Assembly: GCA_016844925.1 (NCBI GenBank) | Contig: JAERTI010000043.1 | Span: 66,642 to 130,641 of the forward strand | Source of the DNA: Candidatus Uhrbacteria bacterium | GTDB taxonomy: Bacteria; Patescibacteriota; Patescibacteriia; UBA9934; GWF2-40-263 | Length of the DNA stretch: 64,000 bases | Reading direction: 5' to 3' | Shown here: positions 1-64,000 of the stretch, piece after piece | Layout: the number at the start of each line of letters is the position of its first letter | Numbering within the stretch: the stretch's first letter is position 1 | Translations under genes and position numbers: made by a program | The notes under the pieces: generated by a model | What the model was told of the DNA's origin: nothing | Database searches by the model: none | What the model saw: only the letters and a program-made list of their open reading frames with translations

Positions 1-594
1 GTATCTGTTGCGTGGACAGTGGACGGAGAGGTGAACCCCTCGGAGACGTATGAATATGCTATGGACAAAGAGGCCCGTGGGACACTCTCTTCCATGCAAT
101 TCATGACTCTGGCACCTCATCTTCAGTTTCGTCTTGAGGATGGGACACACTTTTTTCACGTGGCAAGAAAGCGAGAGGATGGCCATAGTGGCATTACTAA
201 TTTTAAGATTAATGTCGATACAACACCTCCAGAGCTTTTCGAGCCGGTCATCGAGACAAAAATTTCGGCATTTGCTAATTTGTACCATACGATATTCTTC
301 CCTACGTGGGATAAGCATTCGGGCATGGACACGTATCAGGTTTATGAGGATGGGAAGCTACTGATAGAGACAAGAGATGACAAATTCGAGCTTCCACATG
401 TTTCCGTTGGAGTACATAAATACGAGATCCGTGCGATTGATCAGGTGGGGAATATACGTGAACAATCTATTGAGTTAACCATTGATAAAAACATAGCTCA
501 TGGGCCTTGGTTGGAGGGTATTTTTACGGCGCTTGCTGGGGTGTTCCTGCAGGGGACATACTTAGCAGCTCGACTTCGATTTACATCTCTCTAA
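1..594 (+). CDS. hypothetical protein, 5' truncated by window edge, C-terminal hydrophobic segment
   Basis: open frame runs from position 1 with no upstream stop; no recognisable family. Confidence 0.35.
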   Translation, partial: VSVAWTVDGEVNPSETYEYAMDKEARGTLSSMQFMTLAPHLQFRLEDGTHFFHVARKREDGHSGITNFKINVDTTPPELFEPVIETKISAFANLYHTIFFPTWDKHSGMDTYQVYEDGKLLIETRDDKFELPHVSVGVHKYEIRAIDQVGNIREQSIELTIDKNIAHGPWLEGIFTALAGVFLQGTYLAARLRFTSL

Positions 595-610
595 TCTTGT
601 GTGACGTCAT

Positions 611-2380
611 ATGACTATTCGTTGGTTTACCCTTCTTCCTTCCTTAATCTTTTTTTTCGCGCTTCAGTGTTTCTATCCTAGCGTTGCACACGCTGGTGCC
701 ATTGCATTAAGTCCGTCACAGATCTATCTCACGATTGTTCCAGGAGAGAAGGTGACAGGAGAATTTTATGTACAAAGAGCATTTCCTGGAGAGGATGAAT
801 TGATGGACGTTTCGGTTCGCGGTGAGGATGTTTCCATGGTCTCTCTTGATGGCGGTGAGGAGCTGTTGCTTCCTGTTGGTGAACCAGCGGTTTCCTATCC
901 GTTCTCTATTGAGACAAGTGGACTGGAGATAGGGAACTCTTATCAGTGGTCCATTAGTTTCATCAAGCAAGATACGGAGGTTGCGGGTGTGGGGAGCGAA
1001 GTGTATCTGGGAGTTTCTGGAGCGATTCAATTGAACGTTGTTGATGAGTTGCCCCCCGAGCAGCAGGCGGTTGATTTGTATTCTGAAGATGAACCAGGTG
1101 CTTACGTAACCCTGCAAGACATCGAGCCTTCGTTCAGTGAAGGTGCGGGTTTGTTTGATGGTTTTATCTGGTCCTTTCAAAATGTTAGTGATACCTACGT
1201 AAAGAATGTTCCCTACGTTTATGAACTTGAGCGCGAGGGGCGCGTCGTGATGAGTGGAAGGGGGAAGGTTATTCAGGTGGTTGCACCGGGAGAATCATTG
1301 GAGGTTGATGTTTCGGCTTTTGCACGTAAATCCGGTGAGTACAAGATTACAGTTAGGGTCGGTGACAAGGAGGTCAGTACAGATCAAAGATTCTATTATT
1401 GGGACCTTCACGAATGGCAAATGTCCACGTCTCAACTTGTGTTGATACTGACGGGAATTCTCGTTCTCCTTGCTTTCATGGTTGCAAGGAGGAAAAAGCT
1501 CACGCTCGTCATCCTATTAGCCGTTCTGCTTCTTGCAGCGTTTGGATTCGTTCTTTTTCAGTCATCTCAAACGTTTACGCTGGCTGAGTTGGGGGGCATG
1601 TCCACGGAGAGCGCGCCACTTGCGCTGGTGGTCACACCGGAGGGCGAGAGTATTTTTGTGCGGCTGCAAGATGGTGAGCAGCAAGTGTTCAATGGATCGT
1701 GGAATATCTTTGGTGTAAGCACTGGGCGCGCATACGCGTTTTCTAATGATGTTGAGACTCCAGCGGGGCATCTTGTCGGTTCTGCGGCTGTAGCTTCGTT
1801 CGACCTCACAAGACTTCCTGGAATTGTTGATGCTGTCGAGGAGAATACGTACAGGTCGCACGTGTTGTTTGAGGGAGTTGATGGAGAGACGGAGAAGCGG
1901 TTCGCGTGTGTTGCGGAAATCGTTCATGCATATGCTCCCGACTGCGTTATGTTAGACAGTTTGATTTCTACAGATTTGAGTGACGCCACGTTTGCGTCAG
2001 GAGATAGTCGTCTTGTCCTTTTTCAGGAGGGAGAGTTGACGTGGCAATATGATCTTTGGACAGCGGCCTTAACGCAAGTGAATACGGATCAGGAAGAATT
2101 TTCCGACGAACAGATCAAGGTGGCTAATGTGTCTAGCGACGCTGTTCTGCCTCAGGTGTACCGTGTCTTTAGTTACGAGAATCAATTACATTGGATTCCA
2201 GAAGGCATGCGGGTTGCCGTTTTGTCTGATCGGTTGTTTCTTTTGCAAAAAGAAGAGAATGAAAAAAGACACCTGTATCTAGCTGATATCGATACTGGTG
2301 CCTATGCATTTCTTACAACGGTGCCGTCTGGTGGAGACCTTTATACGTTTCAAAAGGGGAGCTTCATGACGAGTCCGTAG
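611..2380 (+). CDS. hypothetical secreted/membrane-anchored protein
   Basis: N-terminal signal peptide ending AHA, internal TM helix followed by RRKK; no recognisable domain. Confidence 0.5.
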   Translation: MTIRWFTLLPSLIFFFALQCFYPSVAHAGAIALSPSQIYLTIVPGEKVTGEFYVQRAFPGEDELMDVSVRGEDVSMVSLDGGEELLLPVGEPAVSYPFSIETSGLEIGNSYQWSISFIKQDTEVAGVGSEVYLGVSGAIQLNVVDELPPEQQAVDLYSEDEPGAYVTLQDIEPSFSEGAGLFDGFIWSFQNVSDTYVKNVPYVYELEREGRVVMSGRGKVIQVVAPGESLEVDVSAFARKSGEYKITVRVGDKEVSTDQRFYYWDLHEWQMSTSQLVLILTGILVLLAFMVARRKKLTLVILLAVLLLAAFGFVLFQSSQTFTLAELGGMSTESAPLALVVTPEGESIFVRLQDGEQQVFNGSWNIFGVSTGRAYAFSNDVETPAGHLVGSAAVASFDLTRLPGIVDAVEENTYRSHVLFEGVDGETEKRFACVAEIVHAYAPDCVMLDSLISTDLSDATFASGDSRLVLFQEGELTWQYDLWTAALTQVNTDQEEFSDEQIKVANVSSDAVLPQVYRVFSYENQLHWIPEGMRVAVLSDRLFLLQKEENEKRHLYLADIDTGAYAFLTTVPSGGDLYTFQKGSFMTSP

Positions 2381-2862
2381 ATATCCGACCGGTGGAACGC
2401 ACCAGATGCTCTTGAGTCAACGCTCATGGTCCGGTTGTCTCCGACGAGGAAGTAGGCGTGATCAGGAATTTTTGTAAATCGTGTTGGTTCTCCAGTCACA
2501 GACAGGGTGATGACACCTTCATCTAGGTAGGGTTCGTGCAGGAGTGTTTCAGATCCATCAGCTCCTATCAAATAAATGTGGTTGTCGTGAATAGCGAGTT
2601 CTTCTCCAGGGAGTCCTATGACGCGTTTGATGATCACCTCACCAGGATCGAGTCCCTTTGCTTGCACAATGTCTCCTCTTTCTGGGGTTCGAAAAAATAA
2701 CGCCAACTTATTGACGAGGAACATTTCATTGTCCAGGAAGGTGGTTTCCATTGAGCGTCCGTTCACAGCTCCCGGTTCAATGATGATTGTCCTGGTGAAG
2801 AGAAGAACTAAAACGACAAGACCAACCAGCTTAAATGTTCTTTTGATGTAGCGAAGAAACAT
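2350..2862 (-). CDS. lepB: signal peptidase I
   Basis: N-terminal TM anchor, GDNRxxSxDSR box and GLPGE motif typical of the S26 family. Confidence 0.85.
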   Translation of the reverse strand: MFLRYIKRTFKLVGLVVLVLLFTRTIIIEPGAVNGRSMETTFLDNEMFLVNKLALFFRTPERGDIVQAKGLDPGEVIIKRVIGLPGEELAIHDNHIYLIGADGSETLLHEPYLDEGVITLSVTGEPTRFTKIPDHAYFLVGDNRTMSVDSRASGAFHRSDIYGLVMKLPF

Positions 2863-2914
2863 GTGGATGGCTGTAGAGCCTTTGAAAGTAGAACCATGAT
2901 ATCATATTCCCTAT

Positions 2915-3262
2915 ATGGACCTTGATAATTTTTTCTTTGGCCTGCAGTCCGTGAGTCACGGTGCTATCGACTTGGCTAGGCTGATAACCAAGTTCGAGCT
3001 GTTTTGGGGATTCACTCTTGGATTTATTGTCTCAACTCTCGTACATGGATTTTTGATGACAGACAACCCAAGAGATGTTCCGTCCATGGTGTTGCAGGAT
3101 AAGGCAACGAGTTTTCAAAAAATTTACGATCGACAAGAGGGGGATTCTTACAAACAATCATTTCATTCTTATTCACAAAATGTAAATAAGATGAAATTAA
3201 CTTTTGCCCTTGCTGGCCTTCTCGTTGTCCTAGTCTTACTAATTGCTCTTTTGTCATTTTAA
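2915..3262 (+). CDS. hypothetical small membrane protein
   Basis: ORF with C-terminal TM helix; weak start context. Confidence 0.3.
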   Translation: MDLDNFFFGLQSVSHGAIDLARLITKFELFWGFTLGFIVSTLVHGFLMTDNPRDVPSMVLQDKATSFQKIYDRQEGDSYKQSFHSYSQNVNKMKLTFALAGLLVVLVLLIALLSF

Positions 3263-3273
3263 TTTTACGTCTT

Positions 3274-4680
3274 ATGCCTACACGATCAGTTCGATCCTTG
3301 GCCTCAGTGTGCGCGGTAGCATTGTTTGGTGCTCTCCTTTTTTGTTTAGGGATGATCCAGCAAGTTCAAGCTATCGGTCTCTCGCCTCCAACCATTATTA
3401 TTGATTCCATTCTTCGAAATACCTCTCAACAGAGAACAGTGACGATCTCCAGGGCTGCGGGTGAGACGGGGAATATTTACATTCACGTCGAGCCTGATGC
3501 TATAGACGGGACGTTTCTTTCTACAAATGGCGTTGAGGATATAGTGATTTTGGATGGTCAGCCGTCCGTGGACTACACGTTTACGATCAATCCTGGGGAT
3601 GCTGCTAACGGAGATTATGAGCAGAAGTTACGTTTCTTGAAGCAAGCTGGTCCCTCTGGAGCTGAATCAGGTGGTTCTGCCGTTGCTGTGATTACGGGAG
3701 TAACTGCACAGATCCTGGTTACGGTTGGTGGAGTCGAGTCGCTTTCTTACGAGTTGTTTAGCGTGTCAGGTGAACCAACAGAAGTAGGGCAGGAGGTTCC
3801 CGTTTCGTATGTTGTAGATAACACAGGAAACGTCGATTGGCAGCCGGAAAGCATTTTGTTCTCATTCATAGGAACGGCATCTGGTGGAGTGGTTGATACC
3901 TATGAGGCTACAGATGCTGAGGTTGATCTTGTGACAGCAGGCACGTTGAAACAAGAGTTTGATCTAAGGATCCCCGTCGACCTTGCAGAGGGGGAGTACG
4001 GTGTTTCTGCCACGTTCTTTTACGACGGAGTTCAGGTTGGGGTTGTTGAATCCGCAACAACGTTTAGCATATTAAAGGAGGGGACTCTTGCGCAGGCTGG
4101 GGAGTTGGAATCTCTTACGGCGAATAAAGATTCCTATGGTCGCGGAGAGAAGATTAAACTCGATGCGGTTTTCACGAATACGGGTGAGATTGCCGTCGAT
4201 GCTATTTTGATCTCAAATGTGTATCTTGATGGGGAATTCGTTGATCTGATCCGAGGCCAGGAGTTTGACGTGAATACAAGTGAGTCGTTGGTCATGACAG
4301 AGATTCTGGAATTTGATGATGCGGGTGAGTATACCATCGAGGCCTATGTTGAATTCGGAAACAAGAAGACACGACCAGAAGAGGTTTCATTTACGGTAAC
4401 AGATGAAATTGTGTTGGGTGACGATGGGGCTGCTGCTGCCGTTGGAGCTCTTGGATCAGCCTTGAATACCTATATTGGATTGGGTGTACTAATCCTCCTC
4501 ATTTTGATCATTGTCATTCTTCTTAAGAGGAAAAAGAGAAAAGATATTGAGAAACAGCGTATTTTGATGGCGCAACAGGCACAAAGAGCCTCTGTTGCTC
4601 AGCCGGCTGCCGCGCAACCTCCGGCACAGCCACCAACGCCACCGGCACCACCGACGCCTCCAGCGCAACCTCCGGCGTAA
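3274..4680 (+). CDS. hypothetical secreted protein with C-terminal TM anchor and Pro/Ala-rich tail
   Basis: signal peptide, C-terminal TM followed by KRKKRK and AQPPA repeats. Confidence 0.5.
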   Translation: MPTRSVRSLASVCAVALFGALLFCLGMIQQVQAIGLSPPTIIIDSILRNTSQQRTVTISRAAGETGNIYIHVEPDAIDGTFLSTNGVEDIVILDGQPSVDYTFTINPGDAANGDYEQKLRFLKQAGPSGAESGGSAVAVITGVTAQILVTVGGVESLSYELFSVSGEPTEVGQEVPVSYVVDNTGNVDWQPESILFSFIGTASGGVVDTYEATDAEVDLVTAGTLKQEFDLRIPVDLAEGEYGVSATFFYDGVQVGVVESATTFSILKEGTLAQAGELESLTANKDSYGRGEKIKLDAVFTNTGEIAVDAILISNVYLDGEFVDLIRGQEFDVNTSESLVMTEILEFDDAGEYTIEAYVEFGNKKTRPEEVSFTVTDEIVLGDDGAAAAVGALGSALNTYIGLGVLILLILIIVILLKRKKRKDIEKQRILMAQQAQRASVAQPAAAQPPAQPPTPPAPPTPPAQPPA

Positions 4681-4805
4681 TTGATGTGGATAATAATTGT
4701 TCTCAAGGGGTCAAAAAACTGCTATAATTAGAGCCACTAAGTCAGAATTATTCACATCAGATGTGTTTAATTCAATTAATTCAGCACATTTAAATAAACA
4801 TATAT

Positions 4806-5768
4806 ATGCCTGAATCAAATTCTTCCAGTTCCTTGCACTGGATTCTCGGAGCCGCTTTGCTCCTCATTGGGCTGTTCGTTGTTGTCGCACTCGTGAGTGT
4901 AAACTCACAGGCTGACACCGTGAACACTCAGACCGACGTTACGAACAACGCTCCAACCGTGGAGGACGTGTTCATTAACGATGCTGCATTTACCTTCGCA
5001 GACTCTTACTCCGGAGGAACCATTAACACGCTTGTTGCTGGTGGTCAGAAGACCATCTACGTGAATGGAAACGCGCGTGACACCAACGGACGAGGGGACA
5101 TTAAGGGCATCTCTACCGTATTATATCGAACGGCTGTAGGTGACGGATGTTCACCTGACTCCAACGACTGTTACGGTGTTGCTAGCTGTGGTACTCAGAA
5201 TGACACAGAGGGTGATCTCGAGGTTCTCGAGTACTCTTGCCCAATCAACCTTGACTACTGGGCAGACTCTACCAGTGCCGGTGGTACAGATGCTGGTGGT
5301 AACTGGACCGTAAAAGTAAGTGTTGAGGATAATGGTGGTGAGCATGGAACAGACTCCTCTCTCACAAAGGAGATGCAGACCCTCTTGGCTCTGAACATTC
5401 CTACTTCCATCAACTACGGAACCCTCACAAAGGGACAGAAGACAACTTCTTCTAACAACCAGACTCAGACCATGACTCAGCAGGGGAACGACCAGGCTGA
5501 CGTAGAGGTTTCATCTGCTTCTGACATGACTTGTACCAACACTGGTACCATTCCTGTAGCTAACCAGGAGTGGAGCCTTACAGATGAGGACCACTCACAC
5601 GGTTCTATGACAGACCTCTCAGGTTCTGCTACGGACACCAACTTGGCTGTTGGCTACAAGACAGCAGGTGACGTTACTGTAGACCTCTACTGGAACATCG
5701 AGCTTCCAGCACAGGACATTTCCGGTACCTGCACAGGTACAACAACCGTTACAGCAATCGCTGCTTAA
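4806..5768 (+). CDS. secreted Cys-containing protein, paralog 1 of a duplicated pair
   Basis: N-terminal TM/signal; shares motifs with 6070..7029 (NAPTV..., CSPDSNDCYGVASCG, ALNIP..., LYWNIELP...). Confidence 0.55.
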   Translation: MPESNSSSSLHWILGAALLLIGLFVVVALVSVNSQADTVNTQTDVTNNAPTVEDVFINDAAFTFADSYSGGTINTLVAGGQKTIYVNGNARDTNGRGDIKGISTVLYRTAVGDGCSPDSNDCYGVASCGTQNDTEGDLEVLEYSCPINLDYWADSTSAGGTDAGGNWTVKVSVEDNGGEHGTDSSLTKEMQTLLALNIPTSINYGTLTKGQKTTSSNNQTQTMTQQGNDQADVEVSSASDMTCTNTGTIPVANQEWSLTDEDHSHGSMTDLSGSATDTNLAVGYKTAGDVTVDLYWNIELPAQDISGTCTGTTTVTAIAA

Positions 5769-5790
5769 TTACTTAGGAGGAACGTATCTT

Positions 5791-6021
5791 ATGAATACAA
5801 AAGCATTAGCCGTACTCGGAGTAGTCGTGGCGTTGCTTATGGGGTGGCTCCTCGTATCGATGAGCGCACCACAGCTTGACACCTCAGATGGAACCCGTGA
5901 TGTAGATACAGAAGCTGCAGCTCCATCACCAGAAGGTGTAACTGAAGGCGATTCACTTGTTGAGACATCTGTCATCGTCGGTGATGACAACGTCGAAACA
6001 TCCGTAAAGGTAGCTGAATAA
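5791..6021 (+). CDS. small membrane protein
   Basis: AGGAGG RBS 8 nt upstream, one TM helix, acidic tail. Confidence 0.4.
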   Translation: MNTKALAVLGVVVALLMGWLLVSMSAPQLDTSDGTRDVDTEAAAPSPEGVTEGDSLVETSVIVGDDNVETSVKVAE

Positions 6022-6066
6022 CCCATCAGCATAAAAACATCCCCGGTTGGGGATGTTTTTATTTTT
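6017..6066 (+). terminator. rho-independent terminator
   Basis: perfect hairpin aaaaacatcccc/ggggatgttttt followed by a T-run. Confidence 0.65.
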
Positions 6067-6069
6067 AGG

Positions 6070-7029
6070 ATGAGGCATAATGTGAAAAATTATTGTATGT
6101 CATATTCATCCCTAAGTTCATTGCGTTATTGGTCGGCTGCCTGTATTGCCCTAGCTGTTCTATTTTTTACTCATCAGGTTGTCGTAACCGCACAATCAAA
6201 CCAAGCACCTACTGTTCAGTCTGTTTATATTAGCTCCACGACGGGGGCAAAAACTGATGCTTATCCATCAGGCACGATTGATAATCTTAGTCCTGGTTCC
6301 ACGTTAAACATTCATGTTAATGGTGAAGTTGAAGATCTAGATGGCCGAGATGACATCAGCTTTGTAAGTGTCGTATTTAGGCGTTCAGGTGCATCCGGTG
6401 GGAATAGTTGTACGGCCGATAACAATGATTGCTACCGTCTTGCCTCCTGTAGTCTGTCTAACAACGAAGACTCGAATCAGAAGGATTATAACTGCATGCT
6501 ATCGATTGCTTATTATGCAGATTCAACCGTGGCTACAACAGGACGGTTTCCTGACGATAACTGGGTCACAGAAGTGTTTGTAGAAGACCTTCAGGCGGCG
6601 TCAGGTAGTGACACTTCCGTGACAAAGGAGATGGGTGAAATTTTGTCATTGAATATTGGTAGCTCATTAGATTTTGGAAGCATGGATATGGGTGATACAT
6701 CTACTGCTCTAACAAATGCAGAGCAGACTATTACTCAAAATGGAAATGATGTCGCCGATGTAGAAGTGAATGGATTGGGTTCAATGACATGTGATTTTGG
6801 CTCCATCCCCGTTGCGAATCATCAGTGGGCTCTGACCGATGTTGCCTATGACGATGTTGCTTCCACGCCATTGTCTGCAATTTCTACAGATACAGATTTA
6901 GCTGTGTCCTATCGAGATGATGATGCGACGGAGATGGCGAAAACACTTTATTGGAATTTGGAAATCCCATCGATCGATATTGCTGGGTCGTGCACAGGAT
7001 CAATCGTCGTTAATGCCATAGCGAGTTAA
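6070..7029 (+). CDS. secreted Cys-containing protein, paralog 2
   Basis: signal peptide; motifs conserved with 4806..5768. Confidence 0.55.
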   Translation: MRHNVKNYCMSYSSLSSLRYWSAACIALAVLFFTHQVVVTAQSNQAPTVQSVYISSTTGAKTDAYPSGTIDNLSPGSTLNIHVNGEVEDLDGRDDISFVSVVFRRSGASGGNSCTADNNDCYRLASCSLSNNEDSNQKDYNCMLSIAYYADSTVATTGRFPDDNWVTEVFVEDLQAASGSDTSVTKEMGEILSLNIGSSLDFGSMDMGDTSTALTNAEQTITQNGNDVADVEVNGLGSMTCDFGSIPVANHQWALTDVAYDDVASTPLSAISTDTDLAVSYRDDDATEMAKTLYWNLEIPSIDIAGSCTGSIVVNAIAS

Positions 7030-7086
7030 CTCGCTATGGCATTAAGCTGCTTAGGATCAACTTTTTTGTTATAATGAAGATAGCTT

Positions 7087-7941
7087 ATGGGGGATATGCT
7101 CTTCATTGACCAGACACTTTTTGATGTCTACTTGGTACCCTTACTTTTAGTGGGGTTATTTTTAGTTGGGCTATCCATGATCTTCATGTATCAGGCTGCG
7201 AAAGATCAAAAAGGCGATTTAGGAAAAGGGAAAGTAGATGATTTCAAAAAGGATTTTATCTCCGTGGCATCACATCAGCTGCGAGCGCCCCTTGCTTCTT
7301 TAAAGTGGTACGGTGAGTTGTTGGAAAATGAGGAGTCGGGAAAGTTAAACAAAAAGCAAAAAGAATTTGTTCGCAGGATGAATGTCTCAACGGAGCGTAT
7401 GCATCATCTTATTGATGATTTTCTGAATGCGTCACGTATTGAAGAGGGACAAATGAAAAATGAGCCAAGGCGTTTCTACACACTTCAAATGCTCAAAGGG
7501 ATTGTCGATAGCAATCGTCACACCATTAAGGAGAAGCAACTTCGTGTTTCCGTAAAGAATGAGGCTCGCACAAAGATGATGTTTCAGGATCCTGAATTGG
7601 TGCGTGAGCTGTTTGCAAATGTTATTTCCAATGCCGTTAAATACACAAAAGATAAGGGGAGAGTAAAGATTACGATCGCTGATGAGGGTCCGATGGTTCT
7701 CGTTCGGGTAACTGATACGGGTATGGGTATTCCAGAAGACGAACATGATCAGGTGTTTTCAAAGTTCTTCCGAGCGCGTAATATTGTGGAAGCTGGTTAT
7801 AAGGGGACAGGCCTTGGGCTGTATGCAGCAAAAGAAATTGCAAAGCACTTAGGTGGGGACATCGTCTTTGTCTCTGTTCCAGATCAAGGCTCAACGTTCA
7901 CTATTAAGCTACCGAGAACAGGTAAGAAACAACGTAAGTAG
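7087..7941 (+). CDS. sensor histidine kinase
   Basis: TM helix, H-box SHQLRAPL, N/G1/G2 boxes (NAVKYT, DTGMGIP, GTGLGL). Confidence 0.8.
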   Translation: MGDMLFIDQTLFDVYLVPLLLVGLFLVGLSMIFMYQAAKDQKGDLGKGKVDDFKKDFISVASHQLRAPLASLKWYGELLENEESGKLNKKQKEFVRRMNVSTERMHHLIDDFLNASRIEEGQMKNEPRRFYTLQMLKGIVDSNRHTIKEKQLRVSVKNEARTKMMFQDPELVRELFANVISNAVKYTKDKGRVKITIADEGPMVLVRVTDTGMGIPEDEHDQVFSKFFRARNIVEAGYKGTGLGLYAAKEIAKHLGGDIVFVSVPDQGSTFTIKLPRTGKKQRK

Positions 7942-7946
7942 ATCGT

Positions 7947-8324
7947 ATGTCAAAGAAGCACCACATCCTGATTGTTGAAGACGAGGTTTTTCTCGCCGAT
8001 GCGTACAAAGAGGCACTTGCAGGGAAGGGTTATGAGGTGAGTGATGTTCGTAATGGTTTGGAGGCGTTGAAGTGGTTAAAAAAAGAAAAGGCAGATCTTA
8101 TCCTACTCGATCTAATCATGCCGAAGATGACAGGGTTTGAGTTTCTTGAGGAGTTGAAGAGATTAGAACATCATGCGCATGTCCCTGTTATTGTTCTTAC
8201 AAATCTCGGGCAGGAAAAAGACCGAGAGGTGTGCGACAGTTTTGGAAGATGTCATTACTTGATAAAAACAGAGGTCTCATTAGATGAGATTCTGAAAGAG
8301 ATTGGAAAGACCTTCTCGAAATAA
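7947..8324 (+). CDS. single-domain response regulator (CheY-like receiver)
   Basis: ILIVEDE..., DLILLDLIMP, VIVLTN receiver motifs; no output domain. Confidence 0.8.
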   Translation: MSKKHHILIVEDEVFLADAYKEALAGKGYEVSDVRNGLEALKWLKKEKADLILLDLIMPKMTGFEFLEELKRLEHHAHVPVIVLTNLGQEKDREVCDSFGRCHYLIKTEVSLDEILKEIGKTFSK

Positions 8325-8325
8325 A

Positions 8326-8366
8326 AACAAACACCCTCATGGCGAGGGTGTTTTTGATGATGGCAG
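8326..8366 (+). terminator. rho-independent terminator
   Basis: hairpin acaccctc...gagggtgt followed by TTTTT. Confidence 0.6.
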
Positions 8367-8427
8367 TTGTTTGTGTTGATCTGTGCATTTTTTTGACCCT
8401 CCTTCCATGCTAAACTTGTTCTAATCT

Positions 8428-10119
8428 ATGCCTACAACACAGGCACAATTAAAAGCACTTCTCGTGGAGGCCCATGTTTTAGATGGGGAAGCGTTTGATG
8501 AACTTGCACTACGTGCGAAGGAGGAGGGGGTGGCGATCTCAGATTTGCTGACGGACCTCGGTTTGGTGACGGACGAACAGCTTGGGCAATTACTTGCTCA
8601 TGAGTACGCCGTGAGATTTGTGCGTCTGGGTCAGGAGCGTATCAGTGATGAGATCTTGTCGCTAATCCCAGAGTCGTTTGCTCGCGCGCAGCTGTTGATT
8701 CCCGTGAGTCAGACGGCGTCACATGTTGTTATTGCTACGGCTCAGCCCGACGATGTCATCATGCGGTCGCTGTTGGAAAAGTACTTGCGCACGCAGGTGG
8801 TGTTCGCCTACGCAACACCAAGGGATTTACAAAACAATCTCTTCCTTTTTCGCCGAGATCCACGAGAAGAATTTGAGCGAATTGTCGCCATGAAAGAACA
8901 GGGGGGTGTTGAGGCTGCGGGGGCCATCATTGAGTTGGTTGATATAATGATGGACTCTGCCTATCAGGCTGGCTCTTCTGATATCCATGTTGAACCTGAA
9001 GACGATTACACGGTGGTCCGTTATCGCACCGACGGTGTCTTGCATGACATCGCCAGGCTCCCACTAAGCGTCCATCAGAGCATCATCACGCGTTTAAAGG
9101 TATTGGGACGTTTAGCTACGGATGAGCATCGAACCGCGCAGGATGGAAAGATTACGCACAAAGGACCATGGGGAGATGAAGTGGAGATTCGATTGTCGAT
9201 TGTGCCCACCACACACGATGAGAAGGCTGTCATGCGACTACTCTCAGACAAGGCAAGGCGTTTCCACTTAACGGACTTAGGTCTTTCAAAAGAAGATTTT
9301 GCACAGTTCGAGGAAGGAATTGAACGGCCATGGGGCTTGATTCTCGTCACAGGACCGACAGGATCAGGAAAAACAACCTCGCTTTATGCTGCGCTGAAGG
9401 TGTTAAACAAGCGAGAGGTAAACATCACGACCATTGAAGATCCTGTTGAGTACGATATCGAGGGAGTGAATCAGATACAGGTGAATGAAAAGACGGGCCT
9501 GACGTTTGCTAAGGGGCTGCGGTCAATCGTTCGCCAAGACCCCGATGTCATCATGGTGGGTGAGATTCGTGATAAAGAAGCTGCGGGTATCGCTGTGAAC
9601 GCGGCCATGACCGGGCATATTGTTCTCTCTACATTACACACCAACGATGCGGCAACAGCATTTCCAAGATTAGTCGATATGGATGTGGAGGACTTCCTCA
9701 TCGCTTCAACGGTTAATATGGTTATTGCACAGCGACTTGTGCGTAGGGTGTGCATGAGGTGCATTCTTAGCTATGCCATGACCAGCACAGAGAAAAAGAT
9801 GATCGAGGGGAATTCAATCATCCAGAAGTACTTAAAACAGATTACAGGCAAGGCGGATCTTACAAAGGTAAGGTTGTTTAAAGGAAAGGGGTGTCCTGTG
9901 TGTCACTATAGTGGATATGCAGGTCGTGTCGGAGTGTTTGAGGTGCTAGAAATGTCCGATGCCGTTCGAGAGGCTGTTATGGCTCGGAAAAATGCGGACG
10001 AGATTCATGAAATTGCTTTGGGTGAGGGTATGACCACGATGATGCATGATGGCCTGCGTAAGGTGGTAGAAGGGGTGACGACCCTTGAGGAGGTATTACG
10101 CGTCATTATGGAGAAATAA
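8428..10119 (+). CDS. pilB: type IV pilus assembly ATPase (GspE/PilB family)
   Basis: Walker A GPTGSGKTT, Asp/His boxes, C-terminal CxxC...CxxC, N-terminal GspII_E_N-like region, 563 aa. Confidence 0.85.
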   Translation: MPTTQAQLKALLVEAHVLDGEAFDELALRAKEEGVAISDLLTDLGLVTDEQLGQLLAHEYAVRFVRLGQERISDEILSLIPESFARAQLLIPVSQTASHVVIATAQPDDVIMRSLLEKYLRTQVVFAYATPRDLQNNLFLFRRDPREEFERIVAMKEQGGVEAAGAIIELVDIMMDSAYQAGSSDIHVEPEDDYTVVRYRTDGVLHDIARLPLSVHQSIITRLKVLGRLATDEHRTAQDGKITHKGPWGDEVEIRLSIVPTTHDEKAVMRLLSDKARRFHLTDLGLSKEDFAQFEEGIERPWGLILVTGPTGSGKTTSLYAALKVLNKREVNITTIEDPVEYDIEGVNQIQVNEKTGLTFAKGLRSIVRQDPDVIMVGEIRDKEAAGIAVNAAMTGHIVLSTLHTNDAATAFPRLVDMDVEDFLIASTVNMVIAQRLVRRVCMRCILSYAMTSTEKKMIEGNSIIQKYLKQITGKADLTKVRLFKGKGCPVCHYSGYAGRVGVFEVLEMSDAVREAVMARKNADEIHEIALGEGMTTMMHDGLRKVVEGVTTLEEVLRVIMEK

Positions 10120-10150
10120 CAACTTAAGTACGACGAAACATCATGGTGCT

Positions 10151-11230
10151 ATGGATACAATCCCCTGGTACAAGCGTGAGTATTTTCTGCTGCCCATCTT
10201 GCGAACAGATATCGTAACGATGGCAGAGAATTTTGCTGTCATGCTTGAGGCTGGGCTGATTGTGCCAGAGGCACTCGATACGCTTGCGGATCAGAGTACA
10301 GGCGCATTGAAAAGCGTACTTGTGCGAGTGCACACAAAGGTGTGTGCTGGTGAGACACTCACAGATGCGATTAAAAAAGAGAAACGTGTCTTTGATCCGG
10401 TCTTTGTGAGTTCCGTGCGTGTTGGTGAGACATCTGGAACGTTGGCAGAAAATCTTCGGCATGTGGCTGGACAGCTGGAGCGGGATTTAGAAATCCGTCG
10501 GAATGTTCAGGGGGCAATGCTCTATCCAAGTATCGTCATCATAACGACATTGAGCATCGGTCTTGCACTGGCAACATTCGTTCTTCCTCAGATGGCGGAT
10601 GTGTTTTCTTCATTGGGGACCGAGCTCCCTGTTTCAACACAGGTTGTGATCTGGCTTGCTGAGATGTTTAACCTGTACGGGTTTATCATCACACCAGGTT
10701 TTGTTTTATTGGTAGCGGGTTTATTCGTGTTAGCACGCAGTCGTTTCATGCAGCCCTTGGTGGATACGTTCACATTGAAGATTCCCGGGGTGAATACGTT
10801 TTTATACGACCTTAACCTCGCGCGCTTTTCTCGTTCCCTTGGGACCATGCTTAAAAGCGGTGTCCCAATCCAAGAAGCGTTGGAGATTACGAGTGTTGTG
10901 CTCTCAAATTACAGGTATCGTGATTCAGTGAAAACGATGCACCAGAAGATTGCTTCCGGCGAGAGCTTCTCTGAACTCGTAGCAGAATACCCGAGGCTGT
11001 ACCCCAAGATTATTCAGCGTATGATCGCCGTGGGAGAACGTTCTGGCGGCATGAGTGACACGTTGGAATACATGGCACGTCATTACGAGCAAAAGGTGGA
11101 GATCCGTGCCAAGAACCTCTCGACGATTGTCGAGCCAATCCTACTTCTTGTTATTGGTCTTGCTGTGGCGTTCCTGGCAATGGCAATCTTTACACCGATT
11201 TATTCGATTACGGAGGGATTGAGTCTATGA
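10151..11230 (+). CDS. pilC: type IV pilus inner-membrane platform protein (GspF/PilC family)
   Basis: two T2SS-F-like repeats, three TM segments, located after pilB; start could be 10085. Confidence 0.7.
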   Translation: MDTIPWYKREYFLLPILRTDIVTMAENFAVMLEAGLIVPEALDTLADQSTGALKSVLVRVHTKVCAGETLTDAIKKEKRVFDPVFVSSVRVGETSGTLAENLRHVAGQLERDLEIRRNVQGAMLYPSIVIITTLSIGLALATFVLPQMADVFSSLGTELPVSTQVVIWLAEMFNLYGFIITPGFVLLVAGLFVLARSRFMQPLVDTFTLKIPGVNTFLYDLNLARFSRSLGTMLKSGVPIQEALEITSVVLSNYRYRDSVKTMHQKIASGESFSELVAEYPRLYPKIIQRMIAVGERSGGMSDTLEYMARHYEQKVEIRAKNLSTIVEPILLLVIGLAVAFLAMAIFTPIYSITEGLSL

Positions 11231-11658
11231 ACAGGCGAGGGTTCACAGTCGTCGAGTTGATGATAGCCATAGCACTTCTCGGAATCCTTGTTGGGGCCGC
11301 TTTGGCAGCCTATTTACCGTTTCAGGAAAGGAATAAAGTCGACCTCGCCGTTCAGTCGAGTGTGCAAGAACTGAGGAGAGCTCAGATTCTTTCTCAGGCA
11401 GTTGATGGAGATGCGTCCTGGGGTGTTTCTGTGCAGGTGGGTACCATTACGCTTTTTCAGGGAGCGAGTTATGCTCTGCGAGATACGAGTCTCGATGAGG
11501 AGATAGCGATTGATGATTCGCTTACCCCCTCTGGATTGACAGAGGTGGTGTTTACAAAATTTACAGGTGTTCCACAGTCAACAGGCACACTTACTCTAAC
11601 GGGAACGTATGAGACAAGAGCCGTCACAATTAATGCCAGGGGAGTGCTCGACTACTAG
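11227..11658 (+). CDS. prepilin-type minor pilin/pseudopilin
   Basis: N-terminal MNRRG|FTVVELMIAIALLGIL class III signal peptide. Confidence 0.65.
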   Translation: MNRRGFTVVELMIAIALLGILVGAALAAYLPFQERNKVDLAVQSSVQELRRAQILSQAVDGDASWGVSVQVGTITLFQGASYALRDTSLDEEIAIDDSLTPSGLTEVVFTKFTGVPQSTGTLTLTGTYETRAVTINARGVLDY

Positions 11659-13045
11659 ATTAGGATTTTCTTTGATCGAGATCGTGCTCAGTATTGCTCT
11701 TTTTGGATTATTTTTTGTTGGTCTTGTGCCGGTGGTTATTGATGGACAGCAGTTTATTGCTGAGTCTGGTGCTCGTACGCGCGCTGTTTTTTTGGCAGAG
11801 GAAGGATTGGAGGCGGCAAAAAATATACGAGACGAGGGGTTCGTGAATTTGACTCTGGGCACACATGGGTTAGCAGATTCATCAAACACATGGGTTTTTT
11901 CTGGGAGTTCGGACACCGTTGATACCTATACGCGTTCTGTGACGGTCAGCCCCGTGGATTCAGATCGCAAAGACATTACTTCCACGGTGACATGGGACCA
12001 GACACCTGGGAGGGTTGGAAGTGTGAGTTTGGTGACACGTTTAACAAACTGGCAGGCCGGGACGGGGAAACCTATTCCAATTACACCAGGAGCAACGTTG
12101 GACCTTGGAGGTGTTGCCGATGGACAAGAGATTGGCCTTTATGTTGATGGGGGAACAACGTACGCTATTGTTGGCCGAAAGAAATCTTCGGATGAAGAGC
12201 TGTATATTATTGATGTATCAGACCCTACATCGCCATCAGTTGCCGCTTCTTTAGAAATTGGAAGCGATGTAAATGATATAGCTATCGTGGGGACAAATGC
12301 ATTCTTGGCGACATCCTCAAATACGGCAGAGCTCCAGGTTGTGAGTTTGCTTACACCAACAAGTCCATCAGTAACAGGAAGCCTTAATCTTGCAGGAACA
12401 CCCGATGCTGAGACGGTCGTTGCTGAAGGGAGTAATTTGTACCTAGGTCGAAGTGTTTATAGTGCTGGTCCAGAAATGTATTCGATCTCTATTGCCACAC
12501 CGACGTTACCAAGTGAACTCTCAAGTTTGGAGGTTGGTGACACGGTATGGAAGATAGTTTTGGCTCAGAGTAATACGTACGTTTATGCCGCCACTGGTAG
12601 TGATACGGCAGAAATGGCTGTTATAGACGTCTCGGCGCCGGGAAGCATTTCTCAAACAGCGGTTCTGGATGTTAGCGGACCGAGTGATGGAACAGCTATC
12701 CATGCGTTTTCCACATATGGATTACTTGGTACGGACGATGGGTATCTCCGTGTGGTTGATGTCTCAACACCATCTTCTCCGTCAGTGATCGGTACTGTAT
12801 TAAATGGAAACAAGATTAACGATATTGCTTTGGGGGTAGATAATGATTATGTCTTTTTGGGGAATAGTGCCGTTGGGGCTGAGGTAACCATTGTGAATAT
12901 TGTTGATCCAACAATACCGACCATTCATTACTCGATCGACCTTTCCGGAAACGAGGCTAAGGGCCTGATTTGGAGTGAGCCACTCAACGCCACGTTTGGA
13001 GTGGGTACCGGTAACACCGAAGAATTTTTTGCTATAACCCCATGA
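11633..13045 (+). CDS. large pilin-like protein with LVIVD-type beta-propeller repeats
   Basis: prepilin N-terminus G|FSLIEIVLSIALFG; repeated DVSDPTSPSV...G...A motifs resembling LVIVD repeats. Confidence 0.5.
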   Translation: MPGECSTTRLGFSLIEIVLSIALFGLFFVGLVPVVIDGQQFIAESGARTRAVFLAEEGLEAAKNIRDEGFVNLTLGTHGLADSSNTWVFSGSSDTVDTYTRSVTVSPVDSDRKDITSTVTWDQTPGRVGSVSLVTRLTNWQAGTGKPIPITPGATLDLGGVADGQEIGLYVDGGTTYAIVGRKKSSDEELYIIDVSDPTSPSVAASLEIGSDVNDIAIVGTNAFLATSSNTAELQVVSLLTPTSPSVTGSLNLAGTPDAETVVAEGSNLYLGRSVYSAGPEMYSISIATPTLPSELSSLEVGDTVWKIVLAQSNTYVYAATGSDTAEMAVIDVSAPGSISQTAVLDVSGPSDGTAIHAFSTYGLLGTDDGYLRVVDVSTPSSPSVIGTVLNGNKINDIALGVDNDYVFLGNSAVGAEVTIVNIVDPTIPTIHYSIDLSGNEAKGLIWSEPLNATFGVGTGNTEEFFAITP

Positions 13046-13563
13046 TGTTGAGACGTGCAGACAATCGAAGTGGTTTTACGCTGATAGAGCTCTCCATTTA
13101 TATTGGAGTTATGGGGTTCGTGCTGATTGCGCTTATCGGTTTCTTTCTGTTTCTCACTCAGCACAGAGTAAAGAATCAGGTTATTGTCGATGTCGAGCAG
13201 CAGGGGGCTCAAGCCATGCAACTTATATTGCAAACAATCCGTAATGCCGACGCGATTAACTCACCGGTTCCCGCGGCATCAGCCACCTCAACGTCCGTTG
13301 ATGTGTTCGATGTGGCAAACGACCCAACCATTTTTTCTCTTAGTGGAGGGGTGATTCAAATGACAGAGGCGGGTGGTTCGGCTGTTGATCTTACCTCCTC
13401 CAACGTGACGGCCTCAGAGCTTCGTTTCGAGAATGTTGCCCGGACTGGTACAGAAGATTTTTTAAAGGTTGAGTTTACCGTGACTCATCCAGAGGCGGGA
13501 GTTTCATCAGTTTATAATTACCAACGAACGTTCTACGGTTCGGCTGCAGTTCGAGAACCATGA
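13042..13563 (+). CDS. prepilin-type pseudopilin
   Basis: N-terminus NRSG|FTLIELSIYIGVMG. Confidence 0.6.
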   Translation: MMLRRADNRSGFTLIELSIYIGVMGFVLIALIGFFLFLTQHRVKNQVIVDVEQQGAQAMQLILQTIRNADAINSPVPAASATSTSVDVFDVANDPTIFSLSGGVIQMTEAGGSAVDLTSSNVTASELRFENVARTGTEDFLKVEFTVTHPEAGVSSVYNYQRTFYGSAAVREP

Positions 13564-13961
13564 TGTTGCCTAACGACAACAACGGCTTCATGTCATTACT
13601 AACCGTTCTCGTTGTAGGTGCGGTGGGGGTTTTGATTGTCACCACGTTTACTCTGCTTGCCATTGATGCATCCAGGTTGGGGTTTGCCTTAGAACAATCA
13701 TTTCAAGCAAAGGCCTTATCAAACGCCTGTACGGAGGAGGCGCTACAGCAAATAAGCGATTCTGTACCGTTTTCCGGCGCAGGAACCCTTTCCTTGGGGG
13801 AAGGGGATTGCGGATATAATGTGACGGCTTTGTCTGGGCAGAGCAGGACCTTAGATGCAACAGGAGTTGTTGATACAATGATCAGGAAGGTGGATGTAAG
13901 TCTTGATAGCATTACGCCGGACATAAATATCACCTCATGGCAGGAGGTAGCGGACTTTTAA
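13560..13961 (+). CDS. pilin-like/PilX-like protein
   Basis: N-terminal G|FMSLLTVLVVG hydrophobic segment, adjacent to pseudopilins. Confidence 0.4.
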   Translation: MMLPNDNNGFMSLLTVLVVGAVGVLIVTTFTLLAIDASRLGFALEQSFQAKALSNACTEEALQQISDSVPFSGAGTLSLGEGDCGYNVTALSGQSRTLDATGVVDTMIRKVDVSLDSITPDINITSWQEVADF

Positions 13962-13967
13962 AACGAT

Positions 13968-14954
13968 ATGACTATATTCAACGGAGTCGGTATTGATGTC
14001 TCAAACCATCACGTGCGCCTGGCTGAGGTGTCTTTGCTTGGGAACGTGCTACAGACGTATGAGATTGTGCTTGAAGAAGGATTGGTGCGTGACGAGCAGG
14101 TGGTGGATGTCGATGGGTTAGCAAAGGTTCTGAGACAAAAACTAAAAAAGACATCTTTTGCCCAAGGGGTACGGCGGACGACGCTTCTTGTTCCTGAATC
14201 TCGTGTTCTGTCCTCTGGGGGGCTTTTTGAAAAACGTTTGCGGGGCAGTGCGCTGGACGAGGTTGTAACAGAGCGGGCACAGCAAGATATTCCGCTCCCA
14301 TTTAAAGATGCGTATATTTCAATTTCTTGCGGAGGCAAAGAAGAAGGCAAGGTTCGAACAACGTTATATGCGTCACAAAAAGAAGTGATCGATAGTCTTA
14401 GGGGGATCGTTGATCCTGAGCAATTTCGACTCGTCGCCATGGAGGCAAATAGCAAGGCGCTGTTGCGCTTATTCTTGCAGTTTGCCTCAGGGGAGCTTCA
14501 GCCGTGTTCTGAAAACGAGCTCGTGGGGATCGTTGACGTGGGACATAGTTGGACAACGGTTTCGTTCTATACACCGTCTGGGTCAAATGTCTTATCTCGC
14601 ACGCTTTCACACCCAGAGGCCATTAAACGGGGTGAAGAAAATGACGGGAAGCTACCTATGGAGGTTCTGGATAACATTCGTACAACAATTGATGAATCCG
14701 TTGTATACTTTAAGCAACATGAACAAGTGGTTTCGACGGTTGTTTTAGCTGGCGTCGAAGCGCACGACGATATGGTTCTGGAGGTAATGGGGAGAAGTGA
14801 GGGAGACTTTCAGGTTGTGCGGATGGGGGAGGTGGTAGAGATTTCTGGATTAACTCCAAAAGACGTACATACATTTGGCGCCGCCATCGGCGCTGCATTA
14901 CGTGCAGTCCGGCCATGGCGTTACGGCTATCAACATAATTTCACTTCAAAGTAG
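13968..14954 (+). CDS. pilM: PilM-like actin-fold pilus assembly protein
   Basis: N-terminal GIDVS..VRLAEV actin-like motif, about 330 aa, pilus locus context. Confidence 0.5.
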   Translation: MTIFNGVGIDVSNHHVRLAEVSLLGNVLQTYEIVLEEGLVRDEQVVDVDGLAKVLRQKLKKTSFAQGVRRTTLLVPESRVLSSGGLFEKRLRGSALDEVVTERAQQDIPLPFKDAYISISCGGKEEGKVRTTLYASQKEVIDSLRGIVDPEQFRLVAMEANSKALLRLFLQFASGELQPCSENELVGIVDVGHSWTTVSFYTPSGSNVLSRTLSHPEAIKRGEENDGKLPMEVLDNIRTTIDESVVYFKQHEQVVSTVVLAGVEAHDDMVLEVMGRSEGDFQVVRMGEVVEISGLTPKDVHTFGAAIGAALRAVRPWRYGYQHNFTSK

Positions 14955-14955
14955 T

Positions 14956-15498
14956 ATGATTGAAAAACAAAGAGGCACTCAGCAAGGGTTCACGTTGGTT
15001 GAGCTCCTTGTCGTGATTGCGATCATTGGTGTATTGGTCGCGATTATTTTTGTGGCACTTGATCCGTCAACACGTTTCCAGCAGGCACGAGATGCTGTTC
15101 GACAGAATGATGTGCAAGAGATTCTTTCAGCCGTGAAGCTGGATCAGGTGGACAACAATGGAACGTATCTCACAGCTATTGCCGACGCAACGGCCACGGA
15201 GGTAACGATGATTGTAAATGGGGCAACCATGACTTCTGGCTGTGATGATAATAACAGCGCCTGTGATACGAACGTCACAGGTGATACGAGTTGTGTAAAC
15301 CTCGCTGGACTAGTAAGCGAAGGGTATCTTCATGAGATTCCAGTGAGTCCTACAGGAAGTGTCACTTGGGATGATGGAAGTGGTGCTACTGACGAAGGAA
15401 CTGGTTACACGCTTTCGCGTTCAGCTACGGGCATCATTACGATTCGCGCATGTGAGTCAGAGTACAGTGGTAACTCAGAGATTGATGCTGCACGGTAG
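14956..15498 (+). CDS. type IV major pilin (PilA-like)
   Basis: G|FTLVELLVVIAIIGVL N-terminus, C-terminal Cys pair. Confidence 0.7.
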   Translation: MIEKQRGTQQGFTLVELLVVIAIIGVLVAIIFVALDPSTRFQQARDAVRQNDVQEILSAVKLDQVDNNGTYLTAIADATATEVTMIVNGATMTSGCDDNNSACDTNVTGDTSCVNLAGLVSEGYLHEIPVSPTGSVTWDDGSGATDEGTGYTLSRSATGIITIRACESEYSGNSEIDAAR

Positions 15499-15503
15499 TT
15501 TTT

Positions 15504-16037
15504 ATGGGATCTACGTCACGGCAAACAAAAGGATTTACTCTAGTGGAGCTTTTGATCGTTGTTGCAATTATTGGGATCCTTGTGGCGGTTGTTCTTGTGG
15601 CTCTTAACCCTGCACAGCGGTTTCAGCAGGCACGTGACGGCGTGAGGCAAAATGATGTGCAGGCAATTCTCTCGTCAATTAGATTGCATGAGGTGGATAA
15701 CGGTGAGCTGCTATCTGATATCGCGAACTTAACCGATGCGGATGTGTATATGGCGGTTGATGGGATTGGTATGAATAACGGTTGTGATGACAATAACGAT
15801 TACTGTTCAACAAACGTTTCTCTCGATACACACTGTGTCGACATCTCGGATCTTCTTGATGATGGGTATTTAGCAGAGATGCCTGTTAGTCCGGCGGGAG
15901 ATGTGACGTGGGATCGAGGTGAGCAAGATGGAAGAGAGGGGTCTGGTTATACAATATCGATCAGTCATGATGATATTGTGACGGTCAGGGCCTGTGAGAA
16001 TGAGGCCACAACAACAGAGATCGAAGTTTCCGGGTAA
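15504..16037 (+). CDS. type IV pilin, tandem paralog
   Basis: G|FTLVELLIVVAIIGIL N-terminus; conserved FQQARDxVRQNDVQ with the upstream pilin. Confidence 0.7.
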   Translation: MGSTSRQTKGFTLVELLIVVAIIGILVAVVLVALNPAQRFQQARDGVRQNDVQAILSSIRLHEVDNGELLSDIANLTDADVYMAVDGIGMNNGCDDNNDYCSTNVSLDTHCVDISDLLDDGYLAEMPVSPAGDVTWDRGEQDGREGSGYTISISHDDIVTVRACENEATTTEIEVSG

Positions 16038-16134
16038 GTAAAACATGGGTTTAACCCGTGTTTTTTGATTCTAAACAAGGGGAATTAACGCCTTGACCCA
16101 TGCGGCCGGATTCAGTACACTACTGTCGTCTTTT

Positions 16135-16211
16135 GGGCATGTAGCTCAGCTGGTTAGAGCGCATCCCTGATAAGGATGAGGTCGGAGGTTCGAGTCCTCC
16201 CATGCCCACCA
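16135..16211 (+). tRNA. tRNA-Ile(GAT), CCA encoded
   Basis: cloverleaf with anticodon loop cTGATAa; acceptor gggcatg/catgccc. Confidence 0.85.
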
Positions 16212-16217
16212 GAAGGC

Positions 16218-16292
16218 GCCGAGGTAGCTCAGGGGTAGAGCAGTGGACTGAAAATCCACGTGTCGTGAGTTCAAATCTCACCCTCGGCACCA
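16218..16292 (+). tRNA. tRNA-Phe(GAA), CCA encoded
   Basis: acceptor gccgagg/cctcggc, anticodon loop cTGAAAa. Confidence 0.85.
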
Positions 16293-16295
16293 TGG

Positions 16296-16327
16296 AAAAA
16301 CTCTCCTAGTCAGGAGAGTTTTTGCTT
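16296..16327 (+). terminator. rho-independent terminator after tRNAs
   Basis: ctctcct agtc aggagag hairpin followed by TTTTT. Confidence 0.6.
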
Positions 16328-16341
16328 TTCCACAGTTGTCG

Positions 16342-16370
16342 TTGACACGGCCCTGGGGGTCAGACACAAT
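16342..16370 (+). promoter_or_regulatory. candidate sigma70 promoter of thr leader
   Basis: TTGACA -35, 17-nt spacer, CACAAT -10-like, about 10 nt upstream of leader ATG. Confidence 0.35.
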
Positions 16371-16379
16371 AGGATTGTT

Positions 16380-16433
16380 ATGCACTTGAGCATCACCACA
16401 ACCACGACTACTACGACGACCCTTGGTCGTTGA
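16380..16433 (+). CDS. thrL: thr operon leader peptide (MHLSITTTTTTTTTLGR)
   Basis: AGGA RBS, 17-codon ORF with 9 consecutive Thr codons plus Ile, immediately upstream of thrA. Confidence 0.7.
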   Translation: MHLSITTTTTTTTTLGR

Positions 16434-16464
16434 GGTTCGTGTTGTTGGGAGGATTTAAAGACAA

Positions 16465-16495
16465 CCGCGGCCCTCAATGGGGTCCGTTTTATTTC
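16465..16495 (+). terminator. attenuator terminator
   Basis: cggccc..gggtccg hairpin followed by ttttatttct directly before thrA ATG. Confidence 0.4.
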
Positions 16496-16496
16496 T

Positions 16497-18929
16497 ATGA
16501 AAATATTGAAGTTTGGAGGGTCATCTGTTGCATCGGCAGAAAGGATTCGGTCGGTGGTGAACATTATTCGATCTCAGGATGATGAGAGTCTTGTTGTTGT
16601 CTGTTCTGCCCTTGGCGGAGTTACGGATAAGTTGATTGAAGCGAGTGGGCTGGCGGCGGCGGGCGACGATGCCTACCTTCGGGTCTTCGATGAGCTTTCT
16701 TCGCGTCACTTGGGGTGTGTGAACGAGCTTTTGGCTGGGCCTGAGCTTGAGGGGGCCAGGAAGCATCTTCAGGAACAGCTCGAGTCACTGGAAGAGGTCT
16801 TGCGCGGCATTTACTTGATTCAAGAATGCACTCTTCGTTCAAAAGATCTGGTGATGAGCTTTGGTGAGCGTCTGTCGAATTTTCTTGTATGTGAGCATCT
16901 TAAGCAGTTTGTCCCGGATGCTGTCATGCTCGATGCACGTCACGTAGTCAAGACGGACGACCAGTTTGGAAATGCGCGGGTTAGGATGAGTGAGAGTTTC
17001 CAAAATATTCGTAACCACTCCAATGGCTATGCACGGATCCGAGTGGTCACAGGGTTCATTGCTTCTACAGAGAAAGGGGAGACCACGACACTTGGTCGTG
17101 GAGGCTCAGATTACACAGCCTCTCTTTTTGGAGCCGCGCTTGGGGCAGAAGAGATTCAGATTTGGACGGATGTCGACGGGGTTCTCTCGGCCGACCCTCG
17201 AGTCGTGTCAGATGCTCAGCCCGTCTCCCACATGAGTTACGAGGAGGCCATGGAGATGTCACATTTTGGAGCAAAGGTGATTTACCCACCAACCATGCAA
17301 CCGGCATTAGATGCTGGTATTCCAATTCGGATCAAGAACACCTTTAACCCTCAGGTGGAAGGAACCCTTATCGGTGCACAGCAATCAGGGGGTGTTAATC
17401 AACCTGTGACAGGAATATCGTCGATTAAGGAAATAGCATTTATTCGCGTGCATGGCTCTGGGCTTGTGGGGGTTACTGGAACGGCTGGTCGGATGTTCTC
17501 TGCGCTCGCTCGGGCCGGAATCAACATCATCATGATTACACAGGGCTCTAGTGAACATTCGATTTGTTTTGCTGTAGGGCCGGGAGATGCGGAACGTTCC
17601 GTAGCAGCCATCAAGGAGGAATTTGCGCTGCAGATTCTCCAGAGGCAGATTGAAGAGATCTTAGTCGAGAAGGATTTGTCGATCGTGGCGGTGATTGGAG
17701 AGCGCATGCGGCAGACGCCGGGGATTAGCGGGAGACTGTTTGGGGCACTTGGTGACGCCGGGGTGAATGTGATTGCTATTGCCCAAGGTTCAAGTGAGCG
17801 AAATATCTCTATTGTGGTGAAGAAAGATCAGGTGGCAGGGGCTATGCAAGCCATTCATCAGGATTTCTTCGGTGATTCTAGGGGGGGAAAAACTCAGAAA
17901 TCTGACGCTCGCATATATCTTGTCGGAACGGGGCTTATCGGTTCAACATTGTTGAACCAGATCGCTTCACTTGCCAAGTCGACAGTGAGGGTTCATGGCT
18001 TAGCTGATTCACGGAATATGATGGTTTCTGATCGAGCGATCAATCCAGAGATGTGGAAGCAGGCTCTTGAGGCTGGTGAGCCAAGTAGCCTTGATTCGTT
18101 TATTGAACAGATGCTAGCTCATGACGGAGGTGTGAAGATATTTGTCGACTGTACGGCAAGTGAGGTGATCGCCAAGCGGTATCCAGAGATTCTTGCTGCA
18201 GGAGCGAAGATCGTGACACCAAATAAAAAAGCGGCGTCTGGTCCTCAAGAGGACTTCGACAAGATTGCTGATGCCCTTATGAGGGGTGACATGCGCCACG
18301 AGACAAATGTCGGCGCGGGGCTTCCGGTAATGTCAACGATTCGGTCGCTCAGAGAGACGGGGGATGAGATTCTTGAGATAAGCGGTGTGTTTTCAGGGAC
18401 ACTGTCGTATCTGTTCAATACATATGACGGGCACTCCTCATTTGCTGAGCTTGTTTCTCAGGCTCGTGAGAAGGGTTTCACGGAGCCAGATCCTCGTGAT
18501 GATCTTTCTGGCATGGATGTGGCACGTAAGCTTGTCGTGCTCGCGCGCGAGCTTGGTATGCGAGTGGAGTTGTCGGATGTAGAGGTGGAGAATCTAACGC
18601 CAGAGCCTTGTCGATCAATTGAGTCGATAGATGAATTCCTTGAGCGCCTTGAAGATTACGATGATGAGTTTGCGCAGAGAGCCCTGTCGGCTCAGGAGGG
18701 TGGAAAACGACTCCGGTACGTTGGATCAATTAAGGGAGGGGAGTTGTCGGTACAACTTAAAGCGGTTGGACCAGCGGCTTCTACGTACGGTCTATCAGGC
18801 TCTGACAACCTTGTCGCGATTCGGACGCGTCGTTATCATGATCGACCGCTCGTTATCCAGGGGCCAGGCGCTGGGGCGGAGGTGACGGCCGCTGGTGTAC
18901 TCACAGATATTCTTTCACTCACAACATAA
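16497..18929 (+). CDS. thrA: bifunctional aspartokinase/homoserine dehydrogenase
   Basis: N-terminal KFGGSSV aspartokinase, ACT region, C-terminal homoserine DH domain, 810 aa. Confidence 0.9.
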   Translation: MKILKFGGSSVASAERIRSVVNIIRSQDDESLVVVCSALGGVTDKLIEASGLAAAGDDAYLRVFDELSSRHLGCVNELLAGPELEGARKHLQEQLESLEEVLRGIYLIQECTLRSKDLVMSFGERLSNFLVCEHLKQFVPDAVMLDARHVVKTDDQFGNARVRMSESFQNIRNHSNGYARIRVVTGFIASTEKGETTTLGRGGSDYTASLFGAALGAEEIQIWTDVDGVLSADPRVVSDAQPVSHMSYEEAMEMSHFGAKVIYPPTMQPALDAGIPIRIKNTFNPQVEGTLIGAQQSGGVNQPVTGISSIKEIAFIRVHGSGLVGVTGTAGRMFSALARAGINIIMITQGSSEHSICFAVGPGDAERSVAAIKEEFALQILQRQIEEILVEKDLSIVAVIGERMRQTPGISGRLFGALGDAGVNVIAIAQGSSERNISIVVKKDQVAGAMQAIHQDFFGDSRGGKTQKSDARIYLVGTGLIGSTLLNQIASLAKSTVRVHGLADSRNMMVSDRAINPEMWKQALEAGEPSSLDSFIEQMLAHDGGVKIFVDCTASEVIAKRYPEILAAGAKIVTPNKKAASGPQEDFDKIADALMRGDMRHETNVGAGLPVMSTIRSLRETGDEILEISGVFSGTLSYLFNTYDGHSSFAELVSQAREKGFTEPDPRDDLSGMDVARKLVVLARELGMRVELSDVEVENLTPEPCRSIESIDEFLERLEDYDDEFAQRALSAQEGGKRLRYVGSIKGGELSVQLKAVGPAASTYGLSGSDNLVAIRTRRYHDRPLVIQGPGAGAEVTAAGVLTDILSLTT

Positions 18930-18933
18930 TCCT

Positions 18934-19974
18934 ATGGACAAAAAAATCCCTGTCGCCATTTTGGGCGCGACCGGCAGTGTCGGTCAGAAGTTTATCGAAC
19001 TGTTAAAAGATCATCCATGGTTTGAGATTGCAGCGCTCTGTGCATCTGAGCGCTCAGCTGGAAAGCCCTATCACGAGGCGGCCAACTGGTTTCAAGCCAG
19101 TGAGTTACCAAAACATATTGGAGAAATGATCGTTCAGCCGTGTGAACCATCTGTCCCGGGACGAATTGTGTTTTCTGGCTTGGACTCCAGTGTTGCTGGA
19201 GAGATAGAACAGGCCATGGCTAAGGCGGGGAAGATTGTCGTCTCAAACTCGAAGAACCATCGGATGCACGATGATGTCCCGCTCCTGGTTCCGGAGATCA
19301 ATGCTGATCACTTAGCGCTTCTTAAGAAGCAGGCTTTTGGTGACGGTATGATTGTGACTAACCCAAACTGCTCGACCATTGGGCTTGTTCTAGCTCTGAA
19401 GCCCCTTGTAGATGCGTTTGGTGTGCGTGAGGTGTCTGTTGTGACAATGCAAGCGCTCTCAGGTGCTGGGTATCCTGGGGTGGCTTCTCTCGACATCATT
19501 GATAATGCTGTTCCATATATCGGTGGGGAAGAGGATAAGATTGAAACAGAGCCCTTAAAGATTTTCGGGGATTTAATTAATGATCATGTAGAGCCAGCTG
19601 TAATGAACATCTCCGCAAGTTGCAATCGAATTGCCGTTGTGGATGGGCATATGGAGTGTGTGAGTGTGCGACTTGGTAGACAAGCGAGTGCAAAGGAGAT
19701 TATTGAGGCTTGGGAAGATTATCGTGCGGAGCCTCAGGAGATGGGATTGCCAACAGCACCAGGGCGACCTGTGCACTACCATCGTGAAGAGCATTATCCT
19801 CAACCACGTAAACATCGCATGCTCGATAAGGGGATGGCAGTATCTATTGGGCGTTTGCGTGAGTGTTCCATTCTAGAATGGAAGTTCACTTTGCTTTCAC
19901 ACAATACAATTCGAGGTGCGGCTGGTGGAGCGCTCTTAAACGCAGAGCTCATGGTCGAGATGGGACTTGTATGA
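18934..19974 (+). CDS. asd: aspartate-semialdehyde dehydrogenase
   Basis: ILGATGSVGQ NAD motif, NPNCSTI active-site Cys region. Confidence 0.9.
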   Translation: MDKKIPVAILGATGSVGQKFIELLKDHPWFEIAALCASERSAGKPYHEAANWFQASELPKHIGEMIVQPCEPSVPGRIVFSGLDSSVAGEIEQAMAKAGKIVVSNSKNHRMHDDVPLLVPEINADHLALLKKQAFGDGMIVTNPNCSTIGLVLALKPLVDAFGVREVSVVTMQALSGAGYPGVASLDIIDNAVPYIGGEEDKIETEPLKIFGDLINDHVEPAVMNISASCNRIAVVDGHMECVSVRLGRQASAKEIIEAWEDYRAEPQEMGLPTAPGRPVHYHREEHYPQPRKHRMLDKGMAVSIGRLRECSILEWKFTLLSHNTIRGAAGGALLNAELMVEMGLV

Positions 19975-20591
19975 TCATCTCACTGATAGGGATGAGTAAT
20001 TGTGGGAAATCGCATTGGTCAAAGAAACTTGAGGACGAGCGGGGGTATGAGCGTCGGTGTTGTGATGATTTGATTGCTGGGCAATTGAATGATCTGTTGC
20101 CTGAAGTTGATATTACTGACATGGATGCGTTTGCTGCCTGGATGGGGATGCCGCATGAGTTCGGCTATGCTGAGCGAGAGGGGGCGTACTTGGCCGGGGA
20201 AGAGGGGGCCCTGTTGGAGGCGGTGAAGGTGTCTCAGGGGGATGTAGTGATCGATACGACAGGAAGTGTCATCTACTTATCCGAGAATCGACTACGCCAC
20301 CTAAAGCAGATTTCGACAGTGGTTTATCTGTCGACGACAGACGACCAAGTCGCGTCAATGACAGAAAAGTTTTTTGCGTGCCCAAAGCCCCTTGTGTGGG
20401 GAGAGTGTTTTGACCAACGTTCGGTAGAATCGAATGAACAGGCGCTAAGAAGGTGCTATCCAGATTTATTACGATGGCGACGGGAGCGATATAAAACCCT
20501 TGCGGACGTCACGATTCCTTATGAGCGTTCTCATGACCCCAGCTATTCAGTCGACAAATTTCTTTATGATGTACTACAGCACAAACGATAA
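19971..20591 (+). CDS. P-loop kinase of shikimate-kinase-like fold; candidate alternative homoserine kinase
   Basis: IISLIGMSNCGKSH Walker A near N-terminus; ATGA overlap with asd stop; sits between asd and thrC. Confidence 0.5.
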   Translation: MIISLIGMSNCGKSHWSKKLEDERGYERRCCDDLIAGQLNDLLPEVDITDMDAFAAWMGMPHEFGYAEREGAYLAGEEGALLEAVKVSQGDVVIDTTGSVIYLSENRLRHLKQISTVVYLSTTDDQVASMTEKFFACPKPLVWGECFDQRSVESNEQALRRCYPDLLRWRRERYKTLADVTIPYERSHDPSYSVDKFLYDVLQHKR

Positions 20592-21843
20592 GTTTCACAG
20601 GGTCGACGCACGTCAGGCGGTGCTTGCAGGTCTTGCTCCAGACGGTGGGCTCTACATGCCCGAGTCGATTCCCAGATTGCCGCAACGATTCTTTGATGAG
20701 CTGAGAGGAAAGTCTTTGCAAGAGATAGGCTATATCGTCTCCAGCATTTTCTTGGGAGATGTTGTTCCAAGTGACAAGCTTCATGAGATTGTTGCCGGCA
20801 CGTTAGATTTTGAAATACCCCTAAGGCAGGTCGGGGAGGCTCAAGTCCTCGAGCTCTTTCACGGACCAACGCTCGCCTTTAAAGATGTGGGTGCCAGATT
20901 CATGGCTCGTCTCATGAGTTATTTTGTTGAGGAGGACGATCGTGAGCTTACAATCCTTGTTGCGACATCAGGAGATACAGGTTCTGCCGTGGCTCACGGA
21001 TTTCACAATGTTCCAGGGATTAAGGTTGTGGTGCTTTATCCAAGTGGGAAGGTGAGCGATCTGCAAGAGAAGCAGATGACAACCCTTGGAGGCAATATTA
21101 CGGCTCTTGAGGTGGATGGGGTGTTTGATGATTGCCAACGACTCGTGAAGAAGGCATTCGTCGATTCAGAGCTTTCACAGGCCCTCCGACTTTCTAGTGC
21201 GAACTCGATCAACATCGCCCGGCTGATCCCGCAGAGCTTTTATTACTTCTGGGCCATGGCGCAGTTACCCAAGGGGGAGCCACAGGTAATTACAGTTCCG
21301 TCTGGTAACTTTGGGAACCTCACTGCTGGTCTGATGGCAAAGCGTATGGGACTTCCAGTGGATAGGTTTATTGCTGCAACAAATGAGAACGATGTCGTAC
21401 CTGAATACCTCATCACGGAGCAATTCAATCCACGCCCATCTGTTGCAACGATCTCTAATGCTATGGACGTCGGCAATCCATCGAACTTCGTTCGCATGCT
21501 CGAGTTATACGATCGCAACGCTCAGAAGATGCGTGAGGACGTGGTGGGAATCAAGGTGAGTGAGAAGCAGACACGCGAGACAATCGCACGTGTTCATCGT
21601 GAGTATGGTTATGTGCTCGATCCGCACGGAGCTGTTGCCTACAACGCCTGCGAGCGATCTGTGAAACGAGGGGTGGTGATTGAGACTGCACATCCAGCAA
21701 AGTTTAAGGATGTGGTGGAGGAGGAGACGGGTGAACCTGTTGAGATTCCCGACAGTCTAGCTAAGTGCATGGAGAAGGAGAAGAAGAGTCAGAGAATTTC
21801 ATCTGACTTCACAGAGTTAAAACAGTTCCTACTTACTCGATAA
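20566..21843 (+). CDS. thrC: threonine synthase
   Basis: PLP-binding AFKD lysine motif, about 425 aa. Confidence 0.9.
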   Translation: MMYYSTNDKFHRVDARQAVLAGLAPDGGLYMPESIPRLPQRFFDELRGKSLQEIGYIVSSIFLGDVVPSDKLHEIVAGTLDFEIPLRQVGEAQVLELFHGPTLAFKDVGARFMARLMSYFVEEDDRELTILVATSGDTGSAVAHGFHNVPGIKVVVLYPSGKVSDLQEKQMTTLGGNITALEVDGVFDDCQRLVKKAFVDSELSQALRLSSANSINIARLIPQSFYYFWAMAQLPKGEPQVITVPSGNFGNLTAGLMAKRMGLPVDRFIAATNENDVVPEYLITEQFNPRPSVATISNAMDVGNPSNFVRMLELYDRNAQKMREDVVGIKVSEKQTRETIARVHREYGYVLDPHGAVAYNACERSVKRGVVIETAHPAKFKDVVEEETGEPVEIPDSLAKCMEKEKKSQRISSDFTELKQFLLTR

Positions 21844-21860
21844 CTAACGATAAGTAATAA

Positions 21861-21897
21861 CAAAAACACCTGCCATCGGGCAGGTGTTTTGAACTGA
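21861..21897 (+). terminator. rho-independent terminator after thrC
   Basis: acacctgcc atcg ggcaggtgt hairpin followed by TTTT. Confidence 0.6.
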
Positions 21898-22029
21898 TAT
21901 CTCCAAATAGTTCTCCACTAAGTGATTGCAACGGTTATTCCGGGTGCATTCTCACAGAATGCGTTCCGATCAAGCGAACTTGATCTCGACCTAGGACCAT
22001 GTCTAGTCCGTAGACTAGATATCTCCCTA

Positions 22030-23525
<1,496 letters not shown>

Positions 23526-23530
23526 ATATA

Positions 23531-23592
23531 TCTCTGACCGAAGTCAGAGACTCTGCTAATGATGTCCGAAGACATCGTGACGTCCGAAGACG
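23531..23592 (-). other. 16S leader: three consecutive hairpins with UUCG loops on the transcribed strand
   Basis: tctctgac-cgaa-gtcagaga, gatgtc-cgaa-gacatc, gacgtc-cgaa-gacgtc on the plus strand. Confidence 0.4.
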
Positions 23593-23673
23593 TCTAGGAA
23601 TAAACGTTACAATCACACAGTAGATAACTGTCTGATTTGGAGATGTTCAGTTGTAAAGATCAACTGCGGCAGC

Positions 23674-23702
23674 ATTGTAAATGTAAGTGAAAAACGTGTC
23701 AA
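23674..23702 (-). promoter_or_regulatory. candidate rRNA promoter
   Basis: minus strand TTGACA, 17-nt spacer, TACAAT, about 140 nt upstream of the 16S 5' end. Confidence 0.5.
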
Positions 23703-23871
23703 TAGCTGGCGGGTGAAGGGCGGGGATATGGTGTGGACATTGGATTTTTGACTATTTTCAGGTAGACTATATGCGTTCACTGCCCTCTGTCTGTGTTCGC
23801 TTCCATGCAGCATAGGTCGACAGACTTCTCCGGGCAATGCACAGAACATGTAAACAACTGTTGTTATAGCT

Positions 23872-24222
23872 ATGGCTGACAAGTACTTTGACCAGGAGTT
23901 CGTTGAATACATCGTGCGCGGAATCGTCAACAATCCAGATGACGTCCGTACCGAGCGTATTGTTGACGAGCGTGGCGTCCTTATTACCCTCCACATCAAC
24001 CAGGAGGACATGGGATACGTCATCGGTCGACAGGGTCAGACAGCTCGCGCAGTCCGCACATTGCTCAAGATCGTTGGCGCTAAGGAGAATGCCCGCGTCA
24101 ACCTCAAGATCTATGAGCCAGAAGGATCACGTCGCCCACCACGTCGCACAGAAGACGAGGGAGGCAACGATGACTTCGGCGGATCTGACGACGATACGTC
24201 TGTAGACGACCTGGGAATCTAG
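23872..24222 (+). CDS. khpA: KH-domain RNA-binding protein (KhpA-like) with acidic tail
   Basis: VIGRQGQTARAVRTLL GXXG KH motif. Confidence 0.7.
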   Translation: MADKYFDQEFVEYIVRGIVNNPDDVRTERIVDERGVLITLHINQEDMGYVIGRQGQTARAVRTLLKIVGAKENARVNLKIYEPEGSRRPPRRTEDEGGNDDFGGSDDDTSVDDLGI

Positions 24223-24235
24223 TCCTAGATCAAAC

Positions 24236-24273
24236 ATATAAAACCGGTTACCATAGAGGTAATCGGTTTTTTG
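24236..24273 (+). terminator. rho-independent terminator
   Basis: aaaccggttacc...gtaatcggttt hairpin followed by TTTTT. Confidence 0.6.
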
Positions 24274-25386
24274 TATATGCTTGCAACAAAAACACAAAAG
24301 TTCATTTATCGACGGGCACTTAAGCCTTATTTTTTTTCTCAAGATCCGGAGCATGTTCATGATCGGATGTGCGCACTCGGAAAACGGATAGGAGAATCTG
24401 CCATCGGGCGATCTCTTTGCAAGAGATTGTTTACCTATGCCCATCCTTCTCTGGAGCAGGAGCTGCTTGGTATGCATTTTAGGAACCCAGTGGGACTTAC
24501 GGCAGGATTCGACAAAAATGCTGAACTAACCGGAGTCATGCCAGCAGTAGGATTTGGATTCGAGGTGGTTGGTTCTGTCACCGGAGAACCTTGTGCTGGA
24601 AATGCAAAACCTAGACTATGGCGCCTGCCAAAGTCTAAAGGGCTGCTCGTCTATTACGGGTTAAAGAACGATGGCTGTGAGGCGATTGCTTCTCGGCTTT
24701 CCAGAAAACAGTTCGAGATCCCAATCGGCATTAGTATTGCAAAGACGAATTCACCTGAGACGGTTGAATTTACAAAAGGAATTGCCGATTACAAGAAAGC
24801 CATGGAGCAGATGAGTGATGTGGGAGACTATTTTGTCGTGAACATTAGCTGCCCCAATGCATTTGGTGGTGAGCCGTTTGCTGATCCCAAACGTTTAGAT
24901 GAGCTTCTCTCTGTTCTCGATGAGGTGCAAACAACGAAGCCTGTTCTTCTTAAGATAGCGGTCGACATCTCGTCTCGTGAACTTGATGAGTTGGTGGAGG
25001 TGAGCGATCGTCATCGAGTGCATGGGTTCATTCTCTCGAATCTTACGAAGAAACATGATCGGCCAACGATTAATCAAGATGAGCTCGGTGGGATTGAAAA
25101 AGGAGGGATCAGCGGTCGTCCAACCTCTGAGCCATCCAATCAGCTTATCTCTCACCTCTATAAGACGGCGGGAGACCGTTATGTTATCGTCGGGGTCGGT
25201 GGGATTTTTTCTGCTGAGGATGCTTACGAGAAGATCTGTTCAGGGGCATCGCTTGTGCAGCTGGCTACCGGAATGATTTTTGAGGGGCCTCAGCTCATTG
25301 GAGAGATTAATAAAGGACTGGTGCAACTCTTAAAAAAGGATGGGTTTGAGTCGATTGCTCAGGCCGTGGGGAGTAAACACTCATAG
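24271..25386 (+). CDS. pyrD: dihydroorotate dehydrogenase (quinone, class 2)
   Basis: GFDKNAE, VVNISCPN, GGI..G FMN motifs. Confidence 0.85.
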   Translation: MYMLATKTQKFIYRRALKPYFFSQDPEHVHDRMCALGKRIGESAIGRSLCKRLFTYAHPSLEQELLGMHFRNPVGLTAGFDKNAELTGVMPAVGFGFEVVGSVTGEPCAGNAKPRLWRLPKSKGLLVYYGLKNDGCEAIASRLSRKQFEIPIGISIAKTNSPETVEFTKGIADYKKAMEQMSDVGDYFVVNISCPNAFGGEPFADPKRLDELLSVLDEVQTTKPVLLKIAVDISSRELDELVEVSDRHRVHGFILSNLTKKHDRPTINQDELGGIEKGGISGRPTSEPSNQLISHLYKTAGDRYVIVGVGGIFSAEDAYEKICSGASLVQLATGMIFEGPQLIGEINKGLVQLLKKDGFESIAQAVGSKHS

Positions 25387-25388
25387 GT

Positions 25389-26045
25389 ATGTCTAAAAAG
25401 AAGCAATTTGAAATCGTGACGATTTTTCCAGAGACAGTGGCGCCATACATTGAGGCGTCTATTTTGGGACGTGCCCAGAAGGATAATTTGATCCAGATTC
25501 AGGCACATGATTTACGTAATTGGACGCAGGACAAGCATCGAACCGTGGATGATACGCCTTATGGGGGTGGTGCTGGTATGGTGATGAAGGTAGAGCCGTT
25601 TGATAAAGCCGTAGAAGATTTGCGTGGAAAGGGGACAACCCGCGTGATCGTTACGAGCGCCTCGGGTAAGACGTTCACACAAGAGGATGCCAAGCGTCTG
25701 TCGGAATACGATCAACTTATTTTTCTCTGTGGGCGCTACGAGGGGATCGATCATCGCGTGCAGGAACACATTGCCGACGAGGCACTGTCGATTGGAAACT
25801 ACGTTCTCACCGGCGGGGAGCTTCCTGCGTTGGTTATGACTGATGCGATTGCACGTCTCGTGCCTGGGGTCATCGAGGCGGAGAGTCTAGAACAAGAGTC
25901 GCATGATCAGCAGGGGTATCTCGAGTATCCGCAATACACCAAACCAAGTACTTATAAAGATTGGGAGGTGCCTGAGGTGCTTCTTAGTGGTGATCACAAA
26001 AAGATTCATGACTGGCGGACTGAACAATCAGAACGAAACGACTAG
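25389..26045 (+). CDS. trmD: tRNA (guanine37-N1)-methyltransferase
   Basis: FPE, DTPYGGGAGMVM, CGRYEGIDHRV TrmD motifs. Confidence 0.9.
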   Translation: MSKKKQFEIVTIFPETVAPYIEASILGRAQKDNLIQIQAHDLRNWTQDKHRTVDDTPYGGGAGMVMKVEPFDKAVEDLRGKGTTRVIVTSASGKTFTQEDAKRLSEYDQLIFLCGRYEGIDHRVQEHIADEALSIGNYVLTGGELPALVMTDAIARLVPGVIEAESLEQESHDQQGYLEYPQYTKPSTYKDWEVPEVLLSGDHKKIHDWRTEQSERND

Positions 26046-27315
26046 TTCCCTCGGCAGTCACACACGTCTATTGCTGATTGTGGCGGCAGTCTTGCTTGTG
26101 GTGGTGGCTGTGATGGGTACGCTCCTCTACAGAAGCTCGACACAAGTTCTTGATGAGCTTCCTTATGTAATAGATCAAGAACAAGAAGTTTTTCAGGGTC
26201 GTGAGAGTGAGGAGCGGCAGCCACGTGAGGAGCAACTCACTGCTAAAGAGCAGTGCTCTTACTCTTTAGACTGGCAACCCACAAACTTTCGTCAGTCGAT
26301 TGACCAGTTACCTTACAATGTCACGGACATGCTCGTTGCAGAGGATGGAACAGTCTACGCAGCGTATAATGATGACAACAATGCGACATTTGTTGCGGGG
26401 ACGAAGGATGGTGGCTCAAGCTGGGAAGTGAGTAGTCTCCCTGATGCAGTAGTGACGATCCGAGTATTGCGTGAGATGCAAGACGGGCGTTTCCTTCTCG
26501 GGGCAACGGGGCGTGCACAGACAGCGGTCCTTTATGAGAGTCACGACGGCCTCACGTGGGAGGAGCTTGCTCAAGATGCAGGTAATGGAATTGTTCTTCC
26601 AAATGAGACATCGACAAGTGTTTGGGATATCGTGGAGCTTCCTGGTGGAGAGGTACTCATTGTTACAGATTCAAGAGACAACAATCCTGATCGAGAGAAC
26701 ATGACGCTTTACCTCTTGGAAGGGGATCGGCTTTCAGAACTCGCATCGTTCCCTGGCCTTGGGCTCTTGGCTGCGGCAGTAAATGATGAGGGACTCATCG
26801 TTGTGGCAACGGAAGAGAGCGATGAGCATGATGATCCTGAGCTTGCAGGCCAGGCGCGGATCTTCATCTCGGCAGATAACGGAGTGACGTGGGATGAAGG
26901 TGGTATCCCTCAGGGGGCGAATCGTATCTATGACCTTCACTTTCACTCTTCCGGTGTGCTCTATGCGGGAACCGGCATTAACGGCGAGCTTCTGTATTCA
27001 AGTGATAATGGTTTGACCTGGAGGGCGGCGACGCATGTACCAGAGATAGAATTGCCGTTTGGCGACGAGGGAGGGATGCGTGTTGTTGAGGTGAGTCGTG
27101 TGTATCAAATCTTAGAACTCTGTGATGGCTCAATGCTTGTTGGCACAGGAAATAACGGCGGGGCTATCTTCTACACCGATGACGCTGGAAAGACTTGGCA
27201 GGAGACTGAGGATACCGGACCGAATAATGTTGTCTGGGGACTCGCCCAGGAAGAAGATGGCACGATCTGGATCGGAACCGGGTCTCGTGGGGGTGACGTG
27301 CTGACAACAAAATAA
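26008..27315 (+). CDS. membrane-anchored BNR/Asp-box repeat beta-propeller protein
   Basis: N-terminal TM, then at least 5 SxDxGxTW Asp-box repeats; start may be alternative. Confidence 0.55.
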   Translation: MTGGLNNQNETTSSLGSHTRLLLIVAAVLLVVVAVMGTLLYRSSTQVLDELPYVIDQEQEVFQGRESEERQPREEQLTAKEQCSYSLDWQPTNFRQSIDQLPYNVTDMLVAEDGTVYAAYNDDNNATFVAGTKDGGSSWEVSSLPDAVVTIRVLREMQDGRFLLGATGRAQTAVLYESHDGLTWEELAQDAGNGIVLPNETSTSVWDIVELPGGEVLIVTDSRDNNPDRENMTLYLLEGDRLSELASFPGLGLLAAAVNDEGLIVVATEESDEHDDPELAGQARIFISADNGVTWDEGGIPQGANRIYDLHFHSSGVLYAGTGINGELLYSSDNGLTWRAATHVPEIELPFGDEGGMRVVEVSRVYQILELCDGSMLVGTGNNGGAIFYTDDAGKTWQETEDTGPNNVVWGLAQEEDGTIWIGTGSRGGDVLTTK

Positions 27316-27330
27316 AAACCCCGATGAACA
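27304..27330. terminator. bidirectional hairpin terminator at GC boundary
   Basis: ccccgatg..catcgggg palindrome with A/T runs on both sides. Confidence 0.5.
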
Positions 27331-27376
27331 TCGGGGGAGAGCGACTCGCTGCGTGCGGGTCGCTTTTCTGTTTGAG

Positions 27377-28774
27377 CTACTCGAGCTCGCCGAACCACTC
27401 GTTGTGGAGCTGGTCGAAGCGACCGTCGCCCATCATGGTCAGCAGAGCCACGTTGGCACTCTCGCGCAGGGGGCTGTCCGGCGGGAAGAGCATGCCGTAG
27501 CGCTCGGTGGTGAAGGGCTCGCCCGTCACCACGACCTCGCCGGAGCCTTCGCCCCTGGCGTGGTGGATGAGGACCGGCTCGTCGAAGACGACTGCTTCGA
27601 CGCCGCCACCCTTGAGCAGGTCGAAGCCCTGGTCGATTCGGGAGACGGCGGTGACCTTGGCACCGGCCTTGCGAGCGGCGACCTCACTGGTTGTGCCAGC
27701 CTCGACGGCGACGTGAACGCCAGCGAGGTCCGCAGCGGTGTTCATGTGGGCCGTGTTCGCCTCGTCGATCCTGATCTCGGCGATGACGCCCACGACCAGA
27801 CCGACGAAGATGAAGCCGACGTACATCATCAGCGAGGTGAGGATGCGGGCCGGCCACGAGCGGGCCGTGTAGTGACCGTAGCCCACCGTGGTGGAGGTTA
27901 CGTTCATGAAGTAGACCGACTGGGGGAAGCCCTTCCAGAACTCGTAGGCGATCTCGCCAGGCTCGCGTTCCTTCTTGGGGTAGAAGAACCGCTCGCAGAC
28001 CCAGACCAGGAACCCGGCGAAGCACAGGAACGTGGCGTAGGAGAGGAAGACCTTGATCAGGTCCCAGTTGGTGAGGATGTTCCAGAACCCCTTGAGCATC
28101 GAGGTCTCTTCGCTGATGACCATGATGGCCAGGCCGCTGTCGTAGTACGGCAGGGAGAAGTCGACGCGCTCTTCGCGCTCACCGGTGATGGTGATGCCGG
28201 CGATGCCGACGTCTGCCTCGCCCTCAGCGACGGTGTCGATGAGGGTGGGGACGCTCTCGACGGCGATGGGCTCGTAGTCGCAGCCCATCTCCTCGGCGAT
28301 CATGTCCCAGAGCTCGATGTCGAAGCCGGTGAGCTCACCGCGCTCGTACATCACCATGGGCTCGAGCTCGTGCACCACCAGGGTGACGGGCTCGTCCACG
28401 GGGCAGGGGTCCTGCTTGTGCTCGATGACCTCGAACTCGACTTCCTCGAGCTCCACATCCGGCTCGGTGGCCGGTGGGTCCTCGGTGGCAGGGAGCTCGC
28501 CCGTCTCTCCGATGAGGGGCTCTTCTGTCGGCTCGGTCTCGTCTTCCGAGGGAAGGAGCTCTTCCTCGCCTTCTTCGTCGATCAGCTCGGGCACCACGGG
28601 TGCCGGCTCGGGATCGTCGTCCTGGGCCCACGCATCGGTCAGCGCGGGGGACAAGAGCAGGCCAAGGAGCACGAGCCCCACGGCGATGGTCTTCTGGCGG
28701 GGGCTGAGATGTCGCACGTGTACCTCCGTTTCAAGTGCAGTCAGAACAAACGCGGACGAGCGACCGTACGTCAT
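27377..28774 (-). CDS. GluR0-like ligand-gated potassium channel (SBP lobe, M1-P-M2 pore, SBP lobe)
   Basis: K+ selectivity filter TVGYG flanked by two TM helices, inserted between two halves of a periplasmic substrate-binding domain; signal peptide. Confidence 0.7.
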   Translation of the reverse strand: MTYGRSSAFVLTALETEVHVRHLSPRQKTIAVGLVLLGLLLSPALTDAWAQDDDPEPAPVVPELIDEEGEEELLPSEDETEPTEEPLIGETGELPATEDPPATEPDVELEEVEFEVIEHKQDPCPVDEPVTLVVHELEPMVMYERGELTGFDIELWDMIAEEMGCDYEPIAVESVPTLIDTVAEGEADVGIAGITITGEREERVDFSLPYYDSGLAIMVISEETSMLKGFWNILTNWDLIKVFLSYATFLCFAGFLVWVCERFFYPKKEREPGEIAYEFWKGFPQSVYFMNVTSTTVGYGHYTARSWPARILTSLMMYVGFIFVGLVVGVIAEIRIDEANTAHMNTAADLAGVHVAVEAGTTSEVAARKAGAKVTAVSRIDQGFDLLKGGGVEAVVFDEPVLIHHARGEGSGEVVVTGEPFTTERYGMLFPPDSPLRESANVALLTMMGDGRFDQLHNEWFGELE

Positions 28775-28853
28775 TTGGGTGGGTTTGTCAATAGAAATAG
28801 CCTGTATTTTGCAAAAAGAAAAGCGAGACCAGATTGGTCTCGCGCCGCGCCTC

Positions 28854-29564
28854 TCAGGAAGCTGCGGCCGTCTCGTCCTCCGGGAACAGCAGGACCGTGC
28901 CGTGGTACTGCTTTCCGACGGAGATGGAGCATCCTCCGTCCCAGAGCTCGACGCTCATGACACGGGTGCCCTTGGTGCCGTCCGTGGTGAAGGACTGGTA
29001 CTCCGCCACCTGCGTGATGTACTCGGAGGGCTTGCGTCGGTCCGCGCGCTCGGAACGGACGTGCACGGTGTAGTCGTACTCGTCCTCCACGGCGCGCCAG
29101 ACCAGGCCCTGGAACTCGAACTCCTCGGGCGGGGCGCCGTCGTCACCATGGAACCCCACGCCTTCGAAGGCGTCGAGCTGACGGACCTTCTCGGTCACGT
29201 CCTCCATGAGCCAGAACTCCCAGCGGTCCTCGTCGTCCTGCTCGCAGGTCAGGTGCATGATCGCCCCTTCCATGGGCTCACGCAGGGTGAGGCACCACCA
29301 GTACTCGTCCGGGTCGGGGTTCATGTCGTCGTCGACCAGGCTGTGCTTGTCGCGGGCGTCCACGACGTAGCTGTCGGAGCCGACGTAGATGGAGCTACCC
29401 AGGGGCACCTCGTTGTCTTCGACGACCTCTTCGGCCGTGTGCTTGCGGGGGCGCTTGCTCAGCTCCAGGTCGCGCAGCTTGCGCTTGTGGCGCCAGTACA
29501 GCACGCCTCCGAGGGTCAGGAGCGCCAGCGCTCCCAGGCTGATGCCTACCGAGATTTCGATCAT
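28854..29564 (-). CDS. membrane-anchored protein, DUF4178-like by context
   Basis: N-terminal TM followed by soluble acidic domain; neighbours are SpeE-like and DUF350. Confidence 0.35.
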   Translation of the reverse strand: MIEISVGISLGALALLTLGGVLYWRHKRKLRDLELSKRPRKHTAEEVVEDNEVPLGSSIYVGSDSYVVDARDKHSLVDDDMNPDPDEYWWCLTLREPMEGAIMHLTCEQDDEDRWEFWLMEDVTEKVRQLDAFEGVGFHGDDGAPPEEFEFQGLVWRAVEDEYDYTVHVRSERADRRKPSEYITQVAEYQSFTTDGTKGTRVMSVELWDGGCSISVGKQYHGTVLLFPEDETAAAS

Positions 29565-29583
29565 CTCTCTCTCCTTGGGGGGT

Positions 29584-31122
29584 CTAGGGAATGGTCTTCC
29601 AGGCCTGCTTGTAGGCCTCGTGAACCGTGGGGTGAATCAATCGACTCACCGCCAGATCATCCGGGCTCTCCGGAAAGATACCCTTCTCGAACCGGGTGGC
29701 TGCCTGCATGGCATCGCGATTGAGGATGTGGAGCTCCGTGCGCTCCTCGAACTGATCCAGGCGAGCCTGCAGCTCCTCGGGGCTCAGGTGATCCTCGCGT
29801 ACAGCGAGGTTGAACCCCCAGTCACCGAAGCTCGGGACGTTGATGCGGTACGGCAGGACGCTGAGTCCCGACGCATCGATGGTCGCCCAGATCGACGTGA
29901 ACGCCTCTCTGGCATGGATCGGAGACGTGGACTGGATCGCAGCGACCCCCTCAGGGAAGAGGTGGTTGCGCATGTTCCAGTAGAACTCCGTGGAGTACAG
30001 CTTGGCCAGCTCCACCCGACGCGGGTCGGGCAGGTCCACGATGATGACGTCCCACAGCTCGTCGTTTCCTTGGAGCCAGGTGTAGGCATCGTCGTGGATG
30101 ATGTGCACGCGCGGATCGTCCAGTGAACCCTCGTTGAGCTCGCTGATGACCGGGTGCGTGCGGCACAGCTCGGTCATGGCCGGATCCAAGTCCACCAAGG
30201 TGACCTGGGTGACCTGATCGTACTTGAGGATCTCGCGAATGGCCAGACCGTCACCACCGCCGAGTACCAGCACCTTGCGGGCGTCCGGGTTCACCCAGAA
30301 GGCCGGGTGGACCAGGAGCTCGTGGTAGCGGCGCTCGTCATGGCTGGCGAACTGCGTCCCGCCGTTGAGGTAGAGCCGGTAGCGGCCCTGGCTCTCTGTC
30401 AGCAGGATCTTCTGGTACGGCGTCTGCTGTGCGTAGACGATGGGGTCCTTGAAGAGCTTGGACTCGGCCTCGAAGGCCACGTCCTCGCCATGGATGCCCA
30501 ACAGGCCCACGGCCATGGTCGCGCACAATCCCATCGCCATCAGGGGCTTCGGGATGCGGCTGCGCAGGAAGTAGGCTCCCATGAATACGGCGATGGCCAG
30601 GTTGATGGCACCGCTGATCACGGGGGTGGTCACCGTCCCGAAGGTTGGGAGCAGGAAGGTGGCGTAGAGGAGTCCCGCCGCGAAGCTGCCGATGTAGTCG
30701 GCGGCGAACACGCGAGCAAGGTTCTCCTTGAGCACCACCTGACGTCGCTCGTTGAAGCGCGCCAGAAGCGGAATCTCCAACCCGATCAACAGACCGAGCA
30801 GAAGGGAGATGAAGATCGTGGCCGTCCAGGCCTGTCCCAGGCGGGCGGCCTGAGTGATGAAGATCGTGCTTCCCGCCGCGGCGACGGAGAGCATCAACTC
30901 GACGAACAGGAACAGCTTGAGCTCGCGTCCCTCAGTCAGGGACTTGCTCAGTCCAGCGCCTAGGCCCATGCCCAGCATGCACACGGAGATCGACACCGTG
31001 TAGGCGGCAATGGAGTTCCCCAGCAGGTACGACACCGTCGTTCCCACCGAGTATTCCGCCACCATTCCACAGAAGCCGGACGCGAAGATCGCGGCCATGA
31101 GGATCAGTTGGTCGGTTTTCAC
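29584..31122 (-). CDS. spermidine synthase-like aminopropyltransferase fused to an N-terminal multi-TM domain
   Basis: about 6 TM helices, then VLVLGGGDGLAIREILKY and DVIIVDLPDP SpeE signatures. Confidence 0.75.
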   Translation of the reverse strand: MKTDQLILMAAIFASGFCGMVAEYSVGTTVSYLLGNSIAAYTVSISVCMLGMGLGAGLSKSLTEGRELKLFLFVELMLSVAAAGSTIFITQAARLGQAWTATIFISLLLGLLIGLEIPLLARFNERRQVVLKENLARVFAADYIGSFAAGLLYATFLLPTFGTVTTPVISGAINLAIAVFMGAYFLRSRIPKPLMAMGLCATMAVGLLGIHGEDVAFEAESKLFKDPIVYAQQTPYQKILLTESQGRYRLYLNGGTQFASHDERRYHELLVHPAFWVNPDARKVLVLGGGDGLAIREILKYDQVTQVTLVDLDPAMTELCRTHPVISELNEGSLDDPRVHIIHDDAYTWLQGNDELWDVIIVDLPDPRRVELAKLYSTEFYWNMRNHLFPEGVAAIQSTSPIHAREAFTSIWATIDASGLSVLPYRINVPSFGDWGFNLAVREDHLSPEELQARLDQFEERTELHILNRDAMQAATRFEKGIFPESPDDLAVSRLIHPTVHEAYKQAWKTIP

Positions 31123-31243
31123 TCAGGTTTCTCCCGGTTGAAGATGGTGAATTGTAGATTGCTTCTCTTGAGGGGCGCACCGTTTGCGCATCTCAAGAAA
31201 AAGCTCCAGAGCGTATCTGGAGCAGCGTCTGAGGTGAAAGACG

Positions 31244-32128
31244 CTAGACGAAGGTGGCCACGAGCAGGATCGCCGAGCCGATGGTCAGCGCGGCGTCCAT
31301 GAAGCCAGCGCCGGTGTTGTTCTGCTCGAAGATCTCATCGTGCATGTTGGTCTTCTGCGTCAGGTTGATGGCGCCCATGAAGACCGCCCGCAGGATCCCG
31401 AGCAGGATCACCAGGACCAGCGAGAGGCCGGCCACCCACACGACACCTTCCATCAGCGAGAGGTTCTCGGCCTTGATGGACTCCGCGACGCCGGCCAGCA
31501 TGTAGTTGGCGGCGAAGGCGAAGCCCAGCAGGCTGACGCCCGCGGCCGGGTTGTCGTCGGCGAAGAACTCCTTGAAGAAGCTCGCGCCGCGCAGGTGGGT
31601 GAAGCGGTAGAGCAGCACCACGGTCAGCGCGCAGAGCATCACGGTCACGGCGATGGCCGCGTCCTCCAGCGGGGCCGGACCGAGGGTGTTCTCCTCGGTC
31701 ATCCCGTTGACCACACCCATCATGAGCGCGAGGCTCACGCAGGCGGCGGCCCAGTTGTGCTGGGTGAAGATCTCGTGGTTGAGGTCGTCACCGCCGTTGA
31801 AGGCGGCCACGGCCTTGGACAGGATGGTTCGCGCGACCACCACCAGGGCGATCGACATGACCACCGCCAGGGCAGCGGCGCCGACGTCGTGGGCGAAGGA
31901 AGCGAGCGACGGTCCGCTGATGGCGCTGTAGCTGACGTACAGCAGCGCCATGAGGAACCCGCCGGTCTCCAGACCCGCCACGGGGTTGTCCTTCTCGAAG
32001 AGCGCGTCACGCAGGGAGATCCCCGGCGTGAGCACCCGGTTCATGACCGGGAACCCGACGAGCAGGACCAGGCCGACAGCGACAGCCAGGTACGGCAGGT
32101 CGAACTTCAGGGCTTCGATGATGTTCAT
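31244..32128 (-). CDS. DUF350-like polytopic membrane protein (four repeats)
   Basis: repeated hydrophobic GL..G..L modules, no soluble domain; context with SpeE-like. Confidence 0.45.
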   Translation of the reverse strand: MNIIEALKFDLPYLAVAVGLVLLVGFPVMNRVLTPGISLRDALFEKDNPVAGLETGGFLMALLYVSYSAISGPSLASFAHDVGAAALAVVMSIALVVVARTILSKAVAAFNGGDDLNHEIFTQHNWAAACVSLALMMGVVNGMTEENTLGPAPLEDAAIAVTVMLCALTVVLLYRFTHLRGASFFKEFFADDNPAAGVSLLGFAFAANYMLAGVAESIKAENLSLMEGVVWVAGLSLVLVILLGILRAVFMGAINLTQKTNMHDEIFEQNNTGAGFMDAALTIGSAILLVATFV

Positions 32129-32161
32129 GAGTGTGTCCTCAGATGTCTGTTGGAGGGTTGT

Positions 32162-33112
32162 CTACTTGCCACCGCCGCCGGAGCCGCGGGAGCGAGAGCT
32201 CGAGCCTCCGGAGCGGACGGACTTGCTGGGCTTGGAGCTGGAGCTCGATCGCGAGGACGTGGACTTCTTGGTGGAAGACCCGCTCGTGGACGAGGTGCTC
32301 TTGGTGCTCGAGGCCTTGGACCGGGTCGACTTCACGTAGGTGCTGCCGGTGGTCGACGCCTTGGTCGAGCTCGTCTTGTACGTGCTCGGCCGCGTGGTCT
32401 TGGTGGCCGTCTGCGAGCTCAGCGTGCTCTTGGACCCGACGTAGGTGTTGCGGGTGCTGTTGATCACCGTGACCGAGCGCACCGGGCGGCTGTAGTAGCT
32501 GCCGCCGTAGTACCCAGCGTTGTAGTAGCCCCAGCCGTAGCCGTAGTAGGGGCTGCGTCCGGGGGACAGCAGGTAGCCCCACAGGAAGCCACTCGTGAAG
32601 CCGCTGCTTCCGTGGTAGTGGTCGTGGTAGTAGTGGTTGTCGTACCCGCTGACGTAGTCGGGGTACCCACCGTAGATCTCCACGTCCTCGCTCTCGGTCG
32701 TGTGCTGGACCGTCAGCTCTGCCACGGCGGTGTAGCCGTCTTCCTTCTCCGGGGCGCTGGAGGGGTAGGCGATGAAGGCCAGGTTGATCTTCCCGTCCTT
32801 CTGCTCTTCCTCCACGGCCACGAAGTCCACGGAACCATCACCGTCGATGTCGACGTTGTTGATCCCGGTCTCGGGGTCGTTGATCTTGGCCTCGAGCTCC
32901 GGCATGTCCGAGATTTCCTCGGACTTGATGAGCTTGATGATCGTCTCCAGGTCGAAGGCGCTGGCGTCCAGGAGGAACACCTGGCCCTGGGCCTCGGTAC
33001 TGGTCGTCGTCGTGCTGCTCTTCTGCGGCGAGCTGTTGCTGCTGCTCGACGGCCCACAGGCCGTCATCATGGCCAGCGCCATCAGCGCTGCCAGCAGGTG
33101 ACTGATTCGCAT
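32162..33112 (-). CDS. lipoprotein with Gly/Tyr-rich and Ser/Thr/Lys-rich low-complexity regions
   Basis: lipobox LAMMTAC; GYYGGSYY and STKSTSS tracts. Confidence 0.5.
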   Translation of the reverse strand: MRISHLLAALMALAMMTACGPSSSSNSSPQKSSTTTTSTEAQGQVFLLDASAFDLETIIKLIKSEEISDMPELEAKINDPETGINNVDIDGDGSVDFVAVEEEQKDGKINLAFIAYPSSAPEKEDGYTAVAELTVQHTTESEDVEIYGGYPDYVSGYDNHYYHDHYHGSSGFTSGFLWGYLLSPGRSPYYGYGWGYYNAGYYGGSYYSRPVRSVTVINSTRNTYVGSKSTLSSQTATKTTRPSTYKTSSTKASTTGSTYVKSTRSKASSTKSTSSTSGSSTKKSTSSRSSSSSKPSKSVRSGGSSSRSRGSGGGGK

Positions 33113-33116
33113 CTTC

Positions 33117-33671
33117 TCACTCCCTCTCGGTCAAAGACGTGTGGGAGAGGACAACCCTCACCCCCACATCAGGTGTGTAGTACTCGTGAACGGTTTTGAT
33201 CTGGACCTGTCCGGATGGATCCACGGACACGGCAACGAGCGTTCTGGGCTCGGCCGGACCGGGGAAGGTCTGATCGAGGGTCAGGTCTGCCCCCTCGAAC
33301 AGTTCATCTCGCAGAGTCTGTCGACGCGCGGCGTCGGCAAGCTCAAGTTGAAGGGTTGCCATGACACGGTGCGTTCCCAGTCGGTAGCTCAGCCGTGGCG
33401 TCGCGGCGATGTCACGTGACCAGTGCACGGGATGGAACCCGTACTGGTGCACGTCGACGCACGCGAGCAATTCCACGAAGCTCAGCGCTCCGGTGAGTCG
33501 CACGAAGTGGCTCTCGCCAATGATGGCTGCCTCCACAGACAAGCCATCGGGGAACCCACGCACTTCGCGCTTGAGCACTGTCAGCGCGCTCGGATCGAAC
33601 GTGCCAACGGATGCTTCCGTGCTGAAGTGGGCGAAGGTCAGGCCCTCTGGGGTCTGGAAGACTGGTTTCAT
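33117..33671 (-). CDS. hypothetical protein (185 aa)
   Basis: ORF track gives 326 aa but the N-terminal 142 residues look spurious; internal ATG at 33671 gives a plausible 185-aa product; TTGACA promoter upstream. Confidence 0.4.
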   Translation of the reverse strand: MKPVFQTPEGLTFAHFSTEASVGTFDPSALTVLKREVRGFPDGLSVEAAIIGESHFVRLTGALSFVELLACVDVHQYGFHPVHWSRDIAATPRLSYRLGTHRVMATLQLELADAARRQTLRDELFEGADLTLDQTFPGPAEPRTLVAVSVDPSGQVQIKTVHEYYTPDVGVRVVLSHTSLTERE

Positions 33672-33732
33672 CTGATGTTTCACCTCAGTTGTAAGGGACG
33701 CAAACAGCACAAAAATTTGGCCATTTGACGCG

Positions 33733-33800
33733 ACAGAGTAGAATTTTTTGCCAGTTTTGTCAATGGATAAAAAGAAAAACCCGCCTGTGTTGGCGGGGAG
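33733..33800 (-). promoter_or_regulatory. terminator+promoter module (minus strand)
   Basis: hairpin cccgcc/ggcggg with T-run, then TTGACA, 17-nt spacer, TACTCT. Confidence 0.45.
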
Positions 33801-33801
33801 C

Positions 33802-34281
33802 TCAGCAAGCGACGTATTCGCTGCTGAAAGGGAGCTTGGAGACGTGGAAGCCCTGCCCGAGATCGGGGTCGAACTCGTCGATCTCGAGGATCTCCAGTAC
33901 CTCGATGATGTGCAGAGCGCTCTTGCCCAGGGGGCTCTTGGCTCGCTCCTCTGGCTCGGCTGCGCGTGCCAATACGATGGCGTCGCACTGCCGCAACTGG
34001 ATGCTGTGCAGGGGCTGGTCCGTATCCCTGCGGATGGCCAGGACCCCAACGACGTCAGTGGAGGACGAGTTCGTTCCCAGTGGGTGACTGATGCCAACTA
34101 GGCAGAGACAGTCGTCGCCCCAATCCTCTGCGGCGCACAGGATGCGTCGGGACTTCTCGAGTTTCTTCTCTGGGGTGAGGGCCAGTGCCTGTTCGATGGC
34201 GTGGCGCTGCTGTGCGATGAGGGCCATGGGTATCTCCTTGGTAGATGAGTCTTCTGCATCCGGTTGCGACGGTCCTGTCAC
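33802..34281 (-). CDS. small cytoplasmic protein, paralog A (possible roadblock/LC7-like fold)
   Basis: C-terminal half aligns with 36286..36714 (CDAxVLxR ... KLP..E.FVAC). Confidence 0.45.
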   Translation of the reverse strand: MTGPSQPDAEDSSTKEIPMALIAQQRHAIEQALALTPEKKLEKSRRILCAAEDWGDDCLCLVGISHPLGTNSSSTDVVGVLAIRRDTDQPLHSIQLRQCDAIVLARAAEPEERAKSPLGKSALHIIEVLEILEIDEFDPDLGQGFHVSKLPFSSEYVAC

Positions 34282-34309
34282 AATCGGGTGAAAAAGGTCC
34301 TGGCGTAGG

Positions 34310-35086
34310 TCAGGACAGGGCGTTGAGTAGTCGTCGCCAAAGCGCTTTCTGAAAGCTTGTTTCTTGTCGCATGATCCCAGCTGTGAGCTCGGCTCGATTG
34401 AGACCTTTTAGGGCGCTCAGGCAGCGGGCTTGTTCCATGCGCAGCGCCCGGGCCTCTCGGCGCTGGGCGATCTGCGTAAGAAGCGCCTCCTCTTCTTGGA
34501 TCTGCTGAGCGACACGAGTGTGCCAGGCGTGGTCCTCGTTCGGGCACTTAGCCTCCAGCTCCTCAACACGGTGTGTGTGCCGTGGTCTGCGGAAGTGTGT
34601 CTGGCAGATGGGGCAGGTTTGGGTCCCCATCTCATTGCCACGACGTCGCTCTAGGGCGATATGTGACGTGTCGAGCTTCCAGGTCGGAACGTTGGGGGAC
34701 TGATCGAACGGTCCGAATTCCTCGAGGGTATCCCATGGGACAGGGGCAGAAGGATCAAATACTTCGGGGAATACGTCTGCCTCGTGCAGGACGCCTCGTA
34801 TGAGCTGCTCGTTGGTGAGCGCAGCTAGGGCCGCTTGCTTCCGTTGGTGCCTCTGTTTGGTTGCTTCCTGTCGCTTGCGTTCCTGTTTCTTGCGGAAGGC
34901 TTTCACCTTCTCGATGTGCCAATCCTGCCCCGCATTTGGACACAGGTGCGAGACAAAGGCTCCGTACTTCCCCCGGTACTTGGGGCCGCGATCTGCAAGG
35001 CAGTAAGAACAAGGGTTGCTGAGCAAGGTTCCTCCCATCCGGTCATGATGTCGTTCACGAGCGGATGAAAAGGGTCGAGCGAGCAA
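34310..35086 (-). CDS. hypothetical basic protein with two Cys4 zinc-ribbon-like motifs
   Basis: CSYC...C.N and CPIC...CPNEDH motifs; start uncertain. Confidence 0.35.
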   Translation of the reverse strand: MLARPFSSARERHHDRMGGTLLSNPCSYCLADRGPKYRGKYGAFVSHLCPNAGQDWHIEKVKAFRKKQERKRQEATKQRHQRKQAALAALTNEQLIRGVLHEADVFPEVFDPSAPVPWDTLEEFGPFDQSPNVPTWKLDTSHIALERRRGNEMGTQTCPICQTHFRRPRHTHRVEELEAKCPNEDHAWHTRVAQQIQEEEALLTQIAQRREARALRMEQARCLSALKGLNRAELTAGIMRQETSFQKALWRRLLNALS

Positions 35087-35105
35087 AGAACTCGACCGCG
35101 TGGGG

Positions 35106-36008
35106 TTAGTAGCTCGGGATCGAGGTGTGCGGCTTGACGCGCCGACATTCCGCGATCACGTGAGCCGGGAGGTCTTCCTCGCACTGGCAGTCAGTGCAGT
35201 AGGTGCGACCTTCCTTCAAGCGAGGGAAGGTGTTTCCCGGACGTTGGTTGTCACGTTGCCACTGGCGCTGCGCTTCAGGTCCGCTGGAGAGTGTGCCGCC
35301 GCATGAGCATTGCGTGGTCGCCCAAGCCTTGGCGCTGTTTCCACCAGACGCTGGGCGCGTATGGATCTTCCATCGGCGATTCTTGTGTGCCGCTGCGAGT
35401 ACCTCCTGAGGATCGAATGTTGCCGAGCTGGTCCACGGGAAGTCTTCCTTGCGAACTCGCGGCTGATGCGAGGTGCACCAGGCGTTGGTAGACGTGAATC
35501 CACGCTGCAGCTCGTCAATGGTGACGAGTACGGACTTTTCTGGAAACAAGATGGTCATGCATTGCTGCTCCCATGGATCCACGGTGCCGATCACAGACGA
35601 GATGTTGTGCTGCCGGCAAATCTGTACCAAGTGCACGTGGTCGATGCGCCTCAAGTTCGCCTGAGGGATCCGCTTGCTGGGCAAGCTAGAAAAGCGAACA
35701 GCAGGATGGCGATCTGCACGAGGCTTGGCTCGCAGCTCAACGAGAATCGCTAACGGGGCGTTCAGTCCCAGGATGAGCCGGGTGTCGAACCGTTCGTTCT
35801 GGGTGACTACCGCAACCTTCGGTCGGTTGGCCTCAGGGAGGTGATCGATGAGCTCTTCAATGCTCACGGCAGCTTCCAGGTCGGGAGCAAGAACGCGCGA
35901 TGCTCCTAGGGCTTGTGTGAGCCGAGCGATTTCAGCACGAGCCTTCAGGGCCTTGATGAGGGACATGTCCTCTCCTTGTGGGTGAACAACAAAAGACGTC
36001 TTCTCCAC
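35106..36008 (-). CDS. hypothetical protein
   Basis: long ORF with upstream TTGACA/TATTCT promoter; no family recognised. Confidence 0.35.
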   Translation of the reverse strand: MEKTSFVVHPQGEDMSLIKALKARAEIARLTQALGASRVLAPDLEAAVSIEELIDHLPEANRPKVAVVTQNERFDTRLILGLNAPLAILVELRAKPRADRHPAVRFSSLPSKRIPQANLRRIDHVHLVQICRQHNISSVIGTVDPWEQQCMTILFPEKSVLVTIDELQRGFTSTNAWCTSHQPRVRKEDFPWTSSATFDPQEVLAAAHKNRRWKIHTRPASGGNSAKAWATTQCSCGGTLSSGPEAQRQWQRDNQRPGNTFPRLKEGRTYCTDCQCEEDLPAHVIAECRRVKPHTSIPSY

Positions 36009-36214
36009 AGAAAAGACGCCTGGTATCGGAGGAAGTAGAAAACGACGGGGCCAGCGTGAAAATAAAATCAGACGCCGGGGCGTCGTATTCAGTCTTCCTT
36101 TGCATCTTTCCCTTGCGGGATGGAGTTCGCACCTTATCGATTACTCGACAGGTTGCGGGCAGGTCATAGGGCCAATTCCCTCACTGCTCTCTGAATACGT
36201 TTCTTCAGTTGTTG

Positions 36215-36285
36215 AGAAGAGAATAGCTCGATTTTGGGCATTTGTCAAGAAAAACAAAAACCCCGCACGTCTTGCGGGGGGTGGC
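36215..36285 (-). promoter_or_regulatory. terminator+promoter module (minus strand), homologous to 33733..33800
   Basis: hairpin ccccgcaagacgtgcgggg with T-run, then TTGACA, 17-nt spacer, TATTCT. Confidence 0.45.
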
Positions 36286-36714
36286 CTAGCAGGCCACGAA
36301 GGTCTCGGTGGCCGGCAGCTTGGCCAGCTTCAGGGGGCTTGTCTGATCCTCGGGCTCGGCGAAGGTGAGCGCCTGGACGATCTTCATCGCGCTGCGGCTC
36401 AGCACGCTGGCCTCGCGCTCGTCCGCCGTGGGCGACCGCACCAGCACCATCGCGTCGCAGGCGGACAGCTTGATGGTGTCGTCCTGCTTCAGGTCCTTCT
36501 TGCCCAGGACGAACACGCCGACGGCGCGGTCCGAGCTCGCGTTCGGGCCCTGGCCCTTGCTCACGCCGGCGAACTTGATCTGCTTGCCATCCACGCTCCA
36601 CTGCTGGGGCAGCTCTCCCTCCCTCAGCACGGCTCCCACGTTGATCTGCCCGTCGACACCCAGCCGCCTGAGCAGCGTGTCGATCGCGGGTCGTTCGTTG
36701 GCCATGACACCCAT
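36286..36714 (-). CDS. small cytoplasmic protein, paralog B
   Basis: paralog of 33802..34281. Confidence 0.45.
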   Translation of the reverse strand: MGVMANERPAIDTLLRRLGVDGQINVGAVLREGELPQQWSVDGKQIKFAGVSKGQGPNASSDRAVGVFVLGKKDLKQDDTIKLSACDAMVLVRSPTADEREASVLSRSAMKIVQALTFAEPEDQTSPLKLAKLPATETFVAC

Positions 36715-36830
36715 GGACGTTCTCCTTTGCTCTGCGTTGAGCTGGCGGAGTGTAGGGGGTTTTGAGGCTTTTTGTCAAGGGGTGGGAAAAGAAAAAAGAG
36801 CCGACGAATCGACTCGGTGCTGAGCGTGTC

Positions 36831-38003
36831 TCAGCGGGCGTAGGGCTTGCAGGAGCTCGCCTTGTGGTCCTGCACGTACAGGCGGATGACGCCTGGCTTG
36901 AGCGAGAACTTGGGGAGCGTGCGGCTCCCGCGGGGTCGGGCCTCATCCTCACAGTCGCCGCCCTCGGTGCAGGTGATGAACTCGCGTCCATCCTTGCGCT
37001 GGTACCAGGGCGGAGCGTCCGGGGTCCGGTTCTTGTAGTTGTGCCACGCGGTGGACGCGTAGGGCAGGGCCACTTTCGTGATCAGGCTCAGGACGCCGAT
37101 GACGATCATCAGGCCCACAGCCAGCTCCAGGGTCCAGAGCACGGCGATCCACCAGACGAACTGGTGACCCGATCCGGTCATGAGCATCGAGCAGATCCCC
37201 AAGCAGATCAGGAGGCTCATGGGCGAGGCCAGCATCGGTAGCCAGCCCAGTGAGCTGTACCACTTGTGCTTGGGAACGTTCAGGTCCAGGTAGTAGCCCT
37301 TCTGCTGCGCCCAGATGTCGTTGGTGCTGTCACGCAGCGGGTGGAGCAGGGGCTGGTAGTTCAGGTTGCGCACCGTCAGCAGGGTCAGAATCAGCGCGAC
37401 GAACACGCGGAACGTGTAGAAGAGCGCGAAGATTGGGATCTGCACGGTGAAGGCTCCACCGCAGCGGCGGTAGAACTGACAGGTGTCCACTGGTCGTTCT
37501 TCCCACAGCCAGTTCACCCAGTCGGCGAGCATGGGGTGGGGCTCCTTGGCGAAGCAGCCCTGCGGGACGTCCACGCTGGTGCTGGAGCCGTAGATCGTTG
37601 GGCCCGCCAGCATCCAGTTGTCCGTGATGTAGTCGTCGCCCGTGAGGATCTCCGAGCCGCTTGCCTTCAGGACCGTGTTGACCCAGTCACCGTTCTTCTT
37701 GGACAGCAGGTAGTCCTCGAGTGACTTGTCGTCGTCCGGGTCCTCCCACACCACCGCGGCGTGGATCTTGTTCGGACCGTCCCGCCTGAACCCGACGAAG
37801 GCCAGGCCATCGCGCAGCGGCACCAGGCGCCGCTCTTCGTGCTTGGAGTGGTAGCTTTCGTCGCCAGGGGCGGTGACGATGAGCAGCATCGGTTCTTCAA
37901 TGCGCTTCTCGGCGAGTGCGTCTACGGCACTCGGACCGATGCACCAGCTGATCTGGATGGCCCCCCGAGAGATGTCGGGGTCGGTAACGGACAGTGCGAG
38001 CAT
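36831..38003 (-). CDS. hypothetical polytopic membrane protein with N-terminal soluble domain and C-terminal Cys-rich tail
   Basis: about 5 TM helices; CTEGGDCEDE tail. Confidence 0.4.
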   Translation of the reverse strand: MLALSVTDPDISRGAIQISWCIGPSAVDALAEKRIEEPMLLIVTAPGDESYHSKHEERRLVPLRDGLAFVGFRRDGPNKIHAAVVWEDPDDDKSLEDYLLSKKNGDWVNTVLKASGSEILTGDDYITDNWMLAGPTIYGSSTSVDVPQGCFAKEPHPMLADWVNWLWEERPVDTCQFYRRCGGAFTVQIPIFALFYTFRVFVALILTLLTVRNLNYQPLLHPLRDSTNDIWAQQKGYYLDLNVPKHKWYSSLGWLPMLASPMSLLICLGICSMLMTGSGHQFVWWIAVLWTLELAVGLMIVIGVLSLITKVALPYASTAWHNYKNRTPDAPPWYQRKDGREFITCTEGGDCEDEARPRGSRTLPKFSLKPGVIRLYVQDHKASSCKPYAR

Positions 38004-38131
38004 GTGACCTCCTTGTCGCTCTCTGTTAAGCGAACAGGGGATTCTTGCATCAGCAAGAGTGATACGTCAAGTGAAGCAAGCGCGTGTAAACAAAAAAGCG
38101 ATCAAGATGATCGCGGCGACGTGCGTTGTCG

Positions 38132-38638
38132 CTAGAGCACCAGACCCATGGCGAGGCCGGGGTTGATGCTGCCGCTCTGGTAGCGCAGGTCCCAGAAGGC
38201 AACGCAGTACCCAGAGAGGAAGAAGTCGTCGGTGGCGTACCAGGTGAACCCGGGGCCCGATCCGACGCCCACACCCATCTGACTGAACTCTCCTCGGACT
38301 TGCTCCTGGGAGACCTCGAACAGCAGGTCCATGCCCAGCGTGTCGGTGACCATCCACTCGAAGGTGGTGGTCAAGCCCACACCCCAGTAGCCGGTGTCCG
38401 GGGACAGCTTCGCGTAGGGGTTGAAGGCGAGCCAGAACTTGGGCGACGGCTCGAAGTACCACATCGGTCCGGCCCAGAGGTAGCTGGCGCCGTAGCCGTC
38501 CGTGGTCAGCATGGGGGACGCCCCCACGACCAGAGCCTTGCTCACCTCCAGGGAGGTCTCGCTCTGAGTCGGTTCGTCCGCGTGGGCGGGGGTGCTCATC
38601 AGGCCCAAGGCCATCAGAGCGAGAAACAGGTAGCGCAT
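38132..38638 (-). CDS. secreted beta-rich protein, possible small outer-membrane barrel
   Basis: signal peptide MRYLFLALMALGLMSTPAHA; alternating aromatic/Gly pattern. Confidence 0.4.
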   Translation of the reverse strand: MRYLFLALMALGLMSTPAHADEPTQSETSLEVSKALVVGASPMLTTDGYGASYLWAGPMWYFEPSPKFWLAFNPYAKLSPDTGYWGVGLTTTFEWMVTDTLGMDLLFEVSQEQVRGEFSQMGVGVGSGPGFTWYATDDFFLSGYCVAFWDLRYQSGSINPGLAMGLVL

Positions 38639-38742
38639 GGCAGTCTCCTCTACTGGTGTTGCGGCGGCACGATAGCCACTTCATCACGTTTGGTCAAGGG
38701 GTAATAGAAAACCGCCCACGATGGACGGGTACGTTTGAGACC

Positions 38743-39237
38743 CTAGGATCGGGTCCCAATGATGGCCATGGGTTGGAGCTTGAACAGCTCGCCGATGGTC
38801 AGGGTGCCACGTCGCCAAGCGGCCATGGCCTGCTCGTGCAGCTTGCCACCCTGGGGGTGGGCGAGCCAGGTTGCGTGGCTCGTGCCTTCGCGCTCCAGGT
38901 CAGCGTCGATGCGCTCCAGGGCGGGGCGGAGTCTGGGGAGAATCGAGTGAGTGATCTCGTGCTGCTTCCTCCGCGCTTGCTCGCGAAGTCCTTCTTCTTC
39001 GGTCAGGGCATCGATGATCTGGACGTGCCAACCTTCCGCGTAGGTCACGTGAGAGACGGCCAGTCGCGCGCTGACGATGGTGCGCGGCGTGACGAGGTTG
39101 GGGGCGTGGGGCTGCAGGGCCTGTGCCAGCGCCTGTGTGTACTGCCCGAACACGCGAGTGTGCTCTTCGTTCGTTTGGGTTTCCGATCCCGCGCACGTCA
39201 TGAACGCCACTCGAATCCCTTCTGCTGTAATTGCCAC
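38743..39237 (-). CDS. hypothetical protein
   Basis: ORF in high-GC island, no family recognised. Confidence 0.35.
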   Translation of the reverse strand: MAITAEGIRVAFMTCAGSETQTNEEHTRVFGQYTQALAQALQPHAPNLVTPRTIVSARLAVSHVTYAEGWHVQIIDALTEEEGLREQARRKQHEITHSILPRLRPALERIDADLEREGTSHATWLAHPQGGKLHEQAMAAWRRGTLTIGELFKLQPMAIIGTRS

Positions 39238-39304
39238 CGTCCGTTCTCCTTGAGCTAAGAGGGAAGCGTTTGGACCCTAGCAGCCGGCCGTGGGAGCGTC
39301 AATC

Positions 39305-39340
39305 AAAAAACCACTGAACGGGTCAGTGGTTTTGTTGTTA
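39305..39340. terminator. bidirectional terminator at GC boundary
   Basis: ccactga acggg tcagtgg hairpin with T-runs on both strands. Confidence 0.5.
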
Positions 39341-40372
39341 CGTTTTGTTATCCTCGACGATGAGCTGGCCACAGGCGGCCTCGATGTCATCTCCCATGGT
39401 ATGTCGAATGGTTGTGACAACCCCCTTCTCTTTGAGGATGTCTTGAAACATGTGCGTAGCTGAATCTGTTGAGCAAGTGAATTCGACTCCTGTGAGGTTG
39501 TAGGGAATGAGGTTTACACGGACGTTTCCAATGCGCTTTACAAAGTTTGCCAGCGTACGTGCGTGTTTTTCTGTGTCGTTTACATCCTTGAGCATGACAT
39601 ACTCAAAGGTGAGGTGGTGTCGACGGTTTCCAAACTTTTTGAGATAGGCCTTTGCCCAAGCTTCTAGCTTAGGGAGGAATTCGTCAAAAGACGTTGGAAC
39701 GATTTGTTTGCGTGTTGTTGGTATGGCGCTATGGAGGGAGACCGCAAGGCGGATGTGCGGCCACTCGTCGTCTGTGAGAATTTGCTCCAGGCGCGGAAGG
39801 ACGCCGACGGTTGACACAGTAATGCGTGTGCGGCCGATGTCTGTGTGTTTCAAAATGGTGTTGAGCGTCTTTTTTACTTCCGGGTAGTTTGCCAATGGCT
39901 CACCCATCCCCATGAAGACGATGTTGCTGATGCGACCCTCAAGACCCTCGTCCTCAATATAGTGCTGCCAAAATCTGAGCTGATCGATGATTTCGTCGGC
40001 GATGAGACTGCGGCTGAGCCCCATCTTTCCCGTGGCACAGAACCCACAGCGCATAGCGCAACCAATTTGCGAGGAAACGCAGATGGTCCAGGCCTCACGT
40101 TTGTTTTTCATGAGCACGGTCTCGATCTGTTTGTCGCCAGCGACCGTAAGGATGGCCTTATGAGTATCACCGTTGCCGCTCTTGAACGTCTGCTTTGCCT
40201 CGACAGACATCCAGGGGATCTCGGTGATCTGTTCACGCATGGATTTTGAGAGGGTGGTGAGGTCACTCCAATCCCGCGCAGACGAAAAGAATCCCTGTTC
40301 GATTTGTTTCCAGCGGAAGGCTGGCTCGTTCGGGAAGAGGTGGTCAAATTGTTCTTTGCGAGATTGAATCAT
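39338..40372 (-). CDS. rlmN: 23S rRNA m2A2503 / tRNA m2A37 methyltransferase (radical SAM)
   Basis: CAMRCGFCATGK radical-SAM Cys cluster, RlmN/Cfr-like length and motifs. Confidence 0.85.
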   Translation of the reverse strand: MIQSRKEQFDHLFPNEPAFRWKQIEQGFFSSARDWSDLTTLSKSMREQITEIPWMSVEAKQTFKSGNGDTHKAILTVAGDKQIETVLMKNKREAWTICVSSQIGCAMRCGFCATGKMGLSRSLIADEIIDQLRFWQHYIEDEGLEGRISNIVFMGMGEPLANYPEVKKTLNTILKHTDIGRTRITVSTVGVLPRLEQILTDDEWPHIRLAVSLHSAIPTTRKQIVPTSFDEFLPKLEAWAKAYLKKFGNRRHHLTFEYVMLKDVNDTEKHARTLANFVKRIGNVRVNLIPYNLTGVEFTCSTDSATHMFQDILKEKGVVTTIRHTMGDDIEAACGQLIVEDNKT

Positions 40373-40416
40373 AGAAACGAAGAGACGAGAGCGTTGGCTC
40401 TCGTCTCAGGCAGTCA

Positions 40417-40953
40417 TTACTCAGCAGCCTCTTCGGCTGGCTTCTCTTCTTCCGCAGGTGCTTCCTCTGCAGGAGCCTCCTCGGCCGGAGCTTCAGCCTC
40501 TGCGGCTGGTTCCTCTGCAGGAGCCTCTTCAGCTGGAGCTTCAGCTTCTGCCTTAGCAGCCTCGGCCTCAGCCTTAGCAGCCTCTGCAGCAGCAGCCTTC
40601 TCTTCTTCAGCCTTTGCCTTTGCAGCCTCTTCCTTCTCCTTAGCAGCAGCAGCCTTTTCTTCGATCTTTGCTGCGCGCTTCTTGGAGATGTGTGTAGAGC
40701 CACGCTTTTCACCTTCGACGATCTTTTGGTCGACGAGGAGGTTCCAGACGCTGTTAGAAGGCTGGGCACCCTGGCTGATCCAGTACTTTACGCGGTCAGC
40801 CTTGATGACGATTTCCTTAGGATTTGAGCGAGGGTTGTAGTGGCCAAGGATCTCGTTTGAGTCGGCCCATGGGTCGCGGTGCTTAGGCATTACAACAATG
40901 CGGTAAACCGGACGCTTTTTTGACCCCACGCGGGAGAGTCGAATAGAAAGCAT
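40417..40953 (-). CDS. rpsP: 30S ribosomal protein S16 with about 95-aa Ala/Glu/Lys-rich C-terminal extension
   Basis: MLSIRLSRVGSKKRPVYRIVV S16 N-terminus; repetitive AEEAPAEE tail encoded by tandem DNA repeats. Confidence 0.85.
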   Translation of the reverse strand: MLSIRLSRVGSKKRPVYRIVVMPKHRDPWADSNEILGHYNPRSNPKEIVIKADRVKYWISQGAQPSNSVWNLLVDQKIVEGEKRGSTHISKKRAAKIEEKAAAAKEKEEAAKAKAEEEKAAAAEAAKAEAEAAKAEAEAPAEEAPAEEPAAEAEAPAEEAPAEEAPAEEEKPAEEAAE

Positions 40954-41001
40954 AATGAAATTGATGTTTTTGTCTTAAGTGAGCGCTTAGACAGTGCGGC
41001 G

Positions 41002-41030
41002 AGTATAAGGGTAAGGGGCGGTCAAGTCAA
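41002..41030 (-). promoter_or_regulatory. candidate rpsP promoter
   Basis: minus strand TTGACT, 17-nt spacer, TATACT, about 50 nt upstream of rpsP ATG. Confidence 0.5.
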
Positions 41031-41087
41031 TGGTTGTGGGGGGTGTGGGTCTTGCTATGGTTGGGCGAGCTGATCACTGGGACGAAT

Positions 41088-41142
41088 TTTGAGATCTGTA
41101 GGGACACTGTCCGACTCAAAATTGTCCCAGCGCTCGTTCGTC
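41088..41142. repeat. long inverted repeat (about 16-bp stem)
   Basis: ctgggacgaattttgag ... ctcaaaattgtcccag. Confidence 0.6.
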
Positions 41143-41254
41143 TTGGTTGACCGCGGTGGAGGTGGGGTGGTGGGAGTAGATAACTGCGCTTGTCAGGGAC
41201 AGTGAACATTTACAAGAAAAAGGCCTAATTTAAGCTTAATATCTGTCACTAAGT

Positions 41255-41284
41255 ATTGACAAAAGTGTCAAAAGATGGTATTGT
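41255..41284 (+). promoter_or_regulatory. near-consensus sigma70 promoter with embedded palindrome, pointing into the high-GC array
   Basis: TTGACA, 17-nt spacer, TATTGT; palindrome TGACAaaagTGTCA overlapping the -35 and spacer. Confidence 0.45.
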
Positions 41285-41511
41285 ACACACGTAATGATGA
41301 GAACTCAACAGAAGCTCATCGATCACTACAACTGCATATTTCTCTGGGGAGAGAGTATAAAAAGGACTAAATCCTAAGGGTTTAGGGCCGGTTGTTATGT
41401 ATTTCTTTCCAGAAGTACCTAGCAATCGGCCTTTTTTGTTCGCCGGGCATGGACTGAGGATCACGTCCCCAGTCTTGTCCCAACGAGCTCAACGCCTAGG
41501 AGGCCCTGCTC

Positions 41512-41745
41512 ATGCTCCGTCTGTCCTTCATCTCCCTCGTCGCCCTCGCCACCGTCGCTCTCTTCGCCACCCGGGTCGAGACCGAGCGCGAGACCGAGAT
41601 CGCGGCCGACATCGTCTTCACCGACGACGAGGTCGGCGTCATCACCATCGACGTCCAGAGCAACAACATCAGCACCGTCACCCACGACGGCGACGCCAAC
41701 GTCACCGAGATCACCGTCCACGAGGCGATGCGCATCTCGGGCTGA
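41512..41745 (+). CDS. small secreted acidic protein
   Basis: AGGAGG RBS, signal peptide. Confidence 0.45.
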   Translation: MLRLSFISLVALATVALFATRVETERETEIAADIVFTDDEVGVITIDVQSNNISTVTHDGDANVTEITVHEAMRISG

Positions 41746-42069
41746 TCCCCACCAACCCTAACGGAGCCGCCGGCTACGCGCGCCGCCCGGCTCGCCCGCC
41801 CCCCTGCGTCACTTGTGACAATGGGCGGCGGGCACTCCAAATGAGTTTCTCAGCTTGTTCTGTGAGACTCCGAGGAGTCTGCAACGTGTAGGCCGAACCT
41901 TACAACTGAATACTTCCAGGGCGTAGAATACGTTGTACATCCTGGAAGGCCGGTGAGTGTTCCTCCTAACATCTCGCCGGTCTCGTTCTTTCCAGCGCAG
42001 TCGTCCCGCCCGGAGCATCTCGCTCAGGGTCGGACTCTCTGCGCCGGCACCCCCGGCGAAGGAAATCAC

Positions 42070-42363
42070 ATGCGCGACATCGACGACCTCTCGCTCGACG
42101 AGCTCATCACCGCCATGGTGTGGGTCAAGAGTCTGAAGTGTGAGGCTTACAGTGCGCTGTGTTGGAAGCAGTTCGTCTGGGAGGCGAACAACCCCAACGA
42201 AGAGTTCACGTTCACCGAGGACGAGAAAGAGATCTGGGATGAGTGGCATCCCTTCGTCTCGCAGTACGGCCCGATGTGGAACGAGCTGATCATCTACGAG
42301 CGGATGGGAATCATCACCTGGAATGAGTACCAGGAGATCCTGGCTCTGGTGAAGCAGGGCTAA
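42070..42363 (+). CDS. hypothetical protein (97 aa)
   Basis: AAGGA RBS 7 nt upstream of ATG. Confidence 0.45.
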   Translation: MRDIDDLSLDELITAMVWVKSLKCEAYSALCWKQFVWEANNPNEEFTFTEDEKEIWDEWHPFVSQYGPMWNELIIYERMGIITWNEYQEILALVKQG

Positions 42364-42777
42364 GCTTCTGCAGAAGAGGCTGCTGGTAAATCAATGCTAC
42401 AAGTGTTCCTTGGAGTGTTCGTGACAACACGCATAAACATGTCACAGACGAATATCCTCGACACACGCAACGTCGAGGACCTCAACTGAGCCCCTGAGTC
42501 CGCTCGGGTGCTCTGAGAGATTCTTTCCAGAAATCCGGAAGAAGAACTTTCGTCCTTCGTGGTAGTCCCTGAGGGGAGTCTGCCAAGGAGGAGAGAGACA
42601 ACCGTCCGATGTCTGCGCAACAGCACAGGCTCGGTGGCGAAGATCAATTGGTTTGACTAGGCCTAGCTTACTCAATCCATACTCCCGGTCTTCACGCATG
42701 ACACTTTGCTTGCAAAGTCACTCACGCATTTCTTCTCCGGATTCCTGGAATGAATCCCCTCCAGGCATGGAAGAGCA

Positions 42778-43134
42778 GTGGCTGCAAAAAAGCAGGGTGC
42801 GGAACAGTTCAACAGAGCGATGAATCAGCAAAAGATCCAGATGAGTATCGCTCGTGCTGAGTACTGCCGCAACAACGAGGAGTTCACGGTCGTCATCTCT
42901 AGGCATCGTGAAGTCCTGTACGTCCTCAGTGTCGCTTACGGCGTTCACACAAACCCTCTCAAGGGCAGAAATGAGGATGGTGAAGTGGTGTTTTCTGGGA
43001 TGACCTTTATGGGCTCTGAGGGTGAAGAAGTGGTCAAGATGACCGTTGCTCACCCCGCCGAAGGTTTTGTCCTCCAGAACAACAGCATCACCATGTACAA
43101 AGATTGGGACATCATGGTTATGCGGCGCAAGTAG
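42778..43134 (+). CDS. hypothetical protein
   Basis: ORF; start uncertain (GTG 42778 or ATG 42820). Confidence 0.4.
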   Translation: MAAKKQGAEQFNRAMNQQKIQMSIARAEYCRNNEEFTVVISRHREVLYVLSVAYGVHTNPLKGRNEDGEVVFSGMTFMGSEGEEVVKMTVAHPAEGFVLQNNSITMYKDWDIMVMRRK

Positions 43135-43160
43135 ACCCATAACAACCCAATCCGCGAAGG

Positions 43161-43265
43161 CTAGTGAGGAACACGTCCTCACTAGCCACCAGAAATCTGT
43201 TCACGATCAGTGATCGTGACTGGGTTCTTGGGAAGAATGAGTCAACCCAGGAAAGGAGCCAAGGA
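43161..43265 (+). promoter_or_regulatory. duplicated leader region, copy 1: CTAG-hairpin, 19-bp perfect palindrome TCACGATCAgTGATCGTGA, CTGGGTT/AACCCAG stem, AAGGAG RBS
   Basis: near-identical copy at 43645..43750. Confidence 0.6.
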
Positions 43266-43625
43266 ATGGCTGAAGAGATCAAGACCGCTAAGGAGCTCAA
43301 TGACTACCTCGAAGAGATGGAGGTACAGATGAATGCTCAGCGGGCTGTGTGGATGGAGCGCAACGCCACCGGCGAGGTGTTCATCCTCGAGAATGGAACG
43401 GTCACCGACCGCTACCTGGTCGCTGAGGGGGTCGAGAATGGTGGGCTGTGCTTTGGATCGGAAGATCCCAAAAAAGCTTTCCACAACATGACCTTTAAGA
43501 TTGAGGGCAGGACCGTGGAGATCACGATTGAGTGTCCCAGCTTCCGGGCGCACATCGACTTCAACACCATCACGGAGGTTAGGGGCATGACGCTCCTGGC
43601 CGTTCCACGCAGTGTTCGTGGGTAG
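43266..43625 (+). CDS. hypothetical protein, paralog (GGLC...ECP Cys motifs)
   Basis: AAGGAG RBS; paralog of 43751..44128. Confidence 0.55.
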   Translation: MAEEIKTAKELNDYLEEMEVQMNAQRAVWMERNATGEVFILENGTVTDRYLVAEGVENGGLCFGSEDPKKAFHNMTFKIEGRTVEITIECPSFRAHIDFNTITEVRGMTLLAVPRSVRG

Positions 43626-43644
43626 AGACCCGTGAACACGAAGG

Positions 43645-43750
43645 GCTAGCGAGGAGTACGTCCAAGCTAGCCACCAGAAATCTGTTCACGATCAGTGATC
43701 GTGACTGGGTTCCTGGTAAGAATGAGCAAACCCAGGAAAGGAGCCAAGGA
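43645..43750 (+). promoter_or_regulatory. duplicated leader region, copy 2, with the same 19-bp palindrome
   Basis: about 90% identical to 43161..43265. Confidence 0.6.
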
Positions 43751-44128
43751 ATGGCTGAAGCAGCACTCGTCGCCCTCAAATCTCGACTCGCAGACATTCG
43801 ACTGAACATCTCTCAGCTGGAAGAGGCTGAGGAGAAGGCAATCCGAGAGTACTGTGATGAGAACGCGATGGCTGAGGTGAAGGTAATCGAGAAGAGCAGC
43901 GGAAAAGTGATTCGCACTTACCGCGTTGCGCGCGGTGTCTACAGCGGTGGTCTCTGCAACAGCTCGAACGTCGAAGAGCTGTGCTACGAGAACATGCAGT
44001 TCACCGTGAAGGACAACGAGAAGACCGTCCTCATGCGGGTCGAGTGCCCGCACTACATCACGGAGCTGCCCAACGACCAGCTCTTCAACTACAAGGACGT
44101 GCAGATCCTCGTGATCTGGCTGTCGTAG
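43751..44128 (+). CDS. hypothetical protein, paralog
   Basis: AAGGAG RBS; shares GGLC and ECP motifs with 43266..43625. Confidence 0.55.
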   Translation: MAEAALVALKSRLADIRLNISQLEEAEEKAIREYCDENAMAEVKVIEKSSGKVIRTYRVARGVYSGGLCNSSNVEELCYENMQFTVKDNEKTVLMRVECPHYITELPNDQLFNYKDVQILVIWLS

Positions 44129-44149
44129 TTACGACCTTAGACGAAGGGG

Positions 44150-44240
44150 GCTAGCAAAGATGACGTCTTGCTAGCCACTACCGGCCTGAGCTCGAGTTCC
44201 CTGCCTGCCGGCAGGCAGGTCGAGACCAGATCGGTGGAAC
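44150..44240 (+). repeat. hybrid cassette-boundary element: CTAG hairpin, GAGCTCGAG, 20-bp palindrome CCTGCCTGCCGGCAGGCAGG, TCGAGACC, AGATCGGTGGA
   Basis: combines the L-box of A-type repeats with the GATCGGTGGA end of G-type repeats. Confidence 0.5.
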
Positions 44241-44255
44241 TTCTACCAACAAACA

Positions 44256-44305
44256 ACCTCGTGCCCGCTCCCCCGGGATGTAGCCGTATAAAGACGGTGA
44301 GAGGA
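44256..44305 (+). promoter_or_regulatory. conserved 5'-UTR motif M, copy 1 (CCTCGTGCCCGC ... GATGTAGCC-hairpin-GGTGAGAGGA)
   Basis: recurs at 47441..47486 and 48074..48124 with compensatory stem changes. Confidence 0.55.
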
Positions 44306-44338
44306 AGCTCGATTCAAGATCGGGCACCAGAGATCGAC

Positions 44339-44527
44339 ATGCTGTTCTTCGTCCTCAACATGGTGGCCCTTGCGGCCGGCAGCGTTGGCTTCATCACCTG
44401 CCAGGTGATTCGGAGCAAGCGCCTGCTTACTGACCTGGAGGAGAAGGTGTACATGGGAAGCTTCGCGCTGGTCGCCTACGGAAGCATCTTCGGATGCGTC
44501 TCCGGCCTCGCGGTCTTCTACGGCTAG
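44339..44527 (+). CDS. small membrane protein (62 aa)
   Basis: two hydrophobic helices. Confidence 0.4.
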   Translation: MLFFVLNMVALAAGSVGFITCQVIRSKRLLTDLEEKVYMGSFALVAYGSIFGCVSGLAVFYG

Positions 44528-44664
44528 GACTTGAGCATCTGCTCAAACGGTCCTCCCTCTCCTGGACAACACAGGAGGGGGCTAACGACCCGGCCTCGAG
44601 TCTCTCGAGACTGGATCGGTGGAGTCCTCTGAGACAAAACCAAACCCTGCTGGAGCTCCTGCTG

Positions 44665-44892
44665 ATGCTGAACGAAAAGCTGCTGAACCTGCTGAAGATC
44701 CTCGGTCACGTCCTCGTGACCATCATCCTTTTGATCCCGACCATGGTCGCGCCGAGCTTCATGCTCGCGGACTACTTCGGGTTCGACCTGATGTACCTCA
44801 TCTCCACGACCAGCTGCGTGCTGGCGATCGCCTACGCGTTCATGGCGTTTGGTGAGAAGATGGGTGTGCGTTGGGAGATCATCCTCAACTAG
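44665..44892 (+). CDS. small membrane protein
   Basis: two TM helices; start uncertain. Confidence 0.35.
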   Translation: MLNEKLLNLLKILGHVLVTIILLIPTMVAPSFMLADYFGFDLMYLISTTSCVLAIAYAFMAFGEKMGVRWEIILN

Positions 44893-44900
44893 GAGAGCCC

Positions 44901-45098
44901 ATGCTCTTTTCCGCCCTCACGGGCTCGCTGGTCTTCCTCTGGCGTCTGCGCTCGCGCAGCCCCAAGGATGAGACCGAGCGTCGAATGCTGCAAAGCAAAC
45001 GGCGCCGGGCCCTGGCCGTGGCGGGAGGCGTGCTCGCGATCTACCTCATCGAGGTACTCGCGCTCGCCTTCGGAGCTTCGGCTCTGGCCTTCCACTAG
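44901..45098 (+). CDS. small membrane protein (65 aa)
   Basis: AGGAG RBS, two TM helices. Confidence 0.4.
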   Translation: MLFSALTGSLVFLWRLRSRSPKDETERRMLQSKRRRALAVAGGVLAIYLIEVLALAFGASALAFH

Positions 45099-45132
45099 CG
45101 CTCGACCGAGGAGAACGTCCTCGTGTCGGGCT

Positions 45133-45174
45133 CCTCAACGTAGAGCTCGAGCTTGCTTGAGACCTGCGTTGAGG
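45133..45174 (+). repeat. attC-like repeat, A-type (CCTCAAC gtagag CTCGAG n4 CTCGAG acctgc GTTGAGG)
   Basis: preceded by GAGGAgaacgTCCTC hairpin. Confidence 0.6.
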
Positions 45175-45260
45175 GGAACACTGTGCATTACCGATTCCTT
45201 CTTGAAACATTCGAGGATGTATCGGTGATGCAACGGAGTGTCACCTCAGAGGAATCTTTC

Positions 45261-45614
45261 ATGTACAAGTACATCGTCGCACTGGCGATCTTCCTGTTCG
45301 CCGCCAACCCCGCCTACGCCTGCTCGCAGGACACTGGCAAGCAGATCCACTTTGAGTGGGAGGGGGAGACCTACGTGGTCGAGGCGCACAGGGATGTCAA
45401 CGCGACCGTGACCAAAGCGGTCACCGGAACCGAGTTCGAGGTCGAGATCGTCAACGCGACGACGCTGATCCTCAAGCAGGGGCGCAGGACGCTCGCTACT
45501 GGGAGCATCTGGGCCTGCACCAAGTGCTTCATCGGTTCGCCCGGCTATGTGACGTGGGAAGGTGAGGAGAGTGCCAAGAACGCCTACGACGCTTGCATCG
45601 ACGCCGCCGGCTAG
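45261..45614 (+). CDS. small secreted protein
   Basis: signal peptide ...ANPAYA|C; alternative ATG at 45228. Confidence 0.5.
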   Translation: MYKYIVALAIFLFAANPAYACSQDTGKQIHFEWEGETYVVEAHRDVNATVTKAVTGTEFEVEIVNATTLILKQGRRTLATGSIWACTKCFIGSPGYVTWEGEESAKNAYDACIDAAG

Positions 45615-45699
45615 AGAAGACAGATAAGTGAGCCCCCGGCTTGCTTCTGCTCTGACGTGGCTACGTCAGACGCGCTCGGTATGGGAATGAACTATTCTC

Positions 45700-45753
45700 T
45701 GCCGAGCTTCACAGCATAGTGGTTGATTACAAAAATCGACCCCTGCGCTGGGG
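45700..45753 (+). repeat. degenerate attC-like repeat (GGTTGATT...TCGAC...GCTGGGG)
   Basis: B-type L-boxes retained, R-boxes diverged. Confidence 0.4.
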
Positions 45754-45801
45754 AAGACTGATCTTCCTTTGAGGCCCGTTCATTCGGGCAAGGATAGCAA
45801 C

Positions 45802-46314
45802 ATGCTGCTGATCGCTCTGACGATCGTGTCCACCATCGCCCACGCTGACCTCACTCCCGTTGGCGCCACCGCCGACGAGGTCAAGGTGGAGGCGGAGCTC
45901 GTGATGGTGAGCTGGTACCGCGACCACGGGGAGACCTGCGAGGTCGAGGGTCCCCACGGTCACATTCAGTACGCCGACGGCACCGACGAGGTCGTGATGC
46001 CGAGCGAGTCCAGCGACGAGTACGTGCTCGACTTCACGTTCTCTCGTGAGCAGTTCGAGGGCAAGAAGCCCGAGGCGAGCTCGGACGATTCCAACGAGAA
46101 GACCGAGGCCATCGACCCCGAGCTGACCCTCAAGTCCCACCCGTTCTTCGAGGAGTGGGACCGCCAGCTCAAGGAGAATGATAGCTTCGGCGAGGCTTTC
46201 GACAAGCAGCTCAAGCTCCAGCTCGCCAAGGAGCAGGCCGAGATCGAGGAGCCCACCGAGTCCGCCACCATCGAGGAGCCCGCCGAGTCCACCGAGGACA
46301 GCCCCTCGAAGTAG
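45802..46314 (+). CDS. secreted acidic protein
   Basis: AAGGA RBS, signal peptide ...TIAHA|D. Confidence 0.5.
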   Translation: MLLIALTIVSTIAHADLTPVGATADEVKVEAELVMVSWYRDHGETCEVEGPHGHIQYADGTDEVVMPSESSDEYVLDFTFSREQFEGKKPEASSDDSNEKTEAIDPELTLKSHPFFEEWDRQLKENDSFGEAFDKQLKLQLAKEQAEIEEPTESATIEEPAESTEDSPSK

Positions 46315-46411
46315 CTCGCCGGAGGTTCTCCTGCACATCCTCTGCGGCCAGATACGCTGGCACGCAGAGCGTCGCATCCCGCGACACGTCCTGAGCAACG
46401 TCTGCTCGGGA

Positions 46412-46453
46412 TTTCAACGTAGAGCTCGAGTTTGCTCGAGACCTGCGTTGAGG
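46412..46453 (+). repeat. attC-like repeat, A-type
   Basis: TTTCAAC...CTCGAGtttgCTCGAG...GTTGAGG. Confidence 0.6.
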
Positions 46454-46506
46454 GCTGAGGCTCTCTTGATCAAATCCTCAGTGCTACTGGGGTAAAGGAA
46501 CACGAC

Positions 46507-46770
46507 ATGTTGATGATCGCTCTGACCCTCCTGATGGGCAACGCGAACGCTGGCATGAAGCGCGGTAAGGCTTCGGCCTCGGACACTACTCCCGTCAGCC
46601 TCTACCACAACGGTGAGGTGGCGGAGCTGGACCGCCAGGAGCTGGTGCAGACTCTGCACGACCTGATGCATCCCAGCTGCGAGGTGAATACCTCGCACGT
46701 CCACCGCGTGAACAAGCATGGTCTGGAAGAGGTCATCCTCATGCCGACCGAGCCGACCACCACCAACTGA
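46507..46770 (+). CDS. small secreted protein
   Basis: GGGTAAAGGA leader, signal peptide. Confidence 0.45.
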   Translation: MLMIALTLLMGNANAGMKRGKASASDTTPVSLYHNGEVAELDRQELVQTLHDLMHPSCEVNTSHVHRVNKHGLEEVILMPTEPTTTN

Positions 46771-46799
46771 CCCGACGAGGTGAACGACTTCGTCGGGAT

Positions 46800-46841
46800 C
46801 CTCAACGTAGAGCTCGAGTTTGCTCGAGACCTGCGTTGGGG
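46800..46841 (+). repeat. attC-like repeat, A-type
   Basis: CCTCAAC...GTTGGGG; preceded by cccgacgagg..ttcgtcggg hairpin. Confidence 0.6.
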
Positions 46842-46950
46842 AACCGCCCCTAAGTAAGATAACCGTCCGTGATCTGCAGCGCGCCGACATTTCCGTCGAG
46901 CAGCGCATATTGCAGCACTGGCAACTTCTGTGCGAGAGCGCGGGGGTATC

Positions 46951-47271
46951 ATGTTTCTGACTCAGATCTACAGCGCCGTGGAAGGTGACTTCAAGGCCAA
47001 CGCCGTCCGTATCACTGAGGTGGAGGCTGGCACAGGTATCTGGCTCGATCCTGAAGCTGATCCGCTCCTGGTCGTCGGTGAGTACATTCTGATGACTTCC
47101 GAAGGGAGGATTCTGGATGAGGATGAGTCCATCGAGGTCACGGTGAGGTCGCAGGGCATTCGTGTCCGCGTTCGTCTGTTCCATGATGGGCATGAGGCGG
47201 CAGCCTGGTGTCTGCTCCAGACAATCGGTAACGCGTCCATCAACACTGTCACGATCGATTGCGATGACTAA
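46951..47271 (+). CDS. hypothetical protein
   Basis: ORF within cassette. Confidence 0.45.
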   Translation: MFLTQIYSAVEGDFKANAVRITEVEAGTGIWLDPEADPLLVVGEYILMTSEGRILDEDESIEVTVRSQGIRVRVRLFHDGHEAAAWCLLQTIGNASINTVTIDCDD

Positions 47272-47380
47272 CGTTAAAGCAACCTGCACGAGACAGTACA
47301 TGACCCCGTCAGGCACGGATGACCTGGCGGGTATGACCGGGCTCAGCTCGGCACGCCTCAAGTACACGCAACGCTTGAGG

Positions 47381-47422
47381 ATCGAACGTAGAGCTCGAGT
47401 CTACTCGAGACCTGCGTTGGGG
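47381..47422 (+). repeat. attC-like repeat, A-type
   Basis: ATCGAAC...CTCGAGtctaCTCGAG...GTTGGGG. Confidence 0.55.
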
Positions 47423-47440
47423 AACGTTCCCTAGAACCAA

Positions 47441-47486
47441 ACCTCGTGCCCGCAAGGGATGTAGCCACAGTAAGAGTGGTGAGAGA
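47441..47486 (+). promoter_or_regulatory. conserved 5'-UTR motif M, copy 2 (stem CCAC/GTGG instead of CCGT/ACGG)
   Basis: compensatory change in the hairpin relative to copies 1 and 3. Confidence 0.55.
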
Positions 47487-47529
47487 ATGTGCGCCTGGGC
47501 GCACGCGGACTTGTCCGCACGGGATACAG

Positions 47530-47952
47530 ATGAAGACGCAAGCGTGTACGGCACTGGCGGTTACCCGCCGGAGTGAGCTGTACATCACGGTTCAGATCTA
47601 CGGAAGTCGCGCGATCGATGAGCCCAACATCAAGGTGCTCGCCCTGAGCGATTTCGTTCGATGGATCGCACCGGGTGTGACCGTTCAGCGCATCGCACAG
47701 AACCTGGTCCGTGTCCGTGAAATCGCCCCCGATTGGACTGCGAAGGTGGTCTACGGTGACGCCATCGGTTTGGGTGAGCCCTGCCTGCTTTCTGACAATC
47801 GCGCCGTAGTGTGTGTCTGGGCGACGGAGGAGGAGGCCTGGGATCACTGGGACGAGGTCATGGATCGCTGGCATCGGATGATGGAAGAAGATGCTCGTTA
47901 CTGGGACGAGCGGACTCTGGAAGAGCTGAGTGACTCGAGCCTGATGGCTTAA
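47530..47952 (+). CDS. hypothetical protein (141 aa)
   Basis: downstream of motif M. Confidence 0.45.
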   Translation: MKTQACTALAVTRRSELYITVQIYGSRAIDEPNIKVLALSDFVRWIAPGVTVQRIAQNLVRVREIAPDWTAKVVYGDAIGLGEPCLLSDNRAVVCVWATEEEAWDHWDEVMDRWHRMMEEDARYWDERTLEELSDSSLMA

Positions 47953-47987
47953 CGAGCCGACACTGGGAGAACGTCCCCGTGTCGGAC

Positions 47988-48058
47988 TCCCAACGTAGAG
48001 GTTGATTAACCACGTAAAACCCTTCGGGTCACGTGGCACGTCGACACCTGCGTTGGGG
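47988..48058 (+). repeat. attC-like repeat, B-type (GTTGAT ... ccacgt-aaaaccCTTCGgggt-cacgtgg ... GTCGAC acctgc GTTGGGG)
   Basis: internal UUCG-type tetraloop hairpin. Confidence 0.6.
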
Positions 48059-48073
48059 AAACCCTGCAACCAT

Positions 48074-48124
48074 CCCTCGCGCTTGGCCTGGCCAAGATGT
48101 AGCCGTGTAAAGACGGTGAGAGAA
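48074..48124 (+). promoter_or_regulatory. conserved 5'-UTR motif M, copy 3
   Basis: GATGTAGCCGTGTAAAGACGGTGAGAGAA followed by GCGGAggtTTCCGC hairpin. Confidence 0.55.
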
Positions 48125-48149
48125 CGCGGAGGTTTCCGCACGGATACGA

Positions 48150-48677
48150 ATGAAACTACGAACACCGGATGTGCACGAGGTTCGTCGGCGGGTCTACCAG
48201 TCCTGCTACGAGCTTCAGCACGCCAGGCAGGTCGTTGATGACGCCTGTCGAGCTGGTAGTTACTGGGCACTGGGCTGCGCACTCCGCGTGGAACAGATCG
48301 CTCAGCAGGCGCTGGCTGAGAATGAGAGAGCTCTGGAGAGGGAGCGTGATTACGCCATCTTCATAGAGCATTTGCGCAAGCATAGTACCGAGATTGCTCG
48401 TAGGCTTTCTCTGGTGCAGGCCCTGGAAGAAGAGTGTGCGTTCCTGGAGAAGAAGTGGGACGACGCTCGAGCTGATTTGGCCCATCAGCTGCGCCTTGCC
48501 AAGCGCCCCGGCCGCCCCGGAAAGAACGCGGCCGATCTCATTGGTGGTTTTGAGGCGGAGGTGGAGATTCACTGCCGCAACTATTTCGAGAAAGAAAGGG
48601 AACTCAGGTGCGCGCGTGAGTGGTGGTACAGGCTCATGTACCCCTGCCACCATAGGCATCTCAAGGTACGCGCGTAA
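48150..48677 (+). CDS. hypothetical helical protein (175 aa)
   Basis: downstream of motif M. Confidence 0.45.
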   Translation: MKLRTPDVHEVRRRVYQSCYELQHARQVVDDACRAGSYWALGCALRVEQIAQQALAENERALERERDYAIFIEHLRKHSTEIARRLSLVQALEEECAFLEKKWDDARADLAHQLRLAKRPGRPGKNAADLIGGFEAEVEIHCRNYFEKERELRCAREWWYRLMYPCHHRHLKVRA

Positions 48678-48726
48678 GACCTTGAGCGAGCTTGCTCGAC
48701 AGAGGAGTACGTCCTCCTGTCGGGCT

Positions 48727-48797
48727 CCTCAACACAGAGGTTGATTAACCACGTAAAACCCTTCGGGTCACGTGGCACGTCGACATCTGCGTTGGGG
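48727..48797 (+). repeat. attC-like repeat, B-type
   Basis: near-identical to 47988..48058. Confidence 0.6.
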
Positions 48798-48828
48798 AAA
48801 CCCTGACTCAGACCTATAGGAGGCCTTT

Positions 48829-49197
48829 GTGCCGCACACCGACAATCAGACTCTCTTCCTTCGGCTGACTCTTGCGGCGTGGATCGCCCAGGAGTTCGGG
48901 ATCGAGCCAGATATGGCCGAGATCGACGCGTTCCTCGCGAAGCTGCAGGACGAAGAGGCCCTGAATAACTTCGATGACCGGGACTCCCGACCGGGGTTCT
49001 GGATCATGGAGAACAAGCTCTTCCAGTACCACCATCACCACAAGCCCGGCTTCTACATCTACAACGTCGACGGTGAGAACTGGCACCGCGACTACAACCG
49101 CATCGACGATCTCAACCGGATCGTCTGGCCCAACCCGGTGATGACCGGCTCGGTTGGCAGCGACTGTGGTCGCTGGGGCTGCTGGGGTCGCTACTAG
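48829..49197 (+). CDS. hypothetical protein with HHHH tract
   Basis: AGGAGG RBS followed by GTG start. Confidence 0.45.
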   Translation: MPHTDNQTLFLRLTLAAWIAQEFGIEPDMAEIDAFLAKLQDEEALNNFDDRDSRPGFWIMENKLFQYHHHHKPGFYIYNVDGENWHRDYNRIDDLNRIVWPNPVMTGSVGSDCGRWGCWGRY

Positions 49198-49298
49198 CAC
49201 CCAGCACACAACCCCGTTAGGCACGGACGACCTAGCGGGCACCCACGTAAAGACCTTCGGTCCACGTGGCACGGCCCAAGTCACGACGCGACTTGGGA

Positions 49299-49340
49299 CC
49301 TGAACGTAGAGCTCGAGTTTGCTCGAAACCTGCGTTGAGG
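49299..49340 (+). repeat. attC-like repeat, A-type
   Basis: preceded by H1 hairpin, UUCG hairpin and cccaagt/acttggg hairpin. Confidence 0.6.
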
Positions 49341-49392
49341 GCTGAGGCTCTCTTGAACACACCCCCGGCAATGTCCGGGTAAAGGCTGCGAG

Positions 49393-49599
49393 ATGTGGAA
49401 TTGGCTGAACCGACTTCTGGGCATCAACCCCAAGAAGAAGGAGTCCACCACCAGGACGAGGACTGGGCTCGGCTCTCAGAACGACGCTTGGCGTCGTGAG
49501 CGCTGCCCGCTTCCTGAGTTCGATTTCAGGGGCCCCACGCGTCGCCGGATTGAGCGAGAGCTCGCCGAACGAGCGCACGCCCGCACCGAACGCTACTAG
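49393..49599 (+). CDS. small basic protein (68 aa)
   Basis: cccggc..ccggg-TAAAGG leader. Confidence 0.35.
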   Translation: MWNWLNRLLGINPKKKESTTRTRTGLGSQNDAWRRERCPLPEFDFRGPTRRRIERELAERAHARTERY

Positions 49600-49628
49600 C
49601 CCGACGAGGTGAACGACCTTGTCGGGAT

Positions 49629-49670
49629 CCTCAACGGAGTTCTCGATAAGATCGAGAGTTCCGTTGAGAG
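49629..49670 (+). repeat. attC-like repeat, C-type (CCTCAAC ggagtt CTCGAT aaga TCGAGA gttcc GTTGAGA)
   Basis: same architecture, different L-boxes. Confidence 0.55.
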
Positions 49671-49805
49671 ATTTTCAAAAATGATTGTTCTTCCGGGGCG
49701 CAGAATACAATTGTGCTCCCTGGAAGGCTGGTCAGTAATCGGGATTGATCAGTCTCTTCTGCTTAGGCAGAGCCAGCATTTGCTGGAACACACGAAGGAG
49801 AAACA

Positions 49806-50135
49806 GTGACCCGCTGTGATAAATGTGGTCTCCCTGTAACAAGGGAAAACAACGCACTTCTGCTTTCGATCGTCGTCAAGCGCATGGTGAAGCACGGAGT
49901 GGATTACGTTCCTGGCGAGTGTAACGCCCTCGATCTCATGGCCATTGTTGTGCTCAGGGGTCGACACTTGCTGCCGGTAACCGAAGGTGATGAGGTGGTT
50001 TGCACTGGCTCCCCAAGCCGCGCACAGTACCTGCCTGGTCAGCCTGAGGATACGCGCGGGTTTCCGCTTGATGAGAATCTTCGTCCCGTCTACGACGCGG
50101 CTTACAATCGTCTGACATCCGGCAGGCCGATCTGA
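49806..50135 (+). CDS. hypothetical protein with N-terminal CxxC
   Basis: AAGGAG RBS followed by GTG; AT-richer cassette. Confidence 0.45.
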   Translation: MTRCDKCGLPVTRENNALLLSIVVKRMVKHGVDYVPGECNALDLMAIVVLRGRHLLPVTEGDEVVCTGSPSRAQYLPGQPEDTRGFPLDENLRPVYDAAYNRLTSGRPI

Positions 50136-50203
50136 TGTAGTCTCATCACTTGCTACGCCCCCCCGACCGAGGACCCGTCTGACAGCAGATGGGGAACGTC
50201 CTC

Positions 50204-50244
50204 GTTCGGGCTCCCAATGGAGCGTTCGATAAGATCGAATGTTC
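50204..50244 (+). repeat. attC-like repeat, C-type variant with compensatory R-box change (CCCAAT / ATTGAGG)
   Basis: C to T in R'' matched by G to A in R'. Confidence 0.5.
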
Positions 50245-50320
50245 CATTGAGGGAAACCTCTTGCACGACAGCTGACGGCTTGCCGTCATAACCATAAGCA
50301 GTCCCTCCCTGGAGTAACAC

Positions 50321-50575
50321 ATGTGGACTGACTGGTTTGAGAACGAGCACGTTGACGCTCTGCTGCAGAGCGCCGCATCGAACTTCCACCTGGTGCAGGT
50401 GGAGATGGTGGACGGAACGATCCACGAGGGTGAAGTCAGCCTCAACGGCGGCATCGAGATCGTCCGTGAGGGTGAGGGAACGACGGAGCTCGACAGCGAG
50501 CAGATCGCCCGCATGCGCCTGACGACCTGGCGCGAGGTCCCGCCCGAGGACCCGTTCAAGGTCGACTGGGACTGA
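50321..50575 (+). CDS. hypothetical acidic protein (84 aa)
   Basis: ORF within cassette. Confidence 0.45.
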   Translation: MWTDWFENEHVDALLQSAASNFHLVQVEMVDGTIHEGEVSLNGGIEIVREGEGTTELDSEQIARMRLTTWREVPPEDPFKVDWD

Positions 50576-50663
50576 GTCCCACCGCACACCCGCCCAGGCA
50601 CACACGACCTGGCGGGTACGACCGAGCTCAGCTCGGCACGCCTCAAGTGAGACGCACTTGAGG

Positions 50664-50705
50664 ACCGAACGTAGAGGTTGAGCCTGCTCGACCCTTACGT
50701 TGGGA
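50664..50705 (+). repeat. attC-like repeat, D-type (ACCGAAC gtagag GTTGAG cctg CTCGAC ccttac GTTGGGA)
   Basis: preceded by H1, CCGAGCTcAGCTCGG and cctcaagtg/cacttgagg hairpins. Confidence 0.5.
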
Positions 50706-50733
50706 AACTTGAAACAGCTAAAGGGGAAAACCC

Positions 50734-51279
50734 ATGAGTGACATGGATACGAGAGTGGGGACGGAGTGCCTCGTGCAGATCGAAGAGATCGACGAGCAGA
50801 TTGAGCGGCTGCAGCAGCGACAGAAGGAGCTGATGGAGCAGGCTCGCGTCTCCACGGCCGTGGCCTACGTGGCCATTCTGGACGTGCAGACCCAGGCCGT
50901 AGACATCTTCCCGGTGTCGTCGGACGACCGGCTCAACGCGTACGGGAACCAGTGCGACTGCGACTTGATGCTCAACACGTGCTACTGCGACGAGAAGTGG
51001 ACGTCGGTCCGCAACTTCTCGTTCGAGGTCATGCTCGACGACCGTCCGTCCTGGCAGAGGCGCCACTCGCCTCGCAAGGATGGTGTCCAGCTCGCCTTCG
51101 AGTACTGGTGCGACAAGCGCGACTACTTCAAGACCTCCACGAGGGGTCTGCCGTACGGTGAGGAGTGTGAGCAGGTGGACTGGGAACGACCTCGCCGCAA
51201 GATGCTGCTGTACGCCACCAGGACCGAAGAAGAGGCTCGCACCTGGGCCGCGTCCAAGACGCAGCAGGCCGCTGGCTAG
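50734..51279 (+). CDS. Cys-rich hypothetical protein (181 aa; CDCD...CYCDEKW)
   Basis: ORF within cassette. Confidence 0.5.
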   Translation: MSDMDTRVGTECLVQIEEIDEQIERLQQRQKELMEQARVSTAVAYVAILDVQTQAVDIFPVSSDDRLNAYGNQCDCDLMLNTCYCDEKWTSVRNFSFEVMLDDRPSWQRRHSPRKDGVQLAFEYWCDKRDYFKTSTRGLPYGEECEQVDWERPRRKMLLYATRTEEEARTWAASKTQQAAG

Positions 51280-51325
51280 AGTCAGAACAACGGCTCGACC
51301 GAGGAGTACGTCCTTGTGTCGGGCT

Positions 51326-51367
51326 CCTCAACGTAGAGCTCGAGCTGACTCGAGACCTGCGTTGGGG
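51326..51367 (+). repeat. attC-like repeat, A-type
   Basis: CCTCAAC...CTCGAGctgaCTCGAG...GTTGGGG. Confidence 0.6.
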
Positions 51368-51438
51368 AGTGCGATGGATGCCCGTAGGGCAACGCACAAC
51401 CTGTACCCGTCCTGGAGAGTCCGGGAAGGAGAGCCAAC

Positions 51439-51654
51439 ATGGCTTGGAAGATTGTGAGTGTGGTGCTGGGCGTGAGTGCGTTCGTGCTCGGTTGCGTCTG
51501 GTTTGTTCTGCTGTGCATCATGACCTTTGGTGTGCTCACCCCTGAGGGGAGCATCGACCAGGTGCTGGACGGCATCTGCTGGACGCTCGCTTGCGGAGCC
51601 ATTGGCATTCCGCTGGCGACGCTGTCGTTGAAGGCTTGGGAGCGCGGAGCGTAG
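51439..51654 (+). CDS. small membrane protein (71 aa)
   Basis: AAGGAG RBS, two TM helices. Confidence 0.45.
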   Translation: MAWKIVSVVLGVSAFVLGCVWFVLLCIMTFGVLTPEGSIDQVLDGICWTLACGAIGIPLATLSLKAWERGA

Positions 51655-51736
51655 CTCCAACACACAAACTCCTGTCAAAGGAGTACGGCCGATACTTATC
51701 GGCACGGCGGGCATAAGAGACATCACGTCTCGCCCG

Positions 51737-51790
51737 TCGCCACTGACTTGGTTTCGATGCAGTAAGATCGAGATCAGATCAGTGGTGTGA
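51737..51790 (+). repeat. possible highly diverged attC-like repeat (CCACTGA ... TCGAT gcagtaag ATCGA ... TCAGTGG)
   Basis: architecture conserved, R-boxes unrelated. Confidence 0.3.
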
Positions 51791-51919
51791 AAACCACTTC
51801 GCAGGATGTTCGTGGGGATTGGTCGACCACGGACGCGAAATTTCTAATCCGAAAGGTACTCTAAGCAGGCTTGCTCGGCTTGCTGCGACCAAAGAGTTGA
51901 GTTCTACAAGTGAGGACTC

Positions 51920-52651
51920 ATGAGCAAGATGGAAGAGATCCGCCAGACGGTGGCGGACAACATGCATCGCGTGGCCAAGCTCGGCCAGTGGCCCAGCCAC
52001 ATCAACGCCGAGAAGAGCCTGCTGAGCCGCATTCCCGAGCCGGGCAAGGAAGCCCCTGGGTTCGACGCCGGCATCGCCTGCGCGCTGGGCCTGATCCCGC
52101 GCGACAAGCAGCAGCTGGCGGCGCAGCTGCACGCCAACTACACCCCCAAGGCGGTGAAGCTGGTGCGGCGCCAGTCCGTTCAGATGCACGAGGACGCCCC
52201 CACCACCTGGTGGCTCGCCGCGTGCTGGCTCTGCGACGAGGCCGGTGTGAGTCAGCGAGACTTCCTGCGCCAGGTGAGTGCGTTCAAGCGCCTCGCTGCG
52301 GATCCGCAGACCAGGCGCAAGGTCGCCCGGGAGGAGCTGGAGCGCAAGAAGAAGCTCTTCGTCGTTCTGGACGGCATCGCCTACGGCGCTCAGGATGGTG
52401 CTGCGCAGGGAGCGTACATCGCTGGGGTGGACCTCGCGGTGGTGTGGATGGAGAAGTACGGTATCTACTTCGTCAGCACCTACCACGAGAGCCTCGGCCT
52501 GGAGGACTTCGTCTGGTCCGACCGTGTCGACGACCAGGGGCGGCTCATGAGCGGCCCGATCCACGGCTCGCGCCAGTTCGTGAAGACCGGCTCCCAGGAG
52601 GAGCTCGGCAAGATGCTGGAGATCGCCAAGGCCCACCTGGCCATCGGCTAG
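51920..52651 (+). CDS. hypothetical protein, paralog family X (PGFDAGIACAL, TWWLAA, SLGLEDF.WSD)
   Basis: about 45% identical to 53453..54202. Confidence 0.6.
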   Translation: MSKMEEIRQTVADNMHRVAKLGQWPSHINAEKSLLSRIPEPGKEAPGFDAGIACALGLIPRDKQQLAAQLHANYTPKAVKLVRRQSVQMHEDAPTTWWLAACWLCDEAGVSQRDFLRQVSAFKRLAADPQTRRKVAREELERKKKLFVVLDGIAYGAQDGAAQGAYIAGVDLAVVWMEKYGIYFVSTYHESLGLEDFVWSDRVDDQGRLMSGPIHGSRQFVKTGSQEELGKMLEIAKAHLAIG

Positions 52652-52737
52652 ATCTCGTCGAGCTCAGCTCGACAAACGACCCTGTTAGGCACGGACGACC
52701 TGACAGGAGCACTCCCAAGTCATCACGCGACTTGGGG

Positions 52738-52847
52738 ACTCAACGGAGAGGTTGATACGAATATTCCTCGAGCAACGTCGAGAGGCTGTATATGCAGCAC
52801 TTCGACAGGCTCAGTGAATATTCGCGTGATTGACACCTGCGTTGGGG
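52738..52847 (+). repeat. attC-like repeat, long B-type variant (110 bp) with nested 10-bp stem ACGAATATTC/GAATATTCGT
   Basis: ACTCAAC...GTTGAT...TTGAC acctgc GTTGGGG. Confidence 0.5.
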
Positions 52848-52897
52848 AAACTGCTTTTCCCACGGTCCGGTTCACGCCGGAAAAGGCAATAGCTGAA

Positions 52898-53239
52898 ATG
52901 TTTGAGTCCGAGGTCCTTAACGGGCTTGCGGTGGTTCTAGTCTACGTTCTGCCGTTTGGATGCGCGTTCCTTATCGCCTACAAAGGAGAGTGGTTCGAGA
53001 GGGTGCGTGCGTTCAGTTCATGGTTCGAGATGGCGATCGGAGACGAGAGTCTCGATGGTTCTCGAAAGAGGCGTGGTGACAGGTACCTGTACCTGGCCAA
53101 CGCGATACTCATCGGCATCTGCACCGGCATGCTCGTGACAACTGGTACACGTGAGTTCAGTGCCTCCGCAACGATCAATCTGGTGGTGTGTCTACTTTGG
53201 GGGGTCTTCCAGATTTACCTCCTGAGGAAGCGACGGTAA
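52898..53239 (+). CDS. membrane protein (113 aa)
   Basis: three hydrophobic helices. Confidence 0.45.
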   Translation: MFESEVLNGLAVVLVYVLPFGCAFLIAYKGEWFERVRAFSSWFEMAIGDESLDGSRKRRGDRYLYLANAILIGICTGMLVTTGTREFSASATINLVVCLLWGVFQIYLLRKRR

Positions 53240-53329
53240 GCACACGGGCCGACTGACGTCGCTCTCGGTTTGCAAGATGACCGAGGGTAGACGATGCCTG
53301 GCGCGAGGAGAACGTCCTTGTGTCGGGCT

Positions 53330-53400
53330 CCTCAACACAGAGGTTGATGAACCACGTAAAACCCTTCGGGTCACGTGGCAGGTCGACACCTGCGTTGGGG
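53330..53400 (+). repeat. attC-like repeat, B-type
   Basis: followed by palindrome ACCTGCCGGCAGGCAGG. Confidence 0.6.
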
Positions 53401-53452
53401 ACTTACCTGCCGGCAGGCAGGAACCCATCTTTCAACTTCAAGGAGGGGTCAC

Positions 53453-54202
53453 ATGACCTTCGACATCAGGGGTGCCGCAGAGGCACTGGAGACCGTGCGT
53501 GACAACGTGGAGCGCGTGGCAGCGCTGGGTGAGTGGAGCGCGAACGAGCACGCCAAGGGGCGTCTGATCGGGCGCGTCCCGCAGGACAACGATGGTGAGG
53601 ACGAGGTACTGGCTCCCGGCTTCGACGCCGGCATCGCCTGCGCGCTGAGCATGATCCCCGAGGACAAGCAGCGGCTCAGCGCCGTCCTGCACGCGGCGTA
53701 CACGCCCGAGGCCATCGCGCAGCTGCGTGGTGAGCTCGAGAACATGACCCCCGGCACCGAGACCACCTGGTGGCTCGCTGCCAGCTCGCTGTGCGAGGAG
53801 GGGAACATCTCCGTGCTCAGCTTCATGGCCCAGGTGCGCCAGTTCGAGCAGCTGATGCTGGATCCGGCCAAGCGCCTGATGGCCGCCAAGGCCGAGTGGA
53901 ACAAGCTCAAGGGCAGCTTCCAGGACATGAACGGTGTCGCCTACACCACGGTGGATGGTGGCATGCAGGCTGGCTACATCGCTGGTCACAAGCTGGCGGT
54001 GGGATACGCCGAGAACTACGGCATCCACTTCGTGGGCACCTACCTGCCCAGCCTGGGCCTCGAGGACTTCGAGTGGTCCGACGTCTGTGACAAGCAGGGT
54101 CGCTCCACCAGCGGCCTGCTCGGACCGAACTTCGCCAAGGTCGGCGATCTGGTCGAGCTCGGTGAGGTCATCAAGATCGCCCGGGCCCACCTGAAGATCT
54201 AG
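53453..54202 (+). CDS. hypothetical protein, paralog family X
   Basis: AAGGAGG RBS. Confidence 0.6.
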   Translation: MTFDIRGAAEALETVRDNVERVAALGEWSANEHAKGRLIGRVPQDNDGEDEVLAPGFDAGIACALSMIPEDKQRLSAVLHAAYTPEAIAQLRGELENMTPGTETTWWLAASSLCEEGNISVLSFMAQVRQFEQLMLDPAKRLMAAKAEWNKLKGSFQDMNGVAYTTVDGGMQAGYIAGHKLAVGYAENYGIHFVGTYLPSLGLEDFEWSDVCDKQGRSTSGLLGPNFAKVGDLVELGEVIKIARAHLKI

Positions 54203-54209
54203 GAGACAG

Positions 54210-54371
54210 ATGAAAGAATGGATTCAGGGGCTGCTGAAAAAGTACTTCAGCCCCCCACCACCGCGACGTCCAACCGTCTACGTGGTGCACGGACCCGCTT
54301 ACCGCTCGCGCTGGAGCTGCCGGTGCGACGAGACGGAACCCGATTGGCAGGACAGCTGCTACTGCGGGTAA
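54210..54371 (+). CDS. small Cys-rich peptide (53 aa; C.C.ETEPDWQDSCYC)
   Basis: AGGAG RBS 4 nt upstream; not in ORF track (under 60 aa); C-terminus resembles 55849..56067. Confidence 0.4.
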   Translation: MKEWIQGLLKKYFSPPPPRRPTVYVVHGPAYRSRWSCRCDETEPDWQDSCYCG

Positions 54372-54414
54372 GAGTCTGACGGCTCGACCGAGGAGAACGT
54401 CCTCGTGTCGGGCT

Positions 54415-54456
54415 CCTCAACGGAGTTCTCGATTTCGGTCGAGACCTGTGTTGGGG
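54415..54456 (+). repeat. attC-like repeat, A/C hybrid (CCTCAAC ggagtt CTCGAT ttcg GTCGAG acctgt GTTGGGG)
   Basis: mixed L-boxes. Confidence 0.55.
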
Positions 54457-54540
54457 AATATCCTGAGTAGGATTGACCTAAATCGTCGCAGATTGGTGTT
54501 GCCTGCAATGCCGATGCTGCACTTCACAGGAGAAGGACAC

Positions 54541-54930
54541 ATGCTGAGGGAACGGCTCGAACAAGGTCGAGGGATCCCTGCCAAGACCGACCACAACAGG
54601 GTTCGGCAGGTGAAGGATGCGCTGGTTCAGGAGCTCGGTGAGCATCTGGGGCGTGAGTACCGATGGCTGGCGGCCTGCACGGTTGCGGTCGAGGGCGGCC
54701 GGTGGGGTGGCGAGCGCCGCCGCAAGCGACGTCTCAAGCTCGCCGCGATGATCGGCGAATGCTACGCTCACCTGGGTGAGCCCAACCCGTTGGCGGAGCT
54801 GCCCAAGGACTGGGAGATGACTGGGCTGTACTACGGCTACGGTGCCATGCAGCGCTACCAGGAGGATCGCGGTGGCAGCATCGAGGGACTCGTCATGATC
54901 GGGCTGCTGGACAGCGGCAAGCTCGGCTAG
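54541..54930 (+). CDS. hypothetical protein (129 aa)
   Basis: AGGAGAAGGA RBS. Confidence 0.45.
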   Translation: MLRERLEQGRGIPAKTDHNRVRQVKDALVQELGEHLGREYRWLAACTVAVEGGRWGGERRRKRRLKLAAMIGECYAHLGEPNPLAELPKDWEMTGLYYGYGAMQRYQEDRGGSIEGLVMIGLLDSGKLG

Positions 54931-55038
54931 CTCCACCTCTGGAGCACACGACCCCGTCAGGCACGGACGACCTGACGGGCGCCCACGTAAAGACCTTCGG
55001 TCCACGTGGCACGCCCCAAGTCACTACGCGACTTGGGG

Positions 55039-55080
55039 ACTGAACGTAGAGCTCGATTGTGATCGAGACCTGCGTTGGGG
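55039..55080 (+). repeat. attC-like repeat, A-type
   Basis: preceded by perfect H1 hairpin CCCGTCAGG/CCTGACGGG and UUCG hairpin. Confidence 0.6.
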
Positions 55081-55163
55081 ACCTGTCCACCGACAGGGGG
55101 GAAACCCAATCGAAACAACGGGCGTCGGCCCGTAAGTCCAGCAGCGCTGGAAGAAAGGAAGAC

Positions 55164-55481
55164 GTGCTTGTTGATGTAATGATCTACTTGGCATGTTGGT
55201 TGGTCGGAGCGGTGTCTGGTCAGCTGATCAGGTTTCTTCCCAAGAGAGATCGGTTTGGCATGAGGCAGGTGGGTTTGATGGCCTTCATTGGTCTGGGCTG
55301 CATGTTGTCTTTGAACGTGATGTTTCTCGATTTCGATGATGCCGCCAAGGTGGCTTCATGGTCGCGGGATGTCACTGGGACCTACGGAACCTTGTTCGGT
55401 TTTTACTTCGGGTCTCTTCACGTCTTCGAGGCGATGGTGAAGTCGAAGAATTCTTCCTCACAACAGGAAAGAAAGAGTTAA
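55164..55481 (+). CDS. small membrane protein
   Basis: start GTG 55164 or ATG 55179. Confidence 0.4.
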   Translation: MLVDVMIYLACWLVGAVSGQLIRFLPKRDRFGMRQVGLMAFIGLGCMLSLNVMFLDFDDAAKVASWSRDVTGTYGTLFGFYFGSLHVFEAMVKSKNSSSQQERKS

Positions 55482-55483
55482 AG

Positions 55484-55693
55484 ATGAAGAAGAATAAGAT
55501 GAGCGAGTGCCGCCAGTTGATTCTTGGCTTAGCCCTCGAATGGTTCTTGTTCCTTCTGGTTGCCATGGCGATTTTCTTCGCAATAAAGTCCAGTGTTTGC
55601 TCAGGTGCTGTTGCTGCTGAACGGTCGGCGATGGAAGGCTATTCGATCTTGAGAGAGGTTCTTTGCGAGGCTATACAGTCAAGCGACACGTAG
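55484..55693 (+). CDS. small membrane protein (69 aa)
   Basis: immediately follows previous ORF; AT-richer. Confidence 0.4.
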   Translation: MKKNKMSECRQLILGLALEWFLFLLVAMAIFFAIKSSVCSGAVAAERSAMEGYSILREVLCEAIQSSDT

Positions 55694-55800
55694 ACCACAT
55701 ATCCTCACACCTGTTACGTTCTTCTGGGCCGCGTGCGTTTCTATCGTACGAGCAGAAGAGGGCAGGGTGAGACGACCTCAAGCGCACGCAATGCTTGGGG

Positions 55801-55842
55801 ACTGAACGGAGAGCTCGATTTCGATCGAGACCTGCGTTGAGG
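55801..55842 (+). repeat. attC-like repeat, A-type; R' GTTGAGGTG doubles as SD for next ORF
   Basis: ATG 6 nt after GAGGTG. Confidence 0.55.
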
Positions 55843-55848
55843 TGAATC

Positions 55849-56067
55849 ATGGAGAACGAAGAAACCATCGAGACAGAAAGGACGGCCATGGACCGATTCA
55901 TTCAGGGGCTGCGGAGTTTCTTCCGCTGGGACCCCGAGTCTGAAAAGGTGCAAGAGATCGCGTTGGTCCCCACCGGACCCAAGCGGAAGCGTCCGCGTCA
56001 CCCCGAGACCGGCTGCTACTGCGAACCGGACCCTGAGTGGCAGGAGTACTGCCACTGCTGGCACTGA
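55849..56067 (+). CDS. small Cys-rich protein (72 aa; GCYCEPDPEWQEYCHCWH)
   Basis: C-terminal motif shared with 54210..54371. Confidence 0.45.
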   Translation: MENEETIETERTAMDRFIQGLRSFFRWDPESEKVQEIALVPTGPKRKRPRHPETGCYCEPDPEWQEYCHCWH

Positions 56068-56109
56068 GCCCTACGGCTCGACCCGAGGAGAACGTCCTCG
56101 CGTCGGGCT

Positions 56110-56151
56110 CCTCAACGGAGTTCTCGATTTCGATCGAAACCTGCGTTGAGG
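56110..56151 (+). repeat. attC-like repeat, A-type
   Basis: CCTCAAC ggagtt CTCGAT ttcg ATCGAA acctgc GTTGAGG. Confidence 0.6.
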
Positions 56152-56185
56152 TGAATCCATCACCTAAAGAAACAGGAGGCAAGGC

Positions 56186-56728
56186 ATGCAAATCGACAGA
56201 GACAGGCACCTGCTGAAAAACATGAGAACGTGGAGCGCGGCTCTGGTGGAAGCGTTCAAGGGGATCTACAAGGAGCCTCTCAAGAACCAGCCCACCGGCA
56301 AGCCCTGGCCCGAAGGGACCAAGCAGTCGCTGGGTCACAGTGGTGGCCTGTGGAACATTGAGCTGCCCACCGGTGAGAAGCTGCAGATCCACATCTCGGA
56401 CAACGTCTCGCGCGAGCCGCTTCCGGAGATTCCGCTGCGATGGTTCCCGGTCGTGGAGATCGAGACGCGCCAGGTTCTGCTGCTCCCCAGGCTGCAGCTG
56501 CAGCTGTGGCAGGGTCACATGGAACCCGAGGAGCTCGACGAGCTTCTCATTCCGGATCTCGATCTGGTGCGCCTGGGCACGCTGGACATCGCGCCGATGC
56601 TGCCCCTCAAGGCCATCGCGCTCATGCTCCTGGTCAAGATGCCGACGCCGATGGGCTACGGCACTCGGGCAGAGGCGCAGACGTTCCGACAGGCACTGAT
56701 GCGAACCTGCGCGGAGCACACCATCTGA
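56186..56728 (+). CDS. hypothetical protein (180 aa)
   Basis: AGGAGG RBS. Confidence 0.5.
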   Translation: MQIDRDRHLLKNMRTWSAALVEAFKGIYKEPLKNQPTGKPWPEGTKQSLGHSGGLWNIELPTGEKLQIHISDNVSREPLPEIPLRWFPVVEIETRQVLLLPRLQLQLWQGHMEPEELDELLIPDLDLVRLGTLDIAPMLPLKAIALMLLVKMPTPMGYGTRAEAQTFRQALMRTCAEHTI

Positions 56729-56784
56729 GCGTGAGTACATGAGCCCTACGGCTCGACCCGAGGAGAACGTCCTCGCGTCGGGCT

Positions 56785-56830
56785 CCTCAACGGAGAGGTT
56801 GATTCGCGAGAATCGACACCTGCGTTGAGG
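56785..56830 (+). repeat. attC-like repeat, short B-type
   Basis: CCTCAAC ggagag GTTGAT tcgcgaga ATCGAC acctgc GTTGAGG. Confidence 0.55.
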
Positions 56831-56871
56831 TGTTACTGAACATCTTGAATCGTCCCACACAGGAAGCAAGC

Positions 56872-57054
56872 ATGCACCCGAGACATCACGCAGACACCCA
56901 GTTCGAGGATGACATCCACGACAGGGGTGGCGAACCCTTCAACGCCATCGACGCGGCCGCGGCTGCAGAGATGGAGCGTCAGCTCGAGGTAGAAGCTGCC
57001 CACGCCGAAGCGCTCGAAGAAGAGCGCTGGCTGTGGTCCGTCGACTACTGCTAG
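56872..57054 (+). CDS. small acidic protein (60 aa)
   Basis: AGGAAG RBS. Confidence 0.35.
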   Translation: MHPRHHADTQFEDDIHDRGGEPFNAIDAAAAAEMERQLEVEAAHAEALEEERWLWSVDYC

Positions 57055-57125
57055 GCTGAGGCGAGGCACGTCCTCACGTTGGAGGATGGTGTATAGAGAA
57101 GACGACTTAGCCCAAGGAGGTGCTC

Positions 57126-57260
57126 ATGCACCGAGATGAGTCACAACAGAAAGAGCGAGACGGCATCCACATGGCCACCATGTTCGGTCTTCTCGCGGCG
57201 AGCCTCGCTGTCTGGGGACTGGTGTTCTACGGAGCTTGGCTGCTGCTGGCCTGAGTCGGC
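57126..57260 (+). CDS. small membrane peptide (44 aa)
   Basis: AAGGAGG RBS; hydrophobic C-terminus; not in ORF track. Confidence 0.3.
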
Positions 57261-57451
57261 TGACAGCACACGCTGGCGAGCGCAAACGCAACGGCCGTGC
57301 GCGATTCCTGGTTACGATGACCAGTTGAGTCGCGACACGGCAACCCATCTGACTTCTGGATCTGGATTGAGAAGTCAGATGGGGAAACCCAACACCTGAT
57401 TCACGGGCCAGCGGGCCCACTGACCCCGGTCGCCGGGGAGAAAGGGAGACG

Positions 57452-57658
57452 ATGCTTAAAGGCATCATCACGTTCGTGCTCTCATGGTTCGATGTTGATA
57501 CCGATCGCCCGATGATCACATTCTTCGCGATCATTGTCTTGGCGATTGTGGGCGGGTTTAGCGTTGACTCGCTCAAGGGAGAGGTTGAGGAGCTGAAGCT
57601 GGCCGTGTGTCAGTGTCAGTGCGAGCAAGGCAAAGCGCTTTGTGGAAAGGGTGAGTGA
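57452..57658 (+). CDS. small membrane protein with CQCQCEQ tail
   Basis: first of 4 overlapping small membrane ORFs. Confidence 0.4.
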   Translation: MLKGIITFVLSWFDVDTDRPMITFFAIIVLAIVGGFSVDSLKGEVEELKLAVCQCQCEQGKALCGKGE

Positions 57659-57659
57659 T

Positions 57660-57833
57660 ATGTGGAAAACTGATGAGCGGTTTTACACCAAGTGCACCTT
57701 CATGGTTTCCGTATTGCTCCTATGCGCGCCGTTGTTCTTCGGCACGTGGGAACAGATCAAGACACTCTCTACAGAGCGAGATGCTCTAGAGGTCCAGCTC
57801 TACGAGCTTGGCTGTGCGCAGGAGAAGAAATGA
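57660..57833 (+). CDS. small membrane protein
   Basis: start overlaps preceding stop. Confidence 0.35.
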   Translation: MWKTDERFYTKCTFMVSVLLLCAPLFFGTWEQIKTLSTERDALEVQLYELGCAQEKK

Positions 57834-58120
57834 AACTCAAGATTAAGATGCTACTTTCACTGGCGGTCGTCTACGCCATGTACATGACGGTCATTCAGCT
57901 CGCATGGATGCACTTCATCGGATCGCTTTGGCGAGTTGTGGTGATCTTGGTGGCTTTTGTCATCGGTTGCATCTTTCACGGAATCATCTTGAAGGCTAGC
58001 GGCGAGGTAATCGATTCGTCAGATTCGGTCCTTGTTGGACAGCTTGCATCTGTGGCTCACGCGAGTCTGTACGCGCTGGTGATGTTCGGCATTCCGTTGA
58101 CCATCGCGCAGTTGTTCTAA
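57830..58120 (+). CDS. small membrane protein (96 aa)
   Basis: ATGA start/stop overlap. Confidence 0.4.
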   Translation: MKLKIKMLLSLAVVYAMYMTVIQLAWMHFIGSLWRVVVILVAFVIGCIFHGIILKASGEVIDSSDSVLVGQLASVAHASLYALVMFGIPLTIAQLF

Positions 58121-58130
58121 GGAGATTGAG

Positions 58131-58412
58131 ATGAACGAAGTTCTCAAGGTCTGGCTCTACGCACTTGTGAGCGCACTGTTGATCAACGGCGTGGCTCTCG
58201 GGTTCTCTGTTTTCAAGCTGGCTGATCCCATGATGTGGCAAGCAGCAGGCATGCTTGCAAGCGCGGCATCAGTCGCCGCCTTGGTTCCTACCATCAAGCG
58301 CTTCAAATTCTTGATGGACTACGTGTCTAACACGACATACTTCCAGGTGCTCGGTGTGAGCGCCTATCTCTGGATCATCTTCCCCCTGCAGTGGTGGGAG
58401 TGGATTCAGTAA
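58131..58412 (+). CDS. small membrane protein (93 aa)
   Basis: AAGGAG RBS, three TM helices. Confidence 0.45.
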   Translation: MNEVLKVWLYALVSALLINGVALGFSVFKLADPMMWQAAGMLASAASVAALVPTIKRFKFLMDYVSNTTYFQVLGVSAYLWIIFPLQWWEWIQ

Positions 58413-58644
58413 GGCTCTGACGAGCTAAACCCGTAGCAGGTTCGGAATCAGGATCGTGGTTGTAAAGACCAGTTCTGATTCATCTGAGGCGGGAAACGGT
58501 TTACGCGACCCAAGTTGACGCAGACTTGGGGCTACCTACATGTACTTAAACCTTGAGTGCAGCTAGGTGGTCTTGATCTCAGAAGTTTGAGGCGGTAGGG
58601 TCTTAAACTCCTGGGATGAATGAATCATCCTGGTAGGAGGGTGT

Positions 58645-59127
58645 GTGCCAGGACGGATCTACACGCAGAAAGAGGTGCGCGAGAAGCAAGAAAAACTTCT
58701 CGAGCTCTATCAGGAGGCAAAGCGCATTGCCCTGCAGGTGGCAGAGGCCGCCTTCGAGGAAACCGGTGCGAAAGAGACGCTTTTGCGTCAGTATGATGAT
58801 CTGCAGCTTGAGATCGAGTTCTCAGGCGGTGATCAGATCGGCTGGATGGTGTGCACCGGCAGTGGGCACAATCTCATCTTTGCCAAGCTGTTCCAGTTTG
58901 AGTGCTACTTCTCCGAGAAGAGAGAGGGAAGGCCTCACATCTTTGTCCGGTGGAGCGGTGAAGGGTTCATGGTGGTCGTGGACGACTGCCCCGCGGTGCA
59001 CGTGGACTACGGCGTGGACATCCTTTACGGCGAGTACACGATTCGCATCTTCCGCAACACGGAAGAGATCGACGAGTGGTCAAAGACCAAGCAGGCTGAG
59101 CACATCGCTCGCACACGCGTCGAGTAA
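58645..59127 (+). CDS. hypothetical protein (160 aa)
   Basis: GGAGGG RBS followed by GTG. Confidence 0.5.
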   Translation: MPGRIYTQKEVREKQEKLLELYQEAKRIALQVAEAAFEETGAKETLLRQYDDLQLEIEFSGGDQIGWMVCTGSGHNLIFAKLFQFECYFSEKREGRPHIFVRWSGEGFMVVVDDCPAVHVDYGVDILYGEYTIRIFRNTEEIDEWSKTKQAEHIARTRVE

Positions 59128-59221
59128 TTCGACGAGTCTGCCACGCAGACCAACACCGGCAGGGTGAAGCCGGTACGCTATGACAAGCAGAACACCCGGA
59201 CGCTTGTCACTACTGACCCGC

Positions 59222-59262
59222 GCTCGATAAGTTCGAGAGCGGATCGGTGGATGTTCTATCTG
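59222..59262 (+). repeat. G-type hairpin repeat (ACTGACCCGCGCTCGA n4 TCGAGAGCGGATCGGTGG)
   Basis: 16-bp imperfect stem, variable 4-nt loop; four copies. Confidence 0.55.
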
Positions 59263-59352
59263 CACCAAACACCCGTGATCTGCATGCTCGGGGGTAATGA
59301 TGCCCCTTGAGACAAGCAGCACCGGCCCTTCTGCTGAGAGGCAGGAGCGACA

Positions 59353-59949
59353 ATGGGACGTGAGCAGGAAATTGATGAGCGACTGACGCGCCTAGAGATC
59401 GAGACGCACCTGGATACGTTGTACGCTTACAGAGAGAGACTCAGGGTGAAGATGGATGATCTCCAATGGCACTATGAGCGAATTCCATTCATGCAGTCTG
59501 AGGAGCTTTTTAGGAAGCAGGTTCATGCTGCTGGTCTGGAGATTGCGCATGTGCAGCGGCAGCTTGATGCTAGTGATGAGATGATCAGGAGCTTCAAGCG
59601 ACAGGTCGCCAGTCACAGGGCTGCCCAAGGGCTGGTCGTCGTTCAGGATGTTGATGATGGTGGACTGAGTCTGGTACAGGGAACAAAGTTTCCGACTCCA
59701 AGAACGGTATCTCATCACTGGTTCGTGCGATTGCTGCTGGCAGCCAAGATCCTTGAAGTGGATCACGGTGCGGCCGCAGAGCAGGCCTCTCAGGGGCTTG
59801 AGGTGGTCGACTCCGTTGACCGCGGCGGACTGACCGTCTCGTCCGGGGGAGGGCAGCTCGCCCTTACTGATAACAAGACCACGGAGCCACTCCTTCAGGA
59901 ACCTACACGTTCCTGGTGGCGAAGGTTCACGTCATGGCTGACGTCATGA
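59353..59949 (+). CDS. hypothetical protein (198 aa)
   Basis: AGGAG RBS. Confidence 0.5.
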   Translation: MGREQEIDERLTRLEIETHLDTLYAYRERLRVKMDDLQWHYERIPFMQSEELFRKQVHAAGLEIAHVQRQLDASDEMIRSFKRQVASHRAAQGLVVVQDVDDGGLSLVQGTKFPTPRTVSHHWFVRLLLAAKILEVDHGAAAEQASQGLEVVDSVDRGGLTVSSGGGQLALTDNKTTEPLLQEPTRSWWRRFTSWLTS

Positions 59950-59992
59950 CAAGTAAACATTACGACGGGTGGACAATCGTGTTCACCCGGCT

Positions 59993-60031
59993 ACTGACCC
60001 GCGCTCGACAAGTTCGAGAGCGGATCGGTGG
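59993..60031 (+). repeat. G-type hairpin repeat
   Basis: loop caag. Confidence 0.55.
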
Positions 60032-60085
60032 ACGTGAGTTCACTGGAACACTGTCTCGGCAAGGCCGAGAGAAAGGACTGACGCG

Positions 60086-60601
60086 ATGCGTTGGTTGATC
60101 ATGGTGGTTGTCTTGAACCTGTTGCCAGGCACCGTCCTGGCTGGCGAGTTCATGCACAGTCCACCGCACCTGCAAAAGGTGCAGAGGGCCATGCGAGTGG
60201 TCCATGGTGATGGGTACGTGCCGAGGGAAATCAAGCTGGAACGCTTCGAGTGTTACCAGAATGCGTTTCTCTCTTTTGTGGACGTGCTAGACGCACAAGT
60301 GGAGGCGGCAGAGACGGGGCTGGTTCAGCTCAGTTTCACCGTCGATTTTCTGCGTTGTGCTCAAGTGCATGTTCCTGGAGAAGTCGGCATCTTCATGCCC
60401 GCATGGGAGACGGCCGTCAACATCGCTCTACAGCGAGAGGCCAAGCAGGCACTGAGGCGTCTGCGTAGGGATTACACCCAGCAGGATCGCAAGAAGCTCA
60501 TGAGGCTGCTGCGACTCAGGGGCATCACGCTTCTGGAGATCGGTACGCATCCTGAGGAGCTGCGCAAGTTGCGTCGTTCGACCACGAAGATGCAGAAGTA
60601 A
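60086..60601 (+). CDS. secreted protein (171 aa)
   Basis: signal peptide. Confidence 0.5.
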   Translation: MRWLIMVVVLNLLPGTVLAGEFMHSPPHLQKVQRAMRVVHGDGYVPREIKLERFECYQNAFLSFVDVLDAQVEAAETGLVQLSFTVDFLRCAQVHVPGEVGIFMPAWETAVNIALQREAKQALRRLRRDYTQQDRKKLMRLLRLRGITLLEIGTHPEELRKLRRSTTKMQK

Positions 60602-60628
60602 GTCTGCTTTTCTGAAAGGGTGATAGAG

Positions 60629-60955
60629 ATGAATGACGAGTTTGATCAGTTGCCCCTTCCGTTGATTCGCGTGCTCGCGGAACTTCCAGGGGTGGAGCCA
60701 CCCAATGATCCGTGCTGGATCCAGCTTGATGATGAGGATCTTCAATGGTTCCTCCGTGGGTTGCAAGAAAGGCCCAAGCTCCTCAAGGGAGTGCAGGTGG
60801 AATTGAGCGTTGAGGTTACCGATTTGGGTGATCTGACCAGACGGAGCCTCGTTGAGATGCTCTGCGAAAGATCGGACGAGATCCTTGGATTGAAGGTCAG
60901 GGTCTTTTCCACGCACGAGCAGCTGGGAACGCTGCTCTACGGCCTGAGGCAGTAA
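60629..60955 (+). CDS. hypothetical acidic protein
   Basis: second ORF in the same cassette. Confidence 0.45.
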   Translation: MNDEFDQLPLPLIRVLAELPGVEPPNDPCWIQLDDEDLQWFLRGLQERPKLLKGVQVELSVEVTDLGDLTRRSLVEMLCERSDEILGLKVRVFSTHEQLGTLLYGLRQ

Positions 60956-60974
60956 ACGCTCAGGCAATACCCAC

Positions 60975-61132
60975 AAGCGTTCATGTTCCTTGGTTGACCA
61001 GCTCGGTCAGAGGCAAGGAGGAACAGCGATTGTGGGAGACGGTGAGATACCGTCAACGAGCCCAAGTCATACGGACTTGGGACTACTGACCCGCGCTCGA
61101 GAGATCGAGAGCGGATCGGTGGACACAACGTT
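60975..61132 (+). repeat. about 150-nt structured element ending in a G-type hairpin, copy 1
   Basis: about 85% identical to 61845..61998 with compensatory changes. Confidence 0.55.
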
Positions 61133-61174
61133 CATCGGAATCTCATCTCCGCATCGTGGAGAGAAGGGAAAGAG

Positions 61175-61462
61175 GTGCGTAAGTACTTCGTCTACATTTT
61201 TTTGCTTGGAGCGGTCTTCAACATCTGTCTGATCATTGCCTCTCGGACGCTCACGTTCGAGATGCAGGGATTTTGGCTGGTGATGCTTGGTGGGGTTTTG
61301 TTCGGATTTGGTCTGGGTCTCATGTTGGCGCACCACGGTCGTCAGGTTGTCCAGTACGTGCGGATGTTGCCTTCAGAGCGCTCCATCATCTTCCAACTTC
61401 TGGCCTCCATCATGGTGATGTTCTCCATCTTGCCGGTAGTGCTTGTACTGCTGGTGGGTTAG
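61175..61462 (+). CDS. small membrane protein (95 aa)
   Basis: GTG start, three TM helices. Confidence 0.45.
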   Translation: MRKYFVYIFLLGAVFNICLIIASRTLTFEMQGFWLVMLGGVLFGFGLGLMLAHHGRQVVQYVRMLPSERSIIFQLLASIMVMFSILPVVLVLLVG

Positions 61463-61463
61463 G

Positions 61464-61826
61464 GTGCAGTCGCAGGCAGAGCCCCTGGGTTACCTGGGCA
61501 TCATCCGTCGGCTCAAGGGTGGGGCGTGGCGCTTCAAGGTCTACGAGGTCCTCGACAAGGAACAGGTGGAAACGCTCCCCGGCTTCAAGAAGAAGGTGAA
61601 TCCGCCCATACGCTTTTTCGGCGCGGGCGCACACCTGGAGTTCACTACGCGCGGGTGTACGCACATCATCGGGCACATGCAGGAATTCAGACTTGGCAAG
61701 AGTCTGAAGTTCATCTACTACTGCGCCGCGTTGCACGACAAGGATGTGGACCTCGAGTGGTACGCACGCCAGATGTGCAGCAATCTGATCATGAACGGGT
61801 TCGAGCTGACGCCTGAGTCAACGTGA
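61464..61826 (+). CDS. hypothetical protein (120 aa)
   Basis: GTG start overlapping previous stop. Confidence 0.4.
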   Translation: MQSQAEPLGYLGIIRRLKGGAWRFKVYEVLDKEQVETLPGFKKKVNPPIRFFGAGAHLEFTTRGCTHIIGHMQEFRLGKSLKFIYYCAALHDKDVDLEWYARQMCSNLIMNGFELTPEST

Positions 61827-61844
61827 TCAAGAGTGACAGCCCAC

Positions 61845-61998
61845 CTTCGTTTAGGTTCCTTTGTTGACCAGCTCGGTCAGAGGCAAAGAGGAACATCGGA
61901 TGTGGGAGACGGTGCAATACCGTCGACGACCTCAAGTCAAACGGACTTGAGGGCACTGACCCGCGCTCGAGTAGATCGAGAGCGGATCAGTGGTTAGC
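61845..61998 (+). repeat. about 150-nt structured element ending in a G-type hairpin, copy 2
   Basis: paralog of 60975..61132. Confidence 0.55.
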
Positions 61999-62111
61999 CA
62001 CTGTGAACTCCTCGTGCCCTTTGGGTATAGCTGGGAGGAAAGCCCAGTGAGAGGAATCTGTGCAGGCCGTGAGGTCGCATAGAGCGGGCGAGAGTCCGTG
62101 ATGAGTAGAAG

Positions 62112-62534
62112 ATGAGTGAAGTCTGGTGGGAAATCGCCGTAGTGTTGATGCTTGCCTTGTTGGGACTTGGCATGATGGAAATCCTGATCCTGGTCCTCGG
62201 GCGGATGACCATTCTGTGGTATAGGCGTCAGCCGTTCCACCTGGTCTGGCGCAAGGGCTGTGACTACGAGATCATCCCGCTGCGCGTCGGGCAGATCGTG
62301 GAGCTGGATACGGAGCTCTTCGCCGAAGCGCTCGCCGAGGGTTTCGTGCAAGTGACTCGTGGGGACCATGTCCCCATGATCGTTCGGGAGGGCTATGTGC
62401 ACTCCCGGCGTGTGGATGGCTGCAGCTTCAAGCTGTACGTCGGCTCCAAGTCCTACCAGCGCGCTGAATCGTTCGTCCGGCGCCGCAAGGTCGTCAACGG
62501 GCTCCGTGCCACGTTCGGGTACGATCCCAAGTAA
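62112..62534 (+). CDS. hypothetical protein with N-terminal TM (140 aa)
   Basis: ORF within cassette. Confidence 0.45.
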   Translation: MSEVWWEIAVVLMLALLGLGMMEILILVLGRMTILWYRRQPFHLVWRKGCDYEIIPLRVGQIVELDTELFAEALAEGFVQVTRGDHVPMIVREGYVHSRRVDGCSFKLYVGSKSYQRAESFVRRRKVVNGLRATFGYDPK

Positions 62535-62578
62535 GCAGGCGAGCTACGCGCTCACCGTGAGGATGCTCTCCTCCGGTG

Positions 62579-62645
62579 GGCTCCTCAACAGAGAGGTTGA
62601 CCACGTAAAGCCCTTTGGGCCACGTGGCAAGATCGACAGCTCTGT
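62579..62645 (+). repeat. attC-like repeat, B-type variant (internal gcccTTTGgggc hairpin)
   Basis: compensatory variant of the B-type internal hairpin. Confidence 0.55.
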
Positions 62646-62697
62646 TGGGGAACCATCCCTACAAACGTCCCGGCGTATCCGGGTAAAGGACACAGAG

Positions 62698-62859
62698 ATG
62701 GTAGAACAGGCATTTTTCGCAGGCGTGATCGCCGCGGGACTCGCTCTTCTTCTGGGAGCGCTGCTTCAGCGCTGGTTCAAGCACATCAAGAACAACGCGA
62801 CCCTGGAGACGACCAAGCCCTGGGCGGACGATGGAGGTGAAGATGGAGATGAGTCCTGA
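62698..62859 (+). CDS. small membrane protein (53 aa)
   Basis: cccggc..ccggg-TAAAGGA leader. Confidence 0.4.
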   Translation: MVEQAFFAGVIAAGLALLLGALLQRWFKHIKNNATLETTKPWADDGGEDGDES

Positions 62860-63286
62860 GGCAACGATCTACCTCACTGGAGTGGGCGTCGTAGCAGTAC
62901 TGGCTCTCGGCTTGTACGTGTACTTCCTGATCCGTTCCTCGCAGAAGCTGTGGATCCTCCACACCATGCGGGTGAATAAGGGTCCCGTCTACGCGTTCGC
63001 GTCGGCGGTCTCCTGGGGCGTTCCCTACACCTGGGTTCATGCACAAGACCAGCCTTCGTCATCGTCGCTGTTTGTGAAGCAGGTGAGCAAGACAACTCTG
63101 TGTGCTTCACTCTCGGTTGGTGAGGAGTATCACAAGACCGAGATTGGTCTGGAGCTTGATCAGGAGATGTCGTTCAGCTACAAGACTGGGGTCATGATCC
63201 AGGAAATCCACGTGTTTCCGGATGAGCAGGACGTCCTTCGGTTTTGTCGAGATCACGAGATCCACCTGGCTTCGGTCTTCGACTAG
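62849..63286 (+). CDS. membrane-anchored protein, paralog family Y
   Basis: GGAGGTG RBS; paralog of 63471..63914. Confidence 0.5.
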   Translation: MSPEATIYLTGVGVVAVLALGLYVYFLIRSSQKLWILHTMRVNKGPVYAFASAVSWGVPYTWVHAQDQPSSSSLFVKQVSKTTLCASLSVGEEYHKTEIGLELDQEMSFSYKTGVMIQEIHVFPDEQDVLRFCRDHEIHLASVFD

Positions 63287-63384
63287 TGAACCTACGTCCA
63301 TGGCGGCGGCCTAACGAACACGCAACGAGAGCTGTCCTTGTGACTCCTGGTGACGACAACCGGTAGAGACACAGGACGGCTTCC

Positions 63385-63425
63385 TCTCTGGCTTCTCGAG
63401 TTCGCTCGAGGGGCAGGAGAGGGAA
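63385..63425 (+). repeat. diverged A-type attC-like repeat (CCTCTC ... CTCGAGttcgCTCGAG ... GAGAGG)
   Basis: R-boxes changed but still complementary. Confidence 0.4.
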
Positions 63426-63470
63426 TCATCCCTACGAACGTCCCGGCGTATCCGGGTAAAGGATAGAGAG

Positions 63471-63914
63471 GTGAGTTCCGAGTTCATTACCGTCATGGTA
63501 TGGATCACGGTCATTGGCTTCATTTGCGTGGGGCTGACCTGGTACATGCTCAAGCGTTCGTACAGGAAGTTGTGGGTGCTGCACACGGTGCAGTTCACGG
63601 GCAGCAAGCAGATCCACGGCTACCTCAAGCCTGTGGCCTGGCGCGAGCCTTACGTGCAGCTGTTCCATCCGGTGCACCCGCTGCATGGAAACCGTCTGAC
63701 GGTTCGCTGGATCGGTGAGCATTCTGCGTGGGTGCGCTGGGAGACTAGCGACGGCCGCATGGAGTCCAGGATTGGGCTCGGAAGCGGCTTGAAGACCAAC
63801 GTGGCATTCACTGTTGGCACTATCACCACCGAGGTCCGCGTGTTCGCGGGCCCTGATGGGGTAATGATTTTCTGTCGTGACAACGGCGTTGAGCTGATCA
63901 GAGAGCGGGGATAG
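63471..63914 (+). CDS. membrane-anchored protein, paralog family Y
   Basis: same leader as 62665..62697, GTG start. Confidence 0.5.
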   Translation: MSSEFITVMVWITVIGFICVGLTWYMLKRSYRKLWVLHTVQFTGSKQIHGYLKPVAWREPYVQLFHPVHPLHGNRLTVRWIGEHSAWVRWETSDGRMESRIGLGSGLKTNVAFTVGTITTEVRVFAGPDGVMIFCRDNGVELIRERG

Positions 63915-64000
63915 GTATGTCAGTGTTCACGACATTAGCGAGCGTGTCCTAAAGATACGTGACAAGAGATAATACGTAAGTACCGACGTGCCCTCGGCTC

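What the first reader, a model, noticed from the sequence alone, without database searches (positions are those of the whole stretch)
16342..16496. Threonine-codon leader peptide attenuator upstream of thrA
A 17-codon ORF MHLSITTTTTTTTTLGR, with nine consecutive Thr codons and one Ile codon, has an AGGA RBS and lies downstream of a TTGACA promoter. It is followed by a GC hairpin plus U-run that ends directly at the thrA start codon.

This is a textbook ribosome-mediated attenuation design like E. coli thrL. It is informative about the host lineage if the backbone is not proteobacterial.
Basis: partly seen in the sequence, partly recalled or inferred. Interest (0 to 1): 0.6.

Follow-up and report, generated by a model that had tools for sequence, protein, structure and literature searches.

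The report
Threonine leader-peptide attenuator in CPR bacterium
A tiny gene made almost entirely of threonine codons sits in front of the threonine-synthesis operon and very probably works as the textbook stalled-ribosome switch; the mechanism is ordinary, but the host is a Candidate Phyla Radiation bacterium, a group not known for making or regulating its own amino acids.

Summary
A TTGACA-17-CACAAT promoter (16342-16370) precedes a 17-codon ORF, MHLSITTTTTTTTTLGR (16380-16433). A hairpin and U-run (16467-16496) then end at the thrA ATG (16497).

Folding gives the classical three-state design. The free leader forms a 1:2 hairpin plus the terminator. A ribosome stalled on the middle Thr codons frees region 2, which forms an antiterminator over the terminator's 5' arm. 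The predicted terminator probability falls from 0.43 to 0.001 or less. A ribosome at the stop codon, which lies inside the antiterminator arm, restores the terminator.

Homologous leaders with the same promoter geometry, Thr/Ile runs and alternative helices precede thrA-asd-kinase-thrC operons in 14 other uncultured genomes. The 1:2 and terminator helices show compensatory changes.

TrmD and RNase III neighbours place these genomes in Patescibacteria (Uhrbacteria-like and Paceibacteria/Nomurabacteria-like).

Rfam's Thr_leader model does not reach threshold (17.9 bits against 55).

The "AGGA RBS" is probably coincidental. It is not conserved, and the leader AUG lies 8-9 nt after the -10 box in all 15 sequences, which implies a near-leaderless transcript.

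Analogous Thr/Ile leaders are common upstream of Bacteroidota thrA. Verdict: a real element, a new member of a known kind, of moderate interest.

The parts
16329..16334 (+). Conserved TCCACA motif 7-8 nt upstream of the -35 box. Its function is unknown; it may be an upstream promoter element or a regulator half-site.
   Evidence: The pattern TCCACA-N5-10-TTGAC occurs once in the 64-kb window. Among the fetched loci it falls at the thrA promoter of the clade members, including L002, which has no leader.
16342..16370 (+). Sigma-70-type promoter: TTGACA (16342-16347), 17-nt spacer, CACAAT (16365-16370).
   Evidence: Promoter scan, 10 of 12 matches. TTGAC and the AAT of the -10 box are invariant, and the spacing is conserved, in all 15 homologous leaders.
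16377..16377 (+). Inferred transcription start: a purine, the 7th nt after the -10 box and 3 nt before the leader AUG. This is an inference, not a mapped site.
   Evidence: The gap from the -10 box to the ATG is 8-9 nt in all 15 sequences. In the eight clade sequences parsed (window, L081, L084, L087, L088, L090, L171, L173) the 7th nt after the -10 box is always A or G. No Shine-Dalgarno motif is conserved.
16380..16433 (+). Leader peptide ORF (thrL-like), MHLSITTTTTTTTTLGR plus stop. Regulatory codons: Ile 16392-16394 and nine Thr 16395-16421.
   Evidence: Homologous Thr/Ile-rich ORFs occupy the same position in L081-L088, L090, L171, L173 and group 2.
16396..16448 (+). 1:2 hairpin (anti-antiterminator, possibly a pause hairpin). 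The Thr-codon region (16396-16421) pairs with region 2 (16425-16448).
   Evidence: It is part of the minimum-free-energy fold of the leader: -39.4 kcal/mol, z = -2.56. The leader truncated before region 3 (16376-16465) folds to -27.3 kcal/mol, mostly from this hairpin. Its two helices are about 90% paired, with 9 pairs changed on both sides, on the model-fitted alignment.
16429..16478 (+). 2:3 antiterminator. Region 2 (16429-16446, containing the leader stop codon UGA) pairs with region 3 (16460-16478), which contains the terminator's 5' arm.
   Evidence: -17.6 kcal/mol. It is the minimum-free-energy fold when a ribosome masks the Thr codons. 85.9% of cells pair, against 28-49% when the partner is slid, on an alignment not fitted to this helix.
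16467..16496 (+). 3:4 intrinsic terminator: stem GCGGCCCU/GGGG(U)CCGU (16467-16487) and the U-rich tail UUUUAUUUCU, which ends one base before the thrA ATG.
   Evidence: Terminator scan. Fold of -11 kcal/mol. Four of 7 stem pairs change on both sides across relatives.
16497..18929 (+). thrA, bifunctional aspartate kinase/homoserine dehydrogenase I, 810 aa.
   Evidence: NCBIfam NF006959, 963 bits. The N-terminus MKILKFGG is conserved from the relatives to E. coli.
18934..19974 (+). asd, aspartate-semialdehyde dehydrogenase (archaeal type), 346 aa.
   Evidence: TIGR00978, 450 bits. The start was set from homologous gene calls.
19971..20591 (+). P-loop, shikimate-kinase-like protein, 206 aa; probably a non-canonical homoserine kinase.
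   Evidence: Weak hit to NF040667. ThrA-SKI/AAA_33 fusion proteins exist (P0087, P0114). The gene keeps its operon position in 18 loci.
20533..21843 (+). thrC, threonine synthase, 436 aa, followed by an intrinsic terminator near 21863-21891.
   Evidence: TIGR00260, 306 bits; sequence read.

Best explanation
This is a ribosome-mediated (leader-peptide) transcription attenuator. It makes expression of the thrA-asd-kinase-thrC operon depend on the supply of charged tRNA-Thr and, through one codon, tRNA-Ile.

How it most likely works:
1. RNA polymerase starts about 3 nt before the leader AUG, and a ribosome loads on this near-leaderless 5' end.
2. When Thr-tRNA is plentiful, the ribosome runs to the UGA stop codon. 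That codon lies inside the 5' arm of the antiterminator, so region 2 is blocked. If no ribosome is present, region 2 is instead held by the Thr-codon region in the 1:2 hairpin.
3. In either case regions 3 and 4 fold into the terminator hairpin, and transcription stops at the U-run just before thrA.
4. When Thr-tRNA is scarce, the ribosome stalls on the nine Thr codons and covers region 1. Region 2 pairs with region 3 (UGAGG with CCUCA, and GUGUUGUU with the ACAAC-containing stretch upstream of the terminator). The terminator's 5' arm is sequestered and polymerase reads into thrA.

Because the terminator's U-tract is also the 10 nt directly upstream of the thrA AUG, the same hairpin may also reduce thrA translation initiation. 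This last point is inferred only.

Shown by computation: the sequence features, the alternative structures and their predicted switching, and the conservation and covariation in relatives. Inferred: the transcription start, translation of the leader, and termination in vivo.
For: - The sequence features sit at exact coordinates.
- The operon is thrA-asd-kinase-thrC.
- Free RNA folds into the 1:2 hairpin plus the terminator at -39.4 kcal/mol, z = -2.56.
- With the 5' part removed or masked, the 2:3 antiterminator is the minimum-free-energy fold.
- Equilibrium probability of the terminator in the window: 0.43 free, 0.000-0.004 with a ribosome on Thr codons 2-7 of the run, 0.49 at the stop codon. 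The same switch appears in 8 relatives. Only 6 of 200 dinucleotide shuffles of the segment between the stalled ribosome and the terminator give a value as low.
- The stop codon lies inside the antiterminator arm in 7 of 7 sequences. The pair just 5' of it is U:A, G:C or C:G in different lineages.
- Homologous leaders occur in relatives with ThrA identity from 92% down to 43%: L081-L088, L090, L171, L173, and group 2 (L139, L031, L122, L119, L051, L137, L141).
- A covariance model built from 6 sequences finds held-out members at 20-50 bits (L173, the weakest, at E = 0.12; the others at E of 0.002 or lower). Plus-strand matches fall immediately upstream of thrA; the few minus-strand matches lie in the same leader regions or just across the thrA start.
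- On that alignment the 1:2 and 3:4 helices are 89.6% paired. 13 of 28 pairs change on both sides. The covariation score is 0.291 against 0.163 in shuffles (0 of 500 reach it) and at most 0.086 when partners are slid.
- The genome uses intrinsic terminators elsewhere: after tRNA-Phe, after the pilin gene and after thrC.
Against: - There is no expression data, so the transcription start, leader translation and termination are all inferred.
- Rfam's Thr_leader model scores only 17.9 bits (gathering score 55, E = 3.1). It is not a detectable homologue of the enterobacterial family.
- Covariation in the antiterminator itself is thin. Only 2 of 14 pairs change on both sides, no better than shuffles, because the helix is highly conserved.
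- In L090, L171, L173 and part of group 2, the unconstrained minimum-free-energy fold keeps the antiterminator, so those versions depend on the ribosome at the stop codon rather than on 1:2 pairing.
- The alignment used for one search was fitted to the structure tested.
- The terminator is modest (-11 kcal/mol, with a bulged stem).
- Several clade members have no leader (L089, L001, L002, L172), so the element is dispensable.
Confidence: 0.85

Rival explanations
1. This is a translational rather than transcriptional attenuator. The 3:4 hairpin and U-tract mainly hide the thrA initiation region, and ribosome stalling on the Thr codons opens it. Transcription is not terminated.
For: The hairpin ends 10 nt before the thrA AUG, inside a ribosome footprint, and thrA has no Shine-Dalgarno motif. 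In the CPR clade the U-run starts only 7-10 nt before the ATG, against typically 17 nt or more in Bacteroidota.
Against: The hairpin is followed by a canonical U-run in all 15 sequences. In group 2 the U-run lies 20-29 nt upstream of thrA, so it cannot mask the start codon there. The genome uses the same hairpin-plus-U design as true terminators after tRNA-Phe and thrC. The two modes are not exclusive.
Confidence: 0.08
2. The short ORF is not translated, since it has no ribosome-binding site. The conserved RNA is then regulated by something other than a ribosome, such as a protein binding the TCCACA/promoter region or an RNA-binding factor. Alternatively it is simply a constitutive partial terminator.
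For: No Shine-Dalgarno motif is conserved upstream of the leader AUG. A conserved TCCACA motif upstream of the promoter persists even in L002, which lacks the leader.
Against: The reading frame, the AUG and an in-frame run of Thr/Ile codons are kept in all 15 sequences while the nucleotides and the other residues change. The Thr run uses all four ACN codons. The stop codon holds a fixed position inside the antiterminator arm. No gene checked in this genome has a Shine-Dalgarno motif, so its absence says nothing. An AUG 8-9 nt after the -10 box is the geometry of leaderless initiation, which has been documented for leader peptides in Deinococcus deserti (PMC4007540) and mycobacteria (bioRxiv 10.1101/834739). 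No T-box or riboswitch match appeared in the Rfam E-value scan.
Confidence: 0.05
3. It is a chance or degenerate feature: a Thr-rich pseudo-ORF next to hairpins that only terminate the upstream tRNA-Ile/tRNA-Phe genes.
For: The element lies 85 nt downstream of tRNA-Phe, and some relatives (L089) go straight from the tRNA terminator to thrA.
Against: The tRNA genes have their own strong terminator at about 16297-16330, upstream of the promoter. In L084-L087 the same leader follows a maf gene, not tRNAs. The expected number of nine-codon Thr runs is 6e-7. The element is conserved across two CPR lineages.
Confidence: 0.02

Closest known systems
E. coli thrL / thr operon attenuator (Rfam RF00506, Thr_leader)
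   Same: A short ORF rich in Thr (and Ile) codons lies between the promoter and thrA. It has the 1:2, 2:3 and 3:4 alternative helices, an intrinsic terminator before thrA, and the same regulated enzyme. Read directly from NC_000913.3: thrL at 190-255 ([21 protein letters not shown]), a terminator at about 274-310, and thrA at 337.
   Different: No detectable sequence or structure homology: RF00506 scores 17.9 bits here against a threshold of 55, and my clade model scores 12 bits on E. coli. In E. coli, 26 nt carrying a Shine-Dalgarno motif separate the U-run from thrA; here the U-run abuts the ATG. E. coli thrL lies roughly 50 nt downstream of a promoter-like TTGACT-17-TAACCA read from the sequence; here the AUG is 9 nt after the -10 box. 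The peptide here has 9 Thr and 1 Ile, against 8 Thr and 4 Ile. The operon here is thrA-asd-SKI-like kinase-thrC, against thrABC in E. coli (from my own knowledge). The host is CPR, not a gammaproteobacterium.
Thr/Ile leader peptides upstream of thrA in Bacteroidota and Ignavibacteriota
   Same: I found these in 80 of 162 scorable thrA loci, 15 of which are the CPR loci themselves; 65 of the 80 have a hairpin plus U-run. An example is MITIITSTTTTTTGVKTGGR in Mucilaginibacter. The logic is the same, the ThrA proteins are the closest outside the clade (about 45-50% identity), and the clade model gives weak hits of 17-25 bits at these sites. From memory: Vitreschak et al. 2004 (FEMS Microbiol Lett 234:357) reported candidate attenuators in Bacteroidetes/Chlorobi. 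That paper is not held here.
   Different: These loci do not share the conserved TTGACA-17-nAnAAT promoter of the CPR leaders (read from L004, L032, L069, L096). Their peptides are longer and usually richer in Ile. The U-run typically starts 17 nt or more before thrA. The operon lacks asd and the SKI-like kinase.
Leaderless leader-peptide attenuators of Deinococcus deserti and mycobacteria
   Same: The leader ORF begins at or within 1-3 nt of the transcript's 5' end and has no Shine-Dalgarno motif. D. deserti has 14 such predicted leader peptides, including one with the start site at -1 (PMC4007540). Mycobacteria have polycysteine leaderless short ORFs acting as Cys-responsive attenuators (bioRxiv 10.1101/834739).
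   Different: In those organisms the start sites were mapped experimentally; here the start is inferred from promoter geometry only. The amino acids, operons and phyla also differ.

Membership tests
Rfam RF00506 Thr_leader | Covariance-model score at or above the gathering threshold (55 bits) | tested here: not met
   17.9 bits, E = 3.1, at 16384-16495 on the plus strand. The gathering-threshold scan of the whole window gave no hit.
Leader-peptide (ribosome-mediated) transcription attenuators of amino-acid operons (trpL/thrL/hisL/pheL/leuL type) | A short ORF with tandem codons for the end-product amino acid, placed between the promoter and the first gene of the cognate biosynthetic operon | tested here: met
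   17 codons, 9 consecutive Thr plus 1 Ile. The promoter is at 16342-16370 and thrA at 16497.
Leader-peptide (ribosome-mediated) transcription attenuators of amino-acid operons (trpL/thrL/hisL/pheL/leuL type) | An intrinsic terminator (GC-rich hairpin plus U-run) between the leader ORF and the structural gene | tested here: met
   Stem at 16467-16487, tail UUUUAUUUCU. It is present in all 15 homologous leaders. Actual termination was not tested.
Leader-peptide (ribosome-mediated) transcription attenuators of amino-acid operons (trpL/thrL/hisL/pheL/leuL type) | An antiterminator helix mutually exclusive with the terminator, favoured when a ribosome stalls on the regulatory codons | tested here: met
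   The 2:3 helix (16429-16478, -17.6 kcal/mol) contains the terminator's 5' arm. The terminator probability goes 0.43, then 0.001 or less, then 0.49 for the free, stalled and stop states. 85.9% of cells pair in 14 sequences, against 28-49% when slid. This is thermodynamic prediction only.
Leader-peptide (ribosome-mediated) transcription attenuators of amino-acid operons (trpL/thrL/hisL/pheL/leuL type) | A 1:2 helix in which the regulatory-codon region sequesters the antiterminator's 5' arm, and a stop codon placed so that a terminating ribosome blocks region 2 | tested here: met
   The 1:2 hairpin spans 16396-16448. The UGA lies inside the antiterminator arm in 7 of 7 sequences. Helices 1 and 2 are about 90% paired, with 9 covarying pairs.
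Leader-peptide (ribosome-mediated) transcription attenuators of amino-acid operons (trpL/thrL/hisL/pheL/leuL type) | Readthrough increases in vivo when the cognate aminoacyl-tRNA is limiting, and depends on leader translation | not testable with these tools
Leaderless leader-peptide attenuators (Deinococcus, Actinobacteria) | The transcription start lies at or within a few nt of the leader start codon, with no Shine-Dalgarno motif | tested here: inconclusive
   The gap from the -10 hexamer to the AUG is 8-9 nt in 15 of 15 sequences. In the eight clade sequences parsed there is a purine at the 7th nt, and no Shine-Dalgarno motif is conserved. The start site itself is not mapped.

The most novel reading that the evidence does not exclude
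This is one member of a previously undescribed, conserved family of threonine-sensing, near-leaderless leader-peptide attenuators. The family controls a thrA-asd-(SKI-like homoserine kinase)-thrC module in at least two distant Candidate Phyla Radiation lineages (Uhrbacteria-like and Paceibacteria/Nomurabacteria-like).

If it functions as predicted, three things follow:
- Some of these reduced-genome bacteria make threonine de novo.
- They tune that synthesis to tRNA-Thr charging.
- They rely on tight transcription-translation coupling without Shine-Dalgarno initiation. One hairpin and its U-tract would serve both as the terminator and as the thrA initiation region.
Probability: 0.55. Interest if true: 0.5.

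Novelty: new member of a known kind. Interest (0 to 1): 0.4.

Why it matters
The mechanism is the textbook one, so nothing new about attenuation itself is learned. The value lies in where it occurs.

CPR/Patescibacteria are generally described as lacking amino-acid biosynthesis (from my own knowledge). Almost nothing is known about their cis-regulation. I found no paper in the library combining the CPR with leader-peptide attenuation.

A conserved, sequence-identifiable attenuator gives three things:
- A cheap marker that these lineages keep, and bother to regulate, a complete Asp-to-Thr pathway.
- Indirect evidence for coupled transcription and translation, and for Shine-Dalgarno-independent (near-leaderless) initiation, in the CPR.
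- A seed alignment for an RNA family that Rfam's Thr_leader model misses.

It also flags annotation errors. Public gene calls either truncate thrA or extend it into the attenuator.

Tried and rejected
- RNAalifold on a MAFFT alignment of the region 2-3 segments gave no consensus structure. Small indels put the helices out of register. I replaced it with per-sequence constrained folding and a covariance-model alignment.
It was useful for the Bacteroidota comparison and for group 2, but not for close relatives. Those came from exact-protein look-ups.
- I checked a second poly-Thr run (32611-32643, minus strand) as a possible second leader. It is an out-of-frame reading of NAC codons in a Tyr/His/Asn/Asp-rich ORF, so I rejected it.
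- The 84-aa antisense ORF at 16310-16564 (poly-Val) is the mirror image of the Thr codons and not a gene.
- T-box, riboswitch or other Rfam families in 15500-17500: only the two tRNAs reach threshold.
- The odd sequence upstream of thrA in L001 and L002 gave no Rfam or ARAGORN explanation beyond one tRNA-Phe.
- Vitreschak et al. 2004 could not be read, so its content is cited from memory only.
- A 16S-based classification could not be done because no rRNA reference set is available. Lineage rests on the names of TrmD, ThrA and RNase III relatives.

Full report
**1. What is in the sequence**

Reading 16100-16700 shows the following, in order on the plus strand:
- tRNA-Ile(GAU) at 16135-16211 and tRNA-Phe(GAA) at 16218-16292.
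- Their own strong terminator (GGAAAAACUCUCC...GGAGAGUUUUUGCUUUU, about 16297-16330).
- A TCCACA motif at 16329-16334.
- A promoter: TTGACA at 16342-16347, a 17-nt spacer, and CACAAT at 16365-16370 (10 of 12 matches).
- An ORF from ATG 16380 to TGA 16431-16433 encoding MHLSITTTTTTTTTLGR.
- A hairpin at 16467-16487 followed by UUUUAUUUCU.
- The ATG of an 810-aa ORF at 16497.

That ORF is ThrA: the NCBIfam equivalog for aspartate kinase/homoserine dehydrogenase I scores 963 bits against a cut-off of 726. It is followed by:
- asd at 18934-19974;
- a 206-aa P-loop, shikimate-kinase-like gene at 19971-20591;
- thrC at 20533-21843;
- another intrinsic terminator.

A run of nine in-frame ACN codons is expected 6e-7 times in the window.

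**2. Alternative RNA structures**

The leader RNA (16377-16496) folds to -39.4 kcal/mol (z = -2.56). The fold is a long 1:2 hairpin plus the terminator. In the 1:2 hairpin the Thr codons (16396-16421) pair with 16425-16448.

When the 5' part is absent or masked, the minimum-free-energy fold is a 2:3 antiterminator. In it, 16429-16446 pairs with 16460-16478 at -17.6 kcal/mol, and the 3' strand includes the terminator's 5' arm.

I computed the equilibrium probability of the terminator stem under three ribosome positions, taking the footprint to +13 nt from the A-site codon:

| State | P(terminator) |
|---|---|
| Free RNA | 0.43 |
| Ribosome on the Ile codon | 0.05 |
| Ribosome on Thr codons 2-7 of the run | 0.000-0.004 |
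| Ribosome at the stop codon | 0.49 |

Only 6 of 200 dinucleotide shuffles of the segment between the stalled ribosome and the terminator give a stalled-state value as low.

The leader's stop codon lies inside the antiterminator's 5' arm (UGAGG pairs with CCUCA). A terminating ribosome therefore physically prevents antitermination. This is the classical trp/thr logic.

**3. Comparative evidence**

ThrA relatives were retrieved by exact-protein look-up. The leaders found upstream of thrA were:

| Locus | ThrA identity to window | Leader peptide |
|---|---|---|
| L081-L083 (three independent assemblies) | 92% | same peptide as the window |
| L084, L085 | 75% | MIIITITTAITTANGR |
| L086 | 76% | MIIITTTTTIATAHGR |
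| L087 | 75% | MHLTSTTTTTTTGTRL |
| L088 | 70% | MNKGLLTTTTTTTGYRL |
| L090 | 55% | MRSMLTTPTTTTNSFGFVL |
| L171 | 56% | MVLFSTITTTTQKI |
| L173 | 54% | MKAKGTTTTTAHRA |

A second group has poly-Thr leaders such as MIRRLLQTTTTTTTTTSGG, with the same UGA(G/C)GUUUGUUGUG ... CACAACCGACCUCAG core. It comprises L139, L031, L122, L119, L051, L137 and L141, with ThrA identity of 43-45%.

All of these show the stalled-versus-stop switch in silico.

I built a covariance model from six sequences. Its results on 1.25 Mb of fetched loci were:
- L171 at 50.5 bits, L090 at 32.7 bits and L173 at 20 bits (E = 0.12), all held out of the model.
- Group 2 at 27-44 bits.
- Every plus-strand match lies immediately upstream of thrA. 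The few minus-strand matches lie in the same leader regions or just across the thrA start.

On the resulting 14-sequence alignment the 1:2 and 3:4 helices behave as follows:
- 89.6% of cells are paired.
- 13 of 28 pairs change on both sides.
- The covariation score is 0.291, against 0.163 in shuffles (0 of 500 reach it) and at most 0.086 when partners are slid.
- Caveat: the alignment was fitted to this structure.

The antiterminator was not used for fitting:
- 85.9% of cells are paired, against 28-49% when slid.
- Only 2 of 14 pairs covary, because the helix is nearly invariant.
- The pair just 5' of the stop codon is C:G in 4 sequences, U:A in 3 and G:C in 2.

Some clade members have no leader: L089, L001, L002 and L172.

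**4. Promoter geometry and the 'RBS'**

In all 15 leaders the promoter is TTGAC(A/T), 16-17 nt, a -10 hexamer, then 8-9 nt to the ATG. In the eight clade sequences parsed the 7th nt after the -10 box is always a purine.

AGGA occurs only in the window and its 92% relative, and it sits upstream of the inferred start site. None of 16 gene starts examined in the window has a Shine-Dalgarno motif, although the 16S rRNA ends in GGAUCACCUCCUUUCU.

I therefore infer a transcript with a 5' UTR of about 3 nt, translated in leaderless fashion. This is as documented for leader peptides of Deinococcus deserti (PMC4007540) and for mycobacterial short ORFs (bioRxiv 10.1101/834739). thrA itself also lacks a Shine-Dalgarno motif. 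Its 5' flank is the terminator's U-tract, so the hairpin might also lower thrA initiation. That point is inference only.

**5. Host lineage**

- The TrmD protein encoded at 25389-26042 has as its named closest relatives (66-77% identity) only 'Candidatus Uhrbacteria', 'Patescibacteria group' and 'Candidatus Parcubacteria' proteins.
- The 75% ThrA relative is labelled Parcubacteria group (NQV89298.1).
- Two GTDB representative genomes with 46-56% ThrA identity are Uhrbacteria MAGs.
- The contig context is conserved across independent assemblies: type IV pilus genes, tRNA-Ile and tRNA-Phe, the thr operon, 16S rRNA, a KH-domain gene and pyrD.
- For group 2, the RNase III gene next to the L139 leader is identical to a 'Patescibacteria group' protein. 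It is 83-90% identical to Paceibacterota, Nomurabacteria and Minisyncoccia proteins.
- Both groups share the operon thrA-asd-SKI-like kinase-thrC. The Bacteroidota loci lack asd and the kinase.

The element therefore belongs to a family spread over at least two CPR lineages.

**6. Comparison with known systems**

- Rfam Thr_leader scores 17.9 bits against a threshold of 55.
- My model scores 12 bits on the E. coli leader.
- E. coli thrL, read from NC_000913.3, is 21 codons with 8 Thr and 4 Ile. It lies well downstream of its promoter. Its terminator is separated from thrA by 26 nt carrying a Shine-Dalgarno motif.
- The design is the same, but homology is not detectable.
- Analogous Thr/Ile leaders are common upstream of thrA in the sampled loci. 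I found them in 80 of 162 scorable loci, 65 with a terminator. Fifteen of the 80 are the CPR loci themselves; most of the rest carry Bacteroidota or Ignavibacteriota labels. Non-proteobacterial thr attenuation is therefore not new in kind.
- The literature held here describes such attenuators as widespread in Gram-negative bacteria (PMC7298713). It notes few cases outside Proteobacteria and Actinobacteria (PMC2965389, PMC3082878).
- I found nothing linking them to the CPR.

**7. Verdict**

This is a real, well-supported Thr (plus Ile) leader-peptide attenuator. The mechanism is textbook, which makes it a new member of a known kind. It is notable for three things:
- its host lineage;
- its near-leaderless leader ORF;
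- its very compact layout, 155 nt from the -35 box to the thrA ATG.

Confidence in the mechanism is about 0.85. All steps after the sequence and folding analysis remain inferred: the start site, translation of the leader, and termination in vivo.

Noticed in passing
window 19971-20591 (+): The third gene of the thr operon is a 206-aa P-loop protein of the shikimate-kinase/AAA_33 type, not a GHMP-type ThrB. It gives a weak hit to NCBIfam NF040667 'homoserine kinase (Desulfo type)': 39 bits against a cut-off of 197. Some ThrA homologues carry a fused PF01202 or PF13671 domain (P0087, P0114). It is probably a non-canonical homoserine kinase. The thrA-asd-kinase-thrC order is kept in 18 fetched loci.
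   Followed up: partly
window 16329-16334 (+): A TCCACA motif lies 7-8 nt upstream of the -35 box. It is conserved at the thrA promoters of the clade, including L002, which lacks the leader. The pattern occurs only once in the 64-kb window. It may be a regulator site or an upstream promoter element; its function is unknown.
   Followed up: partly
window, 16 gene starts between 611 and 25389; 16S 3' end near 22031: No Shine-Dalgarno-like motif lies upstream of any of the 16 genes checked, although the 16S rRNA keeps the CCUCC anti-SD tail. Several starts sit close to TATAAT-like hexamers, which suggests widespread leaderless or SD-independent initiation in this organism.
   Followed up: partly
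window 22031-23527 (-): A complete 16S rRNA gene lies convergent with thrC, with no 23S rRNA adjacent. This is an unlinked rRNA gene. The same arrangement appears in L081 and L089.
   Followed up: no
window, about 28000 onward: G+C rises from 0.46-0.53 (1-28 kb) to 0.54-0.64 (28-64 kb). The high-GC part carries a spermidine-synthase-like gene, DUF350, DUF2617 and a radical SAM gene. It could be a genomic island or an assembly join.
   Followed up: partly
window 36099-36201 (-): A SAM-I riboswitch (55.5 bits, above the gathering score) lies upstream of the ORF at 35106-36008 (minus strand), which has no Pfam match.
   Followed up: no
L002 283-676 (also L001, about 1000-1200): In two relatives without a leader, tRNA-Phe is followed by a unit of about 186 nt, repeated twice in tandem in L002. 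The unit contains GC-rich hairpins and ends with a copy of the tRNA-Phe 3' end (…CCUGGCUCUCGGCACCA) plus the same terminator. There is no Rfam or ARAGORN match. It may be an integration-site duplication or an unknown structured RNA.
   Followed up: partly
window 32611-32643 (-): An 11-codon poly-Thr run, which reads as poly-Val on the plus strand. It is an out-of-frame reading of NAC codons in a Tyr/His/Asn/Asp- and Ser-rich lipoprotein-like ORF (32162-33112, minus strand). It is not a second leader.
   Followed up: yes
window 16497-16553; L086 6001-6072: Public gene calls mis-set the thrA start around the attenuator. The identical protein on record (P0001, 791 aa) starts 19 codons late at a GTG. 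P0004 (835 aa) extends 24 codons upstream through the terminator into the leader.
   Followed up: yes
L089, L172, L001, L002 (upstream of thrA): Several members of the same ThrA clade (56-61% identity) have no leader peptide. In L089 thrA follows the tRNA-Phe terminator within about 25 nt. The attenuator has therefore been lost or gained repeatedly within the lineage.
   Followed up: partly

What the first reader, a model, noticed from the sequence alone, without database searches (positions are those of the whole stretch)
19971..20591. P-loop (shikimate-kinase-like) kinase embedded in the thr operon where thrB is expected
Between asd and thrC there is no GHMP-family homoserine kinase. Instead a 206-aa protein with N-terminal Walker A (LIGMSNCGKSH) is translationally coupled on both sides: ATGA overlap with asd and a 25-nt overlap with thrC.

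This makes it a candidate non-orthologous homoserine kinase, or a regulatory kinase of the pathway.
Basis: inference. Interest (0 to 1): 0.6.

Follow-up and report, generated by a model that had tools for sequence, protein, structure and literature searches.

The report
Shikimate-kinase-fold homoserine kinase in thr operon
The small P-loop kinase sitting where thrB should be is very probably the homoserine kinase of this threonine operon, a member of a large, mis-annotated family that is only distantly related to the one proven shikimate-kinase-like homoserine kinase (Desulfovibrio).

Summary
ORF 19971-20591 (+) encodes 206 aa with Walker A GMSNCGKS. Its ATG overlaps the asd stop (ATGA), and its end overlaps thrC by 26 or 23 nt. 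No other homoserine-kinase type was found in the window.

- In 32 of 80 loci from many phyla, the gene lies within 400 nt of thrC, hom, asd or the aspartokinase gene.
- It is fused to ThrA at either end in several proteins.
- In some loci it follows thrS or a Thr-rich leader peptide.
- In the window, the operon is preceded by a leader peptide with nine consecutive Thr codons and a classical attenuator.
- All 120 family representatives tested match NCBIfam NF040667 (Desulfovibrio homoserine kinase), but far below its cutoff (window protein 40 vs 197 bits).

Verdict: a non-orthologous homoserine kinase (confidence about 0.85, comparative evidence only). It is a new variant of a known kind. Its main value is for metabolic reconstruction of CPR, DPANN and anaerobe genomes.

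The parts
16342..16370 (+). sigma-70-like promoter of the thr operon (TTGACA-17-CACAAT)
   Evidence: Consensus scan, 10 of 12 matches. Only a pattern match. Its position, 10 nt upstream of the leader ORF, fits a promoter.
16380..16433 (+). leader peptide MHLSITTTTTTTTTLGR (Ile plus nine consecutive Thr codons)
   Evidence: Read from the sequence and from the ORF search. Similar Thr-rich leaders precede thr genes in L006, L025, L068 and L019.
16429..16494 (+). attenuator: mutually exclusive antiterminator and intrinsic terminator (stem 16469-16484 plus CGTTTTATTT) just before the thrA ATG
   Evidence: Terminator scan; MFE fold -39.4 kcal/mol, z -2.3. Constrained folds give an antiterminator (-18 to -22 kcal/mol) when the Thr codons are masked, and the terminator otherwise. 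The Rfam Thr_leader match is only 17.9 bits, E 0.35.
16497..18929 (+). thrA: fused aspartokinase (with ACT domains) and homoserine dehydrogenase, 810 aa
   Evidence: NF006959 963 bits; Pfam AA_kinase, ACT_9, NAD_binding_3, Homoserine_dh.
18934..19974 (+). asd: aspartate-semialdehyde dehydrogenase, 346 aa
   Evidence: TIGR00978 450 bits, NF006416 479 bits. ATG 18934 lies 5 nt after the thrA stop.
19971..20591 (+). the finding: 206-aa P-loop kinase of shikimate-kinase fold, proposed ATP:L-homoserine O-phosphotransferase
20566..21843 (+). thrC: threonine synthase, 425 aa, overlapping the kinase by 26 nt
   Evidence: TIGR00260 306 bits; Thr_synth_N, PALP, THR4_C.
21863..21890 (.). 12-bp hairpin flanked by A and T runs; likely bidirectional terminator ending the operon
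   Evidence: Terminator scan. It lies 20 nt after the thrC stop and before the convergent 16S rRNA gene.

Best explanation
The ORF most likely encodes the homoserine kinase (EC 2.7.1.39) of a self-contained aspartate-to-threonine operon: leader-attenuator, thrA (aspartokinase + homoserine dehydrogenase), asd, kinase, thrC.

It is a P-loop NMP-kinase-type enzyme of shikimate-kinase fold and replaces the GHMP-type ThrB.

Proposed mechanism (inferred by analogy with shikimate kinase):
- Walker A K13 and S14 bind ATP-Mg.
- D32, equivalent to shikimate kinase Asp34, positions and activates the gamma-hydroxyl of L-homoserine.
- The lid motif P-K/R-P-x-x-W (138-143) closes over the phosphates.
- The invariant R170, equivalent to shikimate kinase Arg136, binds the substrate carboxylate.
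- The family-specific invariant acids E77 and D95 are candidates for binding the alpha-ammonium group.

The product, O-phospho-L-homoserine, is used by ThrC, whose gene overlaps the kinase gene. Expression of the whole operon is set by threonyl-tRNA (and isoleucyl-tRNA) supply through a leader-peptide attenuator.

Shown here: the fold, conservation, gene context, fusions and attenuator architecture. Inferred: the substrate and the residue roles.
For: 1. **Pathway logic.** The operon encodes four of the five Asp-to-Thr activities, and the only unassigned gene is a kinase in the thrB slot.
2. **Context.** In 32 of 80 loci the gene lies within 400 nt of thrC, hom, asd or the aspartokinase gene, often with 0 to 4-nt overlaps. 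The loci come from Patescibacteria lineages, Acidobacteriota, Dormiibacterota, Bdellovibrionales and MAGs labelled as archaeal. The closest relative (71% identity) has the same operon.
3. **Fusions.** AK-ACT-HSDH-kinase occurs in L036 and L078 (two different sequences, no intervening stop), P0145 (1031 aa) and P0144. The opposite order, kinase-AK-ACT-HSDH, occurs in P0254 (1055 aa).
4. **Threonine-specific regulation.** The window has a nine-Thr-codon leader with alternative antiterminator and terminator structures. Thr-rich leaders also occur before the aspartokinase gene in L006 and L025, and directly before the kinase in L068. thrS lies next to kinase-thrC in Roizmanbacteria loci.
5. **Similarity to the proven enzyme.** NF040667, the Desulfovibrio homoserine kinase, is the best curated-family hit for the window protein (E 3e-10, against 3e-5 for AroL). 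It is hit by all 120 family representatives, whereas only 36-44 hit AroK or AroL models. DvMF_0971 was shown genetically to be a homoserine kinase and complements E. coli thrB- (PMC5764234).
7. **One family.** Operon-linked and unlinked members share the same invariant residues.
Against: - There is no biochemical or genetic test of any member of this family.
- The score against the curated Desulfovibrio homoserine-kinase model is far below its cutoff (40 vs 197 bits) and covers only residues 2-128.
- In 48 of 80 loci (mostly Desulfobacterota, Chloroflexi and Woesearchaeota) the gene is not within 400 nt of any threonine gene, and its neighbours there are unrelated genes such as a heptosyltransferase or an oxidoreductase.
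- Whether these genomes lack other homoserine kinases, or have a separate shikimate kinase, could not be tested.
- The DvMF_0971 sequence could not be retrieved for direct comparison.
Confidence: 0.85

Rival explanations
1. It is a genuine (or bifunctional) shikimate kinase that merely happens to sit in the threonine operon.
Against: - The Pfam SKI score is below the gathering threshold (20.5 vs 22.1), and AroK and AroL equivalog scores are far below their cutoffs.
- The Arg58 equivalent is not conserved and the GGG motif is changed.
- No aro genes were seen in the window ORFs scanned or among the recurrent neighbour families examined in the related loci (aro queries were not run). Instead the neighbours are thr genes, there are ThrA fusions, and Thr leaders precede the genes.
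Confidence: 0.06
2. It phosphorylates another pathway-related small molecule (for example L-threonine or L-serine) or a protein such as ThrA, acting as a regulator rather than a biosynthetic step.
For: Fusion to and adjacency with ThrA and thrS would also be compatible with a regulatory role.
Against: - The operon would then lack the obligatory homoserine kinase step although it keeps thrC.
- The protein is a compact single-domain enzyme with a small-molecule pocket derived from shikimate kinase.
- No cobalamin genes or other threonine-phosphate-consuming genes were seen nearby.
Confidence: 0.05
3. Only the operon-linked subgroup is a homoserine kinase. The unlinked members in Desulfobacterota, Chloroflexi and Woesearchaeota have a different substrate.
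For: 48 of 80 loci show no threonine gene within 400 nt of the kinase, with heterogeneous neighbours.
Against: The same invariant residues occur in both groups. Identity between the groups (39%) is about the same as within them (41-43%). Threonine genes are commonly dispersed in larger genomes (general knowledge). This rival does not affect the window gene itself.
Confidence: 0.1

Closest known systems
Desulfovibrio shikimate-kinase-like homoserine kinase (DvMF_0971; NCBIfam NF040667 hom_kin_desulfo)
   Same: Both are P-loop proteins related to shikimate kinase that replace ThrB. NF040667 is the top curated-family hit for the window protein and is matched by all 120 family representatives tested. 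Its function is proven by threonine-rescued mutants and complementation of E. coli thrB- (PMC5764234).
   Different: - The window protein scores 40 bits against a cutoff of 197, and only residues 2-128 align, to model positions 2-106 of 163.
- The window protein is longer (206 aa). Relative to E. coli AroK it has insertions after residue 42 and around 72-78, and a longer lid carrying PKPxxW.
- This family is often operon-embedded or fused to ThrA.
- Direct sequence comparison with DvMF_0971 was not possible.
Shikimate kinase AroK/AroL (Pfam PF01202, EC 2.7.1.71)
   Different: The Arg58 equivalent is not conserved and GGG has become T-G-S. Family-specific invariants are W57, P61, E77 and Y174. 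Scores are below the Pfam and NCBIfam thresholds. The genomic context is threonine, not aromatic, biosynthesis.
GHMP-family homoserine kinase ThrB (E. coli thrB, TIGR00191)
   Same: Same proposed reaction and the same operon slot between the homoserine-forming genes and thrC. Translational coupling is similar to that in E. coli thrABC (for the E. coli layout).
   Different: The fold is unrelated. There is no GHMP domain, and E. coli ThrB gives no tblastn hit in the window or the 80 loci.
Other non-GHMP homoserine kinases: APH-fold 'Neisseria-type' ThrB (TIGR00938), ThrH (HAD family) and the putative TIGR02535/BT2402 ThrB2 (phosphoglycerate-mutase-like)
   Same: All are non-orthologous displacements of the same step. 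ThrB2 likewise sits in thr operons (PMC9026213; PMC7311316).
   Different: These have different folds, and none of their models is hit by the window protein. The existence of TIGR00938 and ThrH is cited from my own knowledge.
E. coli thr operon leader thrL and its attenuator (Rfam RF00506)
   Same: A short leader peptide rich in Thr and Ile codons, followed by alternative hairpins and an intrinsic terminator in front of thrA.
   Different: The sequence is not recognisably homologous (17.9 bits, E 0.35, gathering score 55). The leader has nine uninterrupted Thr codons.

Membership tests
Desulfovibrio-type homoserine kinase (NCBIfam NF040667) | Whole-protein score at or above the curated cutoff (197 bits) | tested here: not met
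   40.1 bits, E 3.3e-10, residues 2-128 only. The best E-value among the 120 family representatives is 3.7e-15.
Desulfovibrio-type homoserine kinase (NCBIfam NF040667) | Closer to this model than to shikimate kinase models | tested here: met
   NF040667 is the top hit for the window protein (AroL E 3e-5, AroK E 0.012). It is hit by 120 of 120 representatives, against 36-44 for the AroK and AroL models.
Desulfovibrio-type homoserine kinase (NCBIfam NF040667) | Homoserine kinase activity (rescue of thrB-, threonine auxotrophy of mutants) | not testable with these tools
   Shown only for DvMF_0971 (PMC5764234).
Shikimate kinase (PF01202 / AroK, AroL equivalogs) | Shikimate-kinase fold | tested here: met
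Shikimate kinase (PF01202 / AroK, AroL equivalogs) | Score above the Pfam gathering threshold or the NCBIfam cutoffs | tested here: not met
   SKI 20.5 vs 22.1 bits; AroL 23.8 vs 161; AroK 15.5 vs 195.
Shikimate kinase (PF01202 / AroK, AroL equivalogs) | Shikimate-binding residues: Asp34, Arg58, the GGG loop and Arg136 (M. tuberculosis numbering, from my own knowledge) | tested here: not met
   D32 and R170 are conserved. The Arg58 column is variable (A/Q/K/E/P/T, or R in only 48% at the neighbouring position), and GGG has become T-G-S.
Shikimate kinase (PF01202 / AroK, AroL equivalogs) | Association with aromatic amino-acid (aro) genes | tested here: not met
   No aro genes were seen in the window ORFs scanned or among the neighbour families examined in the related loci (no aro queries were run). 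Threonine genes are found instead.
GHMP homoserine kinase ThrB | GHMP kinase domains (PF00288 / TIGR00191) | tested here: not met
   No GHMP hit. E. coli ThrB tblastn finds nothing.
APH-fold ThrB (TIGR00938), ThrH (HAD) and ThrB2 (TIGR02535) | Match to the respective models or domains | tested here: not met
   None appears among the Pfam or NCBIfam hits of the window protein at E<=0.1.
Leader-peptide transcription attenuator (thrL type) | Short ORF enriched in regulatory codons, alternative antiterminator and terminator hairpins, a U-tract, and position just upstream of the first biosynthetic gene | tested here: met
   The Rfam RF00506 sequence/structure model is not met (17.9 vs 55 bits).

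The most novel reading that the evidence does not exclude
This is a distinct, so far undescribed family of homoserine kinases. It is widespread (at least 438 50%-identity clusters) in Patescibacteria, DPANN-type archaea, Desulfobacterota, Chloroflexi, Acidobacteriota and Nitrospirota. It would be the main solution to the 'missing thrB' gap in these lineages, either recruited from the shikimate-kinase fold independently of the Desulfovibrio enzyme or ancestral to it. In some lineages it is fused with ThrA into a trifunctional aspartokinase / homoserine dehydrogenase / homoserine kinase.
Probability: 0.55. Interest if true: 0.55.

Novelty: new variant of a known kind. Interest (0 to 1): 0.45.

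Why it matters
Homoserine kinase is one of the steps most often scored as missing in automated amino-acid pathway reconstruction. It was low-confidence in 29 of 148 prototrophs in GapMind, and only 15 of those carry the TIGR02535 candidate (PMC7311316).

This family is currently named "shikimate kinase" or "hypothetical protein". That naming falsely suggests threonine auxotrophy and a partial shikimate pathway in CPR bacteria, DPANN archaea and many anaerobes.

Recognising the family would have three uses:
- it would correct those reconstructions;
- it would give a clear case of substrate switching within the shikimate-kinase fold, with testable specificity residues (loss of Arg58, gain of E77, W57 and Y174);
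- it would show that a reduced-genome Patescibacteria-like organism keeps a complete, attenuator-regulated threonine pathway.

Tried and rejected
- **DvMF_0971 / NF040667 sequence.** I could not obtain a sequence for direct alignment or phylogeny. tblastn of the window protein against plasmids found nothing, and the only paper mentioning the locus is Price 2018.
- **Literature.** Searches for this family found no description beyond the Desulfovibrio and BT2402 cases. The terms covered CPR, Peribacteria, novel, alternative or missing homoserine kinase, and ThrB3. GapMind supplements gave no relevant organism list.
- **A false lead.** An apparent second shikimate-kinase-like hit in L004 is only the P-loop of a Lon protease.
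- **Rfam.** No leader family reached the gathering score. Thr_leader appears only at E 0.35, so the attenuator call rests on its anatomy, not on homology.
- **N-terminal extensions.** Extensions of several 280-390-aa homologues have no Pfam domain and may be mis-called starts. I did not count them as fusions.
- **Not possible.** Whole-genome presence or absence of other thrB types or of aroK could not be checked with these tools.

Full report
**1. Observation**

The ORF at 19971-20591 (+) is real and as described. It has 206 codons and begins MIISLIGMSNCGKSH. Its ATG overlaps the asd stop codon (gtATGAtc). The thrC start is ATG 20566 or 20569, so the overlap is 26 or 23 nt rather than exactly 25.

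The flanking genes are securely identified:
- thrA (16497-18929), fused aspartokinase/homoserine dehydrogenase: NF006959, 963 bits.
- asd (18934-19974): TIGR00978, 450 bits.
- thrC (20566-21843): TIGR00260, 306 bits.

The ORF has no GHMP domain. Its only Pfam hits are sub-threshold: SKI at 20.5 bits against a gathering score of 22.1, and AAA_33. E. coli ThrB finds nothing by tblastn in the window or in 80 related loci. None of the window ORFs of at least 200 aa that I scanned against Pfam (about 35) carries a GHMP, APH, HAD or phosphoglycerate-mutase-type kinase domain.

**2. What the protein is**

It belongs to a large, well-conserved family.
- 1318 proteins match at E<=1e-3 in the 90%-identity clusters. 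Sources name them "shikimate kinase" or "hypothetical protein", never homoserine kinase.
- A profile search of 1.84 billion 50%-identity representatives gives 438 clusters at E<=1e-30 and 689 at E<=1e-10.
- An AlphaFold2 model built on a 24-sequence alignment is confident (mean pLDDT 92.3, pTM 0.87).
- Profile comparison with E. coli AroK gives 98% probability.

Among curated NCBIfam models the best hit is not a shikimate kinase. It is NF040667, "hom_kin_desulfo", the model for the Desulfovibrio homoserine kinase (40.1 bits, E 3.3e-10), ahead of AroL (E 3e-5) and AroK (E 0.012). All 120 diverse family representatives hit NF040667 (best E 3.7e-15), while only 36-44 hit any AroK or AroL model. 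None comes near the curated cutoff of 197 bits, so the family is related to that model but is not a member of it.

**3. Active site**

The following was measured across 120 representatives, using the hhalign alignment to AroK. Residue roles in shikimate kinase are from my own knowledge of the M. tuberculosis and E. coli enzymes.

*Retained from shikimate kinase:*
- Walker A G12 and K13 (100%), with S or T at 14.
- D32 (97.5%), the equivalent of the catalytic, substrate-hydroxyl-binding Asp34.
- A lid motif P138-K/R139-P140-x-x-W143, corresponding to R-P-L-L.
- R170 (100%), the equivalent of the carboxylate-binding Arg136.

*Changed:*
- The column aligned to the shikimate-carboxylate Arg58 is variable.
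- The GGG loop has become T-G-S (G98 and S99 at 100%).
- New invariant residues appear: W57, P61, E77 and Y174 at 100%, D95 at 99%, W143 at 97%.

This pattern indicates an active small-molecule kinase whose substrate pocket has been rebuilt. It does not look like a pseudo-kinase or a typical shikimate kinase. My suggestion that E77 or D95 binds the alpha-ammonium group of homoserine is inference only.

**4. Genomic context elsewhere**

A scan of one genome per species found 572 encoded relatives, and 80 loci were fetched. They come from:
- many Patescibacteria lineages (Uhr-, Peri-, Peregrini-, Roizman- and Levyibacteria, Microgenomates, Gracilibacteria);
- Syntrophobacteraceae, Desulfobacteraceae, Anaerolineae and other Chloroflexi;
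- Acidobacteriota, Nitrospiria, Dormiibacterota and Bdellovibrionales;
- Woesearchaeota and other MAGs labelled as archaeal.

In 32 of the 80 loci the kinase lies within 400 nt of thrC, hom, asd or the aspartokinase gene. All but two are on the same strand, typically in the order AK-HSDH-(ASD)-kinase-ThrC with 0 to 4-nt overlaps. The closest relative (71% identity, annotated Parcubacteria group) has the identical operon.

The other 48 loci are mostly Desulfobacterota, Chloroflexi and Woesearchaeota. They have unrelated, heterogeneous neighbours such as a heptosyltransferase, an FAD/NAD oxidoreductase, an ACT protein or a racemase. Their kinases nevertheless carry the same invariant residues. 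Identity between linked and unlinked members (39%) is about the same as identity within each group (41-43%).

**5. Fusions**

In two different Peribacteria MAGs (L036, L078) a single reading frame encodes aspartokinase, ACT, homoserine dehydrogenase, a linker of about 25 residues, and the kinase, with no stop codon between them. The representative library holds the same architecture in P0145 (1031 aa) and in the N-terminally truncated P0144. It also holds the opposite order, kinase-aspartokinase-ACT-homoserine dehydrogenase, in P0254 (1055 aa). Two independent fusion orders with the enzyme that makes homoserine are strong evidence that the kinase acts in this pathway.

**6. Regulation**

Upstream of thrA the window carries, in order:
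- a promoter-like TTGACA-17-CACAAT (16342-16370);
- a 17-codon ORF, MHLSITTTTTTTTTLGR (16380-16433);
- a terminator-like hairpin with a T-tract (16469-16494) ending 3 nt before the thrA ATG.

The free RNA pairs the Thr-codon segment with the following segment and forms the terminator. If the Thr codons are masked, as they would be by a stalled ribosome, the following segment instead pairs with the 5' arm of the terminator (-18 to -22 kcal/mol). If masking extends past the leader stop codon, the terminator forms again. This is the classical leader-peptide attenuator logic. By sequence it is not recognisably the enterobacterial Thr leader (RF00506: 17.9 bits, E 0.35).

Thr-rich leader ORFs also occur in four related loci: before the aspartokinase gene in L006 and L025, directly before the kinase in L068, and before thrS in L019. 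In Roizmanbacteria loci, threonyl-tRNA synthetase sits immediately upstream of kinase-thrC.

**7. Interpretation**

The operon supplies aspartokinase, aspartate-semialdehyde dehydrogenase, homoserine dehydrogenase and threonine synthase. Only homoserine kinase is missing, and the only unassigned gene is a kinase in exactly that position. That gene is co-regulated by threonine codons, translationally coupled on both sides, and elsewhere fused to ThrA.

There is an experimental precedent. DvMF_0971 of Desulfovibrio vulgaris Miyazaki F was annotated as a shikimate kinase, but its mutants are rescued by threonine and it complements E. coli thrB- (Price et al. 2018, PMC5764234).

I therefore conclude, with about 0.85 confidence, that the window gene encodes a homoserine kinase of shikimate-kinase fold.

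**8. Rivals**

| Rival reading | Confidence | Main evidence against |
|---|---|---|
| True or bifunctional shikimate kinase | 0.06 | Arg58 equivalent lost; scores below shikimate-kinase thresholds; threonine-specific context |
| Regulatory kinase, or a kinase for another substrate | 0.05 | Would leave the pathway without its obligatory kinase step |
| Only the operon-linked subgroup is a homoserine kinase | 0.10 | Does not affect the window gene; both groups share the same invariant residues |

**9. Novelty**

Shikimate-kinase-like homoserine kinases are known (Desulfovibrio; NCBIfam NF040667). Non-orthologous displacement of ThrB is a recognised theme (ThrB2/TIGR02535: PMC9026213, PMC7311316).

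This family fails the NF040667 cutoff by a wide margin. It has its own motifs, insertions and fusion architectures, and it is not named as a homoserine kinase by any source seen. I found no description of it in the searchable literature.

I rate it a new variant of a known kind. It is useful rather than startling, because it would close many "missing thrB" gaps and remove spurious shikimate-kinase calls in CPR, DPANN and anaerobe genomes.

**10. Limits**

- No experiment was done on any member of the family.
- Whole-genome co-occurrence with other homoserine kinases or with aroK could not be computed.
- The DvMF_0971 sequence was not obtainable, so it is undecided whether this family and the Desulfovibrio enzyme share one recruitment event.

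Noticed in passing
window 16342-16496: A classical threonine attenuator precedes thrA. It consists of a promoter-like site, a leader peptide MHLSITTTTTTTTTLGR (nine consecutive Thr codons), and alternative antiterminator and terminator hairpins. It is not recognised by Rfam at the gathering score (Thr_leader 17.9 bits).
   Followed up: yes
L036:1-2757, L078:3475-6618; proteins P0144, P0145, P0254: Trifunctional fusions exist in two orders: aspartokinase-ACT-homoserine dehydrogenase-kinase (Peribacteria MAGs) and the reverse, kinase-aspartokinase-ACT-homoserine dehydrogenase.
   Followed up: yes
L030, L050, L056 (thrS directly upstream of kinase-thrC); L019:7985-8062; L068:1282-1347; L006:430-513; L025:2110-2202: Threonyl-tRNA synthetase is adjacent to kinase-thrC in Roizmanbacteria. 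Thr-rich leader ORFs lie before thrS, before the kinase, or before the aspartokinase gene in other lineages.
   Followed up: partly
window 22031-23527 (-): A full-length 16S rRNA gene lies convergent with thrC and shares the hairpin at 21863-21890. No 23S or 5S rRNA gene occurs anywhere in the 64-kb window, so the rRNA genes appear unlinked.
   Followed up: no
window about 27000-28000, and 28000-64000: G+C content jumps from about 0.48 (1-26 kb) to about 0.58-0.64 (28-64 kb). Of the roughly 17 ORFs scanned in the high-GC part, most have no Pfam hit. This could be a genomic island or an assembly chimera.
   Followed up: no
window 36099-36201 (-), with downstream genes 35106-36008, 34310-35086, 33117-34097, 31244-32128 and 29584-31122 (all -): A SAM riboswitch (55.5 bits, above the gathering score) precedes genes with no Pfam match. 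These are followed by DUF2617, DUF350 and a 511-aa spermidine-synthase-domain protein. This would be an unusual regulon for a SAM riboswitch.
   Followed up: partly
window 27377-28771 (-): A prokaryotic glutamate-receptor-like channel: a solute-binding domain (SBP_bac_3, Lig_chan-Glu_bd) fused to a potassium-channel-type pore (Ion_trans_2).
   Followed up: no
window 8428-16037 (+): A type IV pilus cluster: a PilB-like ATPase, a PilC-like T2SSF protein, PilM, and two tandem pilin-like genes with the N-terminal motif GFTLVELL. It ends just before tRNA-Ile and tRNA-Phe (16135-16292).
   Followed up: no

What the first reader, a model, noticed from the sequence alone, without database searches (positions are those of the whole stretch)
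27330..41400. Sharp GC-content mosaic: chimeric assembly or two horizontally acquired islands
Moderate-GC housekeeping DNA (1-27330 and 39300-41400) is interrupted by two clearly high-GC blocks (27330-39300 and 41400-64000). Transitions occur within a few tens of nt, each at a bidirectional terminator hairpin (27304-27330, 39305-39340).

Sedentary integron arrays normally match host composition. A high-GC cassette array in a moderate-GC backbone therefore suggests recent horizontal acquisition, a mis-assembly/chimera, or an engineered construct.
Basis: seen in the sequence. Interest (0 to 1): 0.75.

Follow-up and report, generated by a model that had tools for sequence, protein, structure and literature searches.

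The report
GC-rich flexible regions in Uhrbacteria genome
The sharp GC jumps are real and not an assembly error: they mark where the conserved core genes of an uncultivated Uhrbacteria (CPR) bacterium meet two fast-turnover regions, a replaceable gene island and an integron-like cassette array, that stay GC-rich across related genomes.

Summary
The mosaic is confirmed. Maximum-likelihood change points fall at 27331, 39298 and 41440. GC is 0.485 and 0.510 in the core blocks and 0.623 and 0.582 in the rich blocks; GC3 is about 0.45-0.5 against 0.65-0.95.

It is not a chimera. A Logan contig built with another assembler is 100% identical across 23493-41101. Contigs of a close relative from five other metagenomes carry the same junctions.

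The host is a Candidatus Uhrbacteria bacterium.
- Block 1 is a variable locus between rlmN and trmD. It has no integrase, adjacent tRNA or flanking repeats. Only 27370-33765 (a spermidine-synthase-like module) and 34263-35388 are specific to this lineage; 35389-39300 is shared with the relative.
- Block 2 is a cassette array with attC-like sites and no integrase. It sits next to rpsP in all relatives examined, and about half its content differs from the closest one.

Against that relative, GC-rich genes show 3-10 times lower synonymous divergence than the flanking core genes (dS 0.04-0.33 against 0.66-1.08) and higher dN/dS. Their GC3 has not decayed.

Best reading: these are flexible compartments fed by a GC-rich gene pool exchanged among related lineages, not two recent en-bloc insertions. 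Why the pool is GC-rich remains unresolved.

The parts
22031..23527 (-). 16S rRNA gene in the moderate-GC backbone, not linked to a 23S gene
   Evidence: Rfam SSU_rRNA_bacteria, 1458.6 bits. The Logan contig ends inside it at 23493.
24271..27315 (+). Core genes forming the left flank: pyrD (24271-25386), trmD (25389-26045) and a BNR/Ycf48-like protein (about 26005-27315). GC3 is 0.45-0.53.
   Evidence: NCBIfam and Pfam hits. GC3. 86% DNA identity to relative L111. dS is 0.76 for trmD and 0.66 for BNR.
27319..27367 (.). Left compositional boundary: two tandem terminator hairpins. The one at 27319-27336 serves the minus-strand channel gene; the one at 27337-27367 serves the plus-strand BNR gene.
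   Evidence: z=-5.3. Change point at 27331. Homology with L111 ends at about 27368-27370.
27370..33765 (-). Lineage-specific GC-rich segment, GC3 0.72-0.95. Genes: GluR0-type ligand-gated K+ channel (27377-28774), 236-aa protein (28854-29564), membrane-fused spermidine-synthase-like protein (29584-31122), DUF350 protein (31244-32128), 316-aa lipoprotein-like protein (32162-33112), DUF2617 protein (33117-33671).
   Evidence: Pfam and NCBIfam hits. Absent from L111, where a Y1 transposase and a 263-aa gene occupy the site. The same module lies at another locus in L084.
33780..36000 (-). Sub-block of intermediate GC, GC3 0.65-0.80. It holds the terminator at 33780-33797 and genes of 141 aa (33802-34227), 242 aa (34310-35038) and 286 aa (35106-35966). 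Positions 34263-35388 are absent from the relative.
   Evidence: The 141-aa gene is 71% identical in DNA to its L111 counterpart, with dS 1.5.
36099..36201 (-). SAM-I riboswitch inside the GC-rich block, upstream of the 286-aa gene
   Evidence: Rfam RF00162, 55.5 bits against a gathering score of 44.4. 84% conserved in L089 and 95-99% in L111.
36286..39201 (-). GC-rich genes shared and syntenic with the closest relative: 142 aa (36286-36714), 390-aa membrane protein (36831-38003), 168-aa secreted protein (38132-38638) and 152 aa (38743-39201). GC3 is 0.80-0.94. Each has its own terminator.
   Evidence: About 90% DNA identity to L111. dS is 0.04-0.29 and dN/dS 0.13-1.7, and GC3 is the same in both lineages.
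39307..39333 (.). Right boundary of block 1: bidirectional terminator hairpin downstream of rlmN
   Evidence: Change point at 39298. DNA identity to L111 drops from about 0.9 to 0.71-0.85 at this point.
39338..40953 (-). Core genes rlmN (39338-40372) and rpsP (40417-40953; long Ala/Glu/Lys-rich tail). GC is 0.51-0.56.
   Evidence: NCBIfam hits. The exact RlmN protein is recorded on a 261,502-bp NCBI contig, and the named top hits are Candidatus Uhrbacteria. dS is 1.08 for rlmN and 0.22 for rpsP.
41205..41440 (+). AT-rich conserved non-coding region with a sigma-70-like promoter (TTGACA-17-TATTGT, 41256-41284) pointing into the array. It may act as a Pc-like promoter.
   Evidence: 73-75% conserved in L089 and L090 and 90-97% in L111.
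42514..42765 (+). Conserved structured RNA of about 235-250 nt at the head of the array, with no Rfam family
   Evidence: 82-86% DNA identity in L089, L090 and L108. 87 predicted pairs, 17 with compensatory changes. Covariance model R1 finds one copy per array-bearing locus. No Rfam match, apart from one chance-level 15-nt hit (eiav_FSE, 10.3 bits against a gathering score of 40, E=7.1) outside the element at 42480-42494.
41440..64000 (+). GC-rich cassette array of CALIN type that runs off the window. About 35 short co-oriented ORFs (GC3 0.58-0.97). At least 17 attC-like palindromes with AAC...GTT cores (45133-62650; 40-71 nt) and 7 palindromes of a second class (44.2-62.0 kb).
   Evidence: None of the 20 largest ORFs reaches a Pfam family; the only hit is a sub-threshold Zincin_1 match (19.8 bits against a cut-off of 22.4). 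No integrase. Colinear with the L114 array at 78-96% identity (mostly 90-96%), with 10.6 kb specific to the window.

Best explanation
The window comes from a Candidatus Uhrbacteria (CPR/Patescibacteria) chromosome. Conserved moderate-GC core genes alternate with two flexible compartments.

(i) A replacement-type variable locus lies between rlmN and BNR-trmD.

(ii) An integron-like array of attC-type cassettes, with no integrase nearby, is fixed next to rpsP.

Both compartments draw on a GC-rich pool of accessory genes specific to this clade. Pieces of that pool are gained, lost and exchanged between related lineages after their core genomes have diverged. Exchange is probably by homologous recombination on conserved flanks for the island, and by cassette or array recombination for the array (inferred).

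The sharp GC steps are the borders between core and flexible DNA. They fall at intrinsic terminators because whole transcription units are the units of exchange.

Shown: the mosaic is real and contiguous; the layout is conserved in relatives; there are presence/absence differences; synonymous divergence is lower, dN/dS higher and GC3 undecayed in the GC-rich parts.

Inferred: gene flow between lineages causes the low divergence, and the pool originates in GC-richer genomes and/or is kept GC-rich by a recombination-linked bias.
For: Contiguity.
- A Logan contig is 100% identical to window 23493-41101.
- Relatives from five other metagenomes share all three junctions.

Host.
- The named RlmN homologues are Uhrbacteria or Patescibacteria.
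- The backbone carries type IV pilus genes, thrA-asd-thrC and a 16S gene.

Flexible locus.
- The rlmN-to-trmD interval holds different genes in each relative.
- 27370-33765 and 34263-35388 are absent from L111, which has an IS200/IS605 transposase there. The breakpoints sit at terminators.

Array.
- The same locus, the same 42-nt attC-like type and a colinear cassette order occur in L090, L108 and L111-L115.
- 47% of the array is specific to the window.

The GC contrast is clade-wide. GC3 of core against flexible genes is 0.39-0.48 against 0.64-0.90 in L089, 0.42-0.51 against 0.71-0.90 in L084 and 0.50-0.70 against 0.65-0.94 in L111. In L110 core genes are 0.24-0.36 and the SpeE module 0.48-0.58.

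Separate history.
- dS is 0.66-1.08 for trmD, BNR and rlmN. It is 0.04-0.29 for the shared island genes and mostly 0.06-0.33 for cassettes.
- dN/dS is 0.04-0.09 in the core and 0.09-2.6 in flexible genes.
- Intergenic identity in the island is also high.
- DNA identity and GC change at the same point, 39.3 kb.
- dS varies widely among cassettes (0.06-0.81), which fits piecewise exchange.

Pool is specific to the clade. The one cassette protein searched has 232 homologues, and the only named one is from Candidatus Uhrbacteria. Its homologue in L116 is GC3-rich (0.87 against 0.54-0.69 in most neighbouring genes; two reach 0.76 and 0.82) even outside an array.
Against: - Only four core genes could be compared with the close relative, and one of them (rpsP) has a low dS of 0.22. 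The genome-wide core dS is therefore not established.
- A GC-favouring force at synonymous sites would itself lower dS. My rough calculation suggests a reduction of about 2-fold or less, so part of the contrast may not reflect recency.
- No GC-rich donor genome with near-identical DNA was found.
- The nearest SpeE-module homologue (L084) is only 68% identical in DNA.
- The colinear order of shared cassettes fits vertical inheritance of the array better than repeated independent capture.
- No recombinase was found that could move cassettes.
- Read-level support could not be examined. The Logan contig probably derives from the same reads as the source assembly.
Confidence: 0.6

Rival explanations
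1. Classical recent horizontal transfer: each high-GC block is a single island recently inserted from a distant high-GC donor phylum and not yet ameliorated.
For: - GC3 is 0.86-0.95 in 27377-33112, against 0.36-0.53 in the backbone.
- The dinucleotide signature differs from the backbone.
- The SpeE module is absent from two relatives' loci.
- It is present with host-matched GC in non-CPR genomes of 63-68% GC: L085 at 57% and L109 at 53% amino-acid identity. That is closer than the Uhrbacteria GW2011 copy at 49%.
Against: - There is no integrase, adjacent tRNA or direct repeat longer than 8 bp.
- 35389-39300 and the array are syntenic in relatives, with the same GC contrast.
- The attC-like type is shared within the clade.
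- The cassette protein family searched is Uhrbacteria-associated.
- The nearest SpeE relatives (59-71% identity) have moderate-GC amino-acid composition. One of them (L084) sits in a genome with the same mosaic.
- GC1 and GC2 of the island genes (about 0.64 and 0.42) are lower than in the 68% GC homologues.
Confidence: 0.15
2. In-situ enrichment: the flexible regions are native DNA. Their synonymous and non-coding sites are driven GC-rich by GC-biased gene conversion, because these loci recombine often, or by selection for GC. No GC-rich donors are needed.
For: - The enrichment is mostly at third positions: +0.3 to +0.45 in GC3, against about +0.05 in GC1 and GC2.
- Island intergenic GC is also raised, 0.52 against 0.43.
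- GC3 is identical in both lineages, with symmetric AT/GC differences and so no decay.
- The contrast persists over deep divergences.
- The same regions show signs of recombination.
- Lassalle et al. 2015 (PMC4450053) report higher GC3 in recombining bacterial genes, and note that recently acquired genes are usually AT-rich.
- rpsP has GC3 of 0.52, so GC-ending codons are not the translationally preferred set.
Against: - The magnitude appears larger than I would expect from bacterial gBGC. This is my own judgement; I did not extract the effect sizes reported in PMC4450053.
- A bias strong enough to give GC3 of 0.9 lowers dS only about 2-fold by my estimate, not 3-10-fold.
- Cassettes with modest GC3 (0.67-0.70) have the lowest dS, 0.06-0.08.
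- No polymorphism data were available to test fixation bias.
Confidence: 0.2
3. Assembly or binning chimera, or an engineered construct: DNA of two organisms was joined at the GC steps.
For: The composition changes abruptly within tens of nucleotides. The source is a metagenome-derived contig, and no reads were available to me.
Against: - A contig from a different assembler is 100% identical across two junctions.
- Five other metagenomes give relatives with the same three junctions and colinear flanks on both sides.
- The terminators at the junctions are conserved.
- There is no plasmid or vector similarity.
Confidence: 0.02

Closest known systems
Sedentary chromosomal integrons and CALIN elements (clusters of attC sites lacking an integron-integrase), e.g. 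Vibrio and Xanthomonas arrays
   Same: - Long array of short, co-oriented, mostly unannotatable ORFs.
- The ORFs are separated by imperfect palindromes with AAC...GTT cores.
- The site type is shared within the taxon, as described for SCIs in PMC8352920.
- The chromosomal locus is fixed.
- Cassettes are gained and lost between close relatives.
   Different: - No integrase in 64 kb, nor in about 100 kb of relatives' loci. One relative's array (L108) ends at smc.
- 12 of the 17 sites are only 40-42 nt and one is 46 nt. They are near-perfect hairpins with no evident extrahelical bases.
- A second palindrome class lacks AAC/GTT.
- A conserved structured RNA sits at the head of the array.
- The host is a CPR bacterium.
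- The array is about 10 GC points richer than the core.
Replacement-type flexible genomic islands / hypervariable regions of marine bacteria (named from my own knowledge)
   Same: - The same locus between conserved core genes carries different gene sets in relatives.
- There is no integrase, tRNA or target duplication.
- Breakpoints lie in intergenic DNA.
- The encoded proteins are mostly secreted or membrane proteins of unknown function.
   Different: - The region is GC-richer than the core, whereas atypical regions are usually AT-richer.
- Synonymous divergence from the nearest relative is lower than in the flanking core genes.
- It contains a SAM riboswitch and a polyamine-synthase-like membrane module.
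Integrase-mediated genomic islands (pathogenicity-island type)
   Same: Sharp compositional borders, atypical codon usage and presence/absence polymorphism of the 6.4-kb SpeE module.
   Different: No integrase or other mobility gene in the window. It is not next to a tRNA, has no flanking direct repeats, and half of the block is syntenic in relatives.
Recombination-associated GC3 heterogeneity attributed to GC-biased gene conversion in bacteria (Lassalle et al. 2015, PMC4450053)
   Same: The enrichment is concentrated at third codon positions, extends to intergenic DNA, occurs in regions with evidence of recombination, and is independent of preferred codons.
   Different: The effect (GC3 0.45-0.5 against 0.65-0.95) is very large and confined to sharply bounded blocks. 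No direct evidence of conversion bias was obtained.

Membership tests
Complete integron | Integron integrase (intI, tyrosine recombinase) next to the array | tested here: not met
   No Phage_integrase hit on ORFs near or inside the array. The array runs off the window at 64000, so a distal or unlinked intI is not excluded.
Complete integron | attC sites: imperfect palindromes R''-L''...L'-R' with conserved AAC/GTT, normally about 57-141 nt with extrahelical bases | tested here: inconclusive
   17 sites of the form (C)CTCAAC...GTTGRGG were found; 4 are 68-71 nt with a long variable stem and 13 are only 40-46 nt. They are near-perfect hairpins with a 2x2 internal loop and no clear extrahelical bases. 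IntegronFinder's attC model was not available.
Complete integron | Cassettes: short, promoterless, co-oriented ORFs, each followed by a recombination site | tested here: met
   About 35 plus-strand ORFs of 67-275 aa are interleaved with the palindromes.
Complete integron | attI site and Pc promoter at the head of the array | tested here: inconclusive
   A conserved promoter-like TTGACA-17-TATTGT at 41256-41284 points into the array. No attI could be recognised.
Sedentary chromosomal integron / CALIN | Homogeneous attC type shared within a taxon, and a fixed chromosomal position | tested here: met
   The same 42-nt type occurs in the L090 array. Arrays sit next to rpsP in L089, L090 and L111-L115, and shared cassettes are colinear.
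CALIN | At least two attC sites clustered, with no integrase within 4 kb | tested here: met
   subject to the caveat above on attC validation.
Integrase-mediated genomic island | Integrase or other mobility gene inside the island | tested here: not met
   The 13 island proteins have no recombinase domain. A Y1 transposase occurs only in the relative's version of the locus.
Integrase-mediated genomic island | Insertion next to a tRNA or tmRNA gene, with flanking direct repeats | tested here: not met
   The only tRNAs are at 16135-16292. The longest repeat shared by the two borders is 8 nt, which is the chance level.
Integrase-mediated genomic island | Atypical composition and presence/absence among relatives | tested here: met
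   for composition. for presence/absence, which holds for 27370-33765 and 34263-35388 only.
Replacement-type flexible genomic island | The same locus, bounded by conserved core genes, carries different gene content in related genomes and lacks its own mobility genes | tested here: met
   The rlmN...trmD interval holds four different gene sets: in the window, in L111, in JGI 3300072015/L089 and in L090.
Assembly chimera | Junctions not reproduced by independent assemblies or samples | tested here: not met
   The junctions are reproduced. Read-level support was not testable with these tools.

The most novel reading that the evidence does not exclude
A clade of marine Uhrbacteria (CPR) keeps a two-compartment genome.
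- One compartment is a moderate-GC core.
- The other is a GC3-rich (0.65-0.95) flexible compartment. It comprises an attC-type cassette array with no local integrase, headed by an undescribed structured RNA of about 235 nt, plus a replacement island.

In this reading the flexible compartment moves between lineages after their cores have diverged. Its GC-richness is actively maintained, by recombination-linked GC-biased conversion or by selection, rather than inherited from foreign donors.
Probability: 0.2. Interest if true: 0.7.

Novelty: new variant of a known kind. Interest (0 to 1): 0.5.

Why it matters
Compositional steps are routinely taken as signs of contamination, chimeras or recent foreign DNA, especially in metagenome-assembled genomes of uncultivated lineages. 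Here neither shortcut holds. The steps are authentic, recur across related genomes, and mark a stable border between core and flexible DNA.

Accessory DNA is usually AT-richer than its host. A flexible compartment that is GC-richer, has not decayed, and is less diverged at synonymous sites than the neighbouring core genes gives a concrete system for two questions:
- how gene flow and GC-biased processes shape small symbiont-type (CPR) genomes;
- how integron-like cassette arrays work without a nearby integrase.

In practice, binning and decontamination tools based on composition would tend to discard exactly these regions.

Tried and rejected
- **attC-like sites inside block 1.** A strict scan found them only in 45.1-62.7 kb, apart from one isolated 115-nt pattern match at 3424-3538 in the backbone that I judged chance. 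The island is therefore not part of the array.
- **Direct repeats at the island borders.** Only an 8-mer was shared, about 1.1 expected by chance.
- **Integrase search.** Pfam on candidate ORFs and tblastn with IntI1/XerC probes found nothing.
- **Genome-collection scan with RlmN.** The best hit was a 64% identical MAG (L004) with no synteny. It named the phylum but was useless as an empty-site test.
- **Metagenome scan with the attC-like pattern.** 16 of 17 loci were isolated palindromes in unrelated DNA, mostly GC-rich (GC 0.49-0.70). Only L108 was a related array.
- **Pfam and NCBIfam on island and cassette proteins.** Seven island proteins and all 20 cassette proteins tested reach no family, apart from a sub-threshold Zincin_1 hit on one cassette protein.
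- **Plasmid similarity** for both blocks: none.
- **Rfam** for the conserved RNA: no meaningful match even at E<=10.
- **Codon-optimality explanation for high GC3.** Rejected because rpsP, the one highly expressed gene here, has GC3 of 0.52.
- **PARCEL elements** as a possible analogue. Rejected because the term refers to a coding repeat.
- **Literature on integrons in CPR/Patescibacteria.** The searches found no description of such arrays.


Full report
**1. The observation**

The GC profile shows four blocks.
- Likelihood change points fall at 27331, 39298 and 41440.
- Block means are 0.485 (1-27330), 0.623 (27331-39300), 0.510 (39301-41400) and 0.582 (41401-64000).
- The first two steps are very strongly supported and the third is weaker.
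- With 100-nt windows, the left step is complete within about 150 nt.

The contrast lies mainly at third codon positions.
- Backbone genes have GC3 of 0.36-0.53.
- The 13 minus-strand genes of block 1 have GC3 of 0.65-0.95.
- The plausible cassette ORFs have GC3 of 0.58-0.97.

The dinucleotide signature separates two classes. The distance is 28-56 within the backbone and 41-68 among the SpeE half of the island (27340-33300) and the array. Between those and the backbone it is 74-145. The other island half (33301-39300) is intermediate, at 67-87 from the backbone.

Both borders of block 1 carry hairpins.
- Two tandem hairpins at 27319-27367 each have a U-run on one strand.
- A hairpin at 39307-39333 lies between A and T runs.

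The exception is that the right-hand block is heterogeneous rather than uniformly high.

**2. What the DNA encodes**

The backbone (1-27.3 kb) carries:
- signal peptidase, a two-component system and a type IV pilus cluster;
- tRNA-Ile and tRNA-Phe;
- thrA-asd-thrC;
- an unlinked 16S rRNA gene (22031-23527, minus strand);
- a KH protein, pyrD, trmD and a BNR-repeat protein.

The short moderate-GC block holds rlmN and rpsP.

Block 1 holds 13 co-oriented genes in about nine transcription units, each ending in an intrinsic terminator. They include:
- a GluR0-type ligand-gated K+ channel;
- a membrane-fused spermidine-synthase-like protein, and DUF350 and DUF2617 proteins;
- several proteins with no family;
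- a SAM-I riboswitch at 36099-36201.

Block 2 is an array of about 35 short plus-strand ORFs.
- They are separated by at least 17 attC-like palindromes of the form (C)CTCAAC...GTTGRGG, 40-71 nt long.
- Seven palindromes belong to a second class.
- None of the 20 ORFs tested reaches a Pfam family; the only hit is a sub-threshold Zincin_1 match.
- No integrase is present.

**3. Host**

The exact RlmN protein is on record from a 261,502-bp NCBI contig. Its named homologues at 60-77% identity are Candidatus Uhrbacteria, Patescibacteria or Peregrinibacteria. The best species-representative genome hit is also labelled Candidatus Uhrbacteria.

**4. Not a chimera**

A 17,609-bp Logan contig from run SRR13374099, built with another assembler, is 100% identical to window 23493-41101. 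It ends inside the 16S gene and just before the repeat-rich array.

More tellingly, a close relative was assembled from five other metagenomes (L111-L115) and is 86-96% identical in DNA. It shows trmD-BNR next to GC-rich genes, those genes next to rlmN-rpsP, and rpsP next to a colinear array.

More distant relatives (L089 and L090, with RlmN at 83% and 79% identity, and L108) share the rpsP-array junction and conserved non-coding elements. Neither block resembles any plasmid.

**5. Anatomy of block 1 against relatives**

Homology with L111 runs through the BNR gene and both terminator hairpins. It stops at about 27369 and resumes at about 33766, exactly at the terminator of the 141-aa gene.

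The 6.4 kb in between runs from the DUF2617 gene to the channel gene. In L111 it is replaced by an IS200/IS605 Y1 transposase and a 263-aa gene. A second segment, 34263-35388, is also absent from L111.

By contrast, 35389-39300 is shared at about 90% identity. This stretch holds part of the 286-aa gene, the riboswitch and the 142-, 390-, 168- and 152-aa genes.

A more distant relative has yet another gene set between rlmN and trmD. No integrase, adjacent tRNA or border repeat longer than 8 nt exists. Block 1 is therefore a variable locus built in layers, not one inserted element.

The SpeE module also occurs as a unit at a different locus in L084 (71% SpeE identity). It occurs in the reference Uhrbacteria genome GW2011_GWF2_41_16 (L110). 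It also occurs, with host-matched GC, in non-CPR genomes of 63-68% GC (L085 and L109).

**6. Anatomy of block 2 against relatives**

The array sits next to rpsP in every relative examined. L090 carries the same 42-nt site type. L108 is syntenic with window 41.6-47.4 kb, and its array ends at an smc gene without an integrase.

Against L114, shared cassettes are colinear at 78-96% identity (mostly 90-96%). However, 10.6 of 22.7 kb is specific to the window. This is the behaviour of a sedentary array with rapid cassette turnover.

By the usual definition it is a CALIN, unless an integrase lies beyond the window. SCIs are described as having taxon-specific, homogeneous attC sites (PMC8352920), which fits. 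The very short, near-perfect hairpins and the second palindrome class do not fit the canonical description. I could not run the standard attC model.

**7. The GC contrast belongs to the clade, not to this genome**

GC3 of core against flexible genes:

| Locus | Core genes | Flexible genes |
|---|---|---|
| L089 | 0.39-0.48 | 0.64-0.90 |
| L084 | 0.42-0.51 | 0.71-0.90 |
| L111 | 0.50-0.70 | 0.65-0.94 |
| L110 | 0.24-0.36 | 0.48-0.58 (SpeE module) |

In L108, overall GC is 0.46 for smc against 0.53-0.60 for the array.

The one cassette protein family searched has 232 homologues, and the only named one is from Uhrbacteria. A homologue in L116 has GC3 of 0.87 while most neighbouring genes are 0.54-0.69 (two reach 0.76 and 0.82), without any array.

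**8. Divergence test**

Codon-aligned comparison with L111/L114 gives the following.

| Genes | dS | dN/dS |
|---|---|---|
| Core: trmD, BNR, rlmN | 0.76, 0.66, 1.08 | 0.04-0.09 (all four core genes) |
| Core: rpsP (as expected for a highly expressed gene) | 0.22 | |
| Shared GC-rich island genes | 0.04-0.29 | 0.13-2.6 (apart from one cassette at 0.09) |
| Cassettes | mostly 0.06-0.33, outliers up to 0.81 | |

- GC3 is the same in both lineages, and AT/GC differences are symmetric.
- DNA identity changes from about 0.9 to 0.71-0.85 exactly at the 39.3-kb GC step.
- Island intergenic DNA is as conserved as its coding DNA.

My inference runs as follows. Suppose the GC-rich genes had been inherited vertically since the split and had evolved under the core's synonymous regime. 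Their GC3 excess should then have shrunk by roughly 40% in each lineage, which would require an impossible ancestral GC3 above 1.

So either they share a more recent ancestor than the core genes, meaning exchange between lineages, or a force holds GC3 up, or both. A bias strong enough for GC3 of 0.9 lowers the synonymous rate only about 2-fold by a standard fixation-bias calculation. Moderate-GC3 cassettes also have the lowest dS. Recent exchange is therefore needed for at least part of the effect.

Selection for preferred codons is unlikely, because rpsP has GC3 of 0.52.

**9. Conclusion**

The mosaic marks the borders between core DNA and two flexible compartments that share a GC-rich composition.

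Horizontal acquisition is right in spirit but not in form. The array and half of the island are old residents of their loci whose content turns over. Only 27370-33765 and 34263-35388 are lineage-specific.

The cause of the GC-richness remains open. The candidates are GC-richer relatives or other donors, or recombination-linked bias as proposed for bacteria in PMC4450053, which also notes that acquired genes are usually AT-rich.

**10. Limits**

- Only four core genes could be compared with the close relative.
- No reads were available.
- The taxonomy rests on the depositors' names.

Noticed in passing
window 42514-42765 (+): Conserved structured RNA of about 235-250 nt between rpsP and the first attC-type cassettes. 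It is 82-86% identical in distant relatives, where rlmN is only 74%. It has 87 predicted pairs, 17 with compensatory changes, and G-U pairs favour the plus strand. There is one copy per array-bearing locus and no Rfam family match at E<=10 (only a chance 15-nt hit outside the element). It ends about 10 nt before an ORF start, so it could be either a leader or a stand-alone RNA.
   Followed up: partly
window 36099-36201 (-): SAM-I riboswitch (55.5 bits) inside the GC-rich island. It lies upstream of a Cys-rich 286-aa protein with no family, in the same gene string as a spermidine-synthase-like module. It is conserved in L089 and L111.
   Followed up: partly
window 44229-44237, 44614-44622, 51743-51785, 59213-59250, 59994-60031, 61086-61122, 61956-61993: A second family of inter-cassette palindromes (CTGACCCGCGCTCGA..TCGAGAGCGGATCGGTGG) lacks the AAC/GTT core of attC sites and is interleaved with the attC-like class. 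It may be a second recombination-site type or a terminator family.
   Followed up: no
window 41512-41745 (+) and 36286-36714 (-): A small secreted ORF (77 aa, GC3 0.97) and the 142-aa island gene have dN/dS above 1 against the closest relative (2.6 and 1.7). Only 3-16% of their four-fold sites differ. This suggests diversifying selection.
   Followed up: partly
window 16497-21843 (+): A thrA-asd-(kinase-like ORF)-thrC threonine pathway cluster, with pyrD nearby, in a genome assigned to the CPR. That group usually lacks amino-acid biosynthesis.
   Followed up: no
window 22031-23527 (-): A 16S rRNA gene stands alone, with no 23S or 5S gene within the window. The tRNA-Ile(GAT) gene lies 6 kb away next to tRNA-Phe rather than in an rRNA operon.
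   Followed up: no
window 40417-40700 (-): rpsP encodes a 178-aa S16 with a roughly 90-residue Ala/Glu/Lys/Pro-rich C-terminal tail built from 15-33-nt tandem repeats. The tail is present in relatives too (156-182 aa).
   Followed up: no
L111 15444-15872 (also L112, L113): In the closest relative, an IS200/IS605-type Y1 transposase sits exactly where the window carries the 6.4-kb SpeE module. It is the only mobility gene seen at this locus, and its GC3 (0.47) is like that of the core.
   Followed up: no
window 43164-43625 / 43751-44128; 51920-52651 / 53375-54202; 33802-34227 / 36286-36714: Three pairs of paralogous genes lie within the flexible regions, including 117-nt upstream repeats that are 91% identical at 43159 and 43644. 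This indicates local duplication of cassettes and island genes.
   Followed up: no
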